A stretch of 64,000 bases of DNA, taken from a virus. The notes beneath the pieces were generated by a model, which was not told the origin of the DNA, did not search any database, and was given only the letters and a program-made list of their open reading frames with translations. Every line of letters starts with the position of its first letter. Positions within the stretch are counted from its first letter, which is position 1. Below are positions 1-64,000 of the stretch, piece after piece. The DNA lies in IMG/VR virus record IMGVR_UViG_3300030328_001739, positions 6,453 through 70,452 of that record. The stretch is one strand, 5' to 3'. A program made the position numbers and the translations under genes.

Positions 1-24
1 AATAGTAAAGAGAGAAGTGAAAAA

Positions 25-381
25 ATGCCTATATTGCAGAAAGAAATTGAATTGAATGACGGAAGTAAAATCTTGGTACGACAAGTATCAGGAATGGAAA
101 GATTAGAGATTGACTCTAAACAAGCAAAAGTGTTTAGAGGCATGAGAGATTTCGGTCCTAATCCTATGGATTGGACCTCAGAACAACAATTAGAGTTTGC
201 TGATGCTCTAGACGAAGCCGGTTGCGGCCCTACCGCACAAATGGCTGCTTGGATTCCCAACTGTATCGTTACGGAGGGTTTTGACGCAAATGATTTGACA
301 ATGGCGGAACTGCAAGATATACTACGCTTTGTGCGTGGTGATGAAGAACCGGAGGGCGCAGTCCCTTTATCGAGTTCCTGA
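25..381 (+). CDS. tail assembly chaperone (gpG-like)
   Basis: Small acidic ORF two genes upstream of the tape measure; in-frame slippery heptamer C CCT TTA at 363-369 near its 3' end. Confidence 0.65.
   Translation: MPILQKEIELNDGSKILVRQVSGMERLEIDSKQAKVFRGMRDFGPNPMDWTSEQQLEFADALDEAGCGPTAQMAAWIPNCIVTEGFDANDLTMAELQDILRFVRGDEEPEGAVPLSSS
363..369 (+). promoter_or_regulatory. -1 ribosomal frameshift slippery site
   Basis: X XXY YYZ = C CCT TTA in the reading frame of ORF 25..381 (GTC CCT TTA). Confidence 0.65.
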
Positions 382-665
382 TGGTTGCACCTTCGCTCTG
401 TTCAACTTTCAAAGGCGTAACCCCGAGCGAGTTGCGGATGAAATATGCGGAGCAAGGAGGGCGTTACCTAATGGATATAGATTTAGTTGTAGCGGCTGAA
501 ATTAGTGCTAGAATAAGTGAGCAACAAGATACCGATTCTCCAGCAGCATCTTCTAGAAAAGCAACGAAAGCGGTTGCTAAAAGAAATCAACGCAGAGCCA
601 TGTTAGACCAACAAGGCTTAGGGCAAGCGTTAAATGACACATTCGGCAATATGGGAGATGATTAA
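381..665 (+). CDS. tail assembly chaperone C-terminal extension (gpT-like, probably reached by -1 frameshift)
   Basis: Lies in the -1 frame of 25..381 with no stop between 366 and its ATG; directly precedes the tape measure. Confidence 0.6.
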   Translation: MVAPSLCSTFKGVTPSELRMKYAEQGGRYLMDIDLVVAAEISARISEQQDTDSPAASSRKATKAVAKRNQRRAMLDQQGLGQALNDTFGNMGDD

Positions 666-667
666 CT

Positions 668-3600
668 ATGGCATCCCGTACAGGCTCGGCAAGAGTATTC
701 TTCGAGGTTGTTGGTTCATTCCAAGCAGAAAAACTTCTGAAAGATACACAAGCAACTTCTACTGTAATGCAAGCAATTATGCTTGATGCTTTTGGTGGTG
801 TGTTTGAGTCTATTCAATTTGCCTTTGAAGGTATAAGTGATTTGTTCAAAGAACAAATAGATTCGTTTTATGAGTTTGAAGAACAAATGATTCAAGTAAG
901 AAAGTTCTATCAAGGTTCAGAAGAAGATGTTCAGTTTTTCGCAGACGCATCTAAACATCTTGGTGAGACTTTTGCATTTAGTGGTTCAGAAGCATTAAAA
1001 GCAGCAGCAAACATGGCACAGATGCAGACAGTATTAGGTAGTAAACAAGCGGTTATTGCTGGTACAGAGATGGGTCTTCTCTTTGCTGAAATAGGTAACA
1101 TGGAAACACAAGAGGCTATGAAGAAACTTACTAGCCTTATGCAACAAACAGGCTTTGCTATGGGTGGTTTAACAAAGGCTCAATATGACTCTTTAGATGC
1201 TCAAGAACAAGCAAATGTTGTTCGTGGTAATACAATGCGTGTGTTAGACCAACTTAACACTATTGAAAACTCAAGCGTTGCTACAATGCAGGACATGACT
1301 TTCGTATTGAACCAGTTCGCAGCACAGGGTAACTTGGCGGGCGAAACAATGGGTAGTATGGGTGCTTTAGCCGCTATGCTATTAGAGGCTGGTGAAGAAA
1401 CTAGCAGGGCTGGAACTGGTCTAAGAATGATGTTCTCTAGGATAGCAGTAGATGGAGGAGATGCTTCCGAAGCATTAGCAAAAGTTATCCCTGAATTAGA
1501 CGCTCAAACTATATCCATGATGTCTTTAACAGAGATAATTAAAGCATTAACCCCTCACTATAAAGAACTAGATAATATAGAAAAGATACGTCTTACACAG
1601 GCTGTTGCTGGAAACAGACATTATGTCAAGTTACAGAAGTTGCTAGAAAACCATGATAGGTTGCTACAAATGAATGAAATGGCTTATGCTGGTAATTATA
1701 GTGCAGCAGAAGAGTTTAACAACAGACAAGAATCTATGGTGTTTCAAATTGATAGGGCTAATGCTGCTATTGAAAACCAAAGAGTAGAGGTAGGAGAAAA
1801 CTTAGCAGAGGCTTATGTTCGTTCTTTAGCCCCTCAATATTATTTCTTACAAGGTCTAGAAAAGATAACTGATGAATCAAGTGAGTTTATGGGTATAGCC
1901 TATGGAGGAAAAATGAACACCGCTATATCCAATATTATGTTTATGGCTGAAACTATGCAACAATTAGAAGTTCCAATCAATTTTGCTATGGGTCTAGGTA
2001 ATATATTTATCTCTATGAAAACTATGTCTGTTCTTTTGAAACAAATGACTCAACAAGAAAAGGCTCATACAGAGGCTTTCCATAGAAGAATATTTATACA
2101 AGAACAATCGGCAGCATTGGCTAATAAGTTTACACATAAACAAATTAGAGATATTAAAGAGGTTCAACAAGCAGAATTAAAAGCGTTAGATAAAAGTATT
2201 GCAGGAATGAATGCTAAAAGGGCTGCTGCTATAAAGGCTAATAGACAACAAGAATCTAATATTGCTAGGATAATAGAAGAACATAGAGCCATTGGTGCTT
2301 TAGATACTACCGCAAAGGTACAGAAAAGCAACGCTATGATGTTAGATGTAGAAGCAAGAAGAGTACAAATGACTAACCATAATAATACTATAAGAATGAT
2401 GGAATCGGAAATACTGTATATTAGAAATATAAGAGCCATGAAAGCAGACTATCAAGTTAATCAATTAAACTATTTTATGATGGAATCAGGATATAGAGCG
2501 CAACAACAAAAAGACCAAAAAAACTTTATGGGTCATATTCAACGAGAAGCAGATTACTTGTCTAAACATATAGTTATTTTTAGAGAATTAACAGAAGTAG
2601 AACTAGAGCAACTTGGTGTTAAGATAAACGATATTAATGTATCAATGAGAAGGCAACACCTTATGCTTTCAGAGGCTAGGCTTAGGTTACAGTTGGGTAC
2701 TTTAACAGAGGAAGAAACAATAGCACTAGAAGAAGAAATAGCCACTAGAGAAAAACATATTAGTAGTATGGGTAGAGAACTGGCGGGTATTGAAGGTCTA
2801 ATTAATGCTAACGGTCAACTAAAGGCTAGGACTGATGAAGTAACTAGGGCATTAGGTGGTCTTTCAACTTATATGGCTAAACACAAAGGCGACTTGAGCA
2901 GTTCAGCAATAGCAGTTAAGTATTTTGGTGATGCTTGGAATCAAGCCCGTTATAATATGTTTATTGCAGAAGGAGCATTCAAATCCACTATGTCTACTAT
3001 ACAATTAGGTATGTCATCAGTATTAGGTCTTATGATGTTATTTACAGACAATACTGATTTACTGTCTGCTGCTATGATTGGTCTTGCTCTTGCTAATGGT
3101 ATAGGTGCTGCTGCTACATGGGCTTATGCTGCGGCTGCTGATGGGGCTACTCTTAGTACTATACTAATGCAAGCAGCAGCGACATCGGGATTATCTTTAA
3201 TTGCTGCTGGTGCAGCCTTAGCAGCAGGTTATGTTCTTTGGGAAACATTCAAACCTGATAAAAACTTTGAGGACAGTATGTCTGCTATAACAGATTTAGA
3301 TAATGGTTTAGGAGACTTACAATCAACTATGACTGATTTGTCAAAGAAAGGAGATGTAACTATTGACACAATACTTGGTGATACTACTTACAATCAACTT
3401 AGAAATAGTGCTACAATGGCGGCAGACGCAGTTGGTCTAATAGCAGAGAAACAAGATGAATTAAATGCAGCAATACTAGATACAGATACTTATAGCGACG
3501 CAGAAATAAAAGCACTACAAACTAAACTAGGTTATTATGAACAAATAGGTAAGGAAGTAGGCACAATAAATGATGCACATATGTCTTTGAATAAAACAAT

Positions 3601-4237
3601 ACAAAGAGAAACAACAGCAGCATCAACATATACTGCATCAGAAAGAAGCCGTGATTGGACCTATGAAATGATGACTAACCCTGAGAACTTTATATCGCAA
3701 TTAAATAGCGGTGTGATGATGCACCAAGCATCCATGTTTCAAGCAGGTCTACTTAAAGACGAAGAATTAAATCAGTATTTAGAAATGTATGGTAAGTTTG
3801 GTAAACAAATAGGGTATTACATTACTGGTATTGATACAGTATATGAAACAGCCGAAGAAAGAAACGAAGTTATGAATGCTATGAATCAGGCTTTGTTAAC
3901 CGATGCAGAATCAGTAGGAGATAATATAAAAGAGTTTTATGAAGGTATATTAGTAAATGTTGGAGAAGCAGCAACTACTATGACTTCGGATGTCGGTGCT
4001 GCTCTTTCAGAAGTTGGAGAGTTTGCTAACGCTAGAGAAGAATTGTTCTTTGGTAATCAAGCAAACTTTCAAGGCTCAGTATACAAACAAATTACACAAG
4101 GCGGGGTCGAAAGTCTATTACATAGAGTTGAAATAATGCAAACCAATGTGTTTAACGGTGTTACCATAGAAGAAGCAATAGATAGAGTATCAGATGGCGT
4201 AATGATGAACCTAAGAGCGCAAGGTGTACCAATATGA
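668..4237 (+). CDS. tail tape measure protein
   Basis: 1189 aa, helical and Ala/Met/Gln-rich; TP901-type core (AGEETSRAGTGLRMMFSRI); hydrophobic segments near aa 780-860. Confidence 0.9.
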   Translation: MASRTGSARVFFEVVGSFQAEKLLKDTQATSTVMQAIMLDAFGGVFESIQFAFEGISDLFKEQIDSFYEFEEQMIQVRKFYQGSEEDVQFFADASKHLGETFAFSGSEALKAAANMAQMQTVLGSKQAVIAGTEMGLLFAEIGNMETQEAMKKLTSLMQQTGFAMGGLTKAQYDSLDAQEQANVVRGNTMRVLDQLNTIENSSVATMQDMTFVLNQFAAQGNLAGETMGSMGALAAMLLEAGEETSRAGTGLRMMFSRIAVDGGDASEALAKVIPELDAQTISMMSLTEIIKALTPHYKELDNIEKIRLTQAVAGNRHYVKLQKLLENHDRLLQMNEMAYAGNYSAAEEFNNRQESMVFQIDRANAAIENQRVEVGENLAEAYVRSLAPQYYFLQGLEKITDESSEFMGIAYGGKMNTAISNIMFMAETMQQLEVPINFAMGLGNIFISMKTMSVLLKQMTQQEKAHTEAFHRRIFIQEQSAALANKFTHKQIRDIKEVQQAELKALDKSIAGMNAKRAAAIKANRQQESNIARIIEEHRAIGALDTTAKVQKSNAMMLDVEARRVQMTNHNNTIRMMESEILYIRNIRAMKADYQVNQLNYFMMESGYRAQQQKDQKNFMGHIQREADYLSKHIVIFRELTEVELEQLGVKINDINVSMRRQHLMLSEARLRLQLGTLTEEETIALEEEIATREKHISSMGRELAGIEGLINANGQLKARTDEVTRALGGLSTYMAKHKGDLSSSAIAVKYFGDAWNQARYNMFIAEGAFKSTMSTIQLGMSSVLGLMMLFTDNTDLLSAAMIGLALANGIGAAATWAYAAAADGATLSTILMQAAATSGLSLIAAGAALAAGYVLWETFKPDKNFEDSMSAITDLDNGLGDLQSTMTDLSKKGDVTIDTILGDTTYNQLRNSATMAADAVGLIAEKQDELNAAILDTDTYSDAEIKALQTKLGYYEQIGKEVGTINDAHMSLNKTIQRETTAASTYTASERSRDWTYEMMTNPENFISQLNSGVMMHQASMFQAGLLKDEELNQYLEMYGKFGKQIGYYITGIDTVYETAEERNEVMNAMNQALLTDAESVGDNIKEFYEGILVNVGEAATTMTSDVGAALSEVGEFANAREELFFGNQANFQGSVYKQITQGGVESLLHRVEIMQTNVFNGVTIEEAIDRVSDGVMMNLRAQGVPI

Positions 4238-7200
4238 GAACTACAACAGACGAAATAAACGTATGGTTAGTAGGTTACTACGATGACTTTCAATCATCCA
4301 AATCAATAGCAGATGACTTAAACGCTGCTAACGCTACATCAACAGACCATACTATTACTCATCATGGTAATCCTATGAACGGAGAAGCGTTTAACAATCC
4401 TACTTTTCGTTATTCTTACGCTGATAGAGCGCAATATACTACTTATTTAGTAGGTAGCGATTCTTTTAGTGCGGCACAATTATTCACCACTACATCCCCA
4501 TCAATAAAGAATGAGGGTCATCATCAATGGTTGACATTAGATTTAATCAGAAATAATAAATACGACTGGGAAGGCAGAGCGCAACTACAATATCCTGATT
4601 CAAGAAGAGGTACTAGACAAAGATTTAGTGGGGCAGCAGGAGATTCATATGAAGCGTTTGTAAACGCACATGATACTAGAGGTCTATACTACGCCCCGTT
4701 AGGTGTTATAGATTCTACCGCAGGTAGGTCTAGAGTATATGCAGCCAACGCAGCAGATAACGATGGGGATATGTATGAAGGTGCTGGTTCACATATACGT
4801 GTAGATGTTGAGGGTCAATACGGTACTAAATCAATATCACTAGCGGGTGTTTTAATGGGAGAACAAATGAATACAAGTTCTTCTAGTAGAGGTACTTCTA
4901 CTAAGAATCTATATCCACTTAAATCTCCAGCAGGTAAACCGTTTTTAGTTTCTAAATTATTTGGTAATTCTACTGGGAGACATAGAATACTAAACTATGA
5001 TGGACCCATGCAATTTGTGGGTTTAGGTGATACTTTCAATATGAGGATTGCTGCTCATGCTATGGGTGGTTGGGGTGGAGAAAGATACACTCTTAACTTA
5101 GGATATAAAAAGGCAGATGGTTTTAATAAAAGTAACCAAACATTTGGTAGTAACCCGTTGCTAACTTTAGAAATACCGATTAGTAATTTAGGTTCTTACA
5201 ATAGCGGCAACTATTTATCAATAAATAACTATACTGCATCAGATAACAACGGCCAATGGACTGATATAGATGTGGTATTAGATTTTTCCGCTAATACATA
5301 TAAAGCATATGCAGATGGAACATTATTTAGCAACGGTGCATTCAGTAACAATTGGTCTGCTGGTGATATATATGGTTGGTCGCTTGATGTAAATTGTACT
5401 GGCTCTATGAGCAAAAACGTAGGTATGATTACTTGTATAGATAGAGCAGCACTTTATATCCCATTAGGGGATGCAGTACAAGATACCAACTATACACCTA
5501 TTACTAGTCTTACTATTGATAAACAAACTAATGCTTTATCTACTGTTCAGGTAGTTATATCTGATGATGATAATAGGTATGGTGTAAGTGGTTTAATATC
5601 GGCAGAAGGTTTTACAGAATGGGATATGATAGTATTTAGAGATAATTTAGATAGACCTATATTTTGGGGTACTCTTAGTGGTATGGCTCATACACAAAAC
5701 CCTAAATCCCAAACACTAGATACTTTATTTGTTGCTGATGAGAAATATTCGTTGCTAGATAGACAGTTACCAGTATGGGAAACAGGACAGAATGCTTATC
5801 TATCAAGAGAAGGACATTTAGCATTAAATACTCAAATAGAAAAGAATTATAATTTGGTTAAAAATATGGGTGATATATTAAACACAGGTACTAAAAAACT
5901 TACCTTTAATAATTCTACTATTGGTTTTGAATCTTCTGATTTTACAACAGCAGACAACCAAAGAACTTCTTTGGGTTCATCTCACCCTATTCAAATGTAT
6001 ATCAATGAAGATGTAAACGGACCTAACAACGCAGAAAAAGACTGGGATGGTTATGATTCACCAAAATATATGTTAGCAGATACAAGATATATTTTTCATC
6101 CTACTACTAATTTTACTTATTTTGTTATTGACTCTACTGCTCATTTAGTAGGCTCTAGTGGTGTATCGGCATCTAATACCATTATGTCTACATTCCCTGA
6201 TAGTGCTGGAACTAGAACATTTACTGTATCAGCAATAACAACTATGAGTAGAAGTGGGAATGCTCCTGATGAAACACCAACATCCTATAAGTTGCTTAAG
6301 GTTGCTAACTCTAACAACACAACACTTACACCTACTGCTCTTTGTAGCCAATATCAACTTCTATACACTAATTTAACTGATAGTACTAAAAAAAGACTTA
6401 GGTTTACTACTGCTAGCGCACACGGTTTAACATTAGGTAGTAAAATATTATTTGGTTCAGTCATTGACCCTAGTAGTAACAACGACCCAGTATCTCAAGC
6501 GTTTTTATTTGACGGTGGTAGATATAGAATATTAGGTGTACCTTCTTCTACTACTTTTGATATTGAAGTTACTAATATGACTATTACAACTTCAGCAGCG
6601 CAGAACTTTGGTGCAGCAGGTTATAGATTACCTATAATAAATGAAAGTGGTTATAGTGTAACAGATAACAACTTGCATATAGTAGGTAAAGACCAAACAG
6701 ATTACTATACTGGTAAAGAAGGTGGTTATTATAGAAACGTACATACAAGATGGATGCGTGATATATCAGAATCACTTTGGTTCAAATCAAAGTTTGGTGT
6801 AATATCCAAAACTTGTTATCATTCAGCAGGTAAAAATACAATAACAAATAATCCTGTTGCGCCAACACTCGCTAGTGCCTATTCACAAGATACTGCTACA
6901 TTTACTGGTATATCTTCATTTACTACATCTAGTACAACACTTAGTTGTGATGACCCCGCAATATGGTATTACAATGTAGTTTTAGGAAAACCCGGTATTT
7001 TAGATGTTATAGACCCAATAACAAAAAGAAGAGATACTATTTTATTTGACGGTACTAGTACGCCTAGTACAGCCTCGTTATCCTATATACAATTAAATAG
7101 TGGTGCTGCTGTTACGATTGACGGTAATGCTTGGAGAAATGGATTTCAAGTTAGCGACACAACAATAAAGATATGGGATATTGTAGTACATACTGGTTTT

Positions 7201-10200
7201 GATAATTCTGAATTAAATGGTGTTTTCCAAGTTAGTGGTATATACACTCAGACTGGTGGGGTAACAAAGTATGTCGCAGTAAGAATTAAAGGTTACGATA
7301 GTAAAGTAAACAATGCTTCTACGGTTAACACTTCTTGGTTTGATGACCCTGATGATATGTGGCCTCTTATTACTAGGAATAGTGTTGTAGCAGGTGTTGA
7401 TATTGGTAGTTATGTTGTTTACGAATATACAGATAAAATATCTGCACCAACAACAACTAATGCTAGTTACAATGTTGCTAGTTTTACTAGTTCGACAGGT
7501 AGTATATATTTTGGTTCATATAATATACAAAATGTAAAAGGCCAAAGAACAGATTGGACTTCGGGGGATTTCTTGTATAGGTATAGACAAATAGATGAAA
7601 GCAACGGGTATAAACACTTATGGTTGCTATGGTCTGATATGAGAAATGATGGTAACGCTGATGCTAATGATGGTAAAAATATAAGTGATTTTGGGCTTAT
7701 GTTACCTACTACTTCTAACTACGACTTAGACCTTGTATTTGCAGACCAATTTGATTCTGATGGAGACAATACACCATTCACTAGTCTAAAAATAGGAGAG
7801 GAAGTAGATATATGGAATATAGATGCGGATGCAGAACCATACACAGGTAATGATTGGTCTGATTTGGCTAATGCTTCTGATACATATAAAATAGGAGAAA
7901 TAAGAAGTGCCGGTAATACCAATCCTTATTCTGACTGGAAGAATAAAGGTGGTTCATTCTTAATTATAGATACTAGTAGATTTTTCAATATGAACACCGA
8001 AGCAACCAACGGTAGACCGGGGTATGAAGTAGGTGGTCTTGCGCACTTTGATGATTATGATATACCTATTGCTGGAACACCATACTTATTAGATGCTTAC
8101 TGGAAAAAAGCGGTTGCTAGTTATCAAAACTCAGGTACTCTATTAAACGGAACTACTACATCCAATATAGCAAATCATCCTAATCAATTTAACTTTTTGA
8201 ATGATGCTACACTAATTGATGGTGATAGTATAATAATAGACCAAACAAGTTTGGTTTTACAAGATGCTACACATTTTAATCTAGGTAGTGGCGTAGATGG
8301 TTATGGTGTAATAGTAGCAACAAGCGGCCAAGATAGATATTTATATGCTCTTAGATGGAATGGTGTTACAGGTAATACCTTAACAAATGTATATATCGGT
8401 GGTTATACTGAAATGGCTGTTGACCCAGTAAGTATTAGACAATTTTTAGATGATTCAGATAGTGAATGGACTCTTGGTAGTAGAGCAAACATACAAATAA
8501 AAGACCCTGCTAATACTTCATCAGAAGGATATGATAGTGTAGTTGTATACAATACACCAGCAGCATTGTATGGGTTTAGGTTACTAATGAGTGTAGATGG
8601 TTATGTGTCTGATAAGAATAGTGGTACTTATTATGATAGTGATAAAATTAGAATGCTGCAAAATACAGCGTTGCTAAATACTTGGACTAGAAACTCACAT
8701 CTACCTGCTATTGTAGGTATTAAAAATGTACCATTAACTAGGAACATGACTACTACACAAATAGCACACGCTGGTACTGATTACGAAGACTTTGGTAGTG
8801 TTACAGATATTAGGAATAATACTTTCCAAAAAGGAATAGATACCATAAGAAGAAATAGTGGTAGTGGTTCTAGTGGGACTAATAAGATATTTTCTAGGGT
8901 AGTGGGTAGGGATGGTATGTATGATTATAGGCCTTCTTTTAATCTAAACTTAGCATTAACTAGAAGCAATATTAAAAACGCTAATATGAAATTAGATGCA
9001 ACAGGTATAGTAACTAATATTAGAGCATACTATGACGGCAACAAAGCATTTGTAGATTATCCCGAAGCAACTACTGGAACAGAGGCTAGATGGAAAATAT
9101 TAGATTTATCTAAAGTAAGAACTAGAGAAGAAGCATTAGCATTAGCACAAAAAGAATATGATATTAAGAAATCAAGTGCTATGTCGGTAGACGTACAACT
9201 AATAGGCACAGGAACAGAAAAAGACCCATATTTATCAGGTGGTAAATATGGTTATATCGCTGACCCTGCGGTTGTTACATTAGAAATTAGCAACAAAGAA
9301 AAATACGCTTGTTCTTGGACTTCATTATTTGGTGGTATACCATACCCCGGAATGTGTAATGCTATGGATGGTATTAGTAGAAGTGATAAAAGTAACGCTA
9401 TTCGTGCTGCTATATTTAATGATAGAACATCAGATTTATCAAGTAAATTAGTTATTCTCGGTTGTTCAGAAGCAGCAGGTGGAAATGGCGGGATAAGATG
9501 GACCGCAAGTAGTTTAGAAATAGATTGGAGCAAAACACATGGCGGTGGTTCAACAGGTACGTTTACTATACCTGACCCTAGTGTATCGGGTTTTGGTAGT
9601 ATTACTAGCGGTAGTGATAAGATAACATTTTATTATTCAGCAGGTATGGATTTGGTTGCTGATGATAACGAACAAATAGAGTATATTAATACATTCCCTG
9701 CAAAAGATTACTATTCTAACTATGGAGCAAAAAGCATTAGTCATGCTTTACAGATAGTACATATACCTAAATCAACACCTAGCGTTAGTGCTAATTGGGG
9801 TTCTGAACTTAGATTCTGTATTAGTGTTACTAGTGGAACTTCTGCTGATGACGCAGAGTTTACTGTTCACGCAATAGATTATGCGTTTGCTAATACAGGT
9901 GGTGTATCACAATTTACGGCAACTCACAAATCTAATTCTTCTGTTTTAGTAAATGGTAATGGATTTTATGAGTTAGGATTCCCTTCTACTTACGGAGCAA
10001 CTGCTGGTGCTAAAATGATTATATCTGTAAATACAGACTACCTAAGAGCAATACTTAGAACTAGATGCGGGGACCAAATAAAAAATGGTAGCAACATTCC
10101 GGGTCTTAGTACATTTACTAGTACTGATACTAGGTCTTTATTTCCATTAGGTATGAAAATAGATACAGGTGAAGGAGGCATTTCCAATGAAAGAGTTGCG

Positions 10201-11187
10201 TGGTATGCACCTAGATTAAATGTTGTAGATGATGTTAACTACTATCCAGCAACTAACGTAACACTAACTGATACTCATATAGATTTATCATCACAAAGTA
10301 TGATAGTTAGAAACGTAAACTATCAAAGAAAAAACCAAAAGACACCAAATCTTTCTCTTACTTTAGAAAGAAATGAAGCAAGATACAAAAAGACGTTAGC
10401 CTCTTTATTCTCTGACGGTAAACCAACAGGAGGAATACAAGAAGGAGAAGGGCAACAAGGTAATCAAGCCAGTAACCCGCAAGGTCAAGGTCCATCATCC
10501 CCTAATAAGGAAGGTGGAATGAGAGATGGAGGATTTAAGTTAAACACTATGAGCCTTACTACTATGTCTAGGGTATCAGGCAAAACAGAGTTCAAAACTG
10601 ATGCTGGTAGTTCAGATGCAGAGTGGGGTGTAATAGGACAAAAAAAGATAGCAACGACTAGTACAGCCAGCACTACCGTTGATGGCTTTGATGCTGTTGT
10701 AACAGGTAGTGGTAGTGTTAGTTGTAGTGATGGTTTTGTTTTGCCGGGAACCTATATTGATGGTGATGGCGTTGCTAGAACGGGTGTATCTCACGAACAA
10801 TCATTTACAGTAAGAGTTCCTAGTGATTCAGTAGATAGTTTTGTTGTCTTAAAAGCACAGGCTACACTAGATGGAACTAAACAAACTGCAAGCCAAAACG
10901 CAGTCTTAACGATAAAAGTAGAATCAGAAGACAATACAAACTATGGTAGCAACACAATAACTATTGGTTCTACATCCACAGATAGAAAAGAATACGTGTT
11001 GTTTTCACAGAAGGTAAAAGGGGCTGTTGCTGGTAGCAACCTAAAGATTACTATAACTAGAAATCCCGGCTCAGGAAGCGATACAGCGTCTTATAGAGCA
11101 TTAAGAGTACACAATGTATCCTTATCTACTACAAGGGCTACAAATCCCTCTAAATCTAGTGCTAAGACATTTAAGCCTTATTCATAA
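4234..11187 (+). CDS. giant tail/baseplate or tail-tip protein
   Basis: 2317 aa, S/T/N/G-rich and beta-type, immediately after the tape measure; 'TREEALALAQKEY' resembles phage tail hub segments. Confidence 0.65.
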   Translation: MRTTTDEINVWLVGYYDDFQSSKSIADDLNAANATSTDHTITHHGNPMNGEAFNNPTFRYSYADRAQYTTYLVGSDSFSAAQLFTTTSPSIKNEGHHQWLTLDLIRNNKYDWEGRAQLQYPDSRRGTRQRFSGAAGDSYEAFVNAHDTRGLYYAPLGVIDSTAGRSRVYAANAADNDGDMYEGAGSHIRVDVEGQYGTKSISLAGVLMGEQMNTSSSSRGTSTKNLYPLKSPAGKPFLVSKLFGNSTGRHRILNYDGPMQFVGLGDTFNMRIAAHAMGGWGGERYTLNLGYKKADGFNKSNQTFGSNPLLTLEIPISNLGSYNSGNYLSINNYTASDNNGQWTDIDVVLDFSANTYKAYADGTLFSNGAFSNNWSAGDIYGWSLDVNCTGSMSKNVGMITCIDRAALYIPLGDAVQDTNYTPITSLTIDKQTNALSTVQVVISDDDNRYGVSGLISAEGFTEWDMIVFRDNLDRPIFWGTLSGMAHTQNPKSQTLDTLFVADEKYSLLDRQLPVWETGQNAYLSREGHLALNTQIEKNYNLVKNMGDILNTGTKKLTFNNSTIGFESSDFTTADNQRTSLGSSHPIQMYINEDVNGPNNAEKDWDGYDSPKYMLADTRYIFHPTTNFTYFVIDSTAHLVGSSGVSASNTIMSTFPDSAGTRTFTVSAITTMSRSGNAPDETPTSYKLLKVANSNNTTLTPTALCSQYQLLYTNLTDSTKKRLRFTTASAHGLTLGSKILFGSVIDPSSNNDPVSQAFLFDGGRYRILGVPSSTTFDIEVTNMTITTSAAQNFGAAGYRLPIINESGYSVTDNNLHIVGKDQTDYYTGKEGGYYRNVHTRWMRDISESLWFKSKFGVISKTCYHSAGKNTITNNPVAPTLASAYSQDTATFTGISSFTTSSTTLSCDDPAIWYYNVVLGKPGILDVIDPITKRRDTILFDGTSTPSTASLSYIQLNSGAAVTIDGNAWRNGFQVSDTTIKIWDIVVHTGFDNSELNGVFQVSGIYTQTGGVTKYVAVRIKGYDSKVNNASTVNTSWFDDPDDMWPLITRNSVVAGVDIGSYVVYEYTDKISAPTTTNASYNVASFTSSTGSIYFGSYNIQNVKGQRTDWTSGDFLYRYRQIDESNGYKHLWLLWSDMRNDGNADANDGKNISDFGLMLPTTSNYDLDLVFADQFDSDGDNTPFTSLKIGEEVDIWNIDADAEPYTGNDWSDLANASDTYKIGEIRSAGNTNPYSDWKNKGGSFLIIDTSRFFNMNTEATNGRPGYEVGGLAHFDDYDIPIAGTPYLLDAYWKKAVASYQNSGTLLNGTTTSNIANHPNQFNFLNDATLIDGDSIIIDQTSLVLQDATHFNLGSGVDGYGVIVATSGQDRYLYALRWNGVTGNTLTNVYIGGYTEMAVDPVSIRQFLDDSDSEWTLGSRANIQIKDPANTSSEGYDSVVVYNTPAALYGFRLLMSVDGYVSDKNSGTYYDSDKIRMLQNTALLNTWTRNSHLPAIVGIKNVPLTRNMTTTQIAHAGTDYEDFGSVTDIRNNTFQKGIDTIRRNSGSGSSGTNKIFSRVVGRDGMYDYRPSFNLNLALTRSNIKNANMKLDATGIVTNIRAYYDGNKAFVDYPEATTGTEARWKILDLSKVRTREEALALAQKEYDIKKSSAMSVDVQLIGTGTEKDPYLSGGKYGYIADPAVVTLEISNKEKYACSWTSLFGGIPYPGMCNAMDGISRSDKSNAIRAAIFNDRTSDLSSKLVILGCSEAAGGNGGIRWTASSLEIDWSKTHGGGSTGTFTIPDPSVSGFGSITSGSDKITFYYSAGMDLVADDNEQIEYINTFPAKDYYSNYGAKSISHALQIVHIPKSTPSVSANWGSELRFCISVTSGTSADDAEFTVHAIDYAFANTGGVSQFTATHKSNSSVLVNGNGFYELGFPSTYGATAGAKMIISVNTDYLRAILRTRCGDQIKNGSNIPGLSTFTSTDTRSLFPLGMKIDTGEGGISNERVAWYAPRLNVVDDVNYYPATNVTLTDTHIDLSSQSMIVRNVNYQRKNQKTPNLSLTLERNEARYKKTLASLFSDGKPTGGIQEGEGQQGNQASNPQGQGPSSPNKEGGMRDGGFKLNTMSLTTMSRVSGKTEFKTDAGSSDAEWGVIGQKKIATTSTASTTVDGFDAVVTGSGSVSCSDGFVLPGTYIDGDGVARTGVSHEQSFTVRVPSDSVDSFVVLKAQATLDGTKQTASQNAVLTIKVESEDNTNYGSNTITIGSTSTDRKEYVLFSQKVKGAVAGSNLKITITRNPGSGSDTASYRALRVHNVSLSTTRATNPSKSSAKTFKPYS

Positions 11188-11894
11188 TCTTCTCTAATAG
11201 AAATTATTCTCTCTGCCGTTGGGTTACTAATACCTTTAACTTTAGTTAAAGATTTTTTATTATTCTTTTTTAATAATATTTTGCTTAAAGAGCCAAACTC
11301 TTTTAGCAACGCATGAGCAGATTCTAAAGTAACCCCGGGAATTGTTGCTAACATTACAGCCCTATAATCCTCAGAAAAATTGCCGTTTCTTCGCACTCTT
11401 TTCTCTGCTGCTATTGCGTTGCTAACTGTTAGTTTAGTGTGGGAGGTTACTATCCAACTGACATAATCATCCATAGTAGCAAACTCAATATATCTAATCT
11501 TGGGGAATCTAGCGTACATATTCAATTTGAAATTGCGGATAACCCCTTTCATTTTCATTACTTCTTGAGCAACCACTTTTTTACTAGTTCTCTTTCTGAA
11601 ATAAGGCTTTAGTTGTGTACCATATACTGCTAAGATAGGGTATTCATAAGCATCACAAAGGTCTGCTAGTTGTTGTGTTAGGTTTCTATTCCTACCTATA
11701 CCCAATATAGTTCTGTATAAGTCATTGATTTCCTTTGCTTCTATACCCCAAGAGCCAATAACATAATCACCAGTTGATAATCTCTTTACCTTACCTTTAC
11801 CGTTTTTATCTATGTCAACATCACCAAGTCTACCTAGCAACGAATGAATAAGCGCAGGGTTCTCCCTGTCATCTATATACACTACCACGTACAC
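11178..11894 (-). CDS. ERCC4/XPF-family nuclease with C-terminal helix-hairpin-helix
   Basis: IDDRE, GDY, IEAKEINDL (ERK-like) motifs and two HhH motifs (IPGV, VKGIS). Confidence 0.85.
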   Translation of the reverse strand: MYVVVYIDDRENPALIHSLLGRLGDVDIDKNGKGKVKRLSTGDYVIGSWGIEAKEINDLYRTILGIGRNRNLTQQLADLCDAYEYPILAVYGTQLKPYFRKRTSKKVVAQEVMKMKGVIRNFKLNMYARFPKIRYIEFATMDDYVSWIVTSHTKLTVSNAIAAEKRVRRNGNFSEDYRAVMLATIPGVTLESAHALLKEFGSLSKILLKKNNKKSLTKVKGISNPTAERIISIREDYE

Positions 11895-11922
11895 CGATTA
11901 GGCAGTTGCTTGATAAAGGGTT

Positions 11923-12030
11923 CTAATCCCCACAGCAACCTACTACCTTTGTATGGCAGTTAAGACAGGCTCTAGAGCCATGTACCTCTATAAATCCTTT
12001 AACACTACCACAAAAAGGACAATGAGTCAT
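11923..12030 (-). CDS. 35-aa zinc-finger microprotein (not in ORF track)
   Basis: Hand translation MTHCPFCGSVKGFIEVHGSRACLNCHTKVVGCCGD; CPxCG plus CxxC; fills the gap between primase and ERCC4. Confidence 0.6.
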   Translation of the reverse strand: MTHCPFCGSVKGFIEVHGSRACLNCHTKVVGCCGD

Positions 12031-12052
12031 TATCCTACATTCTTCACTTTCT

Positions 12053-13066
12053 CTAATTACCACAATACCAACATCCGTTGCCATCACATAAATTATTTTT
12101 CTTAAACCAAGCAGGTGAAGGGTATCGTTTGTATTTGATTAATGATTTAACAGCCTTTCGGGTTATACTAGGTTTGTAATCAGACCAACCCAAAGTACCT
12201 ATAAAACTACATATTTCATCCTCTATACTTTGTGTTTGTTCTCTAGTCAAATCTTCGGGGTTAGCATACCATCTCAAAGATGCAGCCATGTGTTGACCCA
12301 ACGCTACCCTTACATGATGGGGTGGATTAGAGACTTGTATAGCCCTCTCTAGACAGGTGGGTAGGGGTACAGTAGTGGCTAGTGGTTCGCTGCCCGTAGG
12401 TAGGCTTGTAGAGCCTTTAATTGCCTCTTGTATTGCATCTTTATTATTCTTATACCATAGTGTTAAACTGAATCTATTACCTATTGGTACGCCACTAAAT
12501 GGATTTAGATGACTAAGGCTAGGGTCGGGTCTTTTAGGTATTCTATAATTAAATGGGTCCTTAGCAAATGCTCTAGCGTCAATAGTAACAGCCCATCTGT
12601 TTCTCTTAGGATTGTAAGTATCAGGTACTCTCGCTAATTTTTCGGGGTATCCTACCCCGTCTAAAGATAGCAACCCCGCAGCCATTGTCTTTTCGTAGTT
12701 ATCTAATCTTCCAGCCCAATCTCTGCCGATAACAGGCCTGTCAAAGAACTGATGAACATGAAACCCTCTACCAGTAGCAACACAACGAACATCTCCTTCT
12801 AATCTATTAATTAGAATAGCAACATCACTTTTTACTTGGTCCATAGTTATGTCGTTCATAATATCGAAATCCCACCATGCTCTATCCATAATAGCAGAGT
12901 CATAGTCTACCTTTCTATCATCAATCATATTATCAAAAGCATATAGGCTAGTATAAGTGGATGAAAGATTTTTCAATCTAGAAACGTAACTACTGAAATC
13001 TTTTTCAGTTAAGCATAATGCTCTCTTTAACCCTATTTGTCTAGGGAAACTTAGTAACTGCATCAT
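12053..13066 (-). CDS. archaeo-eukaryotic primase, PriS domain fused to PriL-like C-terminal domain
   Basis: WDFD (DxD), TGRGFHV and RVP motifs; C-terminal LPTCL..PPHHVR..Cys-rich region like PriL-CTD. Confidence 0.85.
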   Translation of the reverse strand: MMQLLSFPRQIGLKRALCLTEKDFSSYVSRLKNLSSTYTSLYAFDNMIDDRKVDYDSAIMDRAWWDFDIMNDITMDQVKSDVAILINRLEGDVRCVATGRGFHVHQFFDRPVIGRDWAGRLDNYEKTMAAGLLSLDGVGYPEKLARVPDTYNPKRNRWAVTIDARAFAKDPFNYRIPKRPDPSLSHLNPFSGVPIGNRFSLTLWYKNNKDAIQEAIKGSTSLPTGSEPLATTVPLPTCLERAIQVSNPPHHVRVALGQHMAASLRWYANPEDLTREQTQSIEDEICSFIGTLGWSDYKPSITRKAVKSLIKYKRYPSPAWFKKNNLCDGNGCWYCGN

Positions 13067-13221
13067 TATAACACCCTCGTATCTACAACGCCTTTATGAC
13101 CGCATATAGTACAAGTAGCAACGACAATTTCTAGTGTCGGCTTATCAACATCTCCAGTTACCTGCACGTAAGTTTCAACCTCTCCTAGTATATCTCCATC
13201 ACATTCTTCACATATCAACAA
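13066..13221 (-). CDS. about 51-aa zinc-ribbon protein (not in ORF track)
   Basis: Hand translation (L)LICEECDGD...ATCTICGHKG..VL*; its stop overlaps the primase ATG (TAATG); TTG start uncertain. Confidence 0.55.
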   Translation of the reverse strand: MLICEECDGDILGEVETYVQVTGDVDKPTLEIVVATCTICGHKGVVDTRVL

Positions 13222-14092
13222 ACGACACCCCCGCTACTTCTTCTTCACATGACATGACATAAGAACACCATTGAGGGCATCTCCAATCATCCCAATTCAT
13301 ATCCCATTCTTCGTTTCGTATCCTTTCCAAAAACGACTCGAATCGGGATTCAAATGATGTAACACTTCTCATATTAACCTTTTCAACAAGGGTTATACCT
13401 GCATCCTCTCCAACCCAAACAGTCTTATTTTTCTGCGACTGTAATGACCTTAGTAGTTTCTCACTTGTAGCATCAGGAAGTACATATATGAATCTAGTTG
13501 CTACTTCCCCATCCATATCTTCTAAGACCATACGATAGAAACATAGTTCCTTTCTAGTCTTTGTAATTTTATTTACGTTGCTATTTCCTGTCTTCAATTC
13601 TAATATTGCCAAAGTACCATCTTCATGTCTAACGACACCATCAATCATACCAGTAATAACAATATCATATTTCTCATTATAATAGACTCTTTTCTTTTCA
13701 ACTTCTACTGGGGCAAAGTTTTCAATACCCCAATGTTCTAATCTTTGTTGCTCTAGTTCTGCTAATGTCTCGAATACTTCGTCAGGGGGAAACAACGGCT
13801 TCAAATGATGTTGTCCTTCCCACGCCTCATAGAAATCTTCTAACCCTTGATGGATATAAGTACCTCTTATCATAGCCTCACTAGCGGGCATCCTCAAATC
13901 TTTTAGTATTACTTTATCCCAGTAGTATTGTCTAGGACAGTATTCATAATTCATAAAGGAAGATTTAGCAACACGCAATACTTTACCCTCTTCCGTTGGG
14001 TCATACGAGGAATATTCTCTAAGCGTTTCATCATCTGCACACTTCATACAAATATTAGTAACAGGATGGATTACACATTCACAAGAGGTCAT
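13208..14092 (-). CDS. Cas4/RecB-like PD-(D/E)XK exonuclease
   Basis: CPRQY, GTYIH, GMIDG, ELKTG and C-terminal CPQWC..C (Fe-S pattern). Confidence 0.85.
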   Translation of the reverse strand: MTSCECVIHPVTNICMKCADDETLREYSSYDPTEEGKVLRVAKSSFMNYEYCPRQYYWDKVILKDLRMPASEAMIRGTYIHQGLEDFYEAWEGQHHLKPLFPPDEVFETLAELEQQRLEHWGIENFAPVEVEKKRVYYNEKYDIVITGMIDGVVRHEDGTLAILELKTGNSNVNKITKTRKELCFYRMVLEDMDGEVATRFIYVLPDATSEKLLRSLQSQKNKTVWVGEDAGITLVEKVNMRSVTSFESRFESFLERIRNEEWDMNWDDWRCPQWCSYVMSCEEEVAGVSFVDM

Positions 14093-14165
14093 TCCTCTTC
14101 TCCTTTTATTTGTTCTATTTTGGGTTTGCGAGGATTAGTCCATAACGAAGAGGGTGTTCTTCTCG

Positions 14166-14444
14166 TCATTCCTCTTCCCCCACTTTAGTTTCTAAGTCGT
14201 TGTTACAGAATCTACAAATCAATTCATCTACTTCCATACCCGCAACCAACGGGATGTTATTCGTTTGACCGCAGTTAACGCAATCCGCCTGTCTTATTTT
14301 TCCTCTCTCTTTAAGGTCATTCAAGAGTAGGGTTGATACTAGATTTAGTTCTGCTAATACAACCTGTAAACCTTGATGTAGACTTAGTAAACCATTATTT
14401 AGGGCTTCTATATCCGTAGTTAATTCTTCGTTGCTTTTACTCAT
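14166..14444 (-). CDS. coiled-coil plus zinc-finger protein
   Basis: CxxC...CxxC; start moved to ATG 14444, 24 nt below a TTTATA box. Confidence 0.55.
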   Translation of the reverse strand: MSKSNEELTTDIEALNNGLLSLHQGLQVVLAELNLVSTLLLNDLKERGKIRQADCVNCGQTNNIPLVAGMEVDELICRFCNNDLETKVGEEE

Positions 14445-14464
14445 GGCCTTTCTACTAACCCTCT

Positions 14465-16711
14465 TCATATAAACCCAACGGTAGGTATTCCATGTAAAGC
14501 GTTGTATATAGGTTGTATCTCCCAATCCGCTACCTGATAATAAGGTTCTATTTTCTTAACTATGAATCTATCTATAATGTGGTGATACCCTATATCAGCA
14601 AAGCCCTCTATCTCTGATACTTCATCAAATGCAATATAATCCCCGTTGCTATCTAAGGTAACTAAGAAATCACTACCGTTTCGATAACCCTTACCTAGAT
14701 TATCATTAGCCCATTTAGCACCTGCCGAAACACCCGAAAGGACTTTATATTTACTTAAGTCCTTTTTGAGATTACCTTTCATACATAAATCTTGTAATGG
14801 ATAGTGTTCATCTAGTATACCTTGTATAGTTTCTACAACAAGTTCAGTATTTTTCTTTTCGTTGTTATCTTTATCATCCAATATATTATTTATTGTAGTA
14901 GACAAAACTTGTTTAACAACTGGGAACATTCTAGATTGTTTAAGTTCTATACCTTTGACATACAATTCAGGTTGCTGATATTCTCCATCCCCCCAAGTAA
15001 CTATACCTGCATAACGATTTTTAGCCTTTAGCAACAGACTTTTACACCACTTTTCAAACTCATTTTCTATTGGATACATTTTCTTATTCAATAATTTAGT
15101 CAACTCGACACCCTGCTCAGGGGTAGGGATGATAACGAATGCTGAATCTGTATGAGAGTAAAGTACTTCAAAACCCTCGTTCTCGCACTCTTCTCGCAAT
15201 TGTTGTAAAGTCATACGGGATGTATAGGTGATAGCCGCAGCCACCTTTGGATGGTATAAGCCATATTTAGAGTCTCCTGCCGCACCATAAATACTAGCAA
15301 CCAAAGACTTCGTAGCAAATTGAAGAGAATCATATCTATTTTTTTCCTCTTTAGTTTTAGCAGTCTTTAGTTTTTCTTTGTATTCTTGTCTCAATACCGT
15401 CATTTTATCCATCTGTCTAAGCAACAGACTAGGCTTACCTTGACTGAAACAAACCCCATTACCACAGTCTTTACCTTGTTTATCTAGTGTTTCATGTCCT
15501 ATGTTATGCAAATCTACGTTGCTATGATACATAGCCCTAATATCTAATATAGCAACATTATCAAACACACCAACCTTATCTATCTCTATCGAAGCACCCT
15601 CATAAGGCTCATATTCAAACTGAGGTTTAGTTGGTATTTGTAAATTAAAGTCATTGTCTCTCAAAGCCAATATTGTAAATATCTTAGTAATAAATGGTGT
15701 AGTTCTAATATCGCAACCAACAATATGTTGAATCGCAATATAGTGTTCTATACAATTATTTAGAGAGTTTAACTTAGGTAGCAACCTAACATCTTGTATA
15801 GAGTAATCCAAGTATGTACCGAAATCCGTATAGTAGGTTTCATGTCCTTCTTCTAGTTCTACCTTTGTCTCTTGTAGACATTCACTAGACACCGTTGCTA
15901 GGGATTTGTTAGGTAGTTGTCCGTTCTTTATGGTCCACAGTCTAGTAAACGCAATCATCATATCAATAGTATTGATACCGCCTATTGGTTGCGCCCAATC
16001 ACCAAAATTATATCTCACTCTATTGATAGGGGATAATGTTCTAGGGTCTAAGCCGTTGGCTTGGAATCTTTTGATTATCTTCTGTAAATCAGCATTGACT
16101 ACATTCCAACCTGTAATAACATCAGGGTCCTGTTTAACCAAATGTTTAGCAAAGGCCTTGAGCATTGATTTCTCGTTGCTAAATGCTATTGCTGGTTTAC
16201 CTTCTATGTGTAATTCATCTATCCCATCAGGGTGATTCTTACAAGGAAATGTATCGTAGAAACCTGCTTTGTAATCAGGATGTGTAAAGAATACATAGTA
16301 CTCGTTGCTAAAGGTATCATAGACTACCATTATTGTTAACTTACCTGTCCTAATAGACCACTCACAATCTAGATACCATACTCTATGATTATAGTTTTCA
16401 GGTAATACGTTGTTATCTACTAAGGCTCTGTTAACATACGGCACATTAGCCTCCCACGTTTCTAAGTGCGGCATATCCTGTCTAATAGTGTAAATGTCTT
16501 CGGGTGTTTTGGTGTATACTTTAGTCAATGATTCACCATATACCCCTTCATATCCAGTTTCATATCTCAATACAGAACTATGTTCTAGAGGTACTGCTAT
16601 ATCTTCTATGTAGAAGAAGGGTTGACAAGTATGCGTTTCAGTAATTCTTTTGCCGTTTGAATCTCTTACTCTTACTGATATTTTGTTACGGCCAGTCCGT
16701 TCAATTATCAC
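14465..16711 (-). CDS. polB: family B DNA polymerase
   Basis: Exo motifs DCE, GWNVVNAD, YSIQD; polymerase motifs DIRAMYHS, KSLVASIYG, YSHTDS, KNRY, KGIE. Confidence 0.95.
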   Translation of the reverse strand: MIIERTGRNKISVRVRDSNGKRITETHTCQPFFYIEDIAVPLEHSSVLRYETGYEGVYGESLTKVYTKTPEDIYTIRQDMPHLETWEANVPYVNRALVDNNVLPENYNHRVWYLDCEWSIRTGKLTIMVVYDTFSNEYYVFFTHPDYKAGFYDTFPCKNHPDGIDELHIEGKPAIAFSNEKSMLKAFAKHLVKQDPDVITGWNVVNADLQKIIKRFQANGLDPRTLSPINRVRYNFGDWAQPIGGINTIDMMIAFTRLWTIKNGQLPNKSLATVSSECLQETKVELEEGHETYYTDFGTYLDYSIQDVRLLPKLNSLNNCIEHYIAIQHIVGCDIRTTPFITKIFTILALRDNDFNLQIPTKPQFEYEPYEGASIEIDKVGVFDNVAILDIRAMYHSNVDLHNIGHETLDKQGKDCGNGVCFSQGKPSLLLRQMDKMTVLRQEYKEKLKTAKTKEEKNRYDSLQFATKSLVASIYGAAGDSKYGLYHPKVAAAITYTSRMTLQQLREECENEGFEVLYSHTDSAFVIIPTPEQGVELTKLLNKKMYPIENEFEKWCKSLLLKAKNRYAGIVTWGDGEYQQPELYVKGIELKQSRMFPVVKQVLSTTINNILDDKDNNEKKNTELVVETIQGILDEHYPLQDLCMKGNLKKDLSKYKVLSGVSAGAKWANDNLGKGYRNGSDFLVTLDSNGDYIAFDEVSEIEGFADIGYHHIIDRFIVKKIEPYYQVADWEIQPIYNALHGIPTVGFI

Positions 16712-17030
16712 GAACTCTACCCCTATTTCTAGTCTCTATATTATGGTGTTTTAACCAGTTATTAATAGCCATAGGGGATACCCCATATACATCTGCTATT
16801 TTTTGCATACTCATACCCTGTTCAACGTACATAGCAACCAATCGGTCTTTCCTTCTATATCCTTTGTCTGTAATTACACCTTGTAGTTTAACTGTCAAAT
16901 CAAATGTTTTTTCGCATTTAGGGCAACCTATGTAATAGAAACCAGTTTTACTTTCATTATAATCTAAGTATATCCCTCTATGGAGACTAAACTCATTTTC
17001 ACAACTACATCTAATTAGCACTTTCAACAC
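16701..17030 (-). CDS. zinc-ribbon plus HTH DNA-binding protein
   Basis: CSC..CPKC, then MSMQKIADVYGVSPMAINNWL HTH. Confidence 0.7.
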   Translation of the reverse strand: MLKVLIRCSCENEFSLHRGIYLDYNESKTGFYYIGCPKCEKTFDLTVKLQGVITDKGYRRKDRLVAMYVEQGMSMQKIADVYGVSPMAINNWLKHHNIETRNRGRVRDN

Positions 17031-17847
17031 CTACCTGCATAACTATGTTGCTACCATCAGTAAAGAGGAGAATAAAACCACCGCCATAATCTCTCATATC
17101 AAAAATACAAAGTATAATTACATCGTTGAAGTAATTAAGTACTTCTCCCAAACCGCCACCGAAGTCAATAGAGTAAGGAAATGCAAAATCCATCAAAGTA
17201 GTAGATGTTTTACCTTTCAATGTAGTACCACTTGTCAACACGGTTTTGTTATGTGAATTATGTAGAGTATATGTAGCAACGCTCTGCCCGTTAATATTAG
17301 AAGTATTAAAAGCATCAACCAACTTATCCCTATCCAAATCTGTTGTCAGACTAGGTTGGTGTATTTTCCCGTTGCTATCTCTATAACTACGCATAGGAAC
17401 GGTTATCTTACCGATTAACTCTTTTGCTTTCTTCCATTGTTGTAAAGCAGTTTCTCTAGAGGAGGGATATGCTCTGCAAAGTGATGAAGACATAAGAGAA
17501 GTACTTCTATTATCAGAAGTAATTAATAATTTAGTATTGTCATCTAATGAAACTATACTAACCGTATCACCATGAGTTTTCAATACCCCTAGCATATATG
17601 ATATATCTGCTATTACGAACTGAACGAATCCCCCCGCTTCACATTCCATTTTTAGTTCGTGTACGCTAGTTACACCATCCTTCACAGTACTAAAGATGGT
17701 TGCTTTATCACTATTTTGGTCGCACACAATAACACAAGCGTGGCATTGTGGTTGCTTACTTCCATTAATATAACTAAATCTTCTTGAAGCCTTTAGTAAA
17801 TCTTGTAACTTTTTATTGTCGAATATTACTCTATTGCTTGATGTCAT
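17011..17847 (-). CDS. putative divergent sliding clamp (PCNA-like)
   Basis: About 278 aa with a two-fold alpha/beta pattern; sits between PolB and RFC; no diagnostic motif; start moved to ATG 17847 on promoter spacing. Confidence 0.4.
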   Translation of the reverse strand: MTSSNRVIFDNKKLQDLLKASRRFSYINGSKQPQCHACVIVCDQNSDKATIFSTVKDGVTSVHELKMECEAGGFVQFVIADISYMLGVLKTHGDTVSIVSLDDNTKLLITSDNRSTSLMSSSLCRAYPSSRETALQQWKKAKELIGKITVPMRSYRDSNGKIHQPSLTTDLDRDKLVDAFNTSNINGQSVATYTLHNSHNKTVLTSGTTLKGKTSTTLMDFAFPYSIDFGGGLGEVLNYFNDVIILCIFDMRDYGGGFILLFTDGSNIVMQVGVESAN

Positions 17848-18127
17848 ATATATCCCTCTTACCTTCTCCATATAAACCCTTATCCAAATAATATAAATTA
17901 GTTACATTAGTTCTAGGTCCTTTTATTACTTTAACCTCTTTCATTCTACACATCACTTGCCCCAATTTAACTGCTGATAAATTAGGGGATTGTCTAGCGT
18001 TAGGGTTTATTCTAGGGTTTCTTTGTTCTTTGATTATATCGAGTACTCTTCTCGCTGATACAGGTCTTGTTTCGGTTGCTAGTGCAGATAGAATCCATCT
18101 CTTAACAAAATAGTTTCTTCTTACCAT
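17831..18127 (-). CDS. small basic winged-helix-like protein
   Basis: Basic, helix-helix-helix then beta hairpin ending in aromatic residues. Confidence 0.45.
   Translation of the reverse strand: MVRRNYFVKRWILSALATETRPVSARRVLDIIKEQRNPRINPNARQSPNLSAVKLGQVMCRMKEVKVIKGPRTNVTNLYYLDKGLYGEGKRDIYDIKQ
17865..17878 (-). promoter_or_regulatory. class I viral promoter GGTTTATATGGAGA
   Basis: TTTATA box 24 nt upstream of ATG 17847; same motif recurs at 14465, 21574, 23116, 28292, 29360 and 32105. Confidence 0.7.
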
Positions 18128-18136
18128 AAATAACCC

Positions 18137-19030
18137 TCATATACCGCTAAGTATGTGCGCAATAACGTCTACGGTCCATCCGTTACCTATGGCCTTGCGT
18201 CTTTGCGTTTCGGCAATACCTGTGGTATAATTATCCGGTAATGTCTGCAACCTTTCACATTCAAGATTTGTTAAATCTCTCCATTGTTCTCTAAGTGTAG
18301 TATCGTAAGCACCTGCGTATCTCCCATGAGGCAACTTACTAACAACCGCATCTTTTGAAACTGTTGTTAAGCAAGGGACAATATGAGAATCTTTCCTCAC
18401 TTGTAAACATTGAGTGATTGGAACGGACATATCATAATCCTTACGAACACCGTCTTTTAATCTCCGACCAGTTATGGTTGCTGAGTATTGGTATTCATCA
18501 TTCTCTAATATATCTGAAAGTTTTATACCTTTATCTTTTGGTAGGGTTACATTAGGGATATTAGTCCAATAGTATCTCTTTCTATTTTGAGCCGAGACTA
18601 ATGACGAATTGATAAATATAGGTTGGACCCCTAAACAATCTGATATAACATCTCTAATCTCATCTTTCATAACTACGTTTTCTAGCAACCAATACTTAGG
18701 CTTGTAATGACGTATAATATCAACAAAATCGAAGAATAGTTTACTACGTGGGTCATCAAAGTTCAATTTCTTACCTACACTTGAGAACCCTTGACATGGG
18801 CTACCACCAATGATTAAATCAATCTTCTCTATATCCCAATCTCGCCATTTTGTTATATCTCCTAGTTGTATAGTATCAGGCCAATTCTTTTGAGCAACAG
18901 TAATAGCATTCTTGTCTATCTCTGATGCGTAGTATTTGTCGTATGTAATACCCGCACGTTGTAAAGCCACTTGGCCGCAACTTATTCCATCAAATGTTCC
19001 TAATACAACTGAACAATGAACCATAAGCAA
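18137..19030 (-). CDS. DNA (cytosine-5)-methyltransferase
   Basis: FDGISCG (motif I), GGSPCQGFS (IV), ENV (VI), QNRKRYYW (VIII), ERLQT, GNGW (X); start may be ATG 19024. Confidence 0.95.
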   Translation of the reverse strand: MLMVHCSVVLGTFDGISCGQVALQRAGITYDKYYASEIDKNAITVAQKNWPDTIQLGDITKWRDWDIEKIDLIIGGSPCQGFSSVGKKLNFDDPRSKLFFDFVDIIRHYKPKYWLLENVVMKDEIRDVISDCLGVQPIFINSSLVSAQNRKRYYWTNIPNVTLPKDKGIKLSDILENDEYQYSATITGRRLKDGVRKDYDMSVPITQCLQVRKDSHIVPCLTTVSKDAVVSKLPHGRYAGAYDTTLREQWRDLTNLECERLQTLPDNYTTGIAETQRRKAIGNGWTVDVIAHILSGI

Positions 19031-19371
19031 CCCTCATAAATAGAATCACAGGCGGCGGCTTATCCGACTTGTTAATGCTTTATGTATTATCAGAACAGTT
19101 TGGGCGTTATAATCTAATCTCTCTCCGACCCTTCAACTAATGTTTCTTTATTCCGTTCTGTGCATATCGGTTACGGTTTTGGGCTAGCACCTGTTTATCT
19201 AGCCTCGCCACCATTTGTAATCTTATTCTTTGACCTCCATAAGCAACCCTCATAAATAGAATTACAGGCGGTGGCTTATCCGACGGCTCTCGTAAAGACG
19301 ATTGGATAACGGTTTGGACTACCCCAAATGTGTAGCCTCGCCACCATTTGTAATCTTATTCTTTGACCTCC
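19021..19371. repeat. tandem two-unit repeat with conserved flanks and different cores
   Basis: Block A 19021-19068 vs 19237-19284 (46/48 identical); block B 19200-19238 vs 19333-19371 (39/39); cores of 131 and 48 nt. Confidence 0.9.
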
Positions 19372-20357
19372 GTTGCTAGATTATTCCAGTTCAGGAACGG
19401 TAAGCCGTTCCAAATAACTTCTCCTTCTTTTACGGTAAGAACATCATGTGTTGTTCCTAGATATTCTTGATGAAGTCCTTTCATTTCTGTAATAGTACCT
19501 CTAACAACCCACTCGTTGCTATTTAGGCTAGCATCTTTCTTAACACCTGCCGCTAAGTCTCCTTTCTTACTAAATCTTGTCAACCAAATCTGTTGCGAGA
19601 AAAGTCTCTTTGTTCCGTTCTCCCATTCAGGGGTTTCACCGACTTTCATCAGACCCTTCTGACCGTTACCAATATCCATATATTCTTTGACATCTTTTAG
19701 ATGGAAAGTATAACCCACGAACGGGGCTTGTAGTTGATGCGCTCTGTTGATAACATCTCTAAATAATTGGTTTCTAGTTCTCCATTCCTTTTGATTAAAA
19801 GCATCACCTTCTTTCTCTATAACGCCTCTTCGTAGTAAAACATCAGTCATACTAAACTCACACCACTTTAGGAACGTGGAGCAACCATCTATGATAACCC
19901 CTCCTATTTCTCCAGTTCGGCATTGTTCACCTAAGATACGCATAAACCAAGACATCTTATCAACCAAAGCAACCCAGTTAGTAGAGTTGTCTTCGTTGAA
20001 TATAGAAGCATCAGAAGCATCGTATACAGGAATAACTTTGATACGGTTGTTATTAGGATAATTTACCATTACAGTCTGTGTAGCACTATTGTCTATATCT
20101 AGGATAATTACATCCCCTTGTGTAGTCTTTAAGGCTAAATCAATTAGTAATCCTGTCTTAGCAGTATTTTCTTTACCTACTGCTGCTAGTCTTACAGGGA
20201 AATGGTTGCTAGAACTACCTGATAACATATTAGTATAGTAGTCCCTACCATAACTAGACCTATCTTCAATAGGTTTGTCCGTAGAGGAAGGTATGGCTTG
20301 ACCCCAAGCCATTTTAATCCCACCCTTCCGGTTCGCCTTCTTCGTTGCCATCATCAT
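19356..20357 (-). CDS. P-loop ATPase (RecA/AAA_24-like)
   Basis: Walker A variant GKENTAKT, ILDID, Walker B VIIDG; true start probably the internal MAWG. Confidence 0.7.
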   Translation of the reverse strand: MMMATKKANRKGGIKMAWGQAIPSSTDKPIEDRSSYGRDYYTNMLSGSSSNHFPVRLAAVGKENTAKTGLLIDLALKTTQGDVIILDIDNSATQTVMVNYPNNNRIKVIPVYDASDASIFNEDNSTNWVALVDKMSWFMRILGEQCRTGEIGGVIIDGCSTFLKWCEFSMTDVLLRRGVIEKEGDAFNQKEWRTRNQLFRDVINRAHQLQAPFVGYTFHLKDVKEYMDIGNGQKGLMKVGETPEWENGTKRLFSQQIWLTRFSKKGDLAAGVKKDASLNSNEWVVRGTITEMKGLHQEYLGTTHDVLTVKEGEVIWNGLPFLNWNNLATEVKE

Positions 20358-21531
20358 GTTCTATGGTTGTTGGTACTAGACTATCTATAACAGACCAACC
20401 TGTTATAGACATTCTACCATCACCATCTCTACCCATCCAACCTTGACCTATTACCATCATAGTTGAACCGACACCAAAGTCAAGATACCTTTCTTGAGAC
20501 TTAGGAACCCAAAGTTCTAGAGGCATAGACAAACTAGTATAATCCAAATCGCCAAGTGTAACAACGAAACCACCTCTGTCTTGAGGGTCTATATGTAACA
20601 CTTCTAATCTAGCAGCACACAAAGCATCCCATTTCTCTTTATCTCCTAATCCACCTACATAGGATTCAATAGAATCTAAACCTTCTAATGGTGTAATACC
20701 TAAACTACCTAAGTCCCATTCATGCGGGGCATTAGGCCACATATTAGCAACATTAGCATCGTCATTCCATGTACTCAAGTCTGCTTTTAGATATAATCTA
20801 TCTCCATTAGCATTAGGTTTACCTGCTATAAAACCAGTTGTGAGTGTTGGGAAGGAAGCCCTGCTTAACTTACCACTCGCATATACTTTCATCAAAGTAG
20901 GTGCGGTTTCTGTACCTCTCTTCCTCCCTAAGAATAGAGAAATCCTTTCAGGCTCAGATAAAGGTCTTGGTTGACCGTATCTGTAATTTGAGTTACCGTT
21001 AGGGAATACAGGCATACTATTATTCCATACGCAACAAAATATAGTGCCATCGTTTAGAGTCATAGTGTGTTTAGGTAGGTTAGCAACAGGCGTTTGATTA
21101 GTCTGTCCTGCTTCAAAGGGTTGTTTGGCAACCAAAGTAGGATTAGCAGTTCGTAAGTACCCACCATCACCTTTAGGTGTGTATAACATAACTTGCCCGC
21201 TAGCAACTAAGTTTTCTCTGCCTGATTCATCTAAAGTATTTAGCAACCCTGCTGTCTTTTTATAAGACAATTCAGCGAAGTCTTTTGCTCTTGGTACACT
21301 TAGGAATACGCCTTCGTATTCTTCTAATCCACTTCGACTTAGTGCCATTGATTTCTTTCTTACAGTAGTAGAAGCCATTCTGAGACAAAGAGTATTAGCC
21401 TCTTCATCTGTTTTCCCCGCAGCAATAAATCCTGCGTGGTTGCTTTCTTTTACCGTAGCATGGGCGTTCATTAGTTCTTCAACCGAGCAACCTATATTGC
21501 CCGCAATTTTTTGTATCATCTCTTCTAACAT
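20314..21531 (-). CDS. putative single-stranded DNA-binding (RPA/OB-fold) protein
   Basis: N-terminal helical domain, beta-rich C-terminal OB-like segment, acidic tail; located in the replication module; GGTGA SD upstream. Confidence 0.4.
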   Translation of the reverse strand: MLEEMIQKIAGNIGCSVEELMNAHATVKESNHAGFIAAGKTDEEANTLCLRMASTTVRKKSMALSRSGLEEYEGVFLSVPRAKDFAELSYKKTAGLLNTLDESGRENLVASGQVMLYTPKGDGGYLRTANPTLVAKQPFEAGQTNQTPVANLPKHTMTLNDGTIFCCVWNNSMPVFPNGNSNYRYGQPRPLSEPERISLFLGRKRGTETAPTLMKVYASGKLSRASFPTLTTGFIAGKPNANGDRLYLKADLSTWNDDANVANMWPNAPHEWDLGSLGITPLEGLDSIESYVGGLGDKEKWDALCAARLEVLHIDPQDRGGFVVTLGDLDYTSLSMPLELWVPKSQERYLDFGVGSTMMVIGQGWMGRDGDGRMSITGWSVIDSLVPTTIEHDDGNEEGEPEGWD

Positions 21532-21537
21532 ATTAGT

Positions 21538-22485
21538 TCACCTTTCTGTTGTAGTAGTCTCTCCTGTACCCCATCTCCCTATAAACCCTGCACATAACAT
21601 AGAGCAAAAAGACCATTTGACAATTTCATCTAGCACACCATTTATACAATCACGCTCTGAAATTATAGCCGCCTCTGTAACTTTCATTTTTGATTCGGCA
21701 CTTGCTTCACTATTTATGGCGTATTCAAATATACTTCTAACCGTCTTTCTAACATCACGACCTAGCAACAAAGCAACAGCAGATTCCACATCTCTATCAC
21801 GGAAACAGAGTTGTAAAAATAATTTATGGTTCATACTATCATCATTTAATTCGAGGGTAAATGCCTCTCTCATATCTTCGGGTACACACGACAGGGCTTG
21901 TAATGTATTTATCGCACTTCTCAAATCCCCCTTGTTGCTTTTTATTATTCTCCTAGTCCAGTTTTCTTCTAGTGCTAAACTCTCTAAGGTTGCTATATGT
22001 CTTATTATATGACTCATCCAATCATAATCTATCGGACTAAAATGTCTAACTGCTACTCTTGACTTTATCCAACTAGAAACTTTGCTTATATCATTACAAG
22101 TTAAAATAAATATACCATCTGTGTTCTCTATTACACCTTTCAATGCCGATTGAGCAGCAGAAGTTAGTTGGTCTGCCTCATCAAGTAAGAACACAAGTTT
22201 ACCACCTCCGTTGCTAAGTGGGATAATTTCTTCTTCTACGAACTCTATACCCCTCATTCTTTTGGTGGATGCGTTGAACTCATGTATAGGCCAACCTAGT
22301 TCGTTAGCAAATGCTCTAGCAACAGTAGTCTTCCCTGTACCTGCTTCTGCACTATGAAACAAGTAATGTTGAGGACTACCTTCTCCTGCTGCAATAGCGG
22401 TTAACTCTACTATTACTGAGTCTTGACCGCCTATGTTTTCTAATCTAGTTGGTCGGTATTTCTCGGACCAAACGGTCTTTAACAT
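21538..22485 (-). CDS. rfcS: replication factor C small subunit (clamp loader)
   Basis: WSEKYRP, GTGKTT, FNAS, LDEAD, FILTCN, KSR, GDLRSAINTLQ. Confidence 0.9.
   Translation of the reverse strand: MLKTVWSEKYRPTRLENIGGQDSVIVELTAIAAGEGSPQHYLFHSAEAGTGKTTVARAFANELGWPIHEFNASTKRMRGIEFVEEEIIPLSNGGGKLVFLLDEADQLTSAAQSALKGVIENTDGIFILTCNDISKVSSWIKSRVAVRHFSPIDYDWMSHIIRHIATLESLALEENWTRRIIKSNKGDLRSAINTLQALSCVPEDMREAFTLELNDDSMNHKLFLQLCFRDRDVESAVALLLGRDVRKTVRSIFEYAINSEASAESKMKVTEAAIISERDCINGVLDEIVKWSFCSMLCAGFIGRWGTGETTTTER
21574..21588 (-). promoter_or_regulatory. class I viral promoter GGGTTTATAGGGAGA
   Basis: 15/15 identical to 23116-23130; upstream of the putative SSB gene. Confidence 0.7.
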
Positions 22486-22487
22486 AT

Positions 22488-23096
22488 TTATTCCTCATCC
22501 CAAAACCCACTTTTAGACATCCACATAAGAGTCCACTTCCCCAACTGTTCGGGCGTAGCACTACCACTATCTAATGATAATACCTTTGAAGGGTATGCCG
22601 ACTCTGCTAATGTTAAATTAGTGGGGTCTATATTATTCTCACTAGGGTGTAGCAACGCATCTGCTGATGCTCCCCTTTCTAACAAAATATCTTCATCACA
22701 TGATAGTCTGACAATATAACCACCGTGATTCATTATGTATTCTATTTCGTTTACATACCTAACGTCATCAATAAACACTACATCTACATCTTGGTAGTTG
22801 TTCTTTACATCGGTTGCTAGTTGTTCCACCCAATAATCAGTATCTATTAGTGTTCTCTTACCATGACCGAAGGCTTGTAATATAGGTCTTATTGTACCTT
22901 TATCTGCTGCTTCCAACCTTAGAAGTTCGTTCATAGGAACTGATTCATGGGGGAAGAATGAATTAGCAACCTCTTGTCTCACATACGTTGCGAAAGATAG
23001 CACCTCTGTTTCACAATAATTAGCCAAACGATTAGCCAATGTGGTTTTACCACTACGCATCTTTCCTGTTATACCTATAATAATTGGTTTGTTCAT
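22488..23096 (-). CDS. deoxynucleoside monophosphate kinase
   Basis: GKMRSGKT, SFA, RPILQAFG, DYWV, DDVRYVNE, HPSE. Confidence 0.85.
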   Translation of the reverse strand: MNKPIIIGITGKMRSGKTTLANRLANYCETEVLSFATYVRQEVANSFFPHESVPMNELLRLEAADKGTIRPILQAFGHGKRTLIDTDYWVEQLATDVKNNYQDVDVVFIDDVRYVNEIEYIMNHGGYIVRLSCDEDILLERGASADALLHPSENNIDPTNLTLAESAYPSKVLSLDSGSATPEQLGKWTLMWMSKSGFWDEE

Positions 23097-23115
23097 ATCT
23101 TATATGGCAGACTAT

Positions 23116-23130
23116 TCTCCCTATAAACCC
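23116..23130 (-). promoter_or_regulatory. class I viral promoter GGGTTTATAGGGAGA
   Basis: TTTATA box 26 nt upstream of the dNMP kinase ATG. Confidence 0.7.
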
Positions 23131-23522
23131 TTAATACAATGTAAACATATTTCGCTGTTTTTAGGTAGTATTCTATGCTTACCACATTGAGGACATCTCT
23201 GTGCTAACTTCCTTTCAGCAGCAGTCATACATGACATTGGCCTTGTTTGTTCTATTTCTTCTTTGTTTGTTATCAAATCTCTTTTGACATCGAAGACCAT
23301 GTGTTTAGTTTTGTTCCCATTTAACTTTTCAACTTTAGCGAAACCAACCGATTCCAACTGAACATTTTTAGCGAGTACACTAGACAAACTATTGTCGCTA
23401 GGGACTTCTCTTAAAGACCTTAATTCGGCCAACTGCTCTGCAATTTGTGTTCTTGTTAATGCACCTTTGTCGAACAATATATCAACAACCAAGCGTCTAA
23501 GTCGCCTGTTGTTAGCACTCAT
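23121..23522 (-). CDS. winged-helix plus zinc-finger protein
   Basis: N-terminal wHTH-like pattern, C-terminal CPQC..CLHC. Confidence 0.55.
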   Translation of the reverse strand: MSANNRRLRRLVVDILFDKGALTRTQIAEQLAELRSLREVPSDNSLSSVLAKNVQLESVGFAKVEKLNGNKTKHMVFDVKRDLITNKEEIEQTRPMSCMTAAERKLAQRCPQCGKHRILPKNSEICLHCIKGL

Positions 23523-23550
23523 GCGGTATATACTATAAAGTATAGGTATA

Positions 23551-23766
23551 TTATTGGTTGCTAAATGCGGCAGCCCAAGTCATATCATAATGTTCAGTAT
23601 TTACTTCATATTCTTCCTGTGTTTCTAACTCTACTTGATTCCATTTTACAGAGAAACCATTTGTTCTGATAAACAATTTTATCCACCATATAGTAAAAGG
23701 TACTATTAGATATGATATAAAGAATACCATAATACTAATCCAACAAGCAGCACTACCTACGGCCAT
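23551..23766 (-). CDS. small membrane protein
   Basis: One N-terminal hydrophobic segment; overlaps neighbours in the operon. Confidence 0.5.
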   Translation of the reverse strand: MAVGSAACWISIMVFFISYLIVPFTIWWIKLFIRTNGFSVKWNQVELETQEEYEVNTEHYDMTWAAAFSNQ

Positions 23767-24413
23767 TGAACATCACCTACCTCTTGTATCCTTTTCTTCA
23801 CACCTTTAGGTAATAAGTCGGGAGCAACAATTCTCAGTTCGTTAGCAACCTCTTCATTGTTTCTAATTATAAAATCAATCCACTTATCCCCCTCTCTAAA
23901 GAGAGGATGTGAAATATCTTTTCTTTTGTTCTTCTTCTGTTTAGCAACAGTAATTGATTTGGGTTCGATACCGTAAGCAAACAAGGCTCTAACGTATTGG
24001 TCCGGTAGGACCATGTTAGACCTAGCAACCAATCTCCATAATCTGTAATCTACTATATTTTTGGTAGCCTCAAGAAGATAGGGAATTGGTACAAACTTTA
24101 ATCTTTTGAATAAGGTCAATCTGTGTGGGAATACGAATACCCCTTTGATAATAGAAGATAGGTCGTTGCTTTGTTTCTTCCAGTCAACTAATATGTTAGG
24201 AGAACTACTGAACTTTGGCTTTCTTTTAGGTGTTACAACCAAACGATACTCTACCAACGGAGCAAGCAACTTGGCTTCTGATTCTGACATCGTGCCATTC
24301 AAAACATATGTTACCCCTATACCTGTCGGGGGGTATTTTAGCAACCCTTCCATATAGACAGTTTCGCCTTCTGTGTACTTATCGGGTGTGTTCGTGTATA
24401 TTATTACGCCCAT
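23757..24413 (-). CDS. hypothetical protein
   Basis: 218-aa ORF in a tightly packed minus-strand operon. Confidence 0.6.
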   Translation of the reverse strand: MGVIIYTNTPDKYTEGETVYMEGLLKYPPTGIGVTYVLNGTMSESEAKLLAPLVEYRLVVTPKRKPKFSSSPNILVDWKKQSNDLSSIIKGVFVFPHRLTLFKRLKFVPIPYLLEATKNIVDYRLWRLVARSNMVLPDQYVRALFAYGIEPKSITVAKQKKNKRKDISHPLFREGDKWIDFIIRNNEEVANELRIVAPDLLPKGVKKRIQEVGDVQWP

Positions 24414-24642
24414 TTTCTAACCTCCTGTAAATCTTAATGCCTAGTTTTCTTTTTGATTCTAACATACCTTTAGCCTCTAATCCAGTTAATATTCTAGATA
24501 CCGAGAATACAGTCAAACCACCTCTAGGTTGTGTATTCATCTCGGATGCTAGGTCTAATAATTCACTTGCTGTAAACCACTCACTTCTAGCCCATTCCTC
24601 TATTGCTTTTCTAACTGCTCTCTGTCTGTAAATCTTCGCCAT
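24379..24642 (-). CDS. winged-helix DNA-binding protein
   Basis: FTASELL..SVSRILTGLEAKGMLES..KIYR is a typical wHTH pattern. Confidence 0.7.
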   Translation of the reverse strand: MAKIYRQRAVRKAIEEWARSEWFTASELLDLASEMNTQPRGGLTVFSVSRILTGLEAKGMLESKRKLGIKIYRRLENGRNNIHEHTR

Positions 24643-24931
24643 CTTCGTTACCTTCCTCGGGGATTATTGAGAAGGGGTCATGGATATAAACCCATCCCAT
24701 GAATCTAGACCATTGTGCTTGTGATAAGTTCCATATCTCTTTTACGGCAGCAGCAGATACTCTGTATCTACCACTATACCATTGATACCCACCTGTGGAT
24801 AATATACAAACCAAACCATCATCTATCATTCTTTCTACTATCTTTGGAAACTCGGTCTTTGGTATTGGTCTAGCAATTAATTGATTAAAATGTGGTCGCC
24901 ATTTTATTCTCTCTCCTGCTTCGTTATTCAT
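24611..24931 (-). CDS. hypothetical protein
   Basis: ATGA overlap with the upstream gene; Trp-rich. Confidence 0.55.
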   Translation of the reverse strand: MNNEAGERIKWRPHFNQLIARPIPKTEFPKIVERMIDDGLVCILSTGGYQWYSGRYRVSAAAVKEIWNLSQAQWSRFMGWVYIHDPFSIIPEEGNEDGEDLQTESS

Positions 24932-25548
24932 TCTATAACCTCAAAGTCTACTTCCATAGTAGGGGCTTTCAGAGCAGCCAGTCTCAATTCCATTTGGTTT
25001 AGCAACAAGGGTTCATTTCTAAGAACATCTACTAAGATACCCATAACCCCGTTTATTTGTTGGTGTGCTAGCAACAACTGTGAATCAACACCTATCTCTT
25101 TCTTCAAAGTACCAATGAGTTTTAGGTTTGTGTTTGCGGCAGCAACCAATTTCGTTGCTTCCCCTATCCACTCTCTAGAAATACCTTCCTCATCTTTCTT
25201 TTGCTCCCATTCATCCAACCAAGAGTTGATTCTTGAAAACACATCTTCGGCCATATCTAGGGTTGTTATACTATCATCACGCAGTTTTTCTACCCTCTCT
25301 GCCTCTTTAGCATCATATTCTATATGCTCATTCATATGTTCTGTAATGATACCATTAGACCAACCATGCTTCTCTTCTAGGAATGCAGGGGATTGTGTAC
25401 CATTAGCAACGACATACTCAATATCCTTTCTTTGTACGTGGTTACACATAGGACATTCAGGACTTTCTAAGACCCACTTTAGTGTTGTAATTACCAACGG
25501 GTCTTCTTCATACGCCAACCTTTGCTCTATCAACCATTTCGATTTCAT
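24928..25548 (-). CDS. Zn/HTH plus coiled-coil protein (possible terminase small subunit-like)
   Basis: CPMCNH..RKDIE..EHMNEH N-terminus followed by helical coiled coil; function inferred only. Confidence 0.4.
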   Translation of the reverse strand: MKSKWLIEQRLAYEEDPLVITTLKWVLESPECPMCNHVQRKDIEYVVANGTQSPAFLEEKHGWSNGIITEHMNEHIEYDAKEAERVEKLRDDSITTLDMAEDVFSRINSWLDEWEQKKDEEGISREWIGEATKLVAAANTNLKLIGTLKKEIGVDSQLLLAHQQINGVMGILVDVLRNEPLLLNQMELRLAALKAPTMEVDFEVIE

Positions 25549-25868
25549 TACTCTTCCTCCGTACAGGCATCACATAAACCAGTAAATAGGTTGGTGGTAT
25601 ACTCACCACAGGTTTCACAACGCTTTTTTATTCTACCACTCATTTCTTTCACATCCCAAAGAGAGACACCGTTGCTATTCTTTTCTAAAACCATAAACCG
25701 TTTATCTATCCTTAATATCATGGCTAGTTCCATTACACTAGGTATATTACGATACTTCTTACCATAACTACTTCTTACGTTGTCTATTAACTCTATCGCA
25801 GTAGTAGCACCTTTCTTTTTTATGTATTCTTCACATGAGTTTACAAAGTTCACTCTCTTCTTCTTCAA
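25548..25868 (-). CDS. winged-helix plus zinc-finger protein
   Basis: Same architecture as 23121..23522 (PS..L..L segment; CETC..CDAC). Confidence 0.55.
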   Translation of the reverse strand: MKKKRVNFVNSCEEYIKKKGATTAIELIDNVRSSYGKKYRNIPSVMELAMILRIDKRFMVLEKNSNGVSLWDVKEMSGRIKKRCETCGEYTTNLFTGLCDACTEEE

Positions 25869-27199
25869 TTACCGTTCCCCCAACTAGCATAGTGTTCATC
25901 AGGTTCAGGTTGCTTTTCTCCTATCCTACAAGCAACACCCCTACGGCCTCTTTTACCAACGACCTTTGGTGTATGTTCTTCATACCAAGATTCCCCAATC
26001 AAGTTTTCTTCCACCCATCTTTTCGCACTTTGGTAATCACCGTTGGTAATTATCCTAGCAATCTCTTTCAATAATGTTGACTTAGGAATATCTTGATTCC
26101 AATACATTGATTTAATCAAAGCAACGTCAGCATCCATTACTGTCCTTCTCATGTTAAGTGATTGCATCAGTATAAGAGATAATCTATCATCTATATCTAC
26201 AAGCAACGGCTCTCCGCCTTTGTACTCAGGTTGCATCATAGCATAACCAATTGCTAACCTTCTAAATAAATCAGCCTCGAAGGAACGAACAGTATCTCTC
26301 AGCACCCACTCTTCAAATCTAGGCGAGAACATCACACTAGTAGGGGGATTAAGTACAGCGTCTTCCATCCTTTTGTAGAACCAACCTCTCATTTCCATAG
26401 CCTTAGTTGCTAACTCTGCTCTTTCTTTCGGGGTCATTCTAGCCTGTTTGTTCTGTGCTATCTTATATTCTAACTCTATTTTAGGAGACATTTCTATCTC
26501 TATGATGAAGAATCTTCTATCTAATCCTGATTCTAACTCAAACCTAGCAGGTTGCGTACCCGCCCAACAAGTGTATCGTGTGTTATATCTAACCCAACCA
26601 TGTCTCATACCTTTGTTGACACGCCCACTATCCAAACTAGTTAGCAACTGATTTTTCATATCCATGCTGTGGTCTTTCTTAGTAGCATCAGTAAGGGATG
26701 AAAACTCTTCAAAACCTAAGAACCCACCACATAACTCTCTAGCAACTGGCCTACCCGCAACGTAACCATCTTCGTTAACACTACCAAATAGACCTGCTTC
26801 TGTTATTGAGTTAGCACCAATCATAGTTCTAAATCCTATACCATTGAAACCTTCGGGATTCCATATCAGGCCTGTACCTTCTGCTAAAAACAAATCAATC
26901 AACACATTCTTTCCTGAACCCTTCTTACCACGCATGAGTATGTGAACCCTAGTGTCTGCTAATCTAGACATCGGTGTATAGATTGGGGGGTTGTCGTGTC
27001 GCAACGGACAGTTAGGGATAGAGAAGTAACCATCTACTGGGTCTTCTACTGTGAAGTCGCAACGGGAACACTTGTTTATTGCATTGAAAATATGCGCCCC
27101 TATACTACAAATGAATATGGGTAGTTTATCATCTACTGCGACATAGTGGTTAGCATCACAAAAGGATTGTAAATCATCGTATATATCTACATCACTCAA
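25865..27199 (-). CDS. MCM-like AAA+ helicase (short form)
   Basis: GKKGSGKN, ITEAGLFGSV, GGFLGFEEF, LDRRF arginine finger. Confidence 0.75.
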   Translation of the reverse strand: MSDVDIYDDLQSFCDANHYVAVDDKLPIFICSIGAHIFNAINKCSRCDFTVEDPVDGYFSIPNCPLRHDNPPIYTPMSRLADTRVHILMRGKKGSGKNVLIDLFLAEGTGLIWNPEGFNGIGFRTMIGANSITEAGLFGSVNEDGYVAGRPVARELCGGFLGFEEFSSLTDATKKDHSMDMKNQLLTSLDSGRVNKGMRHGWVRYNTRYTCWAGTQPARFELESGLDRRFFIIEIEMSPKIELEYKIAQNKQARMTPKERAELATKAMEMRGWFYKRMEDAVLNPPTSVMFSPRFEEWVLRDTVRSFEADLFRRLAIGYAMMQPEYKGGEPLLVDIDDRLSLILMQSLNMRRTVMDADVALIKSMYWNQDIPKSTLLKEIARIITNGDYQSAKRWVEENLIGESWYEEHTPKVVGKRGRRGVACRIGEKQPEPDEHYASWGNGN

Positions 27200-27933
27200 G
27201 AGAACATTCCTCCACTAGATACGTCTTGTTTATTCACTATGCCGGAAATCATATCAACTTCCGATTCGTGTTGGTCGTATAAATCTTGTGCTTTTTCTAT
27301 ATCTACACTTAACTCTAATATCTCAAACAGACCAACGCCATCAGCAAACATTTGTTGACTCATAATATTATCCAAAGATGCCTTGAACATAACAATATCA
27401 GTCTGTATTCCTCTTAACCTAGCCAACCAACTTGTCATAAAAGCAAACAACGGTAGCACATCTTTACTATCTTCATCGTTATACCAATCTCCAAACTTCC
27501 ACGTACTAAAAGTACAGTCGGATTTACTTATCAACGAAACAGGTTCTTTAGTGTATATAGAAGAGGTCATCACAAGGAAGGAATCAACATCTGTTTTATC
27601 CATTATTGATTCTATTGTTTCTCTAACAACGGGATAACCAAACAACCAATGATTACCAGTAGTTATAGGGTGAAACCCTCTAAAGTTGACTATGAGTTGG
27701 TTGCCAATTTGGTGTATTGTTGTTCCGATTATCGCATCGGACATAAAGAAAGGTTTTGTTCTATCCAACTTGGAGAAAACGGTTGCTTTCAATTCCGCCT
27801 TTTCTTCAACTGATTCAACTAATATGTTGGGAATAGGACACGGTTCTTGTGAGCAGAGTACGATAACTCTATGAATATCCCCTTCTATCTCCGATTCCCA
27901 ATAAATATCAACATCGTTTGCGGTTTCTCTCAT
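27196..27933 (-). CDS. PAC2/PbaA-B-like proteasome assembly chaperone homolog
   Basis: Size and pattern recall archaeal PAC2: WLARLRGIQT..LELSVDIEK..helical tail..GGMFS; recognised by eye only. Confidence 0.5.
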   Translation of the reverse strand: MRETANDVDIYWESEIEGDIHRVIVLCSQEPCPIPNILVESVEEKAELKATVFSKLDRTKPFFMSDAIIGTTIHQIGNQLIVNFRGFHPITTGNHWLFGYPVVRETIESIMDKTDVDSFLVMTSSIYTKEPVSLISKSDCTFSTWKFGDWYNDEDSKDVLPLFAFMTSWLARLRGIQTDIVMFKASLDNIMSQQMFADGVGLFEILELSVDIEKAQDLYDQHESEVDMISGIVNKQDVSSGGMFS

Positions 27934-28274
27934 TCTAACATCCTCTCCTCTATTAACTCTCTAAGGAACTTCGGATATTTTTTTGGGTTAGTTTTTGATT
28001 TGATTGCTCTTTCTACCACTACATCTATTGGTCTAGCCTCCCAGTATGCGTAGCCATTAACAAAACCTACATTCTCAAACAACAAACTGGCAGCCATTAT
28101 TCCTCCCAGTCTCATAGCAGTAGTACCATGATTCTGACCCTTCGTATGTGTAGGGTTAGGATGTCGGTATGAGTTATACCAATCAGCCAATTCATTACTG
28201 TGCTTTGCTTCATTTTGTTCGGCCAAGTAATGGTATACAGTAGCCTGAACTCTCTTAGTCTGTCCTCTTGCCAT
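27930..28274 (-). CDS. winged-helix-like protein
   Basis: wHTH-like pattern; start moved to ATG 28274, 24 nt below a TTTATA box. Confidence 0.45.
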   Translation of the reverse strand: MARGQTKRVQATVYHYLAEQNEAKHSNELADWYNSYRHPNPTHTKGQNHGTTAMRLGGIMAASLLFENVGFVNGYAYWEARPIDVVVERAIKSKTNPKKYPKFLRELIEERMLE

Positions 28275-28309
28275 ATACCTCGGTCTACTACTCTCCATAT
28301 AAACCGAAG

Positions 28310-28463
28310 TATTCTTTTTATTGTTTTTAGTTAATTTAATACAAATTACTTCCTACCAGTAAGTCCTTTTTTTTATTCTTTCAATACTTCAATAGATGTA
28401 TTTGAGATTAGTCCCTTATAATACTCTCAAAATATCCCATAGAGAATAGAAAGAATTAGAAAA
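28310..28463. repeat. AT-rich palindromic element, copy 1 (inverted homolog at 46432-46582)
   Basis: Shares exact 14-, 18- and 9-bp blocks in the same order with the reverse complement of 46432-46582. Confidence 0.8.
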
Positions 28464-28474
28464 CCGTTGTACTG

Positions 28475-29209
28475 TTAGCCTTTAATTTGGTTTTCTTTTT
28501 GTTGAAGTAATAAAAAGAATGATTCATTCTCTAACAAATCTATTTCTTCATCGAACATATTATTTCTAATAATCAACGATTCCCCTACGTCTTTTTGTTC
28601 CTTTAGTTTCTCTACCGTAGCAACAACGTACCGTTGTGCGTCATCTACATTGGTGTATAACTTTCCTAGAAACGGCCTAATACCTAAGCCCATAGTATAA
28701 CAGAAGTACATCCGATTGTTACGCTGGTTAGTTTCCAGCATAGCAACATAATAGGTTCCAGCATCATGTAGAGTAAGTTCCGCCAATCCAATATACGTTT
28801 TGCTATTTACTGGGATATTAGAAATTGGTTTAGCAACCACCTTTGCTAATCCATTTTCATCAACTCTAAATCCAATAAAAGGTGTTTTGCTTTCGATAAC
28901 GAACCAAGCAACCTCTTCTAGAAACGACATCGTTTCTTCGTCATAGAACTCATATCCTTTCATTACTGAGTTTATTGGTATTCTAGGTAGTTGGGGTTGT
29001 ATAGCATCTAAGAAATCCCAAACAGCAGTATATCCTACTAATTTTAGCAACGTATCTCCAGTCTTTAATGTCAGATAAGGTGAGAATCTTCTCCTTCTCC
29101 TGTATTCTTTGGTATTAGATACCTTTCTCCATGCCTTGAAATCTACTACTTCTATTAGTTCGGGTGTAGTTAAAACGAAATCTCCTCCGAATAGCAACGG
29201 ATGTCTCAT
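28475..29209 (-). CDS. hypothetical protein
   Basis: 244-aa ORF; no motif recognised. Confidence 0.6.
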   Translation of the reverse strand: MRHPLLFGGDFVLTTPELIEVVDFKAWRKVSNTKEYRRRRRFSPYLTLKTGDTLLKLVGYTAVWDFLDAIQPQLPRIPINSVMKGYEFYDEETMSFLEEVAWFVIESKTPFIGFRVDENGLAKVVAKPISNIPVNSKTYIGLAELTLHDAGTYYVAMLETNQRNNRMYFCYTMGLGIRPFLGKLYTNVDDAQRYVVATVEKLKEQKDVGESLIIRNNMFDEEIDLLENESFFLLLQQKENQIKG

Positions 29210-29249
29210 ATATATCTCTAGGATATGCTAATACTTCAAGTGTTTGTTG

Positions 29250-29342
29250 TGAAGGTCGGAGGGGAGGATAAAACATATGACGACAGGGGGGAAATTAATA
29301 GTAACAAAAAACCCCTGAAAAATAAAAACCTCCGACCTTCAT
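29250..29342 (-). ncRNA. candidate small structured RNA or leader
   Basis: 13-bp inverted repeat TGAAGGTCGGAGG (29250-29262 / 29329-29341) enclosing CAGGGG/CCCCTG; begins 24 nt below a TTTATA promoter. Confidence 0.45.
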
Positions 29343-29359
29343 TTATAGTGTGTAATGGT

Positions 29360-29373
29360 TCTCCATATAAACC
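29360..29373 (-). promoter_or_regulatory. class I viral promoter GGTTTATATGGAGA
   Basis: 24 nt upstream of the 29250-29342 hairpin and its ATG. Confidence 0.65.
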
Positions 29374-29786
29374 TAGTTGCTATCCAAATAATCTATTAGA
29401 AATAAACCAGTTTTGGCTGTCTTTTCTTTACCAACTGTTGGTGTGTATTTGACTGGTCTAGGTAACGGTACTGCGAAACCCGCAAGTACACATTTAGGAC
29501 AGGCTTTGACCTTTAGTGCGGCCTCGTTGCTAAGATATTTCTGCGGCCATGAGCCTTCTTCTAGCATATCACATTGTTTGACTCGTACAGTACGGGTATA
29601 ATCTCCCTTACCAACGGTCTTAGTGGTCCAACTATGGTACATTGGTGTACCAACCACAACATCGTAATTTTCACTCATGGCAACCACCTTGATTTTTATC
29701 ATTTTTTTGATAGATATAATATAGACCCTTATTCGGCCCTCTTCCAATTTTTCTTTTATACAACCCGCCACCATATAATTTTCCAA
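29373..29786 (-). CDS. hypothetical Zn-binding protein ending in a P-loop-like peptide
   Basis: H..C..CPKC; C-terminus VGKEKTAKTGLFLID; start probably internal MSENY. Confidence 0.5.
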   Translation of the reverse strand: MENYMVAGCIKEKLEEGRIRVYIISIKKMIKIKVVAMSENYDVVVGTPMYHSWTTKTVGKGDYTRTVRVKQCDMLEEGSWPQKYLSNEAALKVKACPKCVLAGFAVPLPRPVKYTPTVGKEKTAKTGLFLIDYLDSN

Positions 29787-29846
29787 ACTTAGCCATCAAA
29801 TTATCAGCCGTCTTTTCTGTGTATGGTAATAACCACAATCTTTCAC

Positions 29847-30074
29847 TCATTGTTTCACCTCATAATCAGGATGGTTGGTTGGTAGTTTGTGTTTTCTCCT
29901 ATCGCACATATTCTGTATCAATTTAGCCGAGGATGCTGCCCCTTTTTTGAATCTTTCTTCTGCAAAGGTATCCCCAACAGGACACATTGACTGCTTCAAA
30001 TCATCCAAATCTATGCTGTGTAGCAACCATGTCAATATTTCATACTCAACGTGAGTGATTGTTTTGGCTCTCAT
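29847..30074 (-). CDS. hypothetical protein
   Basis: ATGA-coupled ORF in the early-gene cluster. Confidence 0.55.
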   Translation of the reverse strand: MRAKTITHVEYEILTWLLHSIDLDDLKQSMCPVGDTFAEERFKKGAASSAKLIQNMCDRRKHKLPTNHPDYEVKQ

Positions 30075-30469
30075 TCTAGCAACCCTCTAACAGTATTGAT
30101 ATTGAATAGTTTGGGGCTTGGTCGCATACTATATCCGTTGTCGAATATGTCTTTATCAACGCCTGTTAGGTGTGCAAATACCAACGATGCACAAGTCAAT
30201 CTAGGGTCTGCTAGTACACTAGCAACCTTTCTTGGGGTTTCTTTTCTAAACGCATAGGTGTGTAATATAATCCACATACCCATATCATCTAGCAACTCAT
30301 AAGCCTCCTTGTAGTATTTTTCAGGCATACCTTTCTTTAGAAGTATATTGGCTAGTGTTTTCATATCAGAGGCAGGTAGTTTACTCTCGCCTTTGTATAT
30401 CAACAGGTTGCCGTCTTCTGTGTTGGTAGGTACTAATCTGAACTTCTCGTACTTACTCATATTCCGCAC
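30071..30469 (-). CDS. hypothetical protein
   Basis: Overlapping operon ORF. Confidence 0.55.
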   Translation of the reverse strand: MRNMSKYEKFRLVPTNTEDGNLLIYKGESKLPASDMKTLANILLKKGMPEKYYKEAYELLDDMGMWIILHTYAFRKETPRKVASVLADPRLTCASLVFAHLTGVDKDIFDNGYSMRPSPKLFNINTVRGLLE

Positions 30470-30761
30470 CCATCTCCTCTAACCAATACAACCTTGCTTC
30501 TTCGGTTGCTTGTTCTCTTAGGGATGCTAGCGACTCTTGTGCGTATTGCACGTTTAAGTCTGTATTCACAAGTGTAGGTTCTCCTACTGGTTTTACCCAC
30601 ATAGTTTGTGTTGATAAGGTATCTAGGAAAATATCATTGATGCCATCTATACTATATCCTGCATCTCTAGCAACCCACTCAGTAACTAACTCATCAAACA
30701 TTTGTTGGATAAGTTCGTCTTTACTATCATAGTCATCGAATGATGCTCTTTCGCCACTCAT
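30453..30761 (-). CDS. hypothetical acidic protein
   Basis: Overlapping operon ORF with purine-rich SD. Confidence 0.55.
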   Translation of the reverse strand: MSGERASFDDYDSKDELIQQMFDELVTEWVARDAGYSIDGINDIFLDTLSTQTMWVKPVGEPTLVNTDLNVQYAQESLASLREQATEEARLYWLEEMGAEYE

Positions 30762-30905
30762 TCCATAGCCCCCTCTATATCTTTTAACAACCGTGTGGCT
30801 CTGTTGATTAATTTCTTGTCTGCTTTAGCGTCTTTCAATCTATCAGCAACCTCTGATATTTTCAAGGATGCTTGAAACATATTCCAATCTCGGTCAATGT
30901 TAACT

Positions 30906-31202
30906 TTACTCACTTAACTCACCCCCGTATCTATCTCCATTTGCTTCTACTACTGTTATAGGTATGTTGAGTGTTGCTAGCGAATCTAAACCACCTATGA
31001 GGGTGAATATAGTTCCTGTTACCATGTGTATATCTATCTCTAGATGGTCTACTAGACCTGTACCATGAACAGAGTCGTGTGTTTTATCACGTACTGTTAT
31101 TGCACTTATGTCCTCTACCCGTAGGTATGTCGTTCCGCTTGTCGTTTCTAGACCTCCTAAAAGGTCGCCTCTTTCTATCTCTACTGTTCTTTTTTTGTTC
31201 AT
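30906..31202 (-). CDS. hypothetical protein
   Basis: GGTGA SD upstream; beta-rich. Confidence 0.55.
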   Translation of the reverse strand: MNKKRTVEIERGDLLGGLETTSGTTYLRVEDISAITVRDKTHDSVHGTGLVDHLEIDIHMVTGTIFTLIGGLDSLATLNIPITVVEANGDRYGGELSE

Positions 31203-31209
31203 TTATTCT

Positions 31210-31500
31210 TCACCTTCTTCTTGATTCAATTTGTTTTTCGCCATTATAGTATGTATATGACATATATTGTATCGCTCCAATTAGTGCGTGTAACTCAGCC
31301 CAATCCACATCATTATCGAAGTTAGCAGTACCATCGTGGTACTTGTCATCCTCTACATCAGGGTATGCTGTATGTTTGCACATGACTAATTCATACAAGT
31401 CCTCATCATAATCAGCAACCGCCATAATGATATGCTGTGCTATTTCCATAGGATTATCATGTGCATTCAAGCCTTCTATCTTTGTCGTTGTTTTCTTCAT
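31210..31500 (-). CDS. hypothetical protein
   Basis: Abuts the upstream stop; GGAGG SD. Confidence 0.55.
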   Translation of the reverse strand: MKKTTTKIEGLNAHDNPMEIAQHIIMAVADYDEDLYELVMCKHTAYPDVEDDKYHDGTANFDNDVDWAELHALIGAIQYMSYTYYNGEKQIESRRR

Positions 31501-31803
31501 TTATTCTTCCTCCGTGAAGGGTGTTGGTCCCATGTCATGGAATGTTACCTTGTATTGTGGACCATGATTAGTTGTTGCTAAATCACGCATCCAAAGAGCG
31601 AAGTTGGTATCCTTAAAGTTTCTAACTTCGTATATTATTTCCGTAGTACATCCCCATAACTTGAGATATACCATGCACATTGTATCTCCAAGTGCTATAC
31701 GAGTTATACAGGTAGCGTTGCGGTGTAAGAAATTGTAAAATGCCCTCAATTCATTTTCATCGTTGCTAGACCAAGATATTACTATCTGTCCTGATTGTTT
31801 CAT
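31501..31803 (-). CDS. hypothetical protein
   Basis: ATGA-coupled ORF. Confidence 0.55.
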   Translation of the reverse strand: MKQSGQIVISWSSNDENELRAFYNFLHRNATCITRIALGDTMCMVYLKLWGCTTEIIYEVRNFKDTNFALWMRDLATTNHGPQYKVTFHDMGPTPFTEEE

Positions 31804-32078
31804 TCCTCTTCCCCTTCCTTTTCTACTTCTGCTACCAGTTCTGCTAGCAAATCGTTTGTTGTTATTTGTTCTGATAGTTTATTGTGTATGGTTGTTAGGC
31901 TTTCATATATACCTACATACTGTGGTTGTAATTCATCCATTCCATCTGCTCTAAGACTATCAAACAAACCAATCGTAGCCGTAACCACCCATTGGTATCC
32001 ATGCAACGCTATTACGCCCGTTGCCAACGCATCTGTCAATACTTTTATGCTTTTTTCTACTTCATTCATTTTTTTCAC
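31800..32078 (-). CDS. hypothetical protein
   Basis: Helical ORF in the operon, downstream of a TTTATA box. Confidence 0.5.
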   Translation of the reverse strand: MKKMNEVEKSIKVLTDALATGVIALHGYQWVVTATIGLFDSLRADGMDELQPQYVGIYESLTTIHNKLSEQITTNDLLAELVAEVEKEGEEE

Positions 32079-32625
32079 TTCCGTTGTTTTTCCGACCTAA
32101 TGCCCCCATATAAACCCCTTCTATATCGTAAGGTAGGTCTGAAATGTCCTGCTCTGTAAGAGCATCGTTGCTTAGTAACTTGGATAGGTCGAGTACCCAA
32201 GCATCCCCATGTGAACGCATCGTGTGTTCGACTAGGCTTTCATTGATGTAGGCCTCTACTTCTTGTAGGTCCATACCGTTGACTGTTGCTAGGTGTTGTA
32301 TTGTAGGCTTGGCTGCACCTACTGATAGGCTTCTGCCTATGTGCTTACATTGGTGGCATAACGGGCATAGTGCTTGAAGTCCTAGCAACGTCTGTATTCT
32401 ATTCTCTTCATCGTATCCCCATATCTCATGGCATTCTACGTTGTGTTTGCGGCCTTGTTGCTTACCTGTCGCTCCACAAATCTCACAGACATTACCTGCC
32501 TTTTCGTAGCAGTCCTTACGCAACCTATCCCATGTGCAACCACGTACAAGTGAACGTAAGTTGTTACCGAATGAGTTGCTAGGGATTAATTCGATGCTAA
32601 GTATTTTTGTCTTATGATTTACCAT
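32062..32625 (-). CDS. HNH-family zinc-binding endonuclease
   Basis: WDRLRK..CEICG..ECHEIW..LCPLCHQCKH. Confidence 0.75.
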   Translation of the reverse strand: MVNHKTKILSIELIPSNSFGNNLRSLVRGCTWDRLRKDCYEKAGNVCEICGATGKQQGRKHNVECHEIWGYDEENRIQTLLGLQALCPLCHQCKHIGRSLSVGAAKPTIQHLATVNGMDLQEVEAYINESLVEHTMRSHGDAWVLDLSKLLSNDALTEQDISDLPYDIEGVYMGALGRKNNGSEKNE

Positions 32626-33500
32626 CTGACAACCTCGTCATTGTTGTTATCTGAATCAGGGTCATCATCTAAATCAAACATTTCTGTTTGTTTGTAATCT
32701 TCGGGGACATCAATAAAGGTTGCTAAATGTTCTTGGATGCTATCATTTCTTAACTCTTCCATGTCTGCACCTTCGTGTATTTCCCTAACAACACCGTTCA
32801 TTCTTTCTGCGTTGTTTTTTAGAAACCCTAAGAAGAAATGAATCTCATCGGGAACTTTTGTTGAATCAACAGCCATGAAACCTCTTGAGTCTAACTCGAA
32901 ACCTGAAACACCTGCTTCTGCGAACTTCTGTATAGCACGTTGCGAGAATCTTGTAGCACAACCTAACGTCATGTCAACCTTATCCTCGTCTGACATATCT
33001 TCATCATACTTTACCAGTATGTTCATTGGTATGCCTACGTCATACGGAGCAACGCCACCGAAATCAGTTAGCACTTGTCTTTCGAACAGAGCCATTGTGT
33101 ATGTCATAATGAAACTTTCAGGAAAGTATCCTGCTTCTTCTTCTGTTCTTTTGTAAAGTTTAGGTAGCAACTCTTCGAGTAGGTTAATTTCAGCAAATGT
33201 GTATTCTTCTAGCAACTGCTGTGGTAACACCTTAGCCTCTAGGTCGTGTTCTTCTACGCTGTATAATCCGTGTATAGGATGCACAGGTATAGGTAACTCT
33301 TCCATTATCGTTGCTAGTAATTTCAACGGGTCCTCATCATCAATCTTTTTTTCCAAATCTCTTATCCATTTTTGTGTTTTCATTTTCTCATCTCCTCCAT
33401 TGAAGCCATAGCCCTTAGAAGGGCAGGTAATGGTAGGTTTATTTTTTTCAAATCTTCCAAAGTAGGTTCTTTGCCTTCGAGTAATCCTCTTCGTAGGCAA
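32619..33500 (-). CDS. hypothetical acidic protein
   Basis: Long ORF; true start probably MKTQKW at about 33383. Confidence 0.55.
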   Translation of the reverse strand: MPTKRITRRQRTYFGRFEKNKPTITCPSKGYGFNGGDEKMKTQKWIRDLEKKIDDEDPLKLLATIMEELPIPVHPIHGLYSVEEHDLEAKVLPQQLLEEYTFAEINLLEELLPKLYKRTEEEAGYFPESFIMTYTMALFERQVLTDFGGVAPYDVGIPMNILVKYDEDMSDEDKVDMTLGCATRFSQRAIQKFAEAGVSGFELDSRGFMAVDSTKVPDEIHFFLGFLKNNAERMNGVVREIHEGADMEELRNDSIQEHLATFIDVPEDYKQTEMFDLDDDPDSDNNNDEVVRW

Positions 33501-33973
33501 TTCTCTAGTTCTGTAACGTCATGCCCCTCATCCTTGAGTTGCTTGAGTATAGGATTACACTCTAACTCTAACACAAAACAGTTTTCTCTTGCTTTTTGGA
33601 ATGCTTTTTGGTATTCAGTAGCACTAACATAAGGTTCGTTGCTAGGTTTGGTTAATATGAAAACCTTACCCCGTATGTATTCCTGCATATCAAGACCCCA
33701 GTATTCCATGAAAGTTGAAAGTCCTTCGTTGTAAGGAACTAAAAACCCCTCCTGTATCGAAGGAGAGAAAGCAACGGCAGTTATTTCTCTAGGTGTTCCT
33801 GTTACAGAATCAGGTAACACACGGCCATTGTATTTGTATGTTAGAACCATATCTTCGCCAACCATCCTACTGATTACTTTCCAAAAGTCATCGTTGATAG
33901 GCTCACCTGAAACAACCGTAGGTTTGTGTTTGTGTTGCGAGGACATCATATAACCAACTAAATCCTCACTCAT
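33380..33973 (-). CDS. hypothetical protein
   Basis: ATGA-coupled with GGAGG SD. Confidence 0.55.
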   Translation of the reverse strand: MSEDLVGYMMSSQHKHKPTVVSGEPINDDFWKVISRMVGEDMVLTYKYNGRVLPDSVTGTPREITAVAFSPSIQEGFLVPYNEGLSTFMEYWGLDMQEYIRGKVFILTKPSNEPYVSATEYQKAFQKARENCFVLELECNPILKQLKDEGHDVTELENCLRRGLLEGKEPTLEDLKKINLPLPALLRAMASMEEMRK

Positions 33974-34344
33974 AAATACGCCTCCTTACGGATTGCTCTG
34001 TACCAATCTTCATCCCTTTGGGCTTCTTTAGGGAACTTTAATGCTCTTTCCATACAGATGGCTCCGCTTGTGCATGGTTGCATAGCCTTAGCCCCACAAG
34101 TAGGACAGGAAACACAATATGTAAACTGCACAAATCCTCTGTTGTTTACTATCTGTTGGTATCTAGGATTTATTTTCCTAGTCTCTCTTCTCTCTATCTT
34201 AGCAACGTCAACCTGTCCGTTGCTGTCTAGAGGTTTAGCCACTCTTCGTTGGCGTATAGGCTTAGGCTCGGCCTTGACCGACTGCTTACGCCTACCTCTA
34301 ATTGCGTTCAGTATTCCATCATAATCAATGTTAAATATATTCAT
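33970..34344 (-). CDS. basic zinc-finger protein
   Basis: CPTCGA..PC..C motif. Confidence 0.5.
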   Translation of the reverse strand: MNIFNIDYDGILNAIRGRRKQSVKAEPKPIRQRRVAKPLDSNGQVDVAKIERRETRKINPRYQQIVNNRGFVQFTYCVSCPTCGAKAMQPCTSGAICMERALKFPKEAQRDEDWYRAIRKEAYL

Positions 34345-34423
34345 TCATTTTCCTCCAATTCATCTATTGCGACTACTACATCCTTCTTAAGTTGTTCGCT
34401 ACTTCTTCTCCAATTCCTGTGAG

Positions 34424-34771
34424 TCATTGAGTATCCTCCTCTACCGACTTCCAAAAATCTTCAACGTCTTTCTGTACCTTTTCTAATAGGTCGTACATCT
34501 CGCCTTCCATATCCCATATTGTATCTAGTGCATCTCTGTACTTCCTTGTATGTACGTCGTGTTCATCTAGCAACTCACACGCTTCATCTATGAATGCTGC
34601 CGCATCTATCACACGGTTGGTCGAGCGTTCAACATCTCTCTGAATGCCTAACAACCGCCTTTCTTCTCGTAGGTTTCTAAATCTAGTTAGTTCCTTATCC
34701 ATACTTTCCACTAGGTCGTATAGTACCCCGTTCTCTGTTGCTTCATCAACTAATTTTATTATATCTTCCAT
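34424..34771 (-). CDS. hypothetical coiled-coil protein
   Basis: Helical and charged; GGAGG SD. Confidence 0.55.
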   Translation of the reverse strand: MEDIIKLVDEATENGVLYDLVESMDKELTRFRNLREERRLLGIQRDVERSTNRVIDAAAFIDEACELLDEHDVHTRKYRDALDTIWDMEGEMYDLLEKVQKDVEDFWKSVEEDTQ

Positions 34772-34772
34772 T

Positions 34773-35066
34773 TTAGTTCCTCCTTAACATACTGTAAGCC
34801 TCTTCGTTGCTAGTGAACATCACAGGCTTAACCCCTCTAGGTGTAGTTCGTATGAATGCTTTACTTCGCAACGCCCTCCCTAGAAACTGTCCGTATGTAA
34901 TCGCATATCTGCTAGACCTGTATGACTTGCCGTTTTTGAAAGTCATGTTCTCATAGATTGTTCTAGCCGTACAAGGTACTTCTCTCTCTAGCAACCATCT
35001 TGCACCACATTCCATAGCGGGGCTGCTTACTCTCCTTCGTGCGTGGATACCTACCAACTCACTCAT
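34773..35066 (-). CDS. basic winged-helix-like protein
   Basis: Similar layout to 17831..18127 and 25548..25868. Confidence 0.45.
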   Translation of the reverse strand: MSELVGIHARRRVSSPAMECGARWLLEREVPCTARTIYENMTFKNGKSYRSSRYAITYGQFLGRALRSKAFIRTTPRGVKPVMFTSNEEAYSMLRRN

Positions 35067-35288
35067 TCAATCACCTCTACATCGTCTTAGTTCTTCACGC
35101 AACCGCAAGACTTCTGCTAAGAGAAGTGGTGCGTCTTGTATGAGTATGGCGTTAGCCTCTATTGTTTCCCCATCATTACCGAAGATATTGATAGCCCAAT
35201 TCCAATCACAATCATCAAGCATCCATTCGCCTTCTGTGTGTCCTTCGTATCTGTCTATGATTGCGGCTCGTGTCCATAGTTCAATCAT
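35067..35288 (-). CDS. phage hypothetical protein
   Basis: HTEGEW...ANAILIQDAPLLL motif common in small phage proteins. Confidence 0.55.
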   Translation of the reverse strand: MIELWTRAAIIDRYEGHTEGEWMLDDCDWNWAINIFGNDGETIEANAILIQDAPLLLAEVLRLREELRRCRGD

Positions 35289-35593
35289 TCTTCTTCAACC
35301 CCCAAGATTTCAACCCCCAAGATATTATCAAAGTGTGCGACTATTCCTTTTGGGCTAGCAAGTAACACATCACCTACTATGTACCCATTCGATAGGTAAC
35401 AAGTTGCTATTTCATTGATTGGCAAACCTAACAACAAGCCTTCTTCGTTGACAAAGAGTTTACCATCAGGGACAACACATCGGGCTTCGGTATAGTAACC
35501 ACCTACCGCCTTCTGTATTTCCTCTAAGGTTGGCTCATAGCCTACACTTATCGTTATTAGTTCTCCATCCGTTGCTATCTTTTCGTATATCAT
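35285..35593 (-). CDS. DUF3846-like protein
   Basis: TLEEIQKAVGGY..VNEEGLLLGLPIN..IVGDVLL. Confidence 0.75.
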   Translation of the reverse strand: MIYEKIATDGELITISVGYEPTLEEIQKAVGGYYTEARCVVPDGKLFVNEEGLLLGLPINEIATCYLSNGYIVGDVLLASPKGIVAHFDNILGVEILGVEEE

Positions 35594-35845
35594 TTATTCT
35601 TCCTCCATTGGTATCTGTACCCAACGCAACTGTTCACCTGTGTCTATGATTGCATTAGGTTGATTGTGATGTAGATAGATGACATTCCATCCGTTGCTTA
35701 GTGTATCTATATGTGATACGGGAACGTGTATACCTCCGAGTTCATCGGGTAACTTGACTGTCTGTATATCCCGTAGGGGTACTAGCAACCCGTCTTTCTC
35801 AACTATACCCGCATTGATGCGAGGGTCGTATGTGAAATGTTCCAT
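35594..35845 (-). CDS. hypothetical protein
   Basis: GGTGA SD; abuts the next gene. Confidence 0.5.
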   Translation of the reverse strand: MEHFTYDPRINAGIVEKDGLLVPLRDIQTVKLPDELGGIHVPVSHIDTLSNGWNVIYLHHNQPNAIIDTGEQLRWVQIPMEEE

Positions 35846-36007
35846 TTATTCATCACCCATCCACATCCTGAATCTTGCAGGAATAACAGTCGTATAGTTA
35901 CAAGTGCGGCAACACCTACCATCAGCAACGGGTTGAGCATTATGCCCATCAAGCCACGAACCTTCGGGTGGGATTGGGTGTTCGCAGATAACACAAGGCT
36001 TGCCCAT

Positions 36008-36313
36008 TCAAGCAACCCCCTGTCTACCTGCATAGGGTAAGTCAATATCCTTGATTTTCCATACCATGTCTATTGAATCTAATTCGTTGCTATTGAAGTA
36101 TCCTAGTTCATCGTGCATACCTTGTACGAATCCGAAGCAAGTGCCATCTTCATCCATCTCGGTTGCGAACCAGTACCAACCTGTGAACGATTCCCAACCC
36201 GCCAGTACAGGCAGGTGGGTATCAGGATGAGGAGGCTCGGTTGCTTTGGAAGCCTCCCCCACATACACATATAGGGAGCCTAGATGCGACACGATTGAAA
36301 CCATATTTAGCAA
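36008..36313 (-). CDS. DUF2958-like protein
   Basis: GWYWFATE..FGFVQG..ELGYF..EL motif. Confidence 0.65.
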   Translation of the reverse strand: MLNMVSIVSHLGSLYVYVGEASKATEPPHPDTHLPVLAGWESFTGWYWFATEMDEDGTCFGFVQGMHDELGYFNSNELDSIDMVWKIKDIDLPYAGRQGVA

Positions 36314-36756
36314 CCCCCCTCTATTTGTGCTTGGGCTACATCATAAGCCCTGAGAGTAAGCGTCTTTGCTATACTACGCAACCACTTGTCTTTAGGTACA
36401 TCTTTACCATGCTCAAATCCGCATAGGTCTACCCATACAGACCATATGTAAAACTCTAGTTGTTCTGTATCACACACCTCATCTACCTTAGAATTGATGA
36501 TAGAGTCTTTAGTTTGGTTGTCAGGGTCTAAACTGTATTCGTGAAATGCCTCTACGCCTCTAAACCATGCTTCTTGCAGGAATATGATACCTGCGGGCAT
36601 AGCGACTTCTTCGGATTCTACGTCAATCGTTGCTAGTGTTGGCCTAGCGAACATATCTTGCTGTGTCAATTCAGCAAATACCTCAAACATTTCGTGATAA
36701 AATGGAGGCGGTCTTGTTTGTTGTACTCTTAGGTAACGGTTGCCTTCATGTTCCAT
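36307..36756 (-). CDS. hypothetical protein
   Basis: Operon ORF, acidic. Confidence 0.55.
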   Translation of the reverse strand: MEHEGNRYLRVQQTRPPPFYHEMFEVFAELTQQDMFARPTLATIDVESEEVAMPAGIIFLQEAWFRGVEAFHEYSLDPDNQTKDSIINSKVDEVCDTEQLEFYIWSVWVDLCGFEHGKDVPKDKWLRSIAKTLTLRAYDVAQAQIEGGC

Positions 36757-36758
36757 AC

Positions 36759-37127
36759 TCAGACACCCCCTATTGCATAATCCACATCATCAACTGAATC
36801 GAAGATTTTCCTGCGTAGGTCTTGCATCTGTATGTTGCTAGCATTAGCGTCAAGTGCCTCGAAGTAATTCTCTATATCACATAGTAAATCGTTGCTTACT
36901 CTAACCATTTTATTTGCTCTGCTGATTGCTGCGTCTCTCTGTATTAGCATTGTATCATATCCCCTTGCTCTCTGTCTGCGTTGCTTTCTCGCCTCTTTGC
37001 GTAGGTGCTTATCCACCTCTGTACGTGCATCTATTTCTGCACCTACTTCATCTATCGTTTTTCCGTCAATCGTTATATTCATGTTATCGCTTTCCATGTA
37101 ACTCAACCCTTCCGACCTCGGTGTCAT
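36759..37127 (-). CDS. hypothetical protein
   Basis: First gene of the small-ORF operon; start may be an internal ATG. Confidence 0.55.
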   Translation of the reverse strand: MTPRSEGLSYMESDNMNITIDGKTIDEVGAEIDARTEVDKHLRKEARKQRRQRARGYDTMLIQRDAAISRANKMVRVSNDLLCDIENYFEALDANASNIQMQDLRRKIFDSVDDVDYAIGGV

Positions 37128-37573
37128 ACTTAAACCACTCGGCCAAAACCGACCAACTCACCTGTCTATGTATGCACACCTAGTCTGTGCGTAGCCCCCG
37201 TATGACCTGCCTCTGTGGTTGCTTGTGTGCTGGTGTATCTGCTGGTGTCTAGGTGTAGGCTTGGCCGTTGTTAGGTAGCCCTCTCATGTATGCGTATCTA
37301 CACAAACCTGTCGAAAGTTGAAAATTATGCTTTTATCTCCCGCATTTCTTCGCAAGTATTGATAGTGATTAAGTCTCTCACCGCCTCTACTTAGAAACGG
37401 TTTCAATTTCAGTAGGGAGGCTGATGCGAGACTGCATCCGTGTGTATGGGTCAAGAACCACTAGAGGGTGGTCCTTAACCCCCTCAAACACGCACGTAAA
37501 TTACCGAAGGTAATTTGGTTGCTAGAGAAACTGGTTCCAGAATGAGGTTCCAGTAGGGCCTGAAATTGTTGCT

Positions 37574-37605
37574 AAAAAAAGGGGAGATGGCGAAGCCATC
37601 CCCCC
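37574..37605 (-). terminator. hairpin plus oligo-T terminator
   Basis: GGGGAGATGGC-GAA-GCCATCCCCCC next to an A7 run (T7 on minus), just after ORF 37625..37885. Confidence 0.7.
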
Positions 37606-37624
37606 AATTTGCTATGTAGGTTGC

Positions 37625-37885
37625 TTATTCTTGTAAAGAATCAAACACTCTGTCGGATATGTCTTGCACATCCTCTGTTTGTATGTCTTCGCCTCGGTGA
37701 ATCGCTTCTATCAATGTAATTGATTCCTCGGTAAATGTCCTTAGTTCCTCTTGAGGAACGCCTTGCTCTCTGAGAAGGTTGCTAAGAAGGACACGAGCCG
37801 CAAAGCCACGCTCCTCCTCAGAAGGGTCTAGCAACACCCTAACCAAATCAGTCAAGAAGTCCGTAGGGACTGTTGTTTCATCCAT
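37625..37885 (-). CDS. small acidic helical protein
   Basis: GGAGGTGA SD; third gene of the AAA/VWA operon. Confidence 0.65.
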   Translation of the reverse strand: MDETTVPTDFLTDLVRVLLDPSEEERGFAARVLLSNLLREQGVPQEELRTFTEESITLIEAIHRGEDIQTEDVQDISDRVFDSLQE

Positions 37886-38902
37886 TTATTCACCTCCTTT
37901 AGTAGTGTAGTTAAGCAACGCTTTACTAATCTCACTAACCATATGTTTCATAGCGTTAGTGGCAGAAATGCCACCTGCCGACCATCCTGCCATTACATGG
38001 CCTTCTTCAAGACCAATCATACGAAGTATTTCTTGCTTATCCTCATCAGAATAAACTACATCAGGATAACCTAAACTACCATCTACATCAGGACCTCCTA
38101 ATGTCTTCATTAGGGTAAATATTCCAGTTCTAAAGAACCAACTAGAAGCACCACTTGATACTAAAGTATCATTGAATGGGTCCGAAGGGTCCTTCAATTT
38201 GTAAGCATAAAAACCGTTGCTATAAGCACCATTGTAAACAGATTTGCCTCGGTTAGCAATCCAAACCTCAAGGTTAAATCCGGCATCAGAAAGGGCTTCG
38301 GAGATAGCAACAACTACCGCCATAGCAGCAGCAAGTACCTCAGCACCAACAGAACATGATGCAGCCAAAGGCAGGACTAGAGCAATTGAATCTCTAGGAG
38401 CCTTTGACTTCATCTTTCTCCTACCAAATGGTTCACCATTTAACAGGCGGAAAGCATTGACCTTGCAGGGCAAGGACTCAACATTTCTCCACTTAGCAAC
38501 GAACTCAGTTAAGTCAATTTCATTGACTTGTTGTAGTGCTTCTTGACGGAACTTTACAAGTAAATCAATATCAATTTGTCTGAACTGTCCTAATTCGGAT
38601 GAAATCCGAGACTCTGTTAGTTTATTTGCAGGGACACCTTCAATGCCTTCTTCACGGCCAATCCATGACAGAGAAGGAACATCTTCTAGAGGATTCTCGG
38701 TGTAATTATCATCGAAACTACCGTTCGGTAGAGACTGAATAATCTTAAGATTCTCAGGCCTTAAGAAATCTGATAAGTCATTCGCTGAATGAGCAACGAA
38801 GCAACGAGCATTCATCTTTTCGTTTACGAAAGTTGAAGCCTGATTAGTGTCGTTTACTTCTTGTAAGAAGTTAACAACCTCAGTTTTGGTTAAACTTGCC
38901 AT
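37886..38902 (-). CDS. VWA-like partner of the AAA ATPase (CobT-like C-terminal domain)
   Basis: IALVLPLAASCSV, ISEALSDAGFNLEVW, LKDP, WFFR, LGYP; directly downstream of the AAA gene; GGAGGTGA SD. Confidence 0.65.
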   Translation of the reverse strand: MASLTKTEVVNFLQEVNDTNQASTFVNEKMNARCFVAHSANDLSDFLRPENLKIIQSLPNGSFDDNYTENPLEDVPSLSWIGREEGIEGVPANKLTESRISSELGQFRQIDIDLLVKFRQEALQQVNEIDLTEFVAKWRNVESLPCKVNAFRLLNGEPFGRRKMKSKAPRDSIALVLPLAASCSVGAEVLAAAMAVVVAISEALSDAGFNLEVWIANRGKSVYNGAYSNGFYAYKLKDPSDPFNDTLVSSGASSWFFRTGIFTLMKTLGGPDVDGSLGYPDVVYSDEDKQEILRMIGLEEGHVMAGWSAGGISATNAMKHMVSEISKALLNYTTKGGE

Positions 38903-38947
38903 ACTTTTTCACCTCCTTGATTGAAAATCAAAGGAGAGACAGTCTAT

Positions 38948-40654
38948 TCAGACTGCCCCTCCGAGGTCAAAGACCTCTTCATATTCGGCTGCTTTGGTAA
39001 CTTCGTTAGGGTCTAGACCAATCATTTTCAAGTCATTCACATTCCAATCTGCTAGCCCTTCTAAGAAGGCTTGACGGACTGGAATACCATGAACTTGAGT
39101 CATAGTATATGCTGTCTGTAAGTGTCTTGGGCTGATTATCCTTTGGATATTTGCATTATTCATCTTGTTTCTAGTATCAAGGAACAGGTTCCTTAATTCA
39201 GCATTAGGACAGAAAGACTTCTCTAAGTCTTCATCATAACCCCACTCGATTATTCCTCCAGCAAATCTGTTCAAGGTTGCTCCGTCTAACTTGTTAGCAG
39301 CGTTGTAAGTTCTATTACTACCATGACCGAAGGTATTAGCAGTACAGATGAAGATTGCATCTTCATGTCTTTTAGCAACTGAACCATCAGGAAGAGGCCA
39401 ACTAGAACCTGCTAAAGCAGCATTCAAAGCAACTGCGGTTCCTGTTGCTAATCTATCAAACTCATCGAAGATGAGAACACCACCATTAATGTAAGTCTCG
39501 ACTATTTTAGACATAGTATAAACTGGACTACCATCGGAGATGTTTGGTATAGTTGAACCAGTTATCTCAGTTGGTAGCATTTCTTCATTACATGAGACAA
39601 TAACTAAGTCTGACGCTGAATGAATACCACCTGCTTCCTTTGGAATATTTAGCAACGCTCTGAAAACTTGTTCAGCACCGTAGGTCTTTCCACTTCCAGC
39701 AGGACCAACTAAAAGACTAGCAAGTCTTTTGTTAGCAACCGTTGTTCGACAGTTACGAAGTAATCTAGCAAATCTACCATGAACTTTCTCCTCAAATATT
39801 ACTGTATCATCCTTGAGTGCAGTAAGACGCAAAGGAGCAGCAGCAGCAATATCTTTCACCGTTGACATCATTTCATCGAACTCTGAACGTAGTTCACCTT
39901 GAAGGCTTCCAGTAAACTGAGAAGCCCAATTGTTCAAAGGTTGCTTAATCAAATCGAAGATTACATTTCCTTGCTCTGAAACTACGCCAGTCGAAGACGG
40001 TGCAGGGTTTGGTATTGAAGGAACTTCGTCTTTTGGTTGCTTCTTTGGTACCTTTGGTAAAGGTGTTGGATTACCTTTTGGATGGTAATGAAGAAGGTAA
40101 CTTCTTGGCAATTTACCCCAATTATCCGAAGTAGTATCAGGATGATGAACGTAGTTCAAACCGTTGCTAGTTGAATCATCTAAGGATAAGTAGGAAGGCT
40201 TCATGTAATCCCACAAACCTTCAATAGCATGAGTATAAACTATGAGTTTATTAGCCTCATTCGGATTTCCTTTAGACCTTCTTTGAACAGCCGGAACTTT
40301 GTTCTCCGAACAACTTAAGTGAACCCATTGGGTTCCTTTTCGGTCTAGTCTAAGGACATTCAAGACTTCGTCTCCTTGCATTTCAGAACCACAAATAGGG
40401 CAATCACTTGACTTCTCGGCTTTCAGCCTATAAGCACCACTATAACGACCTTTAATTCTCTGTCGTAGTACATCCAAGTCCGAATCTGAAACTATTCCTG
40501 CGAAGCCAACGAACGATAGTGTAGAAACTATCAATTCGATGTATTCTCCGAATAGTCCAAGACCCATATCAACCGAAGGTAGGACTAGACCTCCGGTTAG
40601 GGCATTCAGCGTTATCAGCATCTCAATCAGGGTTTCAATCACAAAATCCATCAC
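38948..40654 (-). CDS. MoxR/CobS-like AAA+ ATPase with hydrophobic N-terminus and Zn motif
   Basis: GPAGSGKT, LIFDEFD, TANTFGHG, LDGATLNRF, ISPR; N-terminal CPICG..HLSC. Confidence 0.85.
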   Translation of the reverse strand: MMDFVIETLIEMLITLNALTGGLVLPSVDMGLGLFGEYIELIVSTLSFVGFAGIVSDSDLDVLRQRIKGRYSGAYRLKAEKSSDCPICGSEMQGDEVLNVLRLDRKGTQWVHLSCSENKVPAVQRRSKGNPNEANKLIVYTHAIEGLWDYMKPSYLSLDDSTSNGLNYVHHPDTTSDNWGKLPRSYLLHYHPKGNPTPLPKVPKKQPKDEVPSIPNPAPSSTGVVSEQGNVIFDLIKQPLNNWASQFTGSLQGELRSEFDEMMSTVKDIAAAAPLRLTALKDDTVIFEEKVHGRFARLLRNCRTTVANKRLASLLVGPAGSGKTYGAEQVFRALLNIPKEAGGIHSASDLVIVSCNEEMLPTEITGSTIPNISDGSPVYTMSKIVETYINGGVLIFDEFDRLATGTAVALNAALAGSSWPLPDGSVAKRHEDAIFICTANTFGHGSNRTYNAANKLDGATLNRFAGGIIEWGYDEDLEKSFCPNAELRNLFLDTRNKMNNANIQRIISPRHLQTAYTMTQVHGIPVRQAFLEGLADWNVNDLKMIGLDPNEVTKAAEYEEVFDLGGAV

Positions 40655-40659
40655 TTTAA

Positions 40660-41045
40660 TCCCGTAGGTATCCGCACTAAAAGGTTATCGGTCTAGTACT
40701 AGACTACGCAGGGCTTTTGGCTCCAGCCGATTTAGCAACCAAAAAAAATGAGCAAAAGTTCCAGTTCAAAATACCTTAGCAGGTATTTAGCGTACGGATA
40801 CCATTTGACTGGATTTACAATCCATTCAAATATACATACGATTCTAGCAACGACTCTACGCGGATATTCTAAAGAATATCTTCACGCTGAGAGTACACAG
40901 GAGAACGTAGGCAAGATGTTTGTTTTTTCGGCAATCTTGGAGACATATGTGGCCCACACCGATTCCACGCAGGGACTTCTGATGTCTCCCCCTGTGCGAG
41001 AATCCTACGTGCGAGATGTTTGGTTTTGAAGCCATTTTTAGCAAC
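40660..41045. other. highly structured non-coding element
   Basis: GTCTAGTACTAGAC palindrome; AAATACCT/AGGTATTT, GATATTC/GAATATC, ACGTAGG/CCTACGT and GGAGACAT/ATGTCTCC stems; no credible ORF. Confidence 0.55.
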
Positions 41046-41310
41046 AAAATAAAACCAATTATCTATATTATCTGATAATATAGTTAATTGACCGGACAAA
41101 AAAAAACTGAGAAAAGTTCGATGACTTTCAGTCATATCTAAACGAAAAGATTTGACCGATGGTTTTAGTTTTTGAATCTCGATTCAATATCTAGCAACCA
41201 ACTACTTCTAGAGAATAGGCTAATTTTGGTTGGCTTGTCTAAAGACAAAAAAAAGTTTGAAAGAAACCAACCTTATATCAATTAGTCGAAGACTAACTCT
41301 GATAAGAAAT

Positions 41311-41353
41311 AAAAAAAAGGAGAAGCCAACAGTCGAAGACTGCTGACCCCTCC
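41311..41353 (-). terminator. hairpin plus oligo-T terminator
   Basis: Imperfect stem with CAGTC-GAA-GACTG core next to an A8 run, downstream of 41421..42293. Confidence 0.55.
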
Positions 41354-41420
41354 AGTTTGAGAACTTTTCTTTAACTTATTTTCACCTCCTTTATTTCCAT
41401 TCTAATCTTCGATTAAATCC

Positions 41421-42293
41421 TCAATAGTTCCTTGAATTGTAAATCTCCAAAGTGTCATCGTAGATGAACTTCATTTCTTTGCAGACTTCTTTGAAGTCTG
41501 ATTTGGAAGAATGAGTAAACTCAATGATGCTTTCAAGCATCACTTTCCATTCAAAACCATACCAATCTTTCACTAGAAACTTATTCTCCATTTCCTCGAT
41601 TATGTCCTCTAAAGAGGACATATTTTCCTTAATGTTTCCAGTAGTTAGAGCATTCATAAACCGATTCTCCAACTCTATGAGTTGCTTTCCGGTTACTTCG
41701 TCAGTTTCTAATTCATCGAATAACTCTGTTATTCGGATTCCTAGATACGACACTTCATCTTTGATGAACTTCTCTTCATCTTCGATGAACTTTGAGATTT
41801 TGTTGTCTAACCTATGGTTCTGTTCCAAATCAATCGTAGATTGAACATCGAAGTATTCTTTAGCCCTTTTAATCATCCTTTTACTGCCGAAGGCAGTAAG
41901 AATTAGATTCCAGTTGATAAGAAAATCTTCGGAACAGACTTCGTCTTCATCGTCATCCCAATCTTCGAAGAAGATTGAAAGACAATCTCCATCGAAAAGA
42001 AAACAAAATATTCGATAATCCGATAGGAACTCTTCATCGGAGATGAAGTAATTCCATCGAAGATAAACCAGTTCATCCAATAAATTGGATGGTGGGGTAT
42101 AGGACCTGATACTTCGTATCAGTTTTTCTCTGAACTGAGGGCCTCCTTCCCTCAAAAATCTCTCGAAAGGAATGTCCCTTTCAGGGACATCCTCCAAGAT
42201 TGGGGAATGCCTTACGGCATTCTCCACAGTCGTCATTTTTGCATCATCATTTTTCTGCATCTTTGTCATGCTTTTTTCCTCCTTTTTTTTCAA
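41421..42293 (-). CDS. highly acidic hypothetical protein
   Basis: 290 aa, D/E-rich, helical; gene contains many perfect hairpins. Confidence 0.6.
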   Translation of the reverse strand: MKKKEEKSMTKMQKNDDAKMTTVENAVRHSPILEDVPERDIPFERFLREGGPQFREKLIRSIRSYTPPSNLLDELVYLRWNYFISDEEFLSDYRIFCFLFDGDCLSIFFEDWDDDEDEVCSEDFLINWNLILTAFGSKRMIKRAKEYFDVQSTIDLEQNHRLDNKISKFIEDEEKFIKDEVSYLGIRITELFDELETDEVTGKQLIELENRFMNALTTGNIKENMSSLEDIIEEMENKFLVKDWYGFEWKVMLESIIEFTHSSKSDFKEVCKEMKFIYDDTLEIYNSRNY

Positions 42294-42311
42294 TTTGCTC
42301 CTTTGGTTCTT

Positions 42312-42815
42312 TCAGAACCTAGTATCATCAATTTGGTCTTCATACATTGAGTCTAAATTGGCGTTCAGTACAGCGATTCCATCAACTTCAACCATTAGTT
42401 TCAAGTCAAACATATTATCATCTGCTCTTTCCCTCGTTTCTGCGGTAAAAACGAAGGTAAAGTCCTCGCAATTATCCTGATACAACCAGTCATCAATTCG
42501 ATGCTCAAGATTAGAGCAGTCAATCGTTTCCATGTCTTTTTCAAGTAAGAATCCGGTATGATAAGTCCCGTCATCCTCAAGAAGCGTCATCATCAGAACT
42601 GCTTCATCAGAGAAGGGGTCATTGTCAAACCATACACTAAAGTGTATGAGTTCGGGGATTCCTGAACTTTCGACGGGGAAATCAAAACGGTTTCCAAATC
42701 CAAGTTCAAAAATTGCCTGAGAATCCTCAGGTCTTTCCTGTTCAGAACCCCTAAAGGGGTTCTCCATAGGGCAATCATCGTTGTCAGCCTCCTCAAAGAA
42801 TGTATCATCATCCAT
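42312..42815 (-). CDS. extremely acidic protein (DNA-mimic candidate)
   Basis: 167 aa with roughly 30% D/E, very few K/R and many Phe; first gene of the leftward early unit. Confidence 0.6.
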   Translation of the reverse strand: MDDDTFFEEADNDDCPMENPFRGSEQERPEDSQAIFELGFGNRFDFPVESSGIPELIHFSVWFDNDPFSDEAVLMMTLLEDDGTYHTGFLLEKDMETIDCSNLEHRIDDWLYQDNCEDFTFVFTAETRERADDNMFDLKLMVEVDGIAVLNANLDSMYEDQIDDTRF

Positions 42816-43067
42816 GTTTTTCGGATTGAGTGTAAGTTTTTAACACTTAGCAACCGAACAATAAGCGAGCAGTACAGCGTTTTTGATGATTTAGCAACCA
42901 GATTTTAACTATGAAAAATAGAGCCAAAAACAGGGTCCGAGGCGACCCTATTATACGCTAACCCCCTCTCGTAATTTTTATTTTTTTTTTTGAAAACCAC
43001 TAAATCTCCTTAAAAAGAATATAAAGTTTACATAATCTTAATATATCAGCGAACATGACGTTACGTT

Positions 43068-43391
43068 ATGCCAAAGAACCGACAATTGAAGAATGTAATA
43101 ATGGGACACCACATAGTAGACGGAGGCGTAGATACCGCCGACCTATCTTCTAGCGTAACTGCTGTACTAGCGGATTATGCAGTAGAAGTAACAACTGCTG
43201 GTGGAAGTGCTACCGAAGCACTAACTGTTGCTGGCGTTACAACCGCTTCAAAGATTATCGCAACTCTAAAGGATGATGGAAGTAATAACATAACCATTAA
43301 GACCGCTAAGGCGACTGGAGACAACGCTGTAACTGTTGTTTTCTCAGGCGACCCGGGTAATGATGCTATCGTTGCTATCGCAGCATTCTAG
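43068..43391 (+). CDS. small A/T/V/G-rich putative virion protein
   Basis: Beta-rich composition; own TAATATAT box at -29; convergent with TerL. Confidence 0.55.
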   Translation: MPKNRQLKNVIMGHHIVDGGVDTADLSSSVTAVLADYAVEVTTAGGSATEALTVAGVTTASKIIATLKDDGSNNITIKTAKATGDNAVTVVFSGDPGNDAIVAIAAF

Positions 43392-44905
43392 AGTCTGAAT
43401 CTAACATACCTTGAATTAGAGTCTCTATGTGGACTACTTCTAGGTTTATCCTTAGACTTACCCCAAGAACCAACAGAAGCACTACCTCCAACCATAGGAG
43501 AATCATTTCCTTGTTTACTTTGGAACTGGTCTACTGCATGAGCAAGAGCCATAACAATATCGTTATGCCTACCTTTGTCAACAATAATGCCCCCATCCCA
43601 AGCATGAGTTTCTAATTCTTCTAACATTTCATTCATTATCTTTCTAGTATGGTCGTTTCCATAGGGGATAATTATTTTACCTTGTTCAAACCAACTTCTT
43701 AGTCTCATAAGTAGTGATTGCTTCATAACTCTATTCTGTACTGGGCTACCTCGATAATCTACGTTTGCCCCTTTATTCACTAGCAACGCTTGATACAGTC
43801 TTTGAAAACCAGCAGACTCGGCAGCAAAGATAGGATTCTTATATACACTACATAATCTAATAATTTCATCTGCTTGTTTACTAGGCTCAAAGTCATTATG
43901 TCTCCATACATTAACAATATGTAGAAACCCTTCTGTATCTTGTCTTAGTACAACCATAACGCTGTAATCTTTACCTATACCATGAGAAGGGTCAAACCCT
44001 ATAACATATCTACCACTATGTTGTTTTTCGTATTCTAATGTAGCATCCATGTCTAAATGCTTTCTAGTTAATCTAGAAGGATATACAGCAGAGTCGTCAT
44101 CAACTACTCTACATAAATACTCTTGTGAAAATGCTAACTCACCCATAGCAACACGTTGCTCTAGTAAAAACTCTACACTTCTATACTCAGGCCAAAGGCA
44201 TTTGGGGATTACATTATTAGGGTCTTTAGACCATTCATCGTAATTAATAATGCTACCCTCCTTCCAACTCTTCCAAGCCTCATTGTTTAGCATTTCTGTA
44301 TGATATAAGTCTGTTAACGCTAATGGCGTACCTACTACGAAGATAGATGTATCAGGACTCAGCATAGGGGTCATTTTCTTACGAAACCAGTTACGGACTA
44401 CTTCATCAGACATATCACCTGAATCATCTAATACGTCATCTAGGATAATACGAGCAGGGTGTTCTCCACGAATAGCAGAACCTACTGATGATGCTTTAAT
44501 CCAAGAACCATTATTAAGACGCAGTTCCCATTTACCGCCACGCTTCTCATCAAGCATTTTAGACAAATCGGGATGTCTTCTCATGTCTTCTCTTATTTCT
44601 TCTAGTCTGTTTGCTGCTAAGTCTTTACTAGCAGAGAACAACCAAGTTGTAAAGGGCTTATTACGCCATTTTTCAAATAAAAGGGAATGTAATGCTTTAA
44701 CTCTTAATGTAGTGGATTTACTATGGTCCCTCGGAGCAATCAATAACACACGATGTACTTGTGAGCCTTTACGGTCATTGAACAGTTCAAACCATTCACC
44801 TATGTGATTACCCCAAGTGTAACCTAGCCATTCGTAAAAATGTTGGTGGTCGTATCTACTTCTTTGTAGATTGAAACTACTCATCAGTCCATTCATATTC
44901 ATCAC
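43388..44905 (-). CDS. terL: terminase large subunit
   Basis: APRDHSKS, IRGEHP, ILDD, VVGTP, FSQEY, GFDPS..DYS, HNDIVMALA. Confidence 0.95.
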   Translation of the reverse strand: MMNMNGLMSSFNLQRSRYDHQHFYEWLGYTWGNHIGEWFELFNDRKGSQVHRVLLIAPRDHSKSTTLRVKALHSLLFEKWRNKPFTTWLFSASKDLAANRLEEIREDMRRHPDLSKMLDEKRGGKWELRLNNGSWIKASSVGSAIRGEHPARIILDDVLDDSGDMSDEVVRNWFRKKMTPMLSPDTSIFVVGTPLALTDLYHTEMLNNEAWKSWKEGSIINYDEWSKDPNNVIPKCLWPEYRSVEFLLEQRVAMGELAFSQEYLCRVVDDDSAVYPSRLTRKHLDMDATLEYEKQHSGRYVIGFDPSHGIGKDYSVMVVLRQDTEGFLHIVNVWRHNDFEPSKQADEIIRLCSVYKNPIFAAESAGFQRLYQALLVNKGANVDYRGSPVQNRVMKQSLLMRLRSWFEQGKIIIPYGNDHTRKIMNEMLEELETHAWDGGIIVDKGRHNDIVMALAHAVDQFQSKQGNDSPMVGGSASVGSWGKSKDKPRSSPHRDSNSRYVRFRL

Positions 44906-45107
44906 TCATCATAGTGCTATTTAAGATTAGTGGAAAACCAACCCACTCAGCCATATACTCTACTAGGCTTTCTATTTCAGACCTATCTAATATTGCTGTC
45001 ATCATAGATTGTGTTTCATCAACTAAACAAATTACCAATGAGTCTTCGTCATCTACTGATTCACCAACTATTACAGCAGAGTCATTTGTTTGCCAACCAT
45101 CAACCAT
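44877..45107 (-). CDS. small acidic hypothetical protein
   Basis: Coupled between the phosphoesterase and TerL. Confidence 0.5.
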   Translation of the reverse strand: MVDGWQTNDSAVIVGESVDDEDSLVICLVDETQSMMTAILDRSEIESLVEYMAEWVGFPLILNSTMMSDEYEWTDE

Positions 45108-46348
45108 TAATTATCACCATTTAGTGTTTTTAATGTAGCAACGCCATCTCTTAAATCAGAGAACACTTGTATATGTCTTCTATCAGGGGATAGTATAACC
45201 ATAGGACAGGTAGCCCTTTCTTTTTGGAAACCAATCATTTCAGCAAAACTGTCTATTAGTTTATATGAACCCGGCCTAACAGCCCAACGCTCAAGACCAT
45301 GACGGGTGAACGGTTCTATTACAGGCGTGTGGTGATGACCTACTACACCTATATCAAAATCACACTCACCATCTTCCCACATCTTTTTAATTACTCTAGC
45401 AGGGTTAAGGGATGAGTTACCTCTTCTTTTGTGTCTAATAGAGAAGTTATAGGGGATATTATTAACTAACAGACGAATATTCAGTTCGTGGGCGTGGTAG
45501 ATGACATCTAGGTCTGCTACTTTCTTAGCAAGAGGGTCATAGTCTGTTGCACCACTAGTCCAAAGGTCGTGATTACCTGCTACTACTGCTAATATTTTAT
45601 CACCAAACATATCTAGGTAGTGGTCGCATAACTTCCATTGAACAGAAGGAGGGATACGTTGTTTCATAGCAGGTCTTGGTTTGTCAATCATAAAGTTATC
45701 AATAAAGTCTCCAGCGTGGATAACAAAGCAATTGTCTGTATCACGTACTAGTTCAGCATCTTCACGCATACGTGCGTGGTCTGTATAACTATTACCTATA
45801 TGTTGGTCGCTCGCTAAAGCAACACCTATGTAGCCTTTTGTGTTAAAGGTGATTTCAGCCCATCTAGCACTCTCCATATTAGTAATGCTTTTTGCTGATA
45901 ACTCTTCAACAGAAGCCCAAAGGTCTTCTACGCCTTGACTTATGCTTTTTAGATGTGTAGTTGTAAACTCATTCTTTTCTATTATAGTTAATGCGTTGTT
46001 AATTTTAGCATTGTGTATTCTTGCCTCCCAAGCCTTAATACTAATTTCAGGATGTTCTGCGTGAAGTTTTCTAGATAAAGACCTAGCAGTACCCTCCCAA
46101 GATTCAGGAATGTATTTATTTAGATTATTAGCCTTAGCATAAAATGTTTCAGGTACTTCTTCAGGGAAATCTTTTCTAAATGTTCGTACCTGCCAACGCC
46201 ATGCTTCTGTGGACTTCTCTTTGTATATGTTGCTAAGAAATCTAGCAAAGGCTGTATCTGAACCTAATTCGTGCCAATCTTCTTTGTGTTTTCGTATAGT
46301 ATTTAATTCGGGTGTTTTCATGCTTGTACGGCTTCCCATAGACCACAC
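45107..46348 (-). CDS. calcineurin-like metallophosphoesterase with N-terminal helical domains
   Basis: SDQHIG, GDFID, GNHD, RH, GHHH; start probably ATG 46339. Confidence 0.85.
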   Translation of the reverse strand: MWSMGSRTSMKTPELNTIRKHKEDWHELGSDTAFARFLSNIYKEKSTEAWRWQVRTFRKDFPEEVPETFYAKANNLNKYIPESWEGTARSLSRKLHAEHPEISIKAWEARIHNAKINNALTIIEKNEFTTTHLKSISQGVEDLWASVEELSAKSITNMESARWAEITFNTKGYIGVALASDQHIGNSYTDHARMREDAELVRDTDNCFVIHAGDFIDNFMIDKPRPAMKQRIPPSVQWKLCDHYLDMFGDKILAVVAGNHDLWTSGATDYDPLAKKVADLDVIYHAHELNIRLLVNNIPYNFSIRHKRRGNSSLNPARVIKKMWEDGECDFDIGVVGHHHTPVIEPFTRHGLERWAVRPGSYKLIDSFAEMIGFQKERATCPMVILSPDRRHIQVFSDLRDGVATLKTLNGDN

Positions 46349-46431
46349 TAGGAAACAGATGCCTTATTAACTTTAATTAATTTTGTTGTTTTTAATTATT
46401 TCAGAAAGAATACTTTAGACTAGTATAACAC

Positions 46432-46582
46432 TTTTTTTATTCTTTTAATACTCTATGGGGTATTTTAGGAAAAGGGGGTAGTATAAATCTCTAAATGTCT
46501 TATAGAGTATTGAAAGAATAAAATAAACGCTGTGCTGAAAGCAAGTAATTTGTATTTATTAATTTTAGTAACAAAAAGAATA
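46432..46582. repeat. AT-rich palindromic element, copy 2
   Basis: Internal inverted repeat TTTTATTCTTTTAATACTCTAT / ATAGAGTATTGAAAGAATAAAA; several AAAGAATA copies; lies between divergent operons. Confidence 0.8.
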
Positions 46583-46625
46583 AAAATCTAAATGGTGATA
46601 TATCGAAGGTTTTTGTTGTTGAGAT

Positions 46626-46901
46626 ATGGATGAGGCGACACTTGCGGTTATGGCGAGATTAGATTTAGTTAGAGATGATGTATCTGACATAAAGACTGTT
46701 TTGAGAGAACAACAAAAAGAACACGCAAGTCATGGTGAAAGACTAACAGAAGTAGAATCATCATTACTTGTAGTAAAAAGTAATCAAGAAAAGATATTAG
46801 ATGGTCCTGTGTATAGTTTAGACCGCTTTATTACAAAAAGAGTAGCACAGATGACAGGCGGTATGGGTATGGTGCTTTATATTCTTTACTCTATGCTTTA
46901 G
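46626..46901 (+). CDS. coiled-coil protein with C-terminal hydrophobic segment
   Basis: Heptad pattern then hydrophobic tail. Confidence 0.55.
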   Translation: MDEATLAVMARLDLVRDDVSDIKTVLREQQKEHASHGERLTEVESSLLVVKSNQEKILDGPVYSLDRFITKRVAQMTGGMGMVLYILYSML

Positions 46902-46909
46902 CGAAAGGA

Positions 46910-46920
46910 TGATAAGGCAT
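46910..46920 (+). promoter_or_regulatory. class II (late) promoter TGATAAGGCAT
   Basis: At -29 of the portal ATG; TAATAAGGCAT on minus at 46359-46369 (-30 of ATG 46339); TRATAW also at 43039, 46596 and 50496 at -29/-30. Confidence 0.55.
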
Positions 46921-46938
46921 TGACAATCTCTGATAAAT

Positions 46939-48411
46939 ATGGGCTTATTCGATAGAATACTCGGAAGAAACGAAAAAATCGTTGAAAAAAGCGAAATAAA
47001 CTTCACAAACGCTTGGGCTAACGCACGAAGGGCTGATTCTAGCGAAAATCCTATGCTTTTGGCTGCTGCTGCTGGTCTTAGCGATATTATGAGTCAAAGC
47101 AACAGATTGAGAACAAATACTAACTTTGCTACTGATTTCGATATTTATGATTCAATGCTAGAGTTGGACCCCGAATTAAACGGTGCAGTACGGGCAGTAT
47201 CTCTAACTGCTAACAATTACGATATTAATTATCGTGGTGCAAAGAACTCTAAGATTAGAGAAGGAATTAGAATGTTAGTAGAAGAAACTATTGATTTCGA
47301 TGACATATTAATTAACGCCATGAGAAACCTAATGGTGTATGGTAACGATATAAACAAACTAGTTGGTAAGACTGGTGTAGGTATAACACAAGTTCAATCT
47401 TTACCAATATCACAAATGACAATAACAGACGGTAGACCTAGTACACAACAGACAGATAGGATGAATCCTATTATAGAACCAAGTACTTATATTATCAGAG
47501 AAGGAGATTCAACCGAGGAACAGTTCAATGCTGATGAGATTCTACATATTAGGATAGATTATAGAAGCCATTGGTTCTTAGATTCTGAAAACAGAGAGAC
47601 TTATGGTATATGGGGAGCATCTAGGTTTTCTTCTCTAAAACAAGCAATAAGAGCAAAATATAACACACTAAACAATAGGATGGCTTTAGAAGAATCAATG
47701 ACTAAACAATTCATAACTATTAACAGGTCTGCAATAGAACACATAACCGACCCTGATGAACAAAAGGCTAGACTTACTTTTATTATGGATGAGGTAGTAA
47801 AAACATTAGAATCACTTAGGGGCGACCAAGTTCCTATATTCCCTGATTACATAGAAATACACCATACTGACACTAGAAACACAATCCCCGACAACACTTC
47901 ATTCCTAGATACAGTAAATGCAGACATAGCGGCTGTACTACAAGTTCCAAGAGTGGCAGCAGGTCAAGAGCGTGGTTCAACCTTCGCAGCCACATATAAT
48001 GCGAATGTATGGGCTACCACCGCAATAAAGAGGCTACAAGGTATATTAGCGCAATCTATACAAGATATGTTTTCAAAACATTTAGAACTTATGGGTATAG
48101 AACACCAAATGAAAGATATTCCAAAATTAGAGTTTTCGCCAGTTGAAGACGAATCCCCTAGTGTGCGTATGCAAAGGTCGGTGTTAGGATATAATTCAGG
48201 TATACTAACATTGAATCAATCATTAGATATTATAGGTGAACCACCAATAGGTAGGATAGGAGATGTGAGAAAGGATGAAGAGGGTAGCGCACCTACTGGT
48301 AGGCTACCAAGAAGAGATTCACAGCCGGGGGTTGAAGAAACAACACCGGATTTAGAAGAAGAGGTTGAGGAGCCAATACAGGAAGAAACGGTAGAGGAGA
48401 ACGATGAGTGA
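46939..48411 (+). CDS. portal protein
   Basis: 490 aa; LMVYGN, EILHIR, YGIWGAS, IAAVLQVP, GILTLNQ patterns; positioned between TerL and the head genes. Confidence 0.85.
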   Translation: MGLFDRILGRNEKIVEKSEINFTNAWANARRADSSENPMLLAAAAGLSDIMSQSNRLRTNTNFATDFDIYDSMLELDPELNGAVRAVSLTANNYDINYRGAKNSKIREGIRMLVEETIDFDDILINAMRNLMVYGNDINKLVGKTGVGITQVQSLPISQMTITDGRPSTQQTDRMNPIIEPSTYIIREGDSTEEQFNADEILHIRIDYRSHWFLDSENRETYGIWGASRFSSLKQAIRAKYNTLNNRMALEESMTKQFITINRSAIEHITDPDEQKARLTFIMDEVVKTLESLRGDQVPIFPDYIEIHHTDTRNTIPDNTSFLDTVNADIAAVLQVPRVAAGQERGSTFAATYNANVWATTAIKRLQGILAQSIQDMFSKHLELMGIEHQMKDIPKLEFSPVEDESPSVRMQRSVLGYNSGILTLNQSLDIIGEPPIGRIGDVRKDEEGSAPTGRLPRRDSQPGVEETTPDLEEEVEEPIQEETVEENDE

Positions 48412-48940
48412 ATTAAGTTATTTTAATTTATTCGTTTTTACAAGTGTATATGGGGGATGTTTAATGTTAGGGTTATTAGGGGCTAAGTTGATAAATCAAA
48501 GACCTCCTCGAAAGAACATGACACAGATGAAGATGACTAATCCTAATGAAACTCTAATGCTAACTTTTGGTATGGGTGTAGTTATGGCTTGGGTAGTTAT
48601 AGCAGCAACAGCATCGTACTTTAGTATAGTAGAACAACGTGAGATTTCAGATTCACAACTAACAGTTATTGGTCTATTAGGTGGTCCTGCACTTCTTATT
48701 ATAACTAGTGTCTTAGATTTATTCAAAGGTAAAGAAAGTGCTAAAATAGCAGTTTTACCCGACAGACTTTCTGCTGACGTACAAGCAACTGACGCAGAAA
48801 AGACTCACGTAAGACTATTAGAAGAGTATAAGATGAAGCATGACCTAGAAATGGAGAAAATGCAGAAACAACACACTTTAGATATGGAAGCATACCAAAT
48901 TACCAACAAGAAGGTAGTTAAGGATGCGAAGAAACAATGA
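48404..48940 (+). CDS. membrane protein (2-3 TM) with C-terminal coiled coil
   Basis: Hydrophobic segments; possible lysis or holin-like role, unproven. Confidence 0.55.
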   Translation: MSELSYFNLFVFTSVYGGCLMLGLLGAKLINQRPPRKNMTQMKMTNPNETLMLTFGMGVVMAWVVIAATASYFSIVEQREISDSQLTVIGLLGGPALLIITSVLDLFKGKESAKIAVLPDRLSADVQATDAEKTHVRLLEEYKMKHDLEMEKMQKQHTLDMEAYQITNKKVVKDAKKQ

Positions 48941-48998
48941 ATTACGAAGGACATCGTTTTATTGTTTACATTCTTAGATTGATAGGGGTTGTATTATA

Positions 48999-49337
48999 GT
49001 GTGGGAATATAGTGCCGAGATACTTCGTGTGGTTGATGGTGATACTGTTGACGTTAGAGTGGACTTGGGTTTTAAGGTTCATTTTAACGTAAGAGTTAGA
49101 TTATACGGATTGAATGCTCCTGAATCCCGAACAAGAGATTTAGAAGAAAAGAAATTAGGTTTGGCTGCTAAAGAAAGGCTAGACCAACTACTCGAAAACA
49201 AGGATATAGTCTTGAAGTCGCATGGTGTAGGTAAGTTTGGTCGTTGTTTAGGAACTTTGTACGCAAATAAAACCAACGTCAACGCACAGTTGATAAATGA
49301 GGGTCATGCTACTGAATACTATGGCGGCAAGAGGTGA
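48999..49337 (+). CDS. thermonuclease (SNase) family protein
   Basis: RVVDGDT, RVRLYGLNAPE, GKFGRCLG, LINEGHA. Confidence 0.9.
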   Translation: MWEYSAEILRVVDGDTVDVRVDLGFKVHFNVRVRLYGLNAPESRTRDLEEKKLGLAAKERLDQLLENKDIVLKSHGVGKFGRCLGTLYANKTNVNAQLINEGHATEYYGGKR

Positions 49338-50170
49338 AGATGTTGACAGCAGAAGAAGCAGAGTCAATTATAGAAACAATTAACGATAGGGCGCAAGAAC
49401 TAAGGTCTTTAATGATTACCCTTGCATCTATTATAGCACTTGTAATGCCGGGAATGGAAGCAGTAGGTATTCTCGATTTTACACCATACGGTAATGGAGA
49501 CGACGAATGGATTACTGATGATGATTGGGAAATGGGTGATGACTTTACCTGCGGTGATGGTTCTGTTATCCAAAACTCACTTGTTAATGACGGTTACAAG
49601 AACTGTCGAGATGGTTCAGACGAACCCGATGATAATTCATTTACTAATGGGGATAACGATACCGTCATTGTGCGACTCGAAGGTTGCACCGATTCTGAGG
49701 CTTTGAATTATGATTCAGAAGCAGAAGAAGATGATGGTTCGTGCGAGTATGAAGAAGAACCCGAAGAAACAGGTGGTTGTACTGACCCCGAAGCATTAAA
49801 CTACGACCATTATGCTGACTTTGACGATGGTTCGTGTGAGTATCGTGAAGGGCAACCATGCGACCCTGAAATGTATGATGCTTACTTTGAATACAACAAT
49901 ACTACTATAACTTTCCATTGGGATGCTGATTTAATTTGCGATAATGAACCTCACAACTTAACAGTCATTTGGACTATATATGAAAACGAAACTGGTAATT
50001 GGACTGGTATACAACCACACTTAACTTACGAAACATATTATCAAGATTGGGATTATGTTAATGTAACTGCTGGTAATCTAACAAAAGGTAAGTATGATAT
50101 ATTTGCTACCTTTGAAATACACGGTGATTATTCTAGAGCAGTAGATTGGTATGCGGTGGATTTAGAATGA
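49334..50170 (+). CDS. membrane-anchored Cys-rich protein with LDLa-like module and two GCTD repeats
   Basis: FTCGDG..VNDGYKNCRDGSDE; GCTDxEALNYDxxAxxDDGSCEY twice; N-terminal TM. Confidence 0.75.
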   Translation: MKMLTAEEAESIIETINDRAQELRSLMITLASIIALVMPGMEAVGILDFTPYGNGDDEWITDDDWEMGDDFTCGDGSVIQNSLVNDGYKNCRDGSDEPDDNSFTNGDNDTVIVRLEGCTDSEALNYDSEAEEDDGSCEYEEEPEETGGCTDPEALNYDHYADFDDGSCEYREGQPCDPEMYDAYFEYNNTTITFHWDADLICDNEPHNLTVIWTIYENETGNWTGIQPHLTYETYYQDWDYVNVTAGNLTKGKYDIFATFEIHGDYSRAVDWYAVDLE

Positions 50171-50394
50171 GTGATGCTTTATCTACATTTTCGATGGTTG
50201 AGGATTATGGTCTACCTCTAGTACTTTTATTAGGTTCAATCTACGCATTATATAGGTTTATGGTTTTCGCTCTTTATGAAGTAAAGAATGAGTTTGGCGC
50301 ACACCATATAAAAGCCAAAGACGATATGCAAGATGTGAAAGTCCAACTTGCTGAAATAAAAACAAAATTGGATATGATGTTAAAAGATAAATGA
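50168..50394 (+). CDS. small membrane protein
   Basis: One TM plus coiled coil; ATGA-coupled start MSDALS. Confidence 0.55.
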
Positions 50395-50524
50395 GATGAT
50401 TAATCTTGCTAGATGTTTGTTGTATTCTAGTAGGTATGTTTCTATTAGCATTTATGTTCTTAAATCCCGATAAACTACCTTAAGTTTGATAAACTTGATA
50501 AGTTAGTGGAATACTGCGACAATT

Positions 50525-52123
50525 ATGGGTTGTGGCTGTGGCTGTGGTGGCGAAGTAGTTTCTGATAAAAATTGTGAAGAAACAGACATAAGAGCAAAGA
50601 TGGAAGATTACATCTTTATGGATGAAGAAGGAGCGATTGAGAAATCTAAAGAAATAGGTTTTGATGGTAATACTCATACAAGTACAACAGCAGATGGAGG
50701 AACATTATATTTTCCTGCTAATACAGAGGAAGAGTTTCTTGATTGGTATAGAGAAAACGACCCTGACGCTGAACAAGAACTTGAGGCTCAAGAAGAAGGA
50801 GATGACATATATAATACCCCCGAGGAAGCAAGGGAGAGAGCAAAGGAATTAGGTTGTTCCTCTATACATACACACACGCACGAAGATGGAAGTACCTTGT
50901 ATATGCCTTGCGAAAGTATGGAAGCATACGAGGAAAAGAAAAAGGGTACAGCAGGTTATAGTGATGGTCCATCCTGTCCCCCCGGAAAAGAATTAAGGGA
51001 TGGTAAGTGTGTTGAAATAGCAGTTACTTTAGAAGTAGAGATTCAAGAAATAGCAACTAGCATAGAAGCATCAACAGGTTCAACAGTAATACACATGAAG
51101 GGTACTGCATTCCACGAAGGATATAACAAAAACAATTGGCAGATAACCAATACCCTAGCAGAAACAGTAGCAACAAACATGATTGGCTCAGATGTAACAC
51201 TAAATCATCCTAGTATTAAGAACGGTAGGTTTACACGTAACATGACAGGAGGTATTGATGAAGCAATAGTTGGTTATGTTACTGATGCTTATGTAATTTA
51301 TAGCGGTTATTCTTGGGAAGTTAAGTTTGCTGCTGACATAGTAAGAGAAGAATTATTCTCTAGTTTAGAATCAGGTCTTTGGTTAAGAGAAGGATACGGT
51401 GTATCAATAGGTGGTACTGGTATTCCTGATGCAGCCGAAGAAGATGAGAACGGAAGAAGTATGATTACCTTTTCATCTAATTTCCAATTCGACCATTTGG
51501 CGATAGTACATAATCCAGCATACGGCAGAGCCAAAATTGACTCTGTTGAGCGTAAAGATATAGAATTATCCGCTACGGTTATATATGACTCTGACAATGG
51601 CTTAGAATATCCGAAAGGAGAAGTGAATATTATGAGCGAATCTGAAAACACTAATATAGAAGACAATTCCGCAGAAATGGAAGCACTAAGAGCAAGTAAA
51701 ATATTGCTCGAAGCGCAAGTTGCGGCATTCGAGAACGAAAAGGCTATGGCAGCAGAAGCAGAGAGAGCAGTCCTTGTAGAAGAGGCATCCTCTCTAGGTA
51801 TGAAAGGACACGATGACCTTTCAACCGCTACACTAACTGGCTTAATTGCATCATGGAACGAAGCACATCCAGCAGTTGAAGAACCAGTAGTTGAGATGAA
51901 ACCAGTAGGTGCATCCGTAGAAGAAGAAGTTATTGCGCCAGTAGCAACAACAGAATCAACAGAAGTAGTTGCTAACTACTTTAACAAAGAGCGCATTGAA
52001 ACACCAGTTGATGTATACTCAAAAGCATACAACACATGGGTTAGCGCATGGAACAGAACACTCACACCGGCTGAATCCCAATTTAGGGCTAAGTCATATG
52101 AGACAATAAGGGGCGATAACTGA
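50525..52123 (+). CDS. prohead protease/scaffold with N-terminal DUF3721-like repeats
   Basis: Two EEA..AKE.G...H.....Y.P repeats; NKNNW, LNHP, VSIG, HLAIVHNPAY protease motifs; acidic coiled-coil C-terminus. Confidence 0.75.
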   Translation: MGCGCGCGGEVVSDKNCEETDIRAKMEDYIFMDEEGAIEKSKEIGFDGNTHTSTTADGGTLYFPANTEEEFLDWYRENDPDAEQELEAQEEGDDIYNTPEEARERAKELGCSSIHTHTHEDGSTLYMPCESMEAYEEKKKGTAGYSDGPSCPPGKELRDGKCVEIAVTLEVEIQEIATSIEASTGSTVIHMKGTAFHEGYNKNNWQITNTLAETVATNMIGSDVTLNHPSIKNGRFTRNMTGGIDEAIVGYVTDAYVIYSGYSWEVKFAADIVREELFSSLESGLWLREGYGVSIGGTGIPDAAEEDENGRSMITFSSNFQFDHLAIVHNPAYGRAKIDSVERKDIELSATVIYDSDNGLEYPKGEVNIMSESENTNIEDNSAEMEALRASKILLEAQVAAFENEKAMAAEAERAVLVEEASSLGMKGHDDLSTATLTGLIASWNEAHPAVEEPVVEMKPVGASVEEEVIAPVATTESTEVVANYFNKERIETPVDVYSKAYNTWVSAWNRTLTPAESQFRAKSYETIRGDN

Positions 52124-52584
52124 TGCTATACGAAGGAAAAACACCAAGAAACATTGAACTAGAAGATGCAACCGTAGTTTACGGAGCAGGAAAAATATTG
52201 AAAGCAGGGTCAACAGCAAATCACGCTGATTTGAGTACAAACGCTTCGGTTGCTATGGGAATAACAGTAGCATCCTCAAGCCGTGAAGGAGCAGACAACG
52301 CTCTTGATACAGCAGGAGCAACAGTTTCATACATCCCACTAGGAGGGGTAGTTATGGTACAATGTGATGCTGCTTCAACATTCAACTTTGGAGCAACAGT
52401 TTACATCGGAGCAGATGGACTTGCTTCTCACTCATCCTCATCCAGCAAGAAAGTTCTAGGACTTTACGTTGGAGATTCAGCACACGCAGCAACCGCACTT
52501 TCCGCACCACTTTCCGGTGATACAGCATCTCTAACAGAAGGTGCTATGATTGCCGTAGACACGCATGGAGCGGCAATTGCTTAA
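52123..52584 (+). CDS. capsid decoration/cement protein
   Basis: A/G/S-rich beta protein between protease and capsid gene. Confidence 0.6.
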   Translation: MLYEGKTPRNIELEDATVVYGAGKILKAGSTANHADLSTNASVAMGITVASSSREGADNALDTAGATVSYIPLGGVVMVQCDAASTFNFGATVYIGADGLASHSSSSSKKVLGLYVGDSAHAATALSAPLSGDTASLTEGAMIAVDTHGAAIA

Positions 52585-52598
52585 GGAGATGATTAGAT

Positions 52599-53501
52599 AT
52601 GGTACAGACATTAGATGAAATATTAAACGTAAAAGCGGCAGCAGGGCCATTCGGACCCGGAAATGCAGTTATGGAGCAAACTCTCCGTGATTTCATTCAA
52701 CTACAATCAACAATGATTGCTGTTGGAACACAAATAGTCGGTGTAAGAACTGTTGACTGGTTAACATTCAAGTGGTATACTGGTGTAGACGGTACTTTCA
52801 CATACCCTCTAGATGACAACGCAGTTGTTGACCCAACCCACATCGGTACACAGTCCTATGAGGCTAACCTCTTGAAAGGACAAGGTAGAACTGTCTTCCT
52901 AGACAGCACACTACTACGTGGAGAAACCTTTGAGACTATGGATAGACAACAATTGGCTATCGTTAGAAACAGAGCAGACGTTATTGACGACTTAATCCTT
53001 GAGAAATTAATTGATGGAGCAGGTCAATCAGTTGCAGTAACAGCAGGAAGCGAATGGGATACAGCAACAGAAGATGCTGAATCCGACATCCTATCTGCTA
53101 TGGATAAGATTTTCGAGAACGGTAGAGTAAGCGGTGATGAACCACTTGCTATGATAGTTCCAGCAAAACTAAGAAGTGTTTTGCTTAACACAACTCTTTA
53201 CGGTAACGTAGTTGAATCACTATCAGACCACTTGGCTAGAATCGCTAACCTACGTGTTTACTTTAGTAGAAATGTTAGACTTGCAGATACCGCACTATTA
53301 CTAGTGCCGGGTGCTGAGACAGCAGAGTTCTTCCAATACAATGGTGCTGGTTTCATGGAAACAGAATTAACTCGTCTACCGGGCGTTGGTTATGACTGGA
53401 TTCTAACTGGCTACATGGGTTGCGTAATCCACGAACACCAAGATGGCGCAGCATCAGGCAAGAACAACCGCATCTGTAAGATTACCAACGTATCTGCTTA
53501 G
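52599..53501 (+). CDS. major capsid protein (HK97-like)
   Basis: 300 aa after protease and decoration genes; long spine-helix-like segment (RADVIDDLILEKL); GGAG SD. Confidence 0.75.
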   Translation: MVQTLDEILNVKAAAGPFGPGNAVMEQTLRDFIQLQSTMIAVGTQIVGVRTVDWLTFKWYTGVDGTFTYPLDDNAVVDPTHIGTQSYEANLLKGQGRTVFLDSTLLRGETFETMDRQQLAIVRNRADVIDDLILEKLIDGAGQSVAVTAGSEWDTATEDAESDILSAMDKIFENGRVSGDEPLAMIVPAKLRSVLLNTTLYGNVVESLSDHLARIANLRVYFSRNVRLADTALLLVPGAETAEFFQYNGAGFMETELTRLPGVGYDWILTGYMGCVIHEHQDGAASGKNNRICKITNVSA

Positions 53502-53567
53502 ATATAATTGGTTAATTACAGGTGATTACATGGTTAACAGTACAGAAATTAATCTTTACTGCTACTT

Positions 53568-53876
53568 ATGTGGCTGCGGATGCTTTATGGAATGATTAAA
53601 ATGGATGAATATTTGTTAGGATATGCAGAAAGAAGGCTAGGTAAGTCTTTGAGTGATTCTGATAAAGAAGAAATACAGCATTTTACTCTTCGTAAAGAGG
53701 TAAGAGATTGGGCTATGTCTAAAAAGGCAGAGCCTATCTCTAAACCTATCAAGAAAATAGAACCAAAAAAGATTACAAAACCTAAAAAGGCTATTAGTAA
53801 AAAGGAGAGTGTGAAAGTTGAGCAGAGCGTCATTGACATCAAAGTTAAGAAAGAAGAAGATACCGATTCCGAGTGA
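53568..53876 (+). CDS. Lys-rich hypothetical protein
   Basis: Follows the capsid gene; start probably MDEYLL. Confidence 0.5.
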   Translation: MWLRMLYGMIKMDEYLLGYAERRLGKSLSDSDKEEIQHFTLRKEVRDWAMSKKAEPISKPIKKIEPKKITKPKKAISKKESVKVEQSVIDIKVKKEEDTDSE

Positions 53877-54141
53877 GCCTACTATTGCTAATTTAGAGCA
53901 TAGGCTTAATAACTGGGAAGAAGGAGATGGTTGGTTAGTCCGTCTTATAAGAAGACCACGAAAGGCAGGACCACAGAACAAACTCACTAAGGGATTTACA
54001 TATTGGATACCAAATAGCGATTTTGCTCGACAAATTGTTAAATCAGGCGAAGTATTTATGTTAGGGAGGACCCCTGTTTCGCCTAAAGATGCGGTGTTCT
54101 TAGACATCCCAACTAATTTTAACAACGAGGAAGAAGAATGA
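53818..54141 (+). CDS. basic hypothetical protein
   Basis: Operon ORF, ATGA-coupled to the next gene. Confidence 0.5.
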   Translation: MSRASLTSKLRKKKIPIPSEPTIANLEHRLNNWEEGDGWLVRLIRRPRKAGPQNKLTKGFTYWIPNSDFARQIVKSGEVFMLGRTPVSPKDAVFLDIPTNFNNEEEE

Positions 54142-54527
54142 CAATATCGGTAACTACTAGTCAAGTAAGAGATTTACTTAATAGACCTAGAGGTTTAACC
54201 GAAGGAACAATTACAGAATATATTTCAATGAGAACAAACCAAGTAAATAAAGTATCTAGAAATACAAATTACAACGTAGGAGATAATGCGGTAAGTGATG
54301 ACAATAAATCAGATGCAATAAAATATTTAGTTTGTTGTGATTGTTTAAGAGTTTTAATAGATACTGCTCCTATGTACGTTCCCGAAAACGAGTTTAGACA
54401 ACAAGATATACGCTTGCGAACACAGTTAGAAACTATGCAGAAACAAGCGAACTCTCTCCTAGCACTCATAGCGGAAGAAGGCGGCACAGCATTCTATACG
54501 ACACAGAGTAGCACTAGGATTGAGTAA
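54138..54527 (+). CDS. putative head-tail adaptor
   Basis: Helical 129 aa ([16 protein letters not shown]) downstream of the capsid gene. Confidence 0.5.
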
Positions 54528-54529
54528 GT

Positions 54530-57466
54530 ATGCCGACAGTTTATTATTGGCTAGGAACTACTAATCAAACTGGAAGCACACTTTCTAATTGGAATACAGC
54601 CACTAATGGTAGTGGTTCTGCACCGGCTGATTTAGCAGCACTAAAAGCAGGTCAATTACATTTCACAGGTGCAAACGCAGTAGATTGTGATTTTGATTTA
54701 ACTGATTCCGATGGTATACATATAGCAGCAGATTGGATTAAAGCAGATGGTACGGCTGCTGTATTTGCTCCAGTTACTACAACAACTAATCATTTAGTAT
54801 TAAAAGGGGGTATATGGAAGCCTAGTAGTTCTGTTGTTATTACAATAGATAGTGCTAATGCAGTAGCAACAAGTAATGGTACAATAGTAGAGTTTGGTGA
54901 TGGTTTTTCTTATAACGGAAGCACTAAAACAACAACTACTTTTAATATTACTAATGCAACAGGAGGGGTATTACCTTTTGATGATGGGGAATATCCTAAT
55001 GTTATATTGACAAGTGGTAATTTTCACGTTGCTTATGTAACTACTGCTAGTACACACGGCAAAGTAGATTTTTATTCATTGAATGTAACTAGCAACGCTA
55101 ATTTTTCAAGTATATCATCTGCTAATCATAGTAGCAACGATAAAAACAAAAAGTTCTACTTAGCAACAGATTCTCTAACAATAGCAACTTCTACTTTCTA
55201 TTGCGGTTCTTCACAATGGACTTTTCAAGGTAAAACAAGTGGTTTCTTTGAAGTTCCTAGCAACGGTAATTTAGGGTTTTATGGTAACAACGGTACTTTT
55301 AATTGTGATTTACGTTCAATTGTTATTGATTCTACTGCTAATGGCGTAGGTTCTAAAGCAAGAATATGTAAAGGCGCAGAACTTAACTTAGATTATCTAA
55401 AAATAGAATCAGGTGCATTATTATCATCCACAGAAGGAGGTAAAATATACTGTTCTTCTGCACCAAATATAGAAGGAAGTTGGGCTTTCAAACAAACAGC
55501 AGAGGGTGTATTTATCCCCCATGATGAAGAATTAATATTAGGTATAGGTCATGGTGGTACTGGTGTTAGTACATTAGGTACTTCAAATCAAGTATTACGA
55601 GTAAATGCTGGTAGAACTGGTGTTGAATGGGCTACTGTAACTAGTGGTGGGCCTACTGGTTCTACTGGACCGACTGGCCCTGCCGGAGCAGCAGGTCCAA
55701 CTGGACCGACTGGCCCTACCGGACCTACCGGACCTACTGGTGGTTTAGGGGGTGCTGGTCCTACCGGACCTACCGGACCTACTGGTCCAACAGGAGCAAA
55801 CTCAACGGTTGCTGGACCTACTGGTCCAACAGGACCTACCGGACCTACGGGTTCAACTGGACCTGCTGGCCCAACAGGACCAAGTGGTTCTGATGGTGCA
55901 GATGGCGCAACTGGTCCAGCCGGACCTACTGGTCCGACAGGAGCAACTGGACCTGCTGGTCCTACTGGAGCGACTGGTGCTGCTGGTAGTGATTCAACCG
56001 TAGCAGGACCTACTGGTCCTACCGGACCTACGGGACCTAGTGGACCTGCCGGTCCAACGGGAGCGAGTGGTGCTGCTGGTGCTGCTGGACCAACTGGTCC
56101 AACAGGACCTAAAGGAGATGACGGAGATACTGGACCTACTGGTCCAACTGGATTAACAGGCCCTACTGGTCCTACGGGAGCAACCGGACCTGCTGGAGCA
56201 GATTCTACTGTTGCTGGTCCTCAAGGACCTACTGGTCCAACTGGTGCTACTGGTCCTACTGGACCTGCGGGAGCAGCAGGGGATGACGGACCAACAGGAC
56301 CTACTGGTCCAACAGGAAGTACTGGTCCTACTGGACCTAGTGGAGCAGCAGGAGCAGCAGGGCCAACAGGAAGTACTGGTCCTACTGGACCAACTGGACC
56401 TACTGGTCCTCAAGGAGATGTCGGTGCAACTGGTCCTACTGGGGCAGCAGGGGCAGATTCTACGGTGGCCGGACCTACTGGACCAACAGGTCCAAGTGGA
56501 GCAACAGGACCTACTGGTCCTACTGGTCCTCAAGGAGATGATGGAGATACAGGACCAACAGGTCTTACCGGCCCAACTGGACCAACTGGTGCTGCCGGTC
56601 CTACTGGTCCAACAGGACCTACTGGAAATACTGGCCCTAGTGGTTCTACTGGACCTGCTGGTTCAGATGGAGCAACTGGCCCTGCCGGTCCTACCGGACC
56701 AGCAGGAGCAGATTCAACAGTAGCAGGTCCTACTGGACCTACTGGTCCAACAGGAGCAACCGGACCAACTGGTGCTACTGGCCCTGCCGGTTCTGCGGGT
56801 AGTACAGGTAGTGCAGGTCCTACTGGACCTACTGGTGCTGCCGGTCCTACTGGACCTACTGGACCTGCCGGTGCAAAAGGAGATGATGGGGATACAGGAC
56901 CAGCAGGTCCGACAGGTCTTACTGGTTCGACAGGCCCTACTGGTGCTACCGGACCTGCCGGTGCGGATTCAACAGTAGCAGGACCAACCGGACCAACCGG
57001 ACCAACAGGGGCAACAGGAAGTCAAGGCCCTACTGGAGCAACAGGTCTTACAGGACCTAGTGGACCAACCGGACCAATAGGTCTTACTGGAGCAGCAGGT
57101 CCTACTGGAGCAGCAGGTCCTAGTGGGGCAACAGGAGATACAGGCCCTACTGGTCCTACTGGACCAACAGGTCCGACAGGAAGTACAGGAGCAACAGGCC
57201 CTACTGGACCTGCTGGAGCAGATTCGACAGTCGCAGGACCGACTGGACCAACAGGTCCGACAGGGGCAACAGGCCCTAATGGTCCTACTGGACCAAGTGG
57301 ACCTACTGGGGTTCAAGGAACAACAGGGCCTACTGGTCCTACTGGTCCTACTGGACCGACTGGACCACCAATAGGCGAAGGTTTATCAGTTATTGATATA
57401 GGTCCTTTAGTAACTGATGGAACTGTCTATTCTACTGTCGTTTTCGGCAGTATAGACGCAAGTTAG
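54530..57466 (+). CDS. collagen-like fibre protein 1
   Basis: N-terminal beta-rich domain, GHGGTG fibre motif, then a long G-P-T dominated Gly-X-Y tract with periodic ADSTVA breaks. Confidence 0.9.
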
Positions 57467-57504
57467 ATATACCAAATACAATGTAACAAGGAGCAGCGAG
57501 AGAG

Positions 57505-60500
57505 ATGAGTTTAAGTCAGAGTAAGAATCTATTAACAGGAACACAAGCAGAAAGAATTGGGGTAACGCCCGATGGAGCGCAAATGTTTCGTGATACTACT
57601 AGTGGAGCAGTATTTGTAGGGGATGGAAGTACTGCTGGAGGTCATACAATAGATGTTAGGCCTACAATAGAAAAAACAGACCACTATACCTGTATTAGAG
57701 AAGACGAAGGTAGATTGATTATTACCAATAAAGGTAGTGCTATGACAATCACTATTCCCGCTAATTCTAGTGTTGCTTATCCAATAGATTTAACAGAGTT
57801 AAGGATTTTTAACAAAGGTAGTGGTGCTGTAACAATAGCAGGAGCAGGTGGCGTTGCTATAACCGGAGAAACAAATATAATCCAAAATAATAAGGCTTTT
57901 ATTAGAAAAACTGGAAGTAATAATTGGACTGTAATATTATCACAAGGAACTACTGGAGCAACAGGACCGACAGGTCCTACTGGACCTACTGGACCAAGTG
58001 GTCCTACTGGTAGTACTGGTAGCGCAGGTCCAACAGGAGGAACTGGCCCACAAGGACCAGCAGGTCCTACTGGTAGTACTGGCCCTAGTGGACCTACCGG
58101 ACCAACTGGAGCAACTGGACCAACTGGTCCTCAAGGTAATTTTGGTGGTGCTGGTTTTAAGTATGATTTTTCTTCTACTACTACTAGGTCAGACCCCGGG
58201 GCAGGTAAATTAAGACTTAACAATAATACACAAAATGCTAGTACTGGTATCTATATAGATGATTCAGATTTAGACGGCACAGACATTCAAACATTTATGA
58301 GAACAATAGATGACTCTACATCCACTATTAAAGGTCATGTTAAATTGACAAAACTTGATGATACATCTAAGTTTTTAATGATGACTATAACCTCATTAAC
58401 AGAAGAAAGTGGGTATTTCGATATTACTGTCAGCGTAGTGGATTCTTCCGCTTCTAATCCATTTACTGATGGTGATGATTTAGTGATAACATTTGCTAGA
58501 ACTGGAGATAAAGGAGATACTGGTTCTACTGGCCCAACAGGACCGACAGGTTCTAGTGGACCAACAGGTCCAGCAGGGCCTACTGGAGCAGACGGACCAA
58601 CAGGACCGGCAGGTTCAACCGGACCAACAGGTCTTACTGGACCACAAGGAGCAGCAGGACCAACAGGACCGGCAGGTCCGACTGGTAGTACTGGAGCAGC
58701 AGGACCAACAGGACCGGCAGGACCATCAGGTCCTACTGGACCAGCAGGTGCAGATGGAGCAGATTCAACGGTTGCAGGACCAGCAGGTCCAACAGGCCCA
58801 ACTGGGGCTACTGGAGCAGCCGGAGCAACTGGGGCAGCAGGACCAACAGGCCCTACTGGACCGACAGGAAGTCAAGGACCAGCAGGACCAACAGGTCCAG
58901 CCGGAGCAGACGGTTCTGATGGTGGTACAGGTCCTACTGGACCAACCGGACCAACAGGTCCAACAGGACCTAGTGGTAGTACTGGTCCTACTGGTAACAC
59001 AGGTCCTACTGGTAATTTTGGTGGGGCTTCTTTCAAATACGATTTTTCAACGACTACTGCTAATGCAGACCCCGGAGCAGGTAAAGTTAGATTAAGTAGT
59101 AGCACACAAAACACATCTACTAGTATATATCTAGATGATTCTGATTTAGATGGTACTGATATTCAATCCTTTATGAGAACGATAGATGATTCAACTTCTA
59201 CTATTAAAGGACATCTTAAAATTACTAAATATGATGATAATTCTAAGTTTATTATGTTTACTATTTCATCACTTTCAGAAGAAACAGGTTATTTCAATAT
59301 AACTGTAAGTCCTGTTGATTCATCAACTGCTAGTCCATTTTTAGATGGGAATGACGTAGCATTAACATTTGCTAGAACAGGAGATAAAGGAGAAACAGGT
59401 TCTACTGGTCCGACAGGTCCAGCAGGACCTACTGGCTCACAAGGACCGACAGGCCCAACGGGTGCGGCAGGACCAACAGGTCCAGCAGGTTCAGATGGTT
59501 CAGATGGTTCTACTGGTCCTACTGGACCAACAGGTCCCGCAGGTCCTACTGGAGCAACGGGTATAGCAGGACCAACAGGCCCTACTGGAGCGCAAGGTCC
59601 AGCCGGACCTACTGGACCAAGTGGTTCTGATGGTGCGGATGGTGCTGATTCAACGGTAGCAGGTCCTACTGGACCAACAGGCCCTACTGGACCAAGTGGA
59701 CCGACAGGTCCTACTGGGGCATTTGGTGGTGCTTCTTTTGTTTATGATTTTTCTACAAGTACGGCTAATGCAGACCCCGGAAGTGGATATTTAAGACTAA
59801 ATAACTCTACTCAAAATACAGCAACACATATCTATATTGATGATAATGATATAGACGGAGAAGATATTCAATCCTATCTTAGAACAATTGACGATTCTAC
59901 ATCAACTATAAAAGGCCATGTTAAAATTAGTAAGAAAACTGATAGTGGCGAGTTTATCCTATTTACAATCTCATCATTAAGTGAAGCAACAGGATATTTT
60001 GATATTACGGTTGCTGCGGTTGCTTCTTCTGCTAATTCTCCATTTGCTAGCAACGATGACCTTTATGTAACATTTGCTAGGACTGGTGATAAAGGAGATA
60101 CAGGAGCAGCAGGACCAACTGGTCCAACAGGTCCAAGTGGACCGACAGGTCCTAGTGGCTCTGATGGTTCTGATGGTAGTACAGGTCCGACAGGTCCAGC
60201 AGGACCAACTGGTCCCGCAGGTCCAGCAGGTCCAACAGGAGCAGACGGTCCTGATGGTCCAGCAGGTAGTACAGGTCCAACAGGACCAGCAGGTAGTACA
60301 GGTCCAGCAGGTCCAACAGGACCAGCAGGAGCAGCAGGTAGTACAGGCCCTACTGGACCGACAGGTCCTACGGGAGCAACAGGACCATCAGGCCCTACGG
60401 GTACAGCAGGTGCTACATGGACTTCTAGTAATACAACGCCTACTGGTGGTTCTGATGGCGATTTCCATTTCAATACTTCAAATGATAAAGTATACAAAAG

Positions 60501-63303
60501 GGCTAGTGGTAGTTGGGGCGAGATTGCTGATTTAACTGGTTCTACTGGCTCTACTGGTCCTACCGGACCAACAGGACCTACTGGTCCTAGTGGGCCAGCA
60601 GGAGCAGATGGTTCAGACGGAAGCGCAGGACCAACAGGCCCTACTGGACCACAAGGACCAACGGGTTCAACAGGACCAGCAGGACCAACAGGTCCAGCAG
60701 GTAGTGATGGCTCTGATGGTGGAACAGGACCAACAGGCCCTACTGGACCGACAGGTCCAACAGGTCCATCGGGAGCAGCAGGTTCAGATGGTAGCGCAGG
60801 ACCAACAGGTCCAGCAGGTCCTACGGGACCTAGTGGACCAGCAGGAGCAGATGGTTCGGATGGAGCAACAGGTCCGACAGGTCCAGCAGGACCTACTGGA
60901 GCAGGAGGGGTAGACGGAGCAACGTGGACTTCTAGTAACACAACGCCTACTGGTGGTAGCAACGGAGACTTCCATCTTAATACTAGCAACGATAAAATAT
61001 ACAAAAAGGCTACTGGTAGTTGGGGAGAAATAGCAGATATAACTGGTACAGCAGGACCAACAGGACCGACAGGTCCAGCAGGACCAACAGGACCAACAGG
61101 ACCAGCAGGAAGTGATGGTGCAGACTCAAGCGTAGCAGGACCGACAGGACCAACAGGCCCGACAGGACCAGCAGGTCCAGCCGGTTCAGATGGTAGCGCA
61201 GGACCAACAGGACCAACTGGTCCTACCGGACCGACAGGTCCAGCAGGTGCAACAGGACCTACTGGTCCTGCTGGAAGCACAGGTCCAGAAGGTCTAGTAT
61301 GGAAAGGAACATGGGCTACTTCTACTGCATATGCAGTAGATGATGCAGCGTATTACTCAGTTGATGAATCGTCTTACATTTGTATCCAAGCACATACTTC
61401 ATCAGGTTCTATCTTACCAACTAATACTTCATACTGGAACGTCTTGGCGGCTCAAGGTGATACAGGTCCTACTGGACCGACAGGCCCAACAGGTCCTACT
61501 GGTCCTGCTGGTTCAACTGGACCGACAGGCCCAACTGGTCCAAGTGGTCCTGCTGGTTCTGATGGTTCTGATGGTAGTACTGGTCCAACTGGTCCAACTG
61601 GTCCAACTGGTCCTAGTGGACCAGCAGGTAGTGATGGCTCTGATGGTAGTACTGGACCTACTGGTCCAACTGGTCCTACTGGTCCTAGTGGGACTAACGG
61701 TGCTACTTGGACTTCTTCTAATACTACCCCTAGTGGCGGTAGCAACGGAGATTTCCATTACAATACATCTAATGATAAGATATACAAAAAAGCAACAGGT
61801 TCTTGGAGCGAAATAGCAGATATTACAGGAAGTACAGGAGCAACTGGCCCAACAGGTCCAGCAGGACCAACTGGTCCTACCGGACCGACAGGACCGGCAG
61901 GTAGTGATGGTTCTGATGGTAGTACAGGACCAACAGGGCCTACCGGACCTACCGGACCTACTGGACCTACTGGTCCCGCAGGTAGTGATGGTGATGATGG
62001 TTCTGATGGTGGTACAGGACCTACTGGTCCTACGGGTACAGCAGCAGGTTTTGGTACACCCACAGTAGGAAGTGGACCATTAGCAATTGCTTCAAGTGGA
62101 CCTAATACAGCAAAAGTATTTGCATTTACAATCCCACCGGGAGCGACAGGACCTAGTGGACCGACAGGCCCTACTGGACCAACAGGCCCTACTGGACCAA
62201 CAGGACCGGCTGGTTCTGATGGTAGTGATGGAAGTGATGGTTCAACTGGACCTGCTGGTGCTGCTGCTGGATTTGGTACGCCAACAGTAGGAAGTGGTCC
62301 ACTCGCTATATCTTCAAGTGGCCCTAATACAGCAAAGGTTTTTGCTTTTACAATTCCTCCGGGGTCAACTGGTCCGACTGGACCAACAGGCCCAACTGGT
62401 CCGACAGGTCCGACAGGACCTACTGGTCCGGCAGGTAGTGATGGTGATGACGGTTCAGACGGTAGTACAGGACCGGCAGGGGCAGCCGCAGGTTTTGGTA
62501 CGCCCACCGTAGGAAGTGGCCCGTTAGCAATATCATCTAGTGGACCGAATACTGCGAAGGTATTTGCATTTACTATTCCTCCCGGTTCAACAGGACCTAC
62601 TGGTCCAACAGGACCGACAGGACCTACTGGTCCTACTGGTCCTACCGGACCTGCTGGTTCTGATGGTAGTGATGGTTCTGATGGTAGTGATGGTGCCGCA
62701 GGAGCAGCAGCAGGTTTCGGTACACCGACAGTAGGTAGTGGTCCTTTAGCGATAGCATCTAGTGGACCTAATGCGGCTAAGGTGTTCGCATTTACAATTC
62801 CACCGGGAGCGACAGGACCTACTGGTCCTACTGGACCAACAGGACCGACTGGACCTACTGGACCGGCAGGGGCAGATGGAGACGATGGTTCAAACGGTAG
62901 TACAGGCCCAACGGGACCAACAGGACCAACAGGTCCAACAGGTCCTACTGGACCTACTGGTGTAACAAGCGGAACACAATCATTTTCGGGAGAAAAAACA
63001 TTTAGTGATGGGGTAAAACTAAATGAAGGTATGGTAGTTAGTCTTGGAAGTCTAACTGCTCTTAGTACAAGCCATGCAGGTAAATATATTTTAGTAACTG
63101 CTGCTGTAACTATGACTTTACCTACAAGCCCCGCAGTAGGAGAACAATATGTTATTGTAAGCAACCATGCAGGTACTACTACAATAGCCTGTCATGGTTC
63201 TCATACAATGAACGGTTCTGCTTCTAATCAAACAATTACTACTCGATATGATGCAAAAACCTTTATATGTATCGCTGCTAGCACATGGTTAGTAATAGGG
63301 TGA
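57505..63303 (+). CDS. collagen-like fibre protein 2 with repeated globular inserts
   Basis: Mtd_N-like start ([11 protein letters not shown]); Gly-X-Y tracts separated by three families of repeated domains and one CBM-like module. Confidence 0.9.
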
Positions 63304-63307
63304 TATT

Positions 63308-63907
63308 ATGACTTGGATAGGGGTCTTAGCAACAATAGCCCAAGAAGGGCAAGCAGGTGTTCCACCTACCGCTTGTTCTATCGCTACTGCATCAAGTAAT
63401 GCAGGTGGGAATACAGATGATGCGGCTTGGGTTTCTTCGGGTGCAGGGTGTTCCTCTCCTGCCGATGCTATGCACAGTATAGCCCAAACAGGAACAAGTA
63501 GTGGTTGGTCTAGTGCTGATAGTGGTACTACAAGTGAATATACTCATTCTGCCCCTGTTGATGCTATTTTGCCTTTTAATGGTTGTTCATCGGTGGATTA
63601 CATACAAATTAAAGGATATATTAGAGCAACAAACGCAACAAGTTTTGCTTGGAATTGCACAATTGATGATGTCAACCTGAGTAATTCTTGTTCGGTTTCT
63701 ATGGGTACTAATGCAACAGCACAAGATTGCACAGGTACTACTCATGCAAATACTTGTACCATGACTTTCGGTGGCGGTAGAGGTGGTATAACCGGCCCTG
63801 CTGCGGGAGATGAATTAAAACTTCTAGTTAGAGCAACCGCTACTAATGCTAATGGTACTACTACAATAGCCCCTAAAGTAAGAATAGTTTATGATTATGT
63901 AGCATGA
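63308..63907 (+). CDS. S/T/A/C-rich putative virion protein
   Basis: Follows the fibre gene; beta-rich. Confidence 0.55.
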   Translation: MTWIGVLATIAQEGQAGVPPTACSIATASSNAGGNTDDAAWVSSGAGCSSPADAMHSIAQTGTSSGWSSADSGTTSEYTHSAPVDAILPFNGCSSVDYIQIKGYIRATNATSFAWNCTIDDVNLSNSCSVSMGTNATAQDCTGTTHANTCTMTFGGGRGGITGPAAGDELKLLVRATATNANGTTTIAPKVRIVYDYVA

Positions 63908-63917
63908 GTTGATTAAT

Positions 63918-64000
63918 ATGGCAGAAAGACAAAGAGTAATTTTACCGGAAGGAACATCGGGAGACTTCGCAATAAGACATTTTACAATGCAGACCACAGA
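63918..64000 (+). CDS. partial ORF running off the window
   Basis: MAERQRVILPEGTSGDFAIRHFTMQTT, open to the window end. Confidence 0.4.
   Translation, partial: MAERQRVILPEGTSGDFAIRHFTMQTT

Follow-up and report, generated by a model that had tools for sequence, protein, structure and literature searches.

TAGCAAC, a selected and dispersed word in the chromosomes of a virus clade, and its possible use as a self-mark

One seven-base word, TAGCAAC (GTTGCTA on the other strand), is dispersed through a small viral chromosome at about 17 times the chance level. It is enriched independently of coding and is held by selection on synonymous sites; related viruses carry either the same word or a substitute of similar form, and at the level of the clade these words co-occur with a small set of genes. 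Taken together, this suggests that the viral chromosome is read by a system not yet described. Among the explanations considered, we rank self-recognition against a nuclease first, on circumstantial evidence from gene co-occurrence: TAGCAAC would be a self-mark kept by selection, which a factor encoded by the virus reads and which probably spares viral DNA from the nuclease, a reading to which we give a probability of roughly 0.35.

The clade consists of marine, tailed viruses that probably infect Poseidoniales. Few hyper-abundant genomic words are known, among them Chi, the uptake sequences and HIP1, and every one of them has started a new line of work in DNA biology; after decades HIP1 still lacks an explanation, and a similar signal now appears in a small virus genome. 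The word could reveal how viruses of the abundant, uncultured Poseidoniales discriminate their own DNA from that of the host. Since there are only a few dozen candidate genes, natural swaps of specificity and relatives without a word, both the reader and the purpose are directly testable. In full-text articles, supplementary k-mer tables lying outside the search, the word and its core returned unrelated uses only, and the words of the relatives combined with phage-genome terms returned nothing. Term searches of the accessible portions of two magrovirus papers found no mention of motifs of this kind (PMC5434244, PMC11706807).

Counts and independence of coding

The DNA studied is an IMG/VR record of 70,452 bp, of which positions 6453-70452 form the window, the whole 64,000-nucleotide stretch analysed. 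An earlier note, made from the sequence alone, had counted about 140 copies by hand; the exact number is 145 on both strands (573..63333, the last copy at 63327-63333). The expectation is 9.56 +/- 2.96, with a maximum of 20 and none of 100 dinucleotide-preserving shuffles reaching 145. All seven example positions and the intergenic positions listed at that time hold the word, the one given as 41191 lying at 41192. The whole record has 153 copies (89 forward and 64 reverse), and the reversed word, used as a control, has 6 and 10 (16 in total). The core AGCAAC is found 254 times in the window, preceded by T in 57% and by A in 22% of cases, with T seldom after it. The flanks carry little information, the commonest 10-mer containing the word having 12 copies, and the copies share no sequence beyond the word as those of a tandem or interspersed repeat element would.

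The enrichment might arise as a side effect of composition, codon usage, amino-acid content or this genome's avoidance of many words. Codon and protein content by themselves lift the expectation from 9 to 35, and the choices are narrowed because AGCT, GATC and 42 of the 64 palindromic hexamers are missing (CGCG is also depleted). However, a synonymous-codon shuffle that keeps the proteins and the codon usage of each gene gives 34.6 +/- 3.7 copies and at most 45 (n = 100) against the 153 observed, the copies are spread about evenly over four frames on two strands, and relatives that avoid the same words are enriched in different ones or in none. A by-product is hardly credible. The word is not itself depleted, as a restriction-modification target would be; the sign is the opposite.

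The earlier note had held that loss of the enrichment under a codon- and dipeptide-preserving shuffle, or equal enrichment of neighbouring 7-mers, would speak against the word. The first is answered by the codon shuffle above. As for the second, the other strongly enriched 7-mers of the window (CCAGTAG with 108 copies and CAGTAGG with 98 among them) all come from 9-base GXY collagen-like arrays in two fibre genes (55648-62961). Over the first 55,500 bases TAGCAAC leads all 7-mers in both count and ratio (139 vs 7.1), and those ranked next overlap it (AGCAACG 69, AGCAACC 67).

Placement relative to codons also supports a signal in the DNA. Copies in the window fall into sense frames 1 (28) and 2 (38) and antisense frames 0 (39) and 2 (31), with one in antisense frame 1 and eight that are intergenic or partial. 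The near-empty frames are those in which the word needs a TAG codon or TGC-TAN; TAGCAAC fills every reading frame able to hold it on both strands. Tripeptides that could spell the word synonymously do so at 143 of 291 places, about half, and in the early block the opportunities themselves are more numerous (153) than in residue-shuffled proteins (99 +/- 9.7, maximum 126, n = 200). By the frames, the codon shuffle and this usage of synonymous opportunities, the word is non-palindromic, dispersed, set at the DNA level and no codon-pair effect, as first proposed.

Conservation and switching among relatives

Sites of the word are conserved between relatives above background, as those of HIP-type words are. 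In G001, 95 of 144 alignable sites are intact, compared with 33.5% of all 7-mers, and in G005 38 of 94, compared with 14.1%. Third-codon-position identity inside versus outside the word is 83.8 vs 68.3% in G001, 65.2 vs 52.4% in G005 and 67.1 vs 52.9% in G006, and codon positions 1 and 2 show no difference. This conservation of sites and third positions upholds the earlier comparison of TAGCAAC with selected words such as Chi, HIP1 and the uptake sequences. Gains of the word are ongoing: 100 sites can be polarised, of which 25 occur in this genome alone and 7 were lost in G001. Genes without homologues in the relatives carry 1.68 copies per kb, whereas the early block as a whole has 3.1.

Recent gains would also be expected of a neutral drive, in which a sequence-specific bias in repair or conversion (VSP-like, or a ratchet of the kind modelled by Elhai for HIP) makes the word from near-matches to no benefit. 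About half of the synonymous opportunities are used, and a clade-specific HNH-like nuclease could nick mismatches. The depletion of one-letter neighbours that a ratchet predicts is nevertheless missing: 17 of 21 stand at or above expectation (0.99- to 6.4-fold), and the only four clearly below it are TAGCCAC (0.5), TAGCAAT (0.72) and two with zero copies, both of which include AGCT or TTGCAA, words avoided in their own right. Old synonymous sites are kept across 18 to 27% divergence, similar conservation being read as selection in the available part of the work on HIP1 by Xu et al., and blocks of one and the same molecule show a two-fold difference in density. We hold a neutral drive to be very unlikely.

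Repeating the count in related viruses, as the earlier note had suggested, gave TAGCAAC or another T-N-GC-N-A word within the clade and no dispersed word in the more distant G007, G009 and G012. The same word has 142, 113 and 114 copies in G001, G005 and G006. In its place are TTGCAA in G002 (81 vs 8 expected), TGCGCA in G003 and G004 (227 and 178 vs 12), TCGCAA in G013, G014 and G015 (111, 133 and 86 vs 23, 27 and 17) and TCGCGA in G021 (38 vs 6). These substitutes, the key fact here, lay beyond the reach of the earlier note, which had a single word before it. In orthologues, 11 of 45 sites coincide with TTGCAA sites of G002, where chance would give about 1.7. The word tracks the lineage of the virus and not its profile of avoided tetramers, which are restriction-type sites: this genome (G000) and G001, like G005 and G006, have a common word and different profiles, and G013 and G014 have the profile of G006 but another word. 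As a side observation, the words offer a practical marker for assigning such viral contigs to lineages.

The nearest known thing to TAGCAAC is HIP1 (GCGATCGC) of cyanobacteria, which, in the part of the source available, is over-represented 15- to 300-fold within and between genes and conserved between genomes (PMC5861425). In some lineages other words replace it, and these alternate HIPs track methyltransferases (PMC4390886, likewise available in part). TAGCAAC resembles them in being 17-fold enriched, where at least about 15-fold is typical of HIPs, in lying in all frames and between genes with no peptide or codon effect, in its conservation and in its replacement in relatives. HIPs, however, are GC-rich palindromes of cellular chromosomes that track their cognate methyltransferases, whereas TAGCAAC is a non-palindromic 7-mer of 43% GC in a 70-kb virus, does not track PF00145 or PF01555 and has double the density in one half of the genome. 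TTGCAA, TCGCGA and TGCGCA, among the substitutes, are palindromes.

Conceivably, a host or viral methyltransferase or other modifying enzyme acts on the central GC of T-N-GC-N-A, serving strand discrimination in repair or a signal that modified DNA is self; as proposed for HIP1, the word would then accumulate because the marks have to be densely spaced. Of the five enriched words, four (TAGCAA, TTGCAA, TCGCAA, TCGCGA) are centred on the self-complementary GC, the centre of TGCGCA being CG between two GC steps. The words switch by lineage as alternate HIPs do, their 1 to 3 copies per kb are on the scale of the prediction of Elhai's model, and marine archaeal MAGs are modified at GATC, AGCT and CGCG in the portion of that study available (PMC8919816). 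On the other hand, the C5 methyltransferase (PF00145; 18137-19030) is present in this genome and in none of 10 relatives, and PF01555 enzymes occur in 3 of 11 genomes (G004, G014, G010), one of which is without a dispersed word, so within the two families searched no viral methyltransferase follows the word. The word also does not follow the restriction-avoidance profile that reflects the host, and hemimethylation of the non-palindromic TAGCAAC would leave one daughter duplex unmarked, except where the GC is modified at both of its Cs. A modification mark of this kind is rather unlikely.

Density, strand and spacing

The label of a genome-wide word is uneven, given a two-fold difference in density: 3.11 copies per kb in genes on the strand of TerL against 1.39 per kb in opposite-strand genes. 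This agrees with the earlier impression of a high density in replication and early regions and a low one in the head and fibre region. The word is densest, at 3.1 per kb, in the early/replication block (11178..46348, - strand), which encodes an ERCC4 nuclease, a Cas4-like nuclease, PolB, an RFC-like protein, a dNMP kinase, TerL, a phosphoesterase and many small ORFs. Synonymous opportunities are used there at 94 of 153 places (61%) and in the late block at 49 of 133. Spacing within the early block is random-like (CV 0.92), neither clustered nor regular. Orientation follows no direction of transcription, with 66 sense and 71 antisense copies in the window and ratios of 41:54 (p 0.22) and 29:20 (p 0.25). 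The strand ratio in the whole record (89:64, p 0.052) is patchy, with no strand runs (runs test z -1.4) and both strands in every block; neither the polarity of Chi nor a KOPS-like skew that flips at an origin or terminus is seen along the genome.

Single, independent sites with no polarity are what duplex binding would leave, and the word may be where a viral protein binds, architectural or regulatory, that acts in early-gene shut-off, compaction or factory targeting independently of any nuclease. Density peaks over the early genes, where several small HTH, winged-helix and zinc-finger proteins are encoded. GCAA is common to all words but one (TCGCGA), as half-sites would be, with TTGCAA and TTGCGCAA forming overlapping or abutting pairs. 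An extended form, ATTTAGCAACC, lies in intergenic DNA on the + strand at 40730, 41189 and 42889 and also at 41037 and 42846 (40730..42901), one copy being 15 bases ahead of an ATG, and a second use in promoters is possible. Against this, 9 of 153 copies are intergenic where 7% of the genome is non-coding, which is no excess, and the word does not behave as an intergenic, upstream and co-oriented promoter element. In contrast, 35 of 39 copies of CGACTAAA in G010 and 41 of 54 copies of ATCTACAA in G011 are intergenic. Furthermore, no candidate protein co-varies cleanly with the word, and no regulator is known to us that requires some 150 intragenic sites. Such binding sites are an unlikely explanation.

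The eukaryotic RFX proteins had been brought up as a possible parallel. AGCAAC is indeed half of some listed X-boxes, whose consensus is RYYNYY N1-3 RRNRAC (PMC2375033, available in part). X-boxes, however, are inverted pairs with a spacer of 1-3 bases in eukaryote promoters, whereas TAGCAAC sites are single and mostly inside genes. The inverted pair GTTGCY-N1-3-RGCAAC occurs at one place in the 64-kb window and no RFX-type domain was recognised in the 50 window proteins scanned against Pfam, and on these two grounds the link is not supported.

Sites on both strands at about one per 0.3 to 1 kb could also serve replication or recombination, as the template word of a viral primase or as hot spots for recombination-dependent replication. 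PolB and RFC-like, Sak4-like and SSB-like proteins are encoded by the virus itself, and phages without Rec modules gain Chi (PMC12315714; PMC3784561, both available in part). But no primase domain was recognised by Pfam in the 50 proteins scanned (several conserved proteins of the replication block carry no assignment), spacing is irregular, strand preference never switches along the genome, the word is absent from relatives with the same replication genes, and the virus, unlike the Chi-rich lambdoid phages, owns recombination genes. This role is quite unlikely.

Clade-specific genes and the candidate reader

Self-recognition against a nuclease was one of three possibilities in the earlier note, beside coating or compaction and recombination, and gains its place here from the co-occurrence of certain genes with the word. 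One is a calcineurin-like phosphoesterase of the Mre11/SbcD type (45107..46348, -), which is clade-specific and the candidate nuclease against which the word would mark self. Of 21 records, 11 have this gene; a T-N-GC-N-A-type word ranks first among hexamers in 10 of these and second in the eleventh (G019). Nine records are at least 90% complete: 6 have both gene and word and 3 (G008, G010, G011) have neither. This co-occurrence lies within a single clade and hence counts as one evolutionary event, which may be plain phylogeny. Homologues of the phosphoesterase in phages are annotated as exonucleases. Directly behind it, at the same place in 9 of 9 relatives examined, is a very acidic ORF of 76 aa (44877..45107, -), possibly a partner or inhibitor. 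An HNH-like Cys/His protein (32062..32625, -; CxxC..H..H..CxxCH..H invariant) occurs in 7 records and a dNMP kinase-like protein (22488..23096, -), which suggests salvage of nucleotides, in 8 of the 21, all within the phosphoesterase clade. The HNH assignment comes from a language-model lead, the invariant Cys/His residues and weak profile hits (Pfam E 0.048, PADLOC E 0.0038), the model having no significant match among solved structures (best Foldseek E 1.5); the protein is a candidate sequence reader or nickase.

On this reading, TAGCAAC (core AGCAAC, general form T-N-GC-A-A) would be a positively selected label on the chromosomes of one clade, and a sequence-specific factor would read it in the DNA as single, independent sites in either orientation. 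We infer that the factor is a protein, most likely encoded by the clade itself, and that its purpose is protection from a nuclease. Its specificity would have drifted across lineages through TAGCAAC, TTGCAA, TCGCAA, TCGCGA and TGCGCA. Viral DNA, the early/replication half above all, would be spared or handled unlike host DNA by a clade-only nuclease system made up of the phosphoesterase, its small acidic partner, the HNH-like protein and the dNMP kinase for salvage, the word being a viral counterpart of Chi or of HIP-type words. More tentatively, the clade may possess a rapidly re-targetable word-recognition system, with a reader of a new family for T-N-GC-A-A words, by which the virus would distinguish its own chromosome from the DNA of host and rivals while destroying the latter.

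Several observations weigh against the self-mark. The acidic ORF may itself safeguard against the phosphoesterase, which would make a mark in the DNA unnecessary. A Chi-like attenuator should show the strand polarity that is missing here, and a protective mark should be required genome-wide, whereas density in the late block falls below half that of the early one. The weak HNH-like assignment and the single clade count against it as well, and the reader may be host-encoded.

The known systems differ in instructive ways. Chi works in one orientation, is read by host RecBCD or AddAB and has a density in E. coli of roughly one per 4 to 5 kb. TAGCAAC is like Chi as an over-represented oligomer that may tell a nuclease 'self', and phages can gain Chi (sources as above). 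However, it is without polarity and far denser, an archaeon is the probable host, and recombination genes are present in the virus itself; set against a RecBCD/AddAB-type helicase-nuclease, it has only a Cas4-like PD-(D/E)XK nuclease. The DUS and USS of Neisseria and Haemophilus, at about one site per kb in both orientations and inside genes, are kept by a sequence-reading machine, are said to be enriched in genome-maintenance genes and serve uptake by competent cells; no viral equivalent is known, except where packaging or entry might be selective. Phage T5 needs a predicted metallophosphatase, A1, to degrade host DNA, and A1 suffices for this; viral DNA survives the breakdown by unknown means (bioRxiv 10.64898/2026.04.02.716235, available in part). 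The clade phosphoesterase is of the same superfamily, although A1-bearing phages are absent from its 23 tblastn hits. T5 differs in that nucleotides are excreted rather than salvaged, and the available part of the source reports no dispersed word.

The early block has further genes of note. A DUF7192 protein (37886-38902, -) is paired with a MoxR/CobS-like AAA_5 ATPase (38948-40654, -), both clade-specific. A fast-evolving Zn-ribbon and HTH_23 protein of 109 aa (16701..17030, -) adjoins PolB and is a DNA-binding candidate, but is also present in relatives without a dispersed word. An 87-aa ORF (24379..24642, -) is a Crp-like winged-helix candidate by a weak Pfam match. A candidate phage zinc-finger DNA-binding protein of 124 aa (33970..34344, -) is confined to the TAGCAAC lineage, with identities of 67% in G001, 34% in G005 and 37% in G006.

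Excess of the heptamer over composition and coding

The heptamer TAGCAAC and its complement GTTGCTA occur 145 times in the window, where 100 dinucleotide-preserving shuffles gave 9.56 ± 2.96 copies with a maximum of 20, close to the roughly 140 copies against 8 expected that the earlier note had counted by hand. The coordinates which that note gave as examples are all right except one, 41191, which should be 41192. The source record (IMG/VR, 70,452 bases, rated 100% complete; the window is its bases 6453-70452) holds 153 copies, 89 forward and 64 reverse (p 0.052), and the control of reading TAGCAAC backwards yields 6 and 10 copies over the whole record. Several other 7-mers reach a similar raw ratio in the window (among them CCAGTAG 108, CAGTAGG 98 and CAGGACC 74), and all of them are part of 9-base GXY collagen-like arrays (55648-62961) in two fibre-like genes of 978 aa (54530-57466) and 1932 aa (57505-63303), both made up largely of such repeats. 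In the first 55,500 bases, TAGCAAC ranks first by count and by ratio (139 vs. 7.1) and the next-ranked 7-mers overlap it (AGCAACG 69, AGCAACC 67), which answers the concern that neighbouring 7-mers might be equally enriched. In the same stretch the hexamer AGCAAC alone is found 222 times against 23.1 expected. AGCAAC is mostly preceded by T (57%) or A (22%) and rarely followed by T, and the outer flanks hold little information. The commonest 10-mer containing TAGCAAC has only 12 copies, and the word is therefore not a longer repeat element. That it arose as a by-product of composition is, next to these counts, extremely improbable. The two collagen-like genes also show higher-order units of 222 and 444 bases, and GC over them is 49-50% (4-kb bins 56001-64000) vs. 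35-43% in the rest.

Within genes, the word occupies sense frames 1 and 2 (28 and 38 copies) and antisense frames 0 and 2 (39 and 31), with 8 intergenic or partial positions; in the two empty frames it would demand a TAG codon or TGC-TAN. When synonymous codons were shuffled within each gene, with every protein and the per-gene codon usage preserved, 34.6 ± 3.7 copies were obtained (maximum 45 in 100 runs) vs. 153 observed. The enrichment thus survives the shuffle that had been proposed as its refutation, and it is not a coding effect. Synonymous codons would allow the word at 291 tripeptide places, and 143 of these spell it: 94 of 153 in the early/replication block (TerL-strand genes, 11178-46348, minus strand) and 49 of 133 in the late block of other-strand genes. 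The early block has 153 such places vs. 99 ± 9.7 in residue-shuffled proteins, and therefore the protein sequences have been bent too. Density is 3.11 per kb in TerL-strand genes vs. 1.39 per kb in other-strand genes, a contrast which the earlier note had already seen and whose two-fold size recurs in three relatives.

The arrangement of the copies shows no bias with transcription direction (sense vs. antisense 41 vs. 54 in the early block, p 0.22, and 29 vs. 20 in the late block, p 0.25), and copies of like orientation do not form runs (z -1.4). Regular spacing and pairing were sought and not seen: spacing in the early block is random-like (CV 0.92), and pairs under 60 bases apart number 17, no more than the 18.5 expected. 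Use of the copies as priming or recombination sites is, in our view, unlikely. Several intergenic copies between 40730 and 42901 take the form ATTTAGCAACC; after one of them come an A-run and, at a distance of 15 bases, an ATG. A search for a larger repeat unit around the intergenic copies yielded nothing beyond this short extension. The same region contains a 17-base perfect-stem-like inverted repeat (41056-41090).

Conservation and selection at synonymous positions

Comparison of the studied virus (G000) with related virus records showed that sites of the word are retained beyond the background. Of 144 sites that can be aligned with G001 (82.5% nucleotide identity), 95 are unchanged there vs. 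33.5% of all 7-mers; for G005 (73% identity) the figures are 38 of 94 vs. 14.1%. Third codon positions carry this difference, with identity inside and outside the word of 83.8% and 68.3% for G001, 65.2% and 52.4% for G005, and 67.1% and 52.9% for G006; codon positions 1 and 2 are conserved no differently inside and outside. Polarity was assigned to 100 sites by means of G005 and G006: 35 are common to all, 33 are found just in G000 and G001, 25 are unique to G000, and G001 has lost 7. Early-block genes that have no homologue in the relatives carry 1.68 copies per kb vs. 3.1 for the whole block.

A repair process that drives nearby sequences neutrally toward the word, as a ratchet, is quite unlikely as the source of these sites because the one-letter neighbours of TAGCAAC show no depletion and old sites at synonymous positions have been kept. 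Seventeen of the 21 neighbours are at or above expectation (0.99- to 6.4-fold). The four clearly below it are TAGCCAC (0.5-fold), TAGCAAT (0.72-fold), TTGCAAC (0) and TAGCTAC (0), the last two of which contain TTGCAA and AGCT, inner words absent genome-wide. In one public sequencing run (X4), an A>G difference from G000 at 20746 falls inside a copy of the word, among the 40 differences listed out of 1081 (4 runs).

Words of related viruses and signals of the host

Relatives were collected as 68 loci through PolB or TerL, and 17 records were retrieved in full. TAGCAAC itself is found in G001, G005 and G006 (142, 113 and 114 copies). Elsewhere the dispersed word is a different one: TTGCAA in G002 (81 vs. 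8 expected); TGCGCA in G003 and G004 (227 and 178 vs. 12) and in the G018 fragment (45 vs. 2); TCGCAA in G013, G014 and G015 (111, 133 and 86 vs. 23, 27 and 17) and, at about 5-fold, in G019 and G020; and TCGCGA in G021 (38 vs. 6). G007, G009 and G012 have no dispersed word. These words occur within coding sequence in every frame and have a common form, T-N-GC-N-A or T-GCGC-A, and G013, G014 and G015 have an additional 2.3- to 2.7-fold excess of TAGCAA. In the TAGCAAC genomes, TTGCAA is found 0 times vs. 21 to 23 expected and TGCGCA 0 to 2 times vs. 10 to 13, a scarcity that is the default fate of palindromes there. Of 45 G000 sites in orthologous genes, 11 fall on TTGCAA sites of G002, where chance would give about 1.7. 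All 11 have GTTGCTA on the coding strand of the G000 gene aligned with TTGCAA, which by our own reading may reflect a synonymous choice between GCT and GCA at a Val-Ala codon pair. The first 10000 or so bases of G002 (L093) have GC of 28-34%, ordinary counts of AGCT, GATC and CTAG and hardly any TTGCAA vs. GC of 40-43%, none of these tetramers and 4.8 TTGCAA per kb in the remainder; either the contig is chimeric or this left 10 kb is a module that was imported recently.

Other relatives carry words of a different kind. G010 (L133-L135) and G011 (L121-L124) have only intergenic, promoter-like words, CGACTAAA with 35 of 39 copies intergenic and ATCTACAA with 41 of 54, the latter also in an extended form, TATCTACAAA. 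G008 (L129-L132), which is without a dispersed hexamer, has a 9- to 12-base word that recurs about 85 times (GGTTACAAA 84; TGGTTACAAAAA 41 forward and 10 reverse), placed 27 times between genes, 43 times in sense and 14 times in antisense, in all three frames.

G000 is a tailed virus with a tape-measure-like protein, portal and TerL, and it encodes a family B polymerase, an ERCC4-HhH nuclease, a Cas4-like nuclease, an RFC-like ATPase, a dNMP kinase and a C5 methyltransferase. A Sak4-like ATPase is suggested by a weak AAA_24 match (E 0.0013, under Pfam's cut-off). Among annotated phage records, its polymerase is closest to those of haloarchaeal tailed viruses (22 to 24% identity). The window contains no tRNA, and searches of PHROGs, NCBIfam and PADLOC added little further annotation. 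The genome avoids AGCT (0 vs. 253 expected), GATC (0 vs. 253) and CGCG (1 vs. 110), lacks 42 of the 64 palindromic hexamers, and is also missing asymmetric or degenerate words such as AAATTC (0 vs. 69) and hexamers containing ACTCC-, CASTG- or GTSAC-. GATC methylation in marine archaeal MAGs and AGCT modification in Poseidoniia are described in the accessible text of PMC8919816, and the avoidance profile fits, as circumstantial evidence, an archaeal and probably Poseidoniales host.

The avoided tetramers vary between close relatives of G000. ACGT and GTAC are avoided in G005 and G006 (CTAG too in G006) and not in G000 and G001, all of which share TAGCAAC; G013 and G014 have the avoidance profile of G006, yet their word is TCGCAA. 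Word sharing crosses avoidance profiles, and the word therefore follows the virus lineage rather than a host-imposed profile. A search of IMG/VR for unrelated viruses with clustered copies neither backed nor ruled out a word set by the host: among the matches listed, the 80 loci examined with three copies within 30-base gaps were tandem coding repeats in a single orientation, and the 6 densest had no match to any G000 protein.

Candidate readers and possible function

Judging from the accessible text of the sources, the closest known system is cyanobacterial HIP1 with its alternates (PMC5861425, PMC4390886), which are alike in size of excess, frame indifference, conservation and lineage switching. 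HIP1 belongs to a cell and the word here to a virus, the symmetry differs, and a link to a methyltransferase was not found here among the C5 and PF01555 enzymes. A modification mark of HIP type, with GC at its centre, is one explanation, which we consider doubtful. The C5 cytosine methyltransferase of G000 (18137-19030, minus strand) was rejected as a conserved writer, as it is found in G000 only among 11 related genomes: two checks found it in none of 5 and none of 10 relatives, and tblastn found no match in the 68 related loci. Its matches in genome contigs are bacterial MAGs only (31 to 58% identity), and with a single TAGCAAC copy within it, the gene resembles a recent accessory gene. PF01555 methyltransferases occur in G004, G014 and G010 only. 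Within these two families, no conserved viral methyltransferase is the reader of the word.

Six genes occur solely in the clade with dispersed words: a calcineurin-like phosphoesterase (45107-46348; 11 of 21 records) whose phage homologues carry exonuclease annotation, a dNMP kinase (8 of 21), an HNH-like Cys/His protein (32062-32625; 7 of 21), an AAA_5 ATPase (8 of 21), a DUF7192 protein and an OB-fold SSB-like protein. Of the 9 records whose completeness is 90% or more, 6 have both phosphoesterase and word and 3 neither, an association that, lying within one clade, counts as one evolutionary event. A very acidic ORF of 66 to 79 aa lies behind the phosphoesterase in 9 of 9 genomes inspected; in G000 it encodes 76 aa (44877-45107, minus strand), overlaps the phosphoesterase gene by one base and has a homologue in 8 relatives. 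The product has the appearance of a DNA mimic, an inhibitor or a partner protein of a nuclease.

We tentatively favour, with roughly one chance in three, a selected self-mark. A virus-encoded factor would read TAGCAAC as self, probably so that the clade-specific nuclease and salvage system leaves word-bearing viral DNA unharmed. This reading draws on analogy with phage T5, where, in the accessible part of a preprint (bioRxiv 10.64898/2026.04.02.716235), the metallophosphatase A1 is necessary and sufficient for host DNA breakdown. Counting against it are the absence of polarity, the half density of the late block, the acidic partner as another possible safeguard, the single clade behind the association and the fact that the readers are candidates only. 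Self-mark logic is shared with Chi-rich phages, from which polarity and reader differ (accessible text of PMC12315714). The early block also encodes small proteins that are candidate readers, among them an HTH protein (16701-17030), a winged-helix candidate (24379-24642) and a zinc-finger candidate (33970-34344). Binding of an architectural or regulatory protein to the sites is, as a separate explanation, rather unlikely. The earlier note's link to RFX proteins falls away, since the TAGCAAC sites fail the test that defines an X-box. No description of TAGCAAC or such words was found, including in the accessible main text of magrovirus papers (PMC5434244, PMC11706807). With a 70-kb genome and natural swaps of specificity, the reader is within experimental reach, hence the high interest of the system.

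For the HNH-like protein, a profile search of PDB sequences returned nothing relevant and Foldseek no match with E below 1. A 244-aa protein (28475-29209, minus strand) has an N-terminal OB-like domain and an acidic FDEE..LENE tail; its N-half is conserved and its C-half is variable, differing between word lineages. This division had made it look like a specificity-swapping reader. Its model (pLDDT 72.5) bears a weak likeness to RPA/CST OB folds (VIA Z 5 to 6 across some 110 residues; no Foldseek E under 0.034). It is most likely an SSB and was for that reason dropped as the reader. A 2317-aa ORF without a Pfam match (4234-11187, plus strand) is conserved family-wide at 28-85% identity, and its 1050-aa homologue in G002 has, by our reading of the sequence, a phosphoesterase-like motif at its start.
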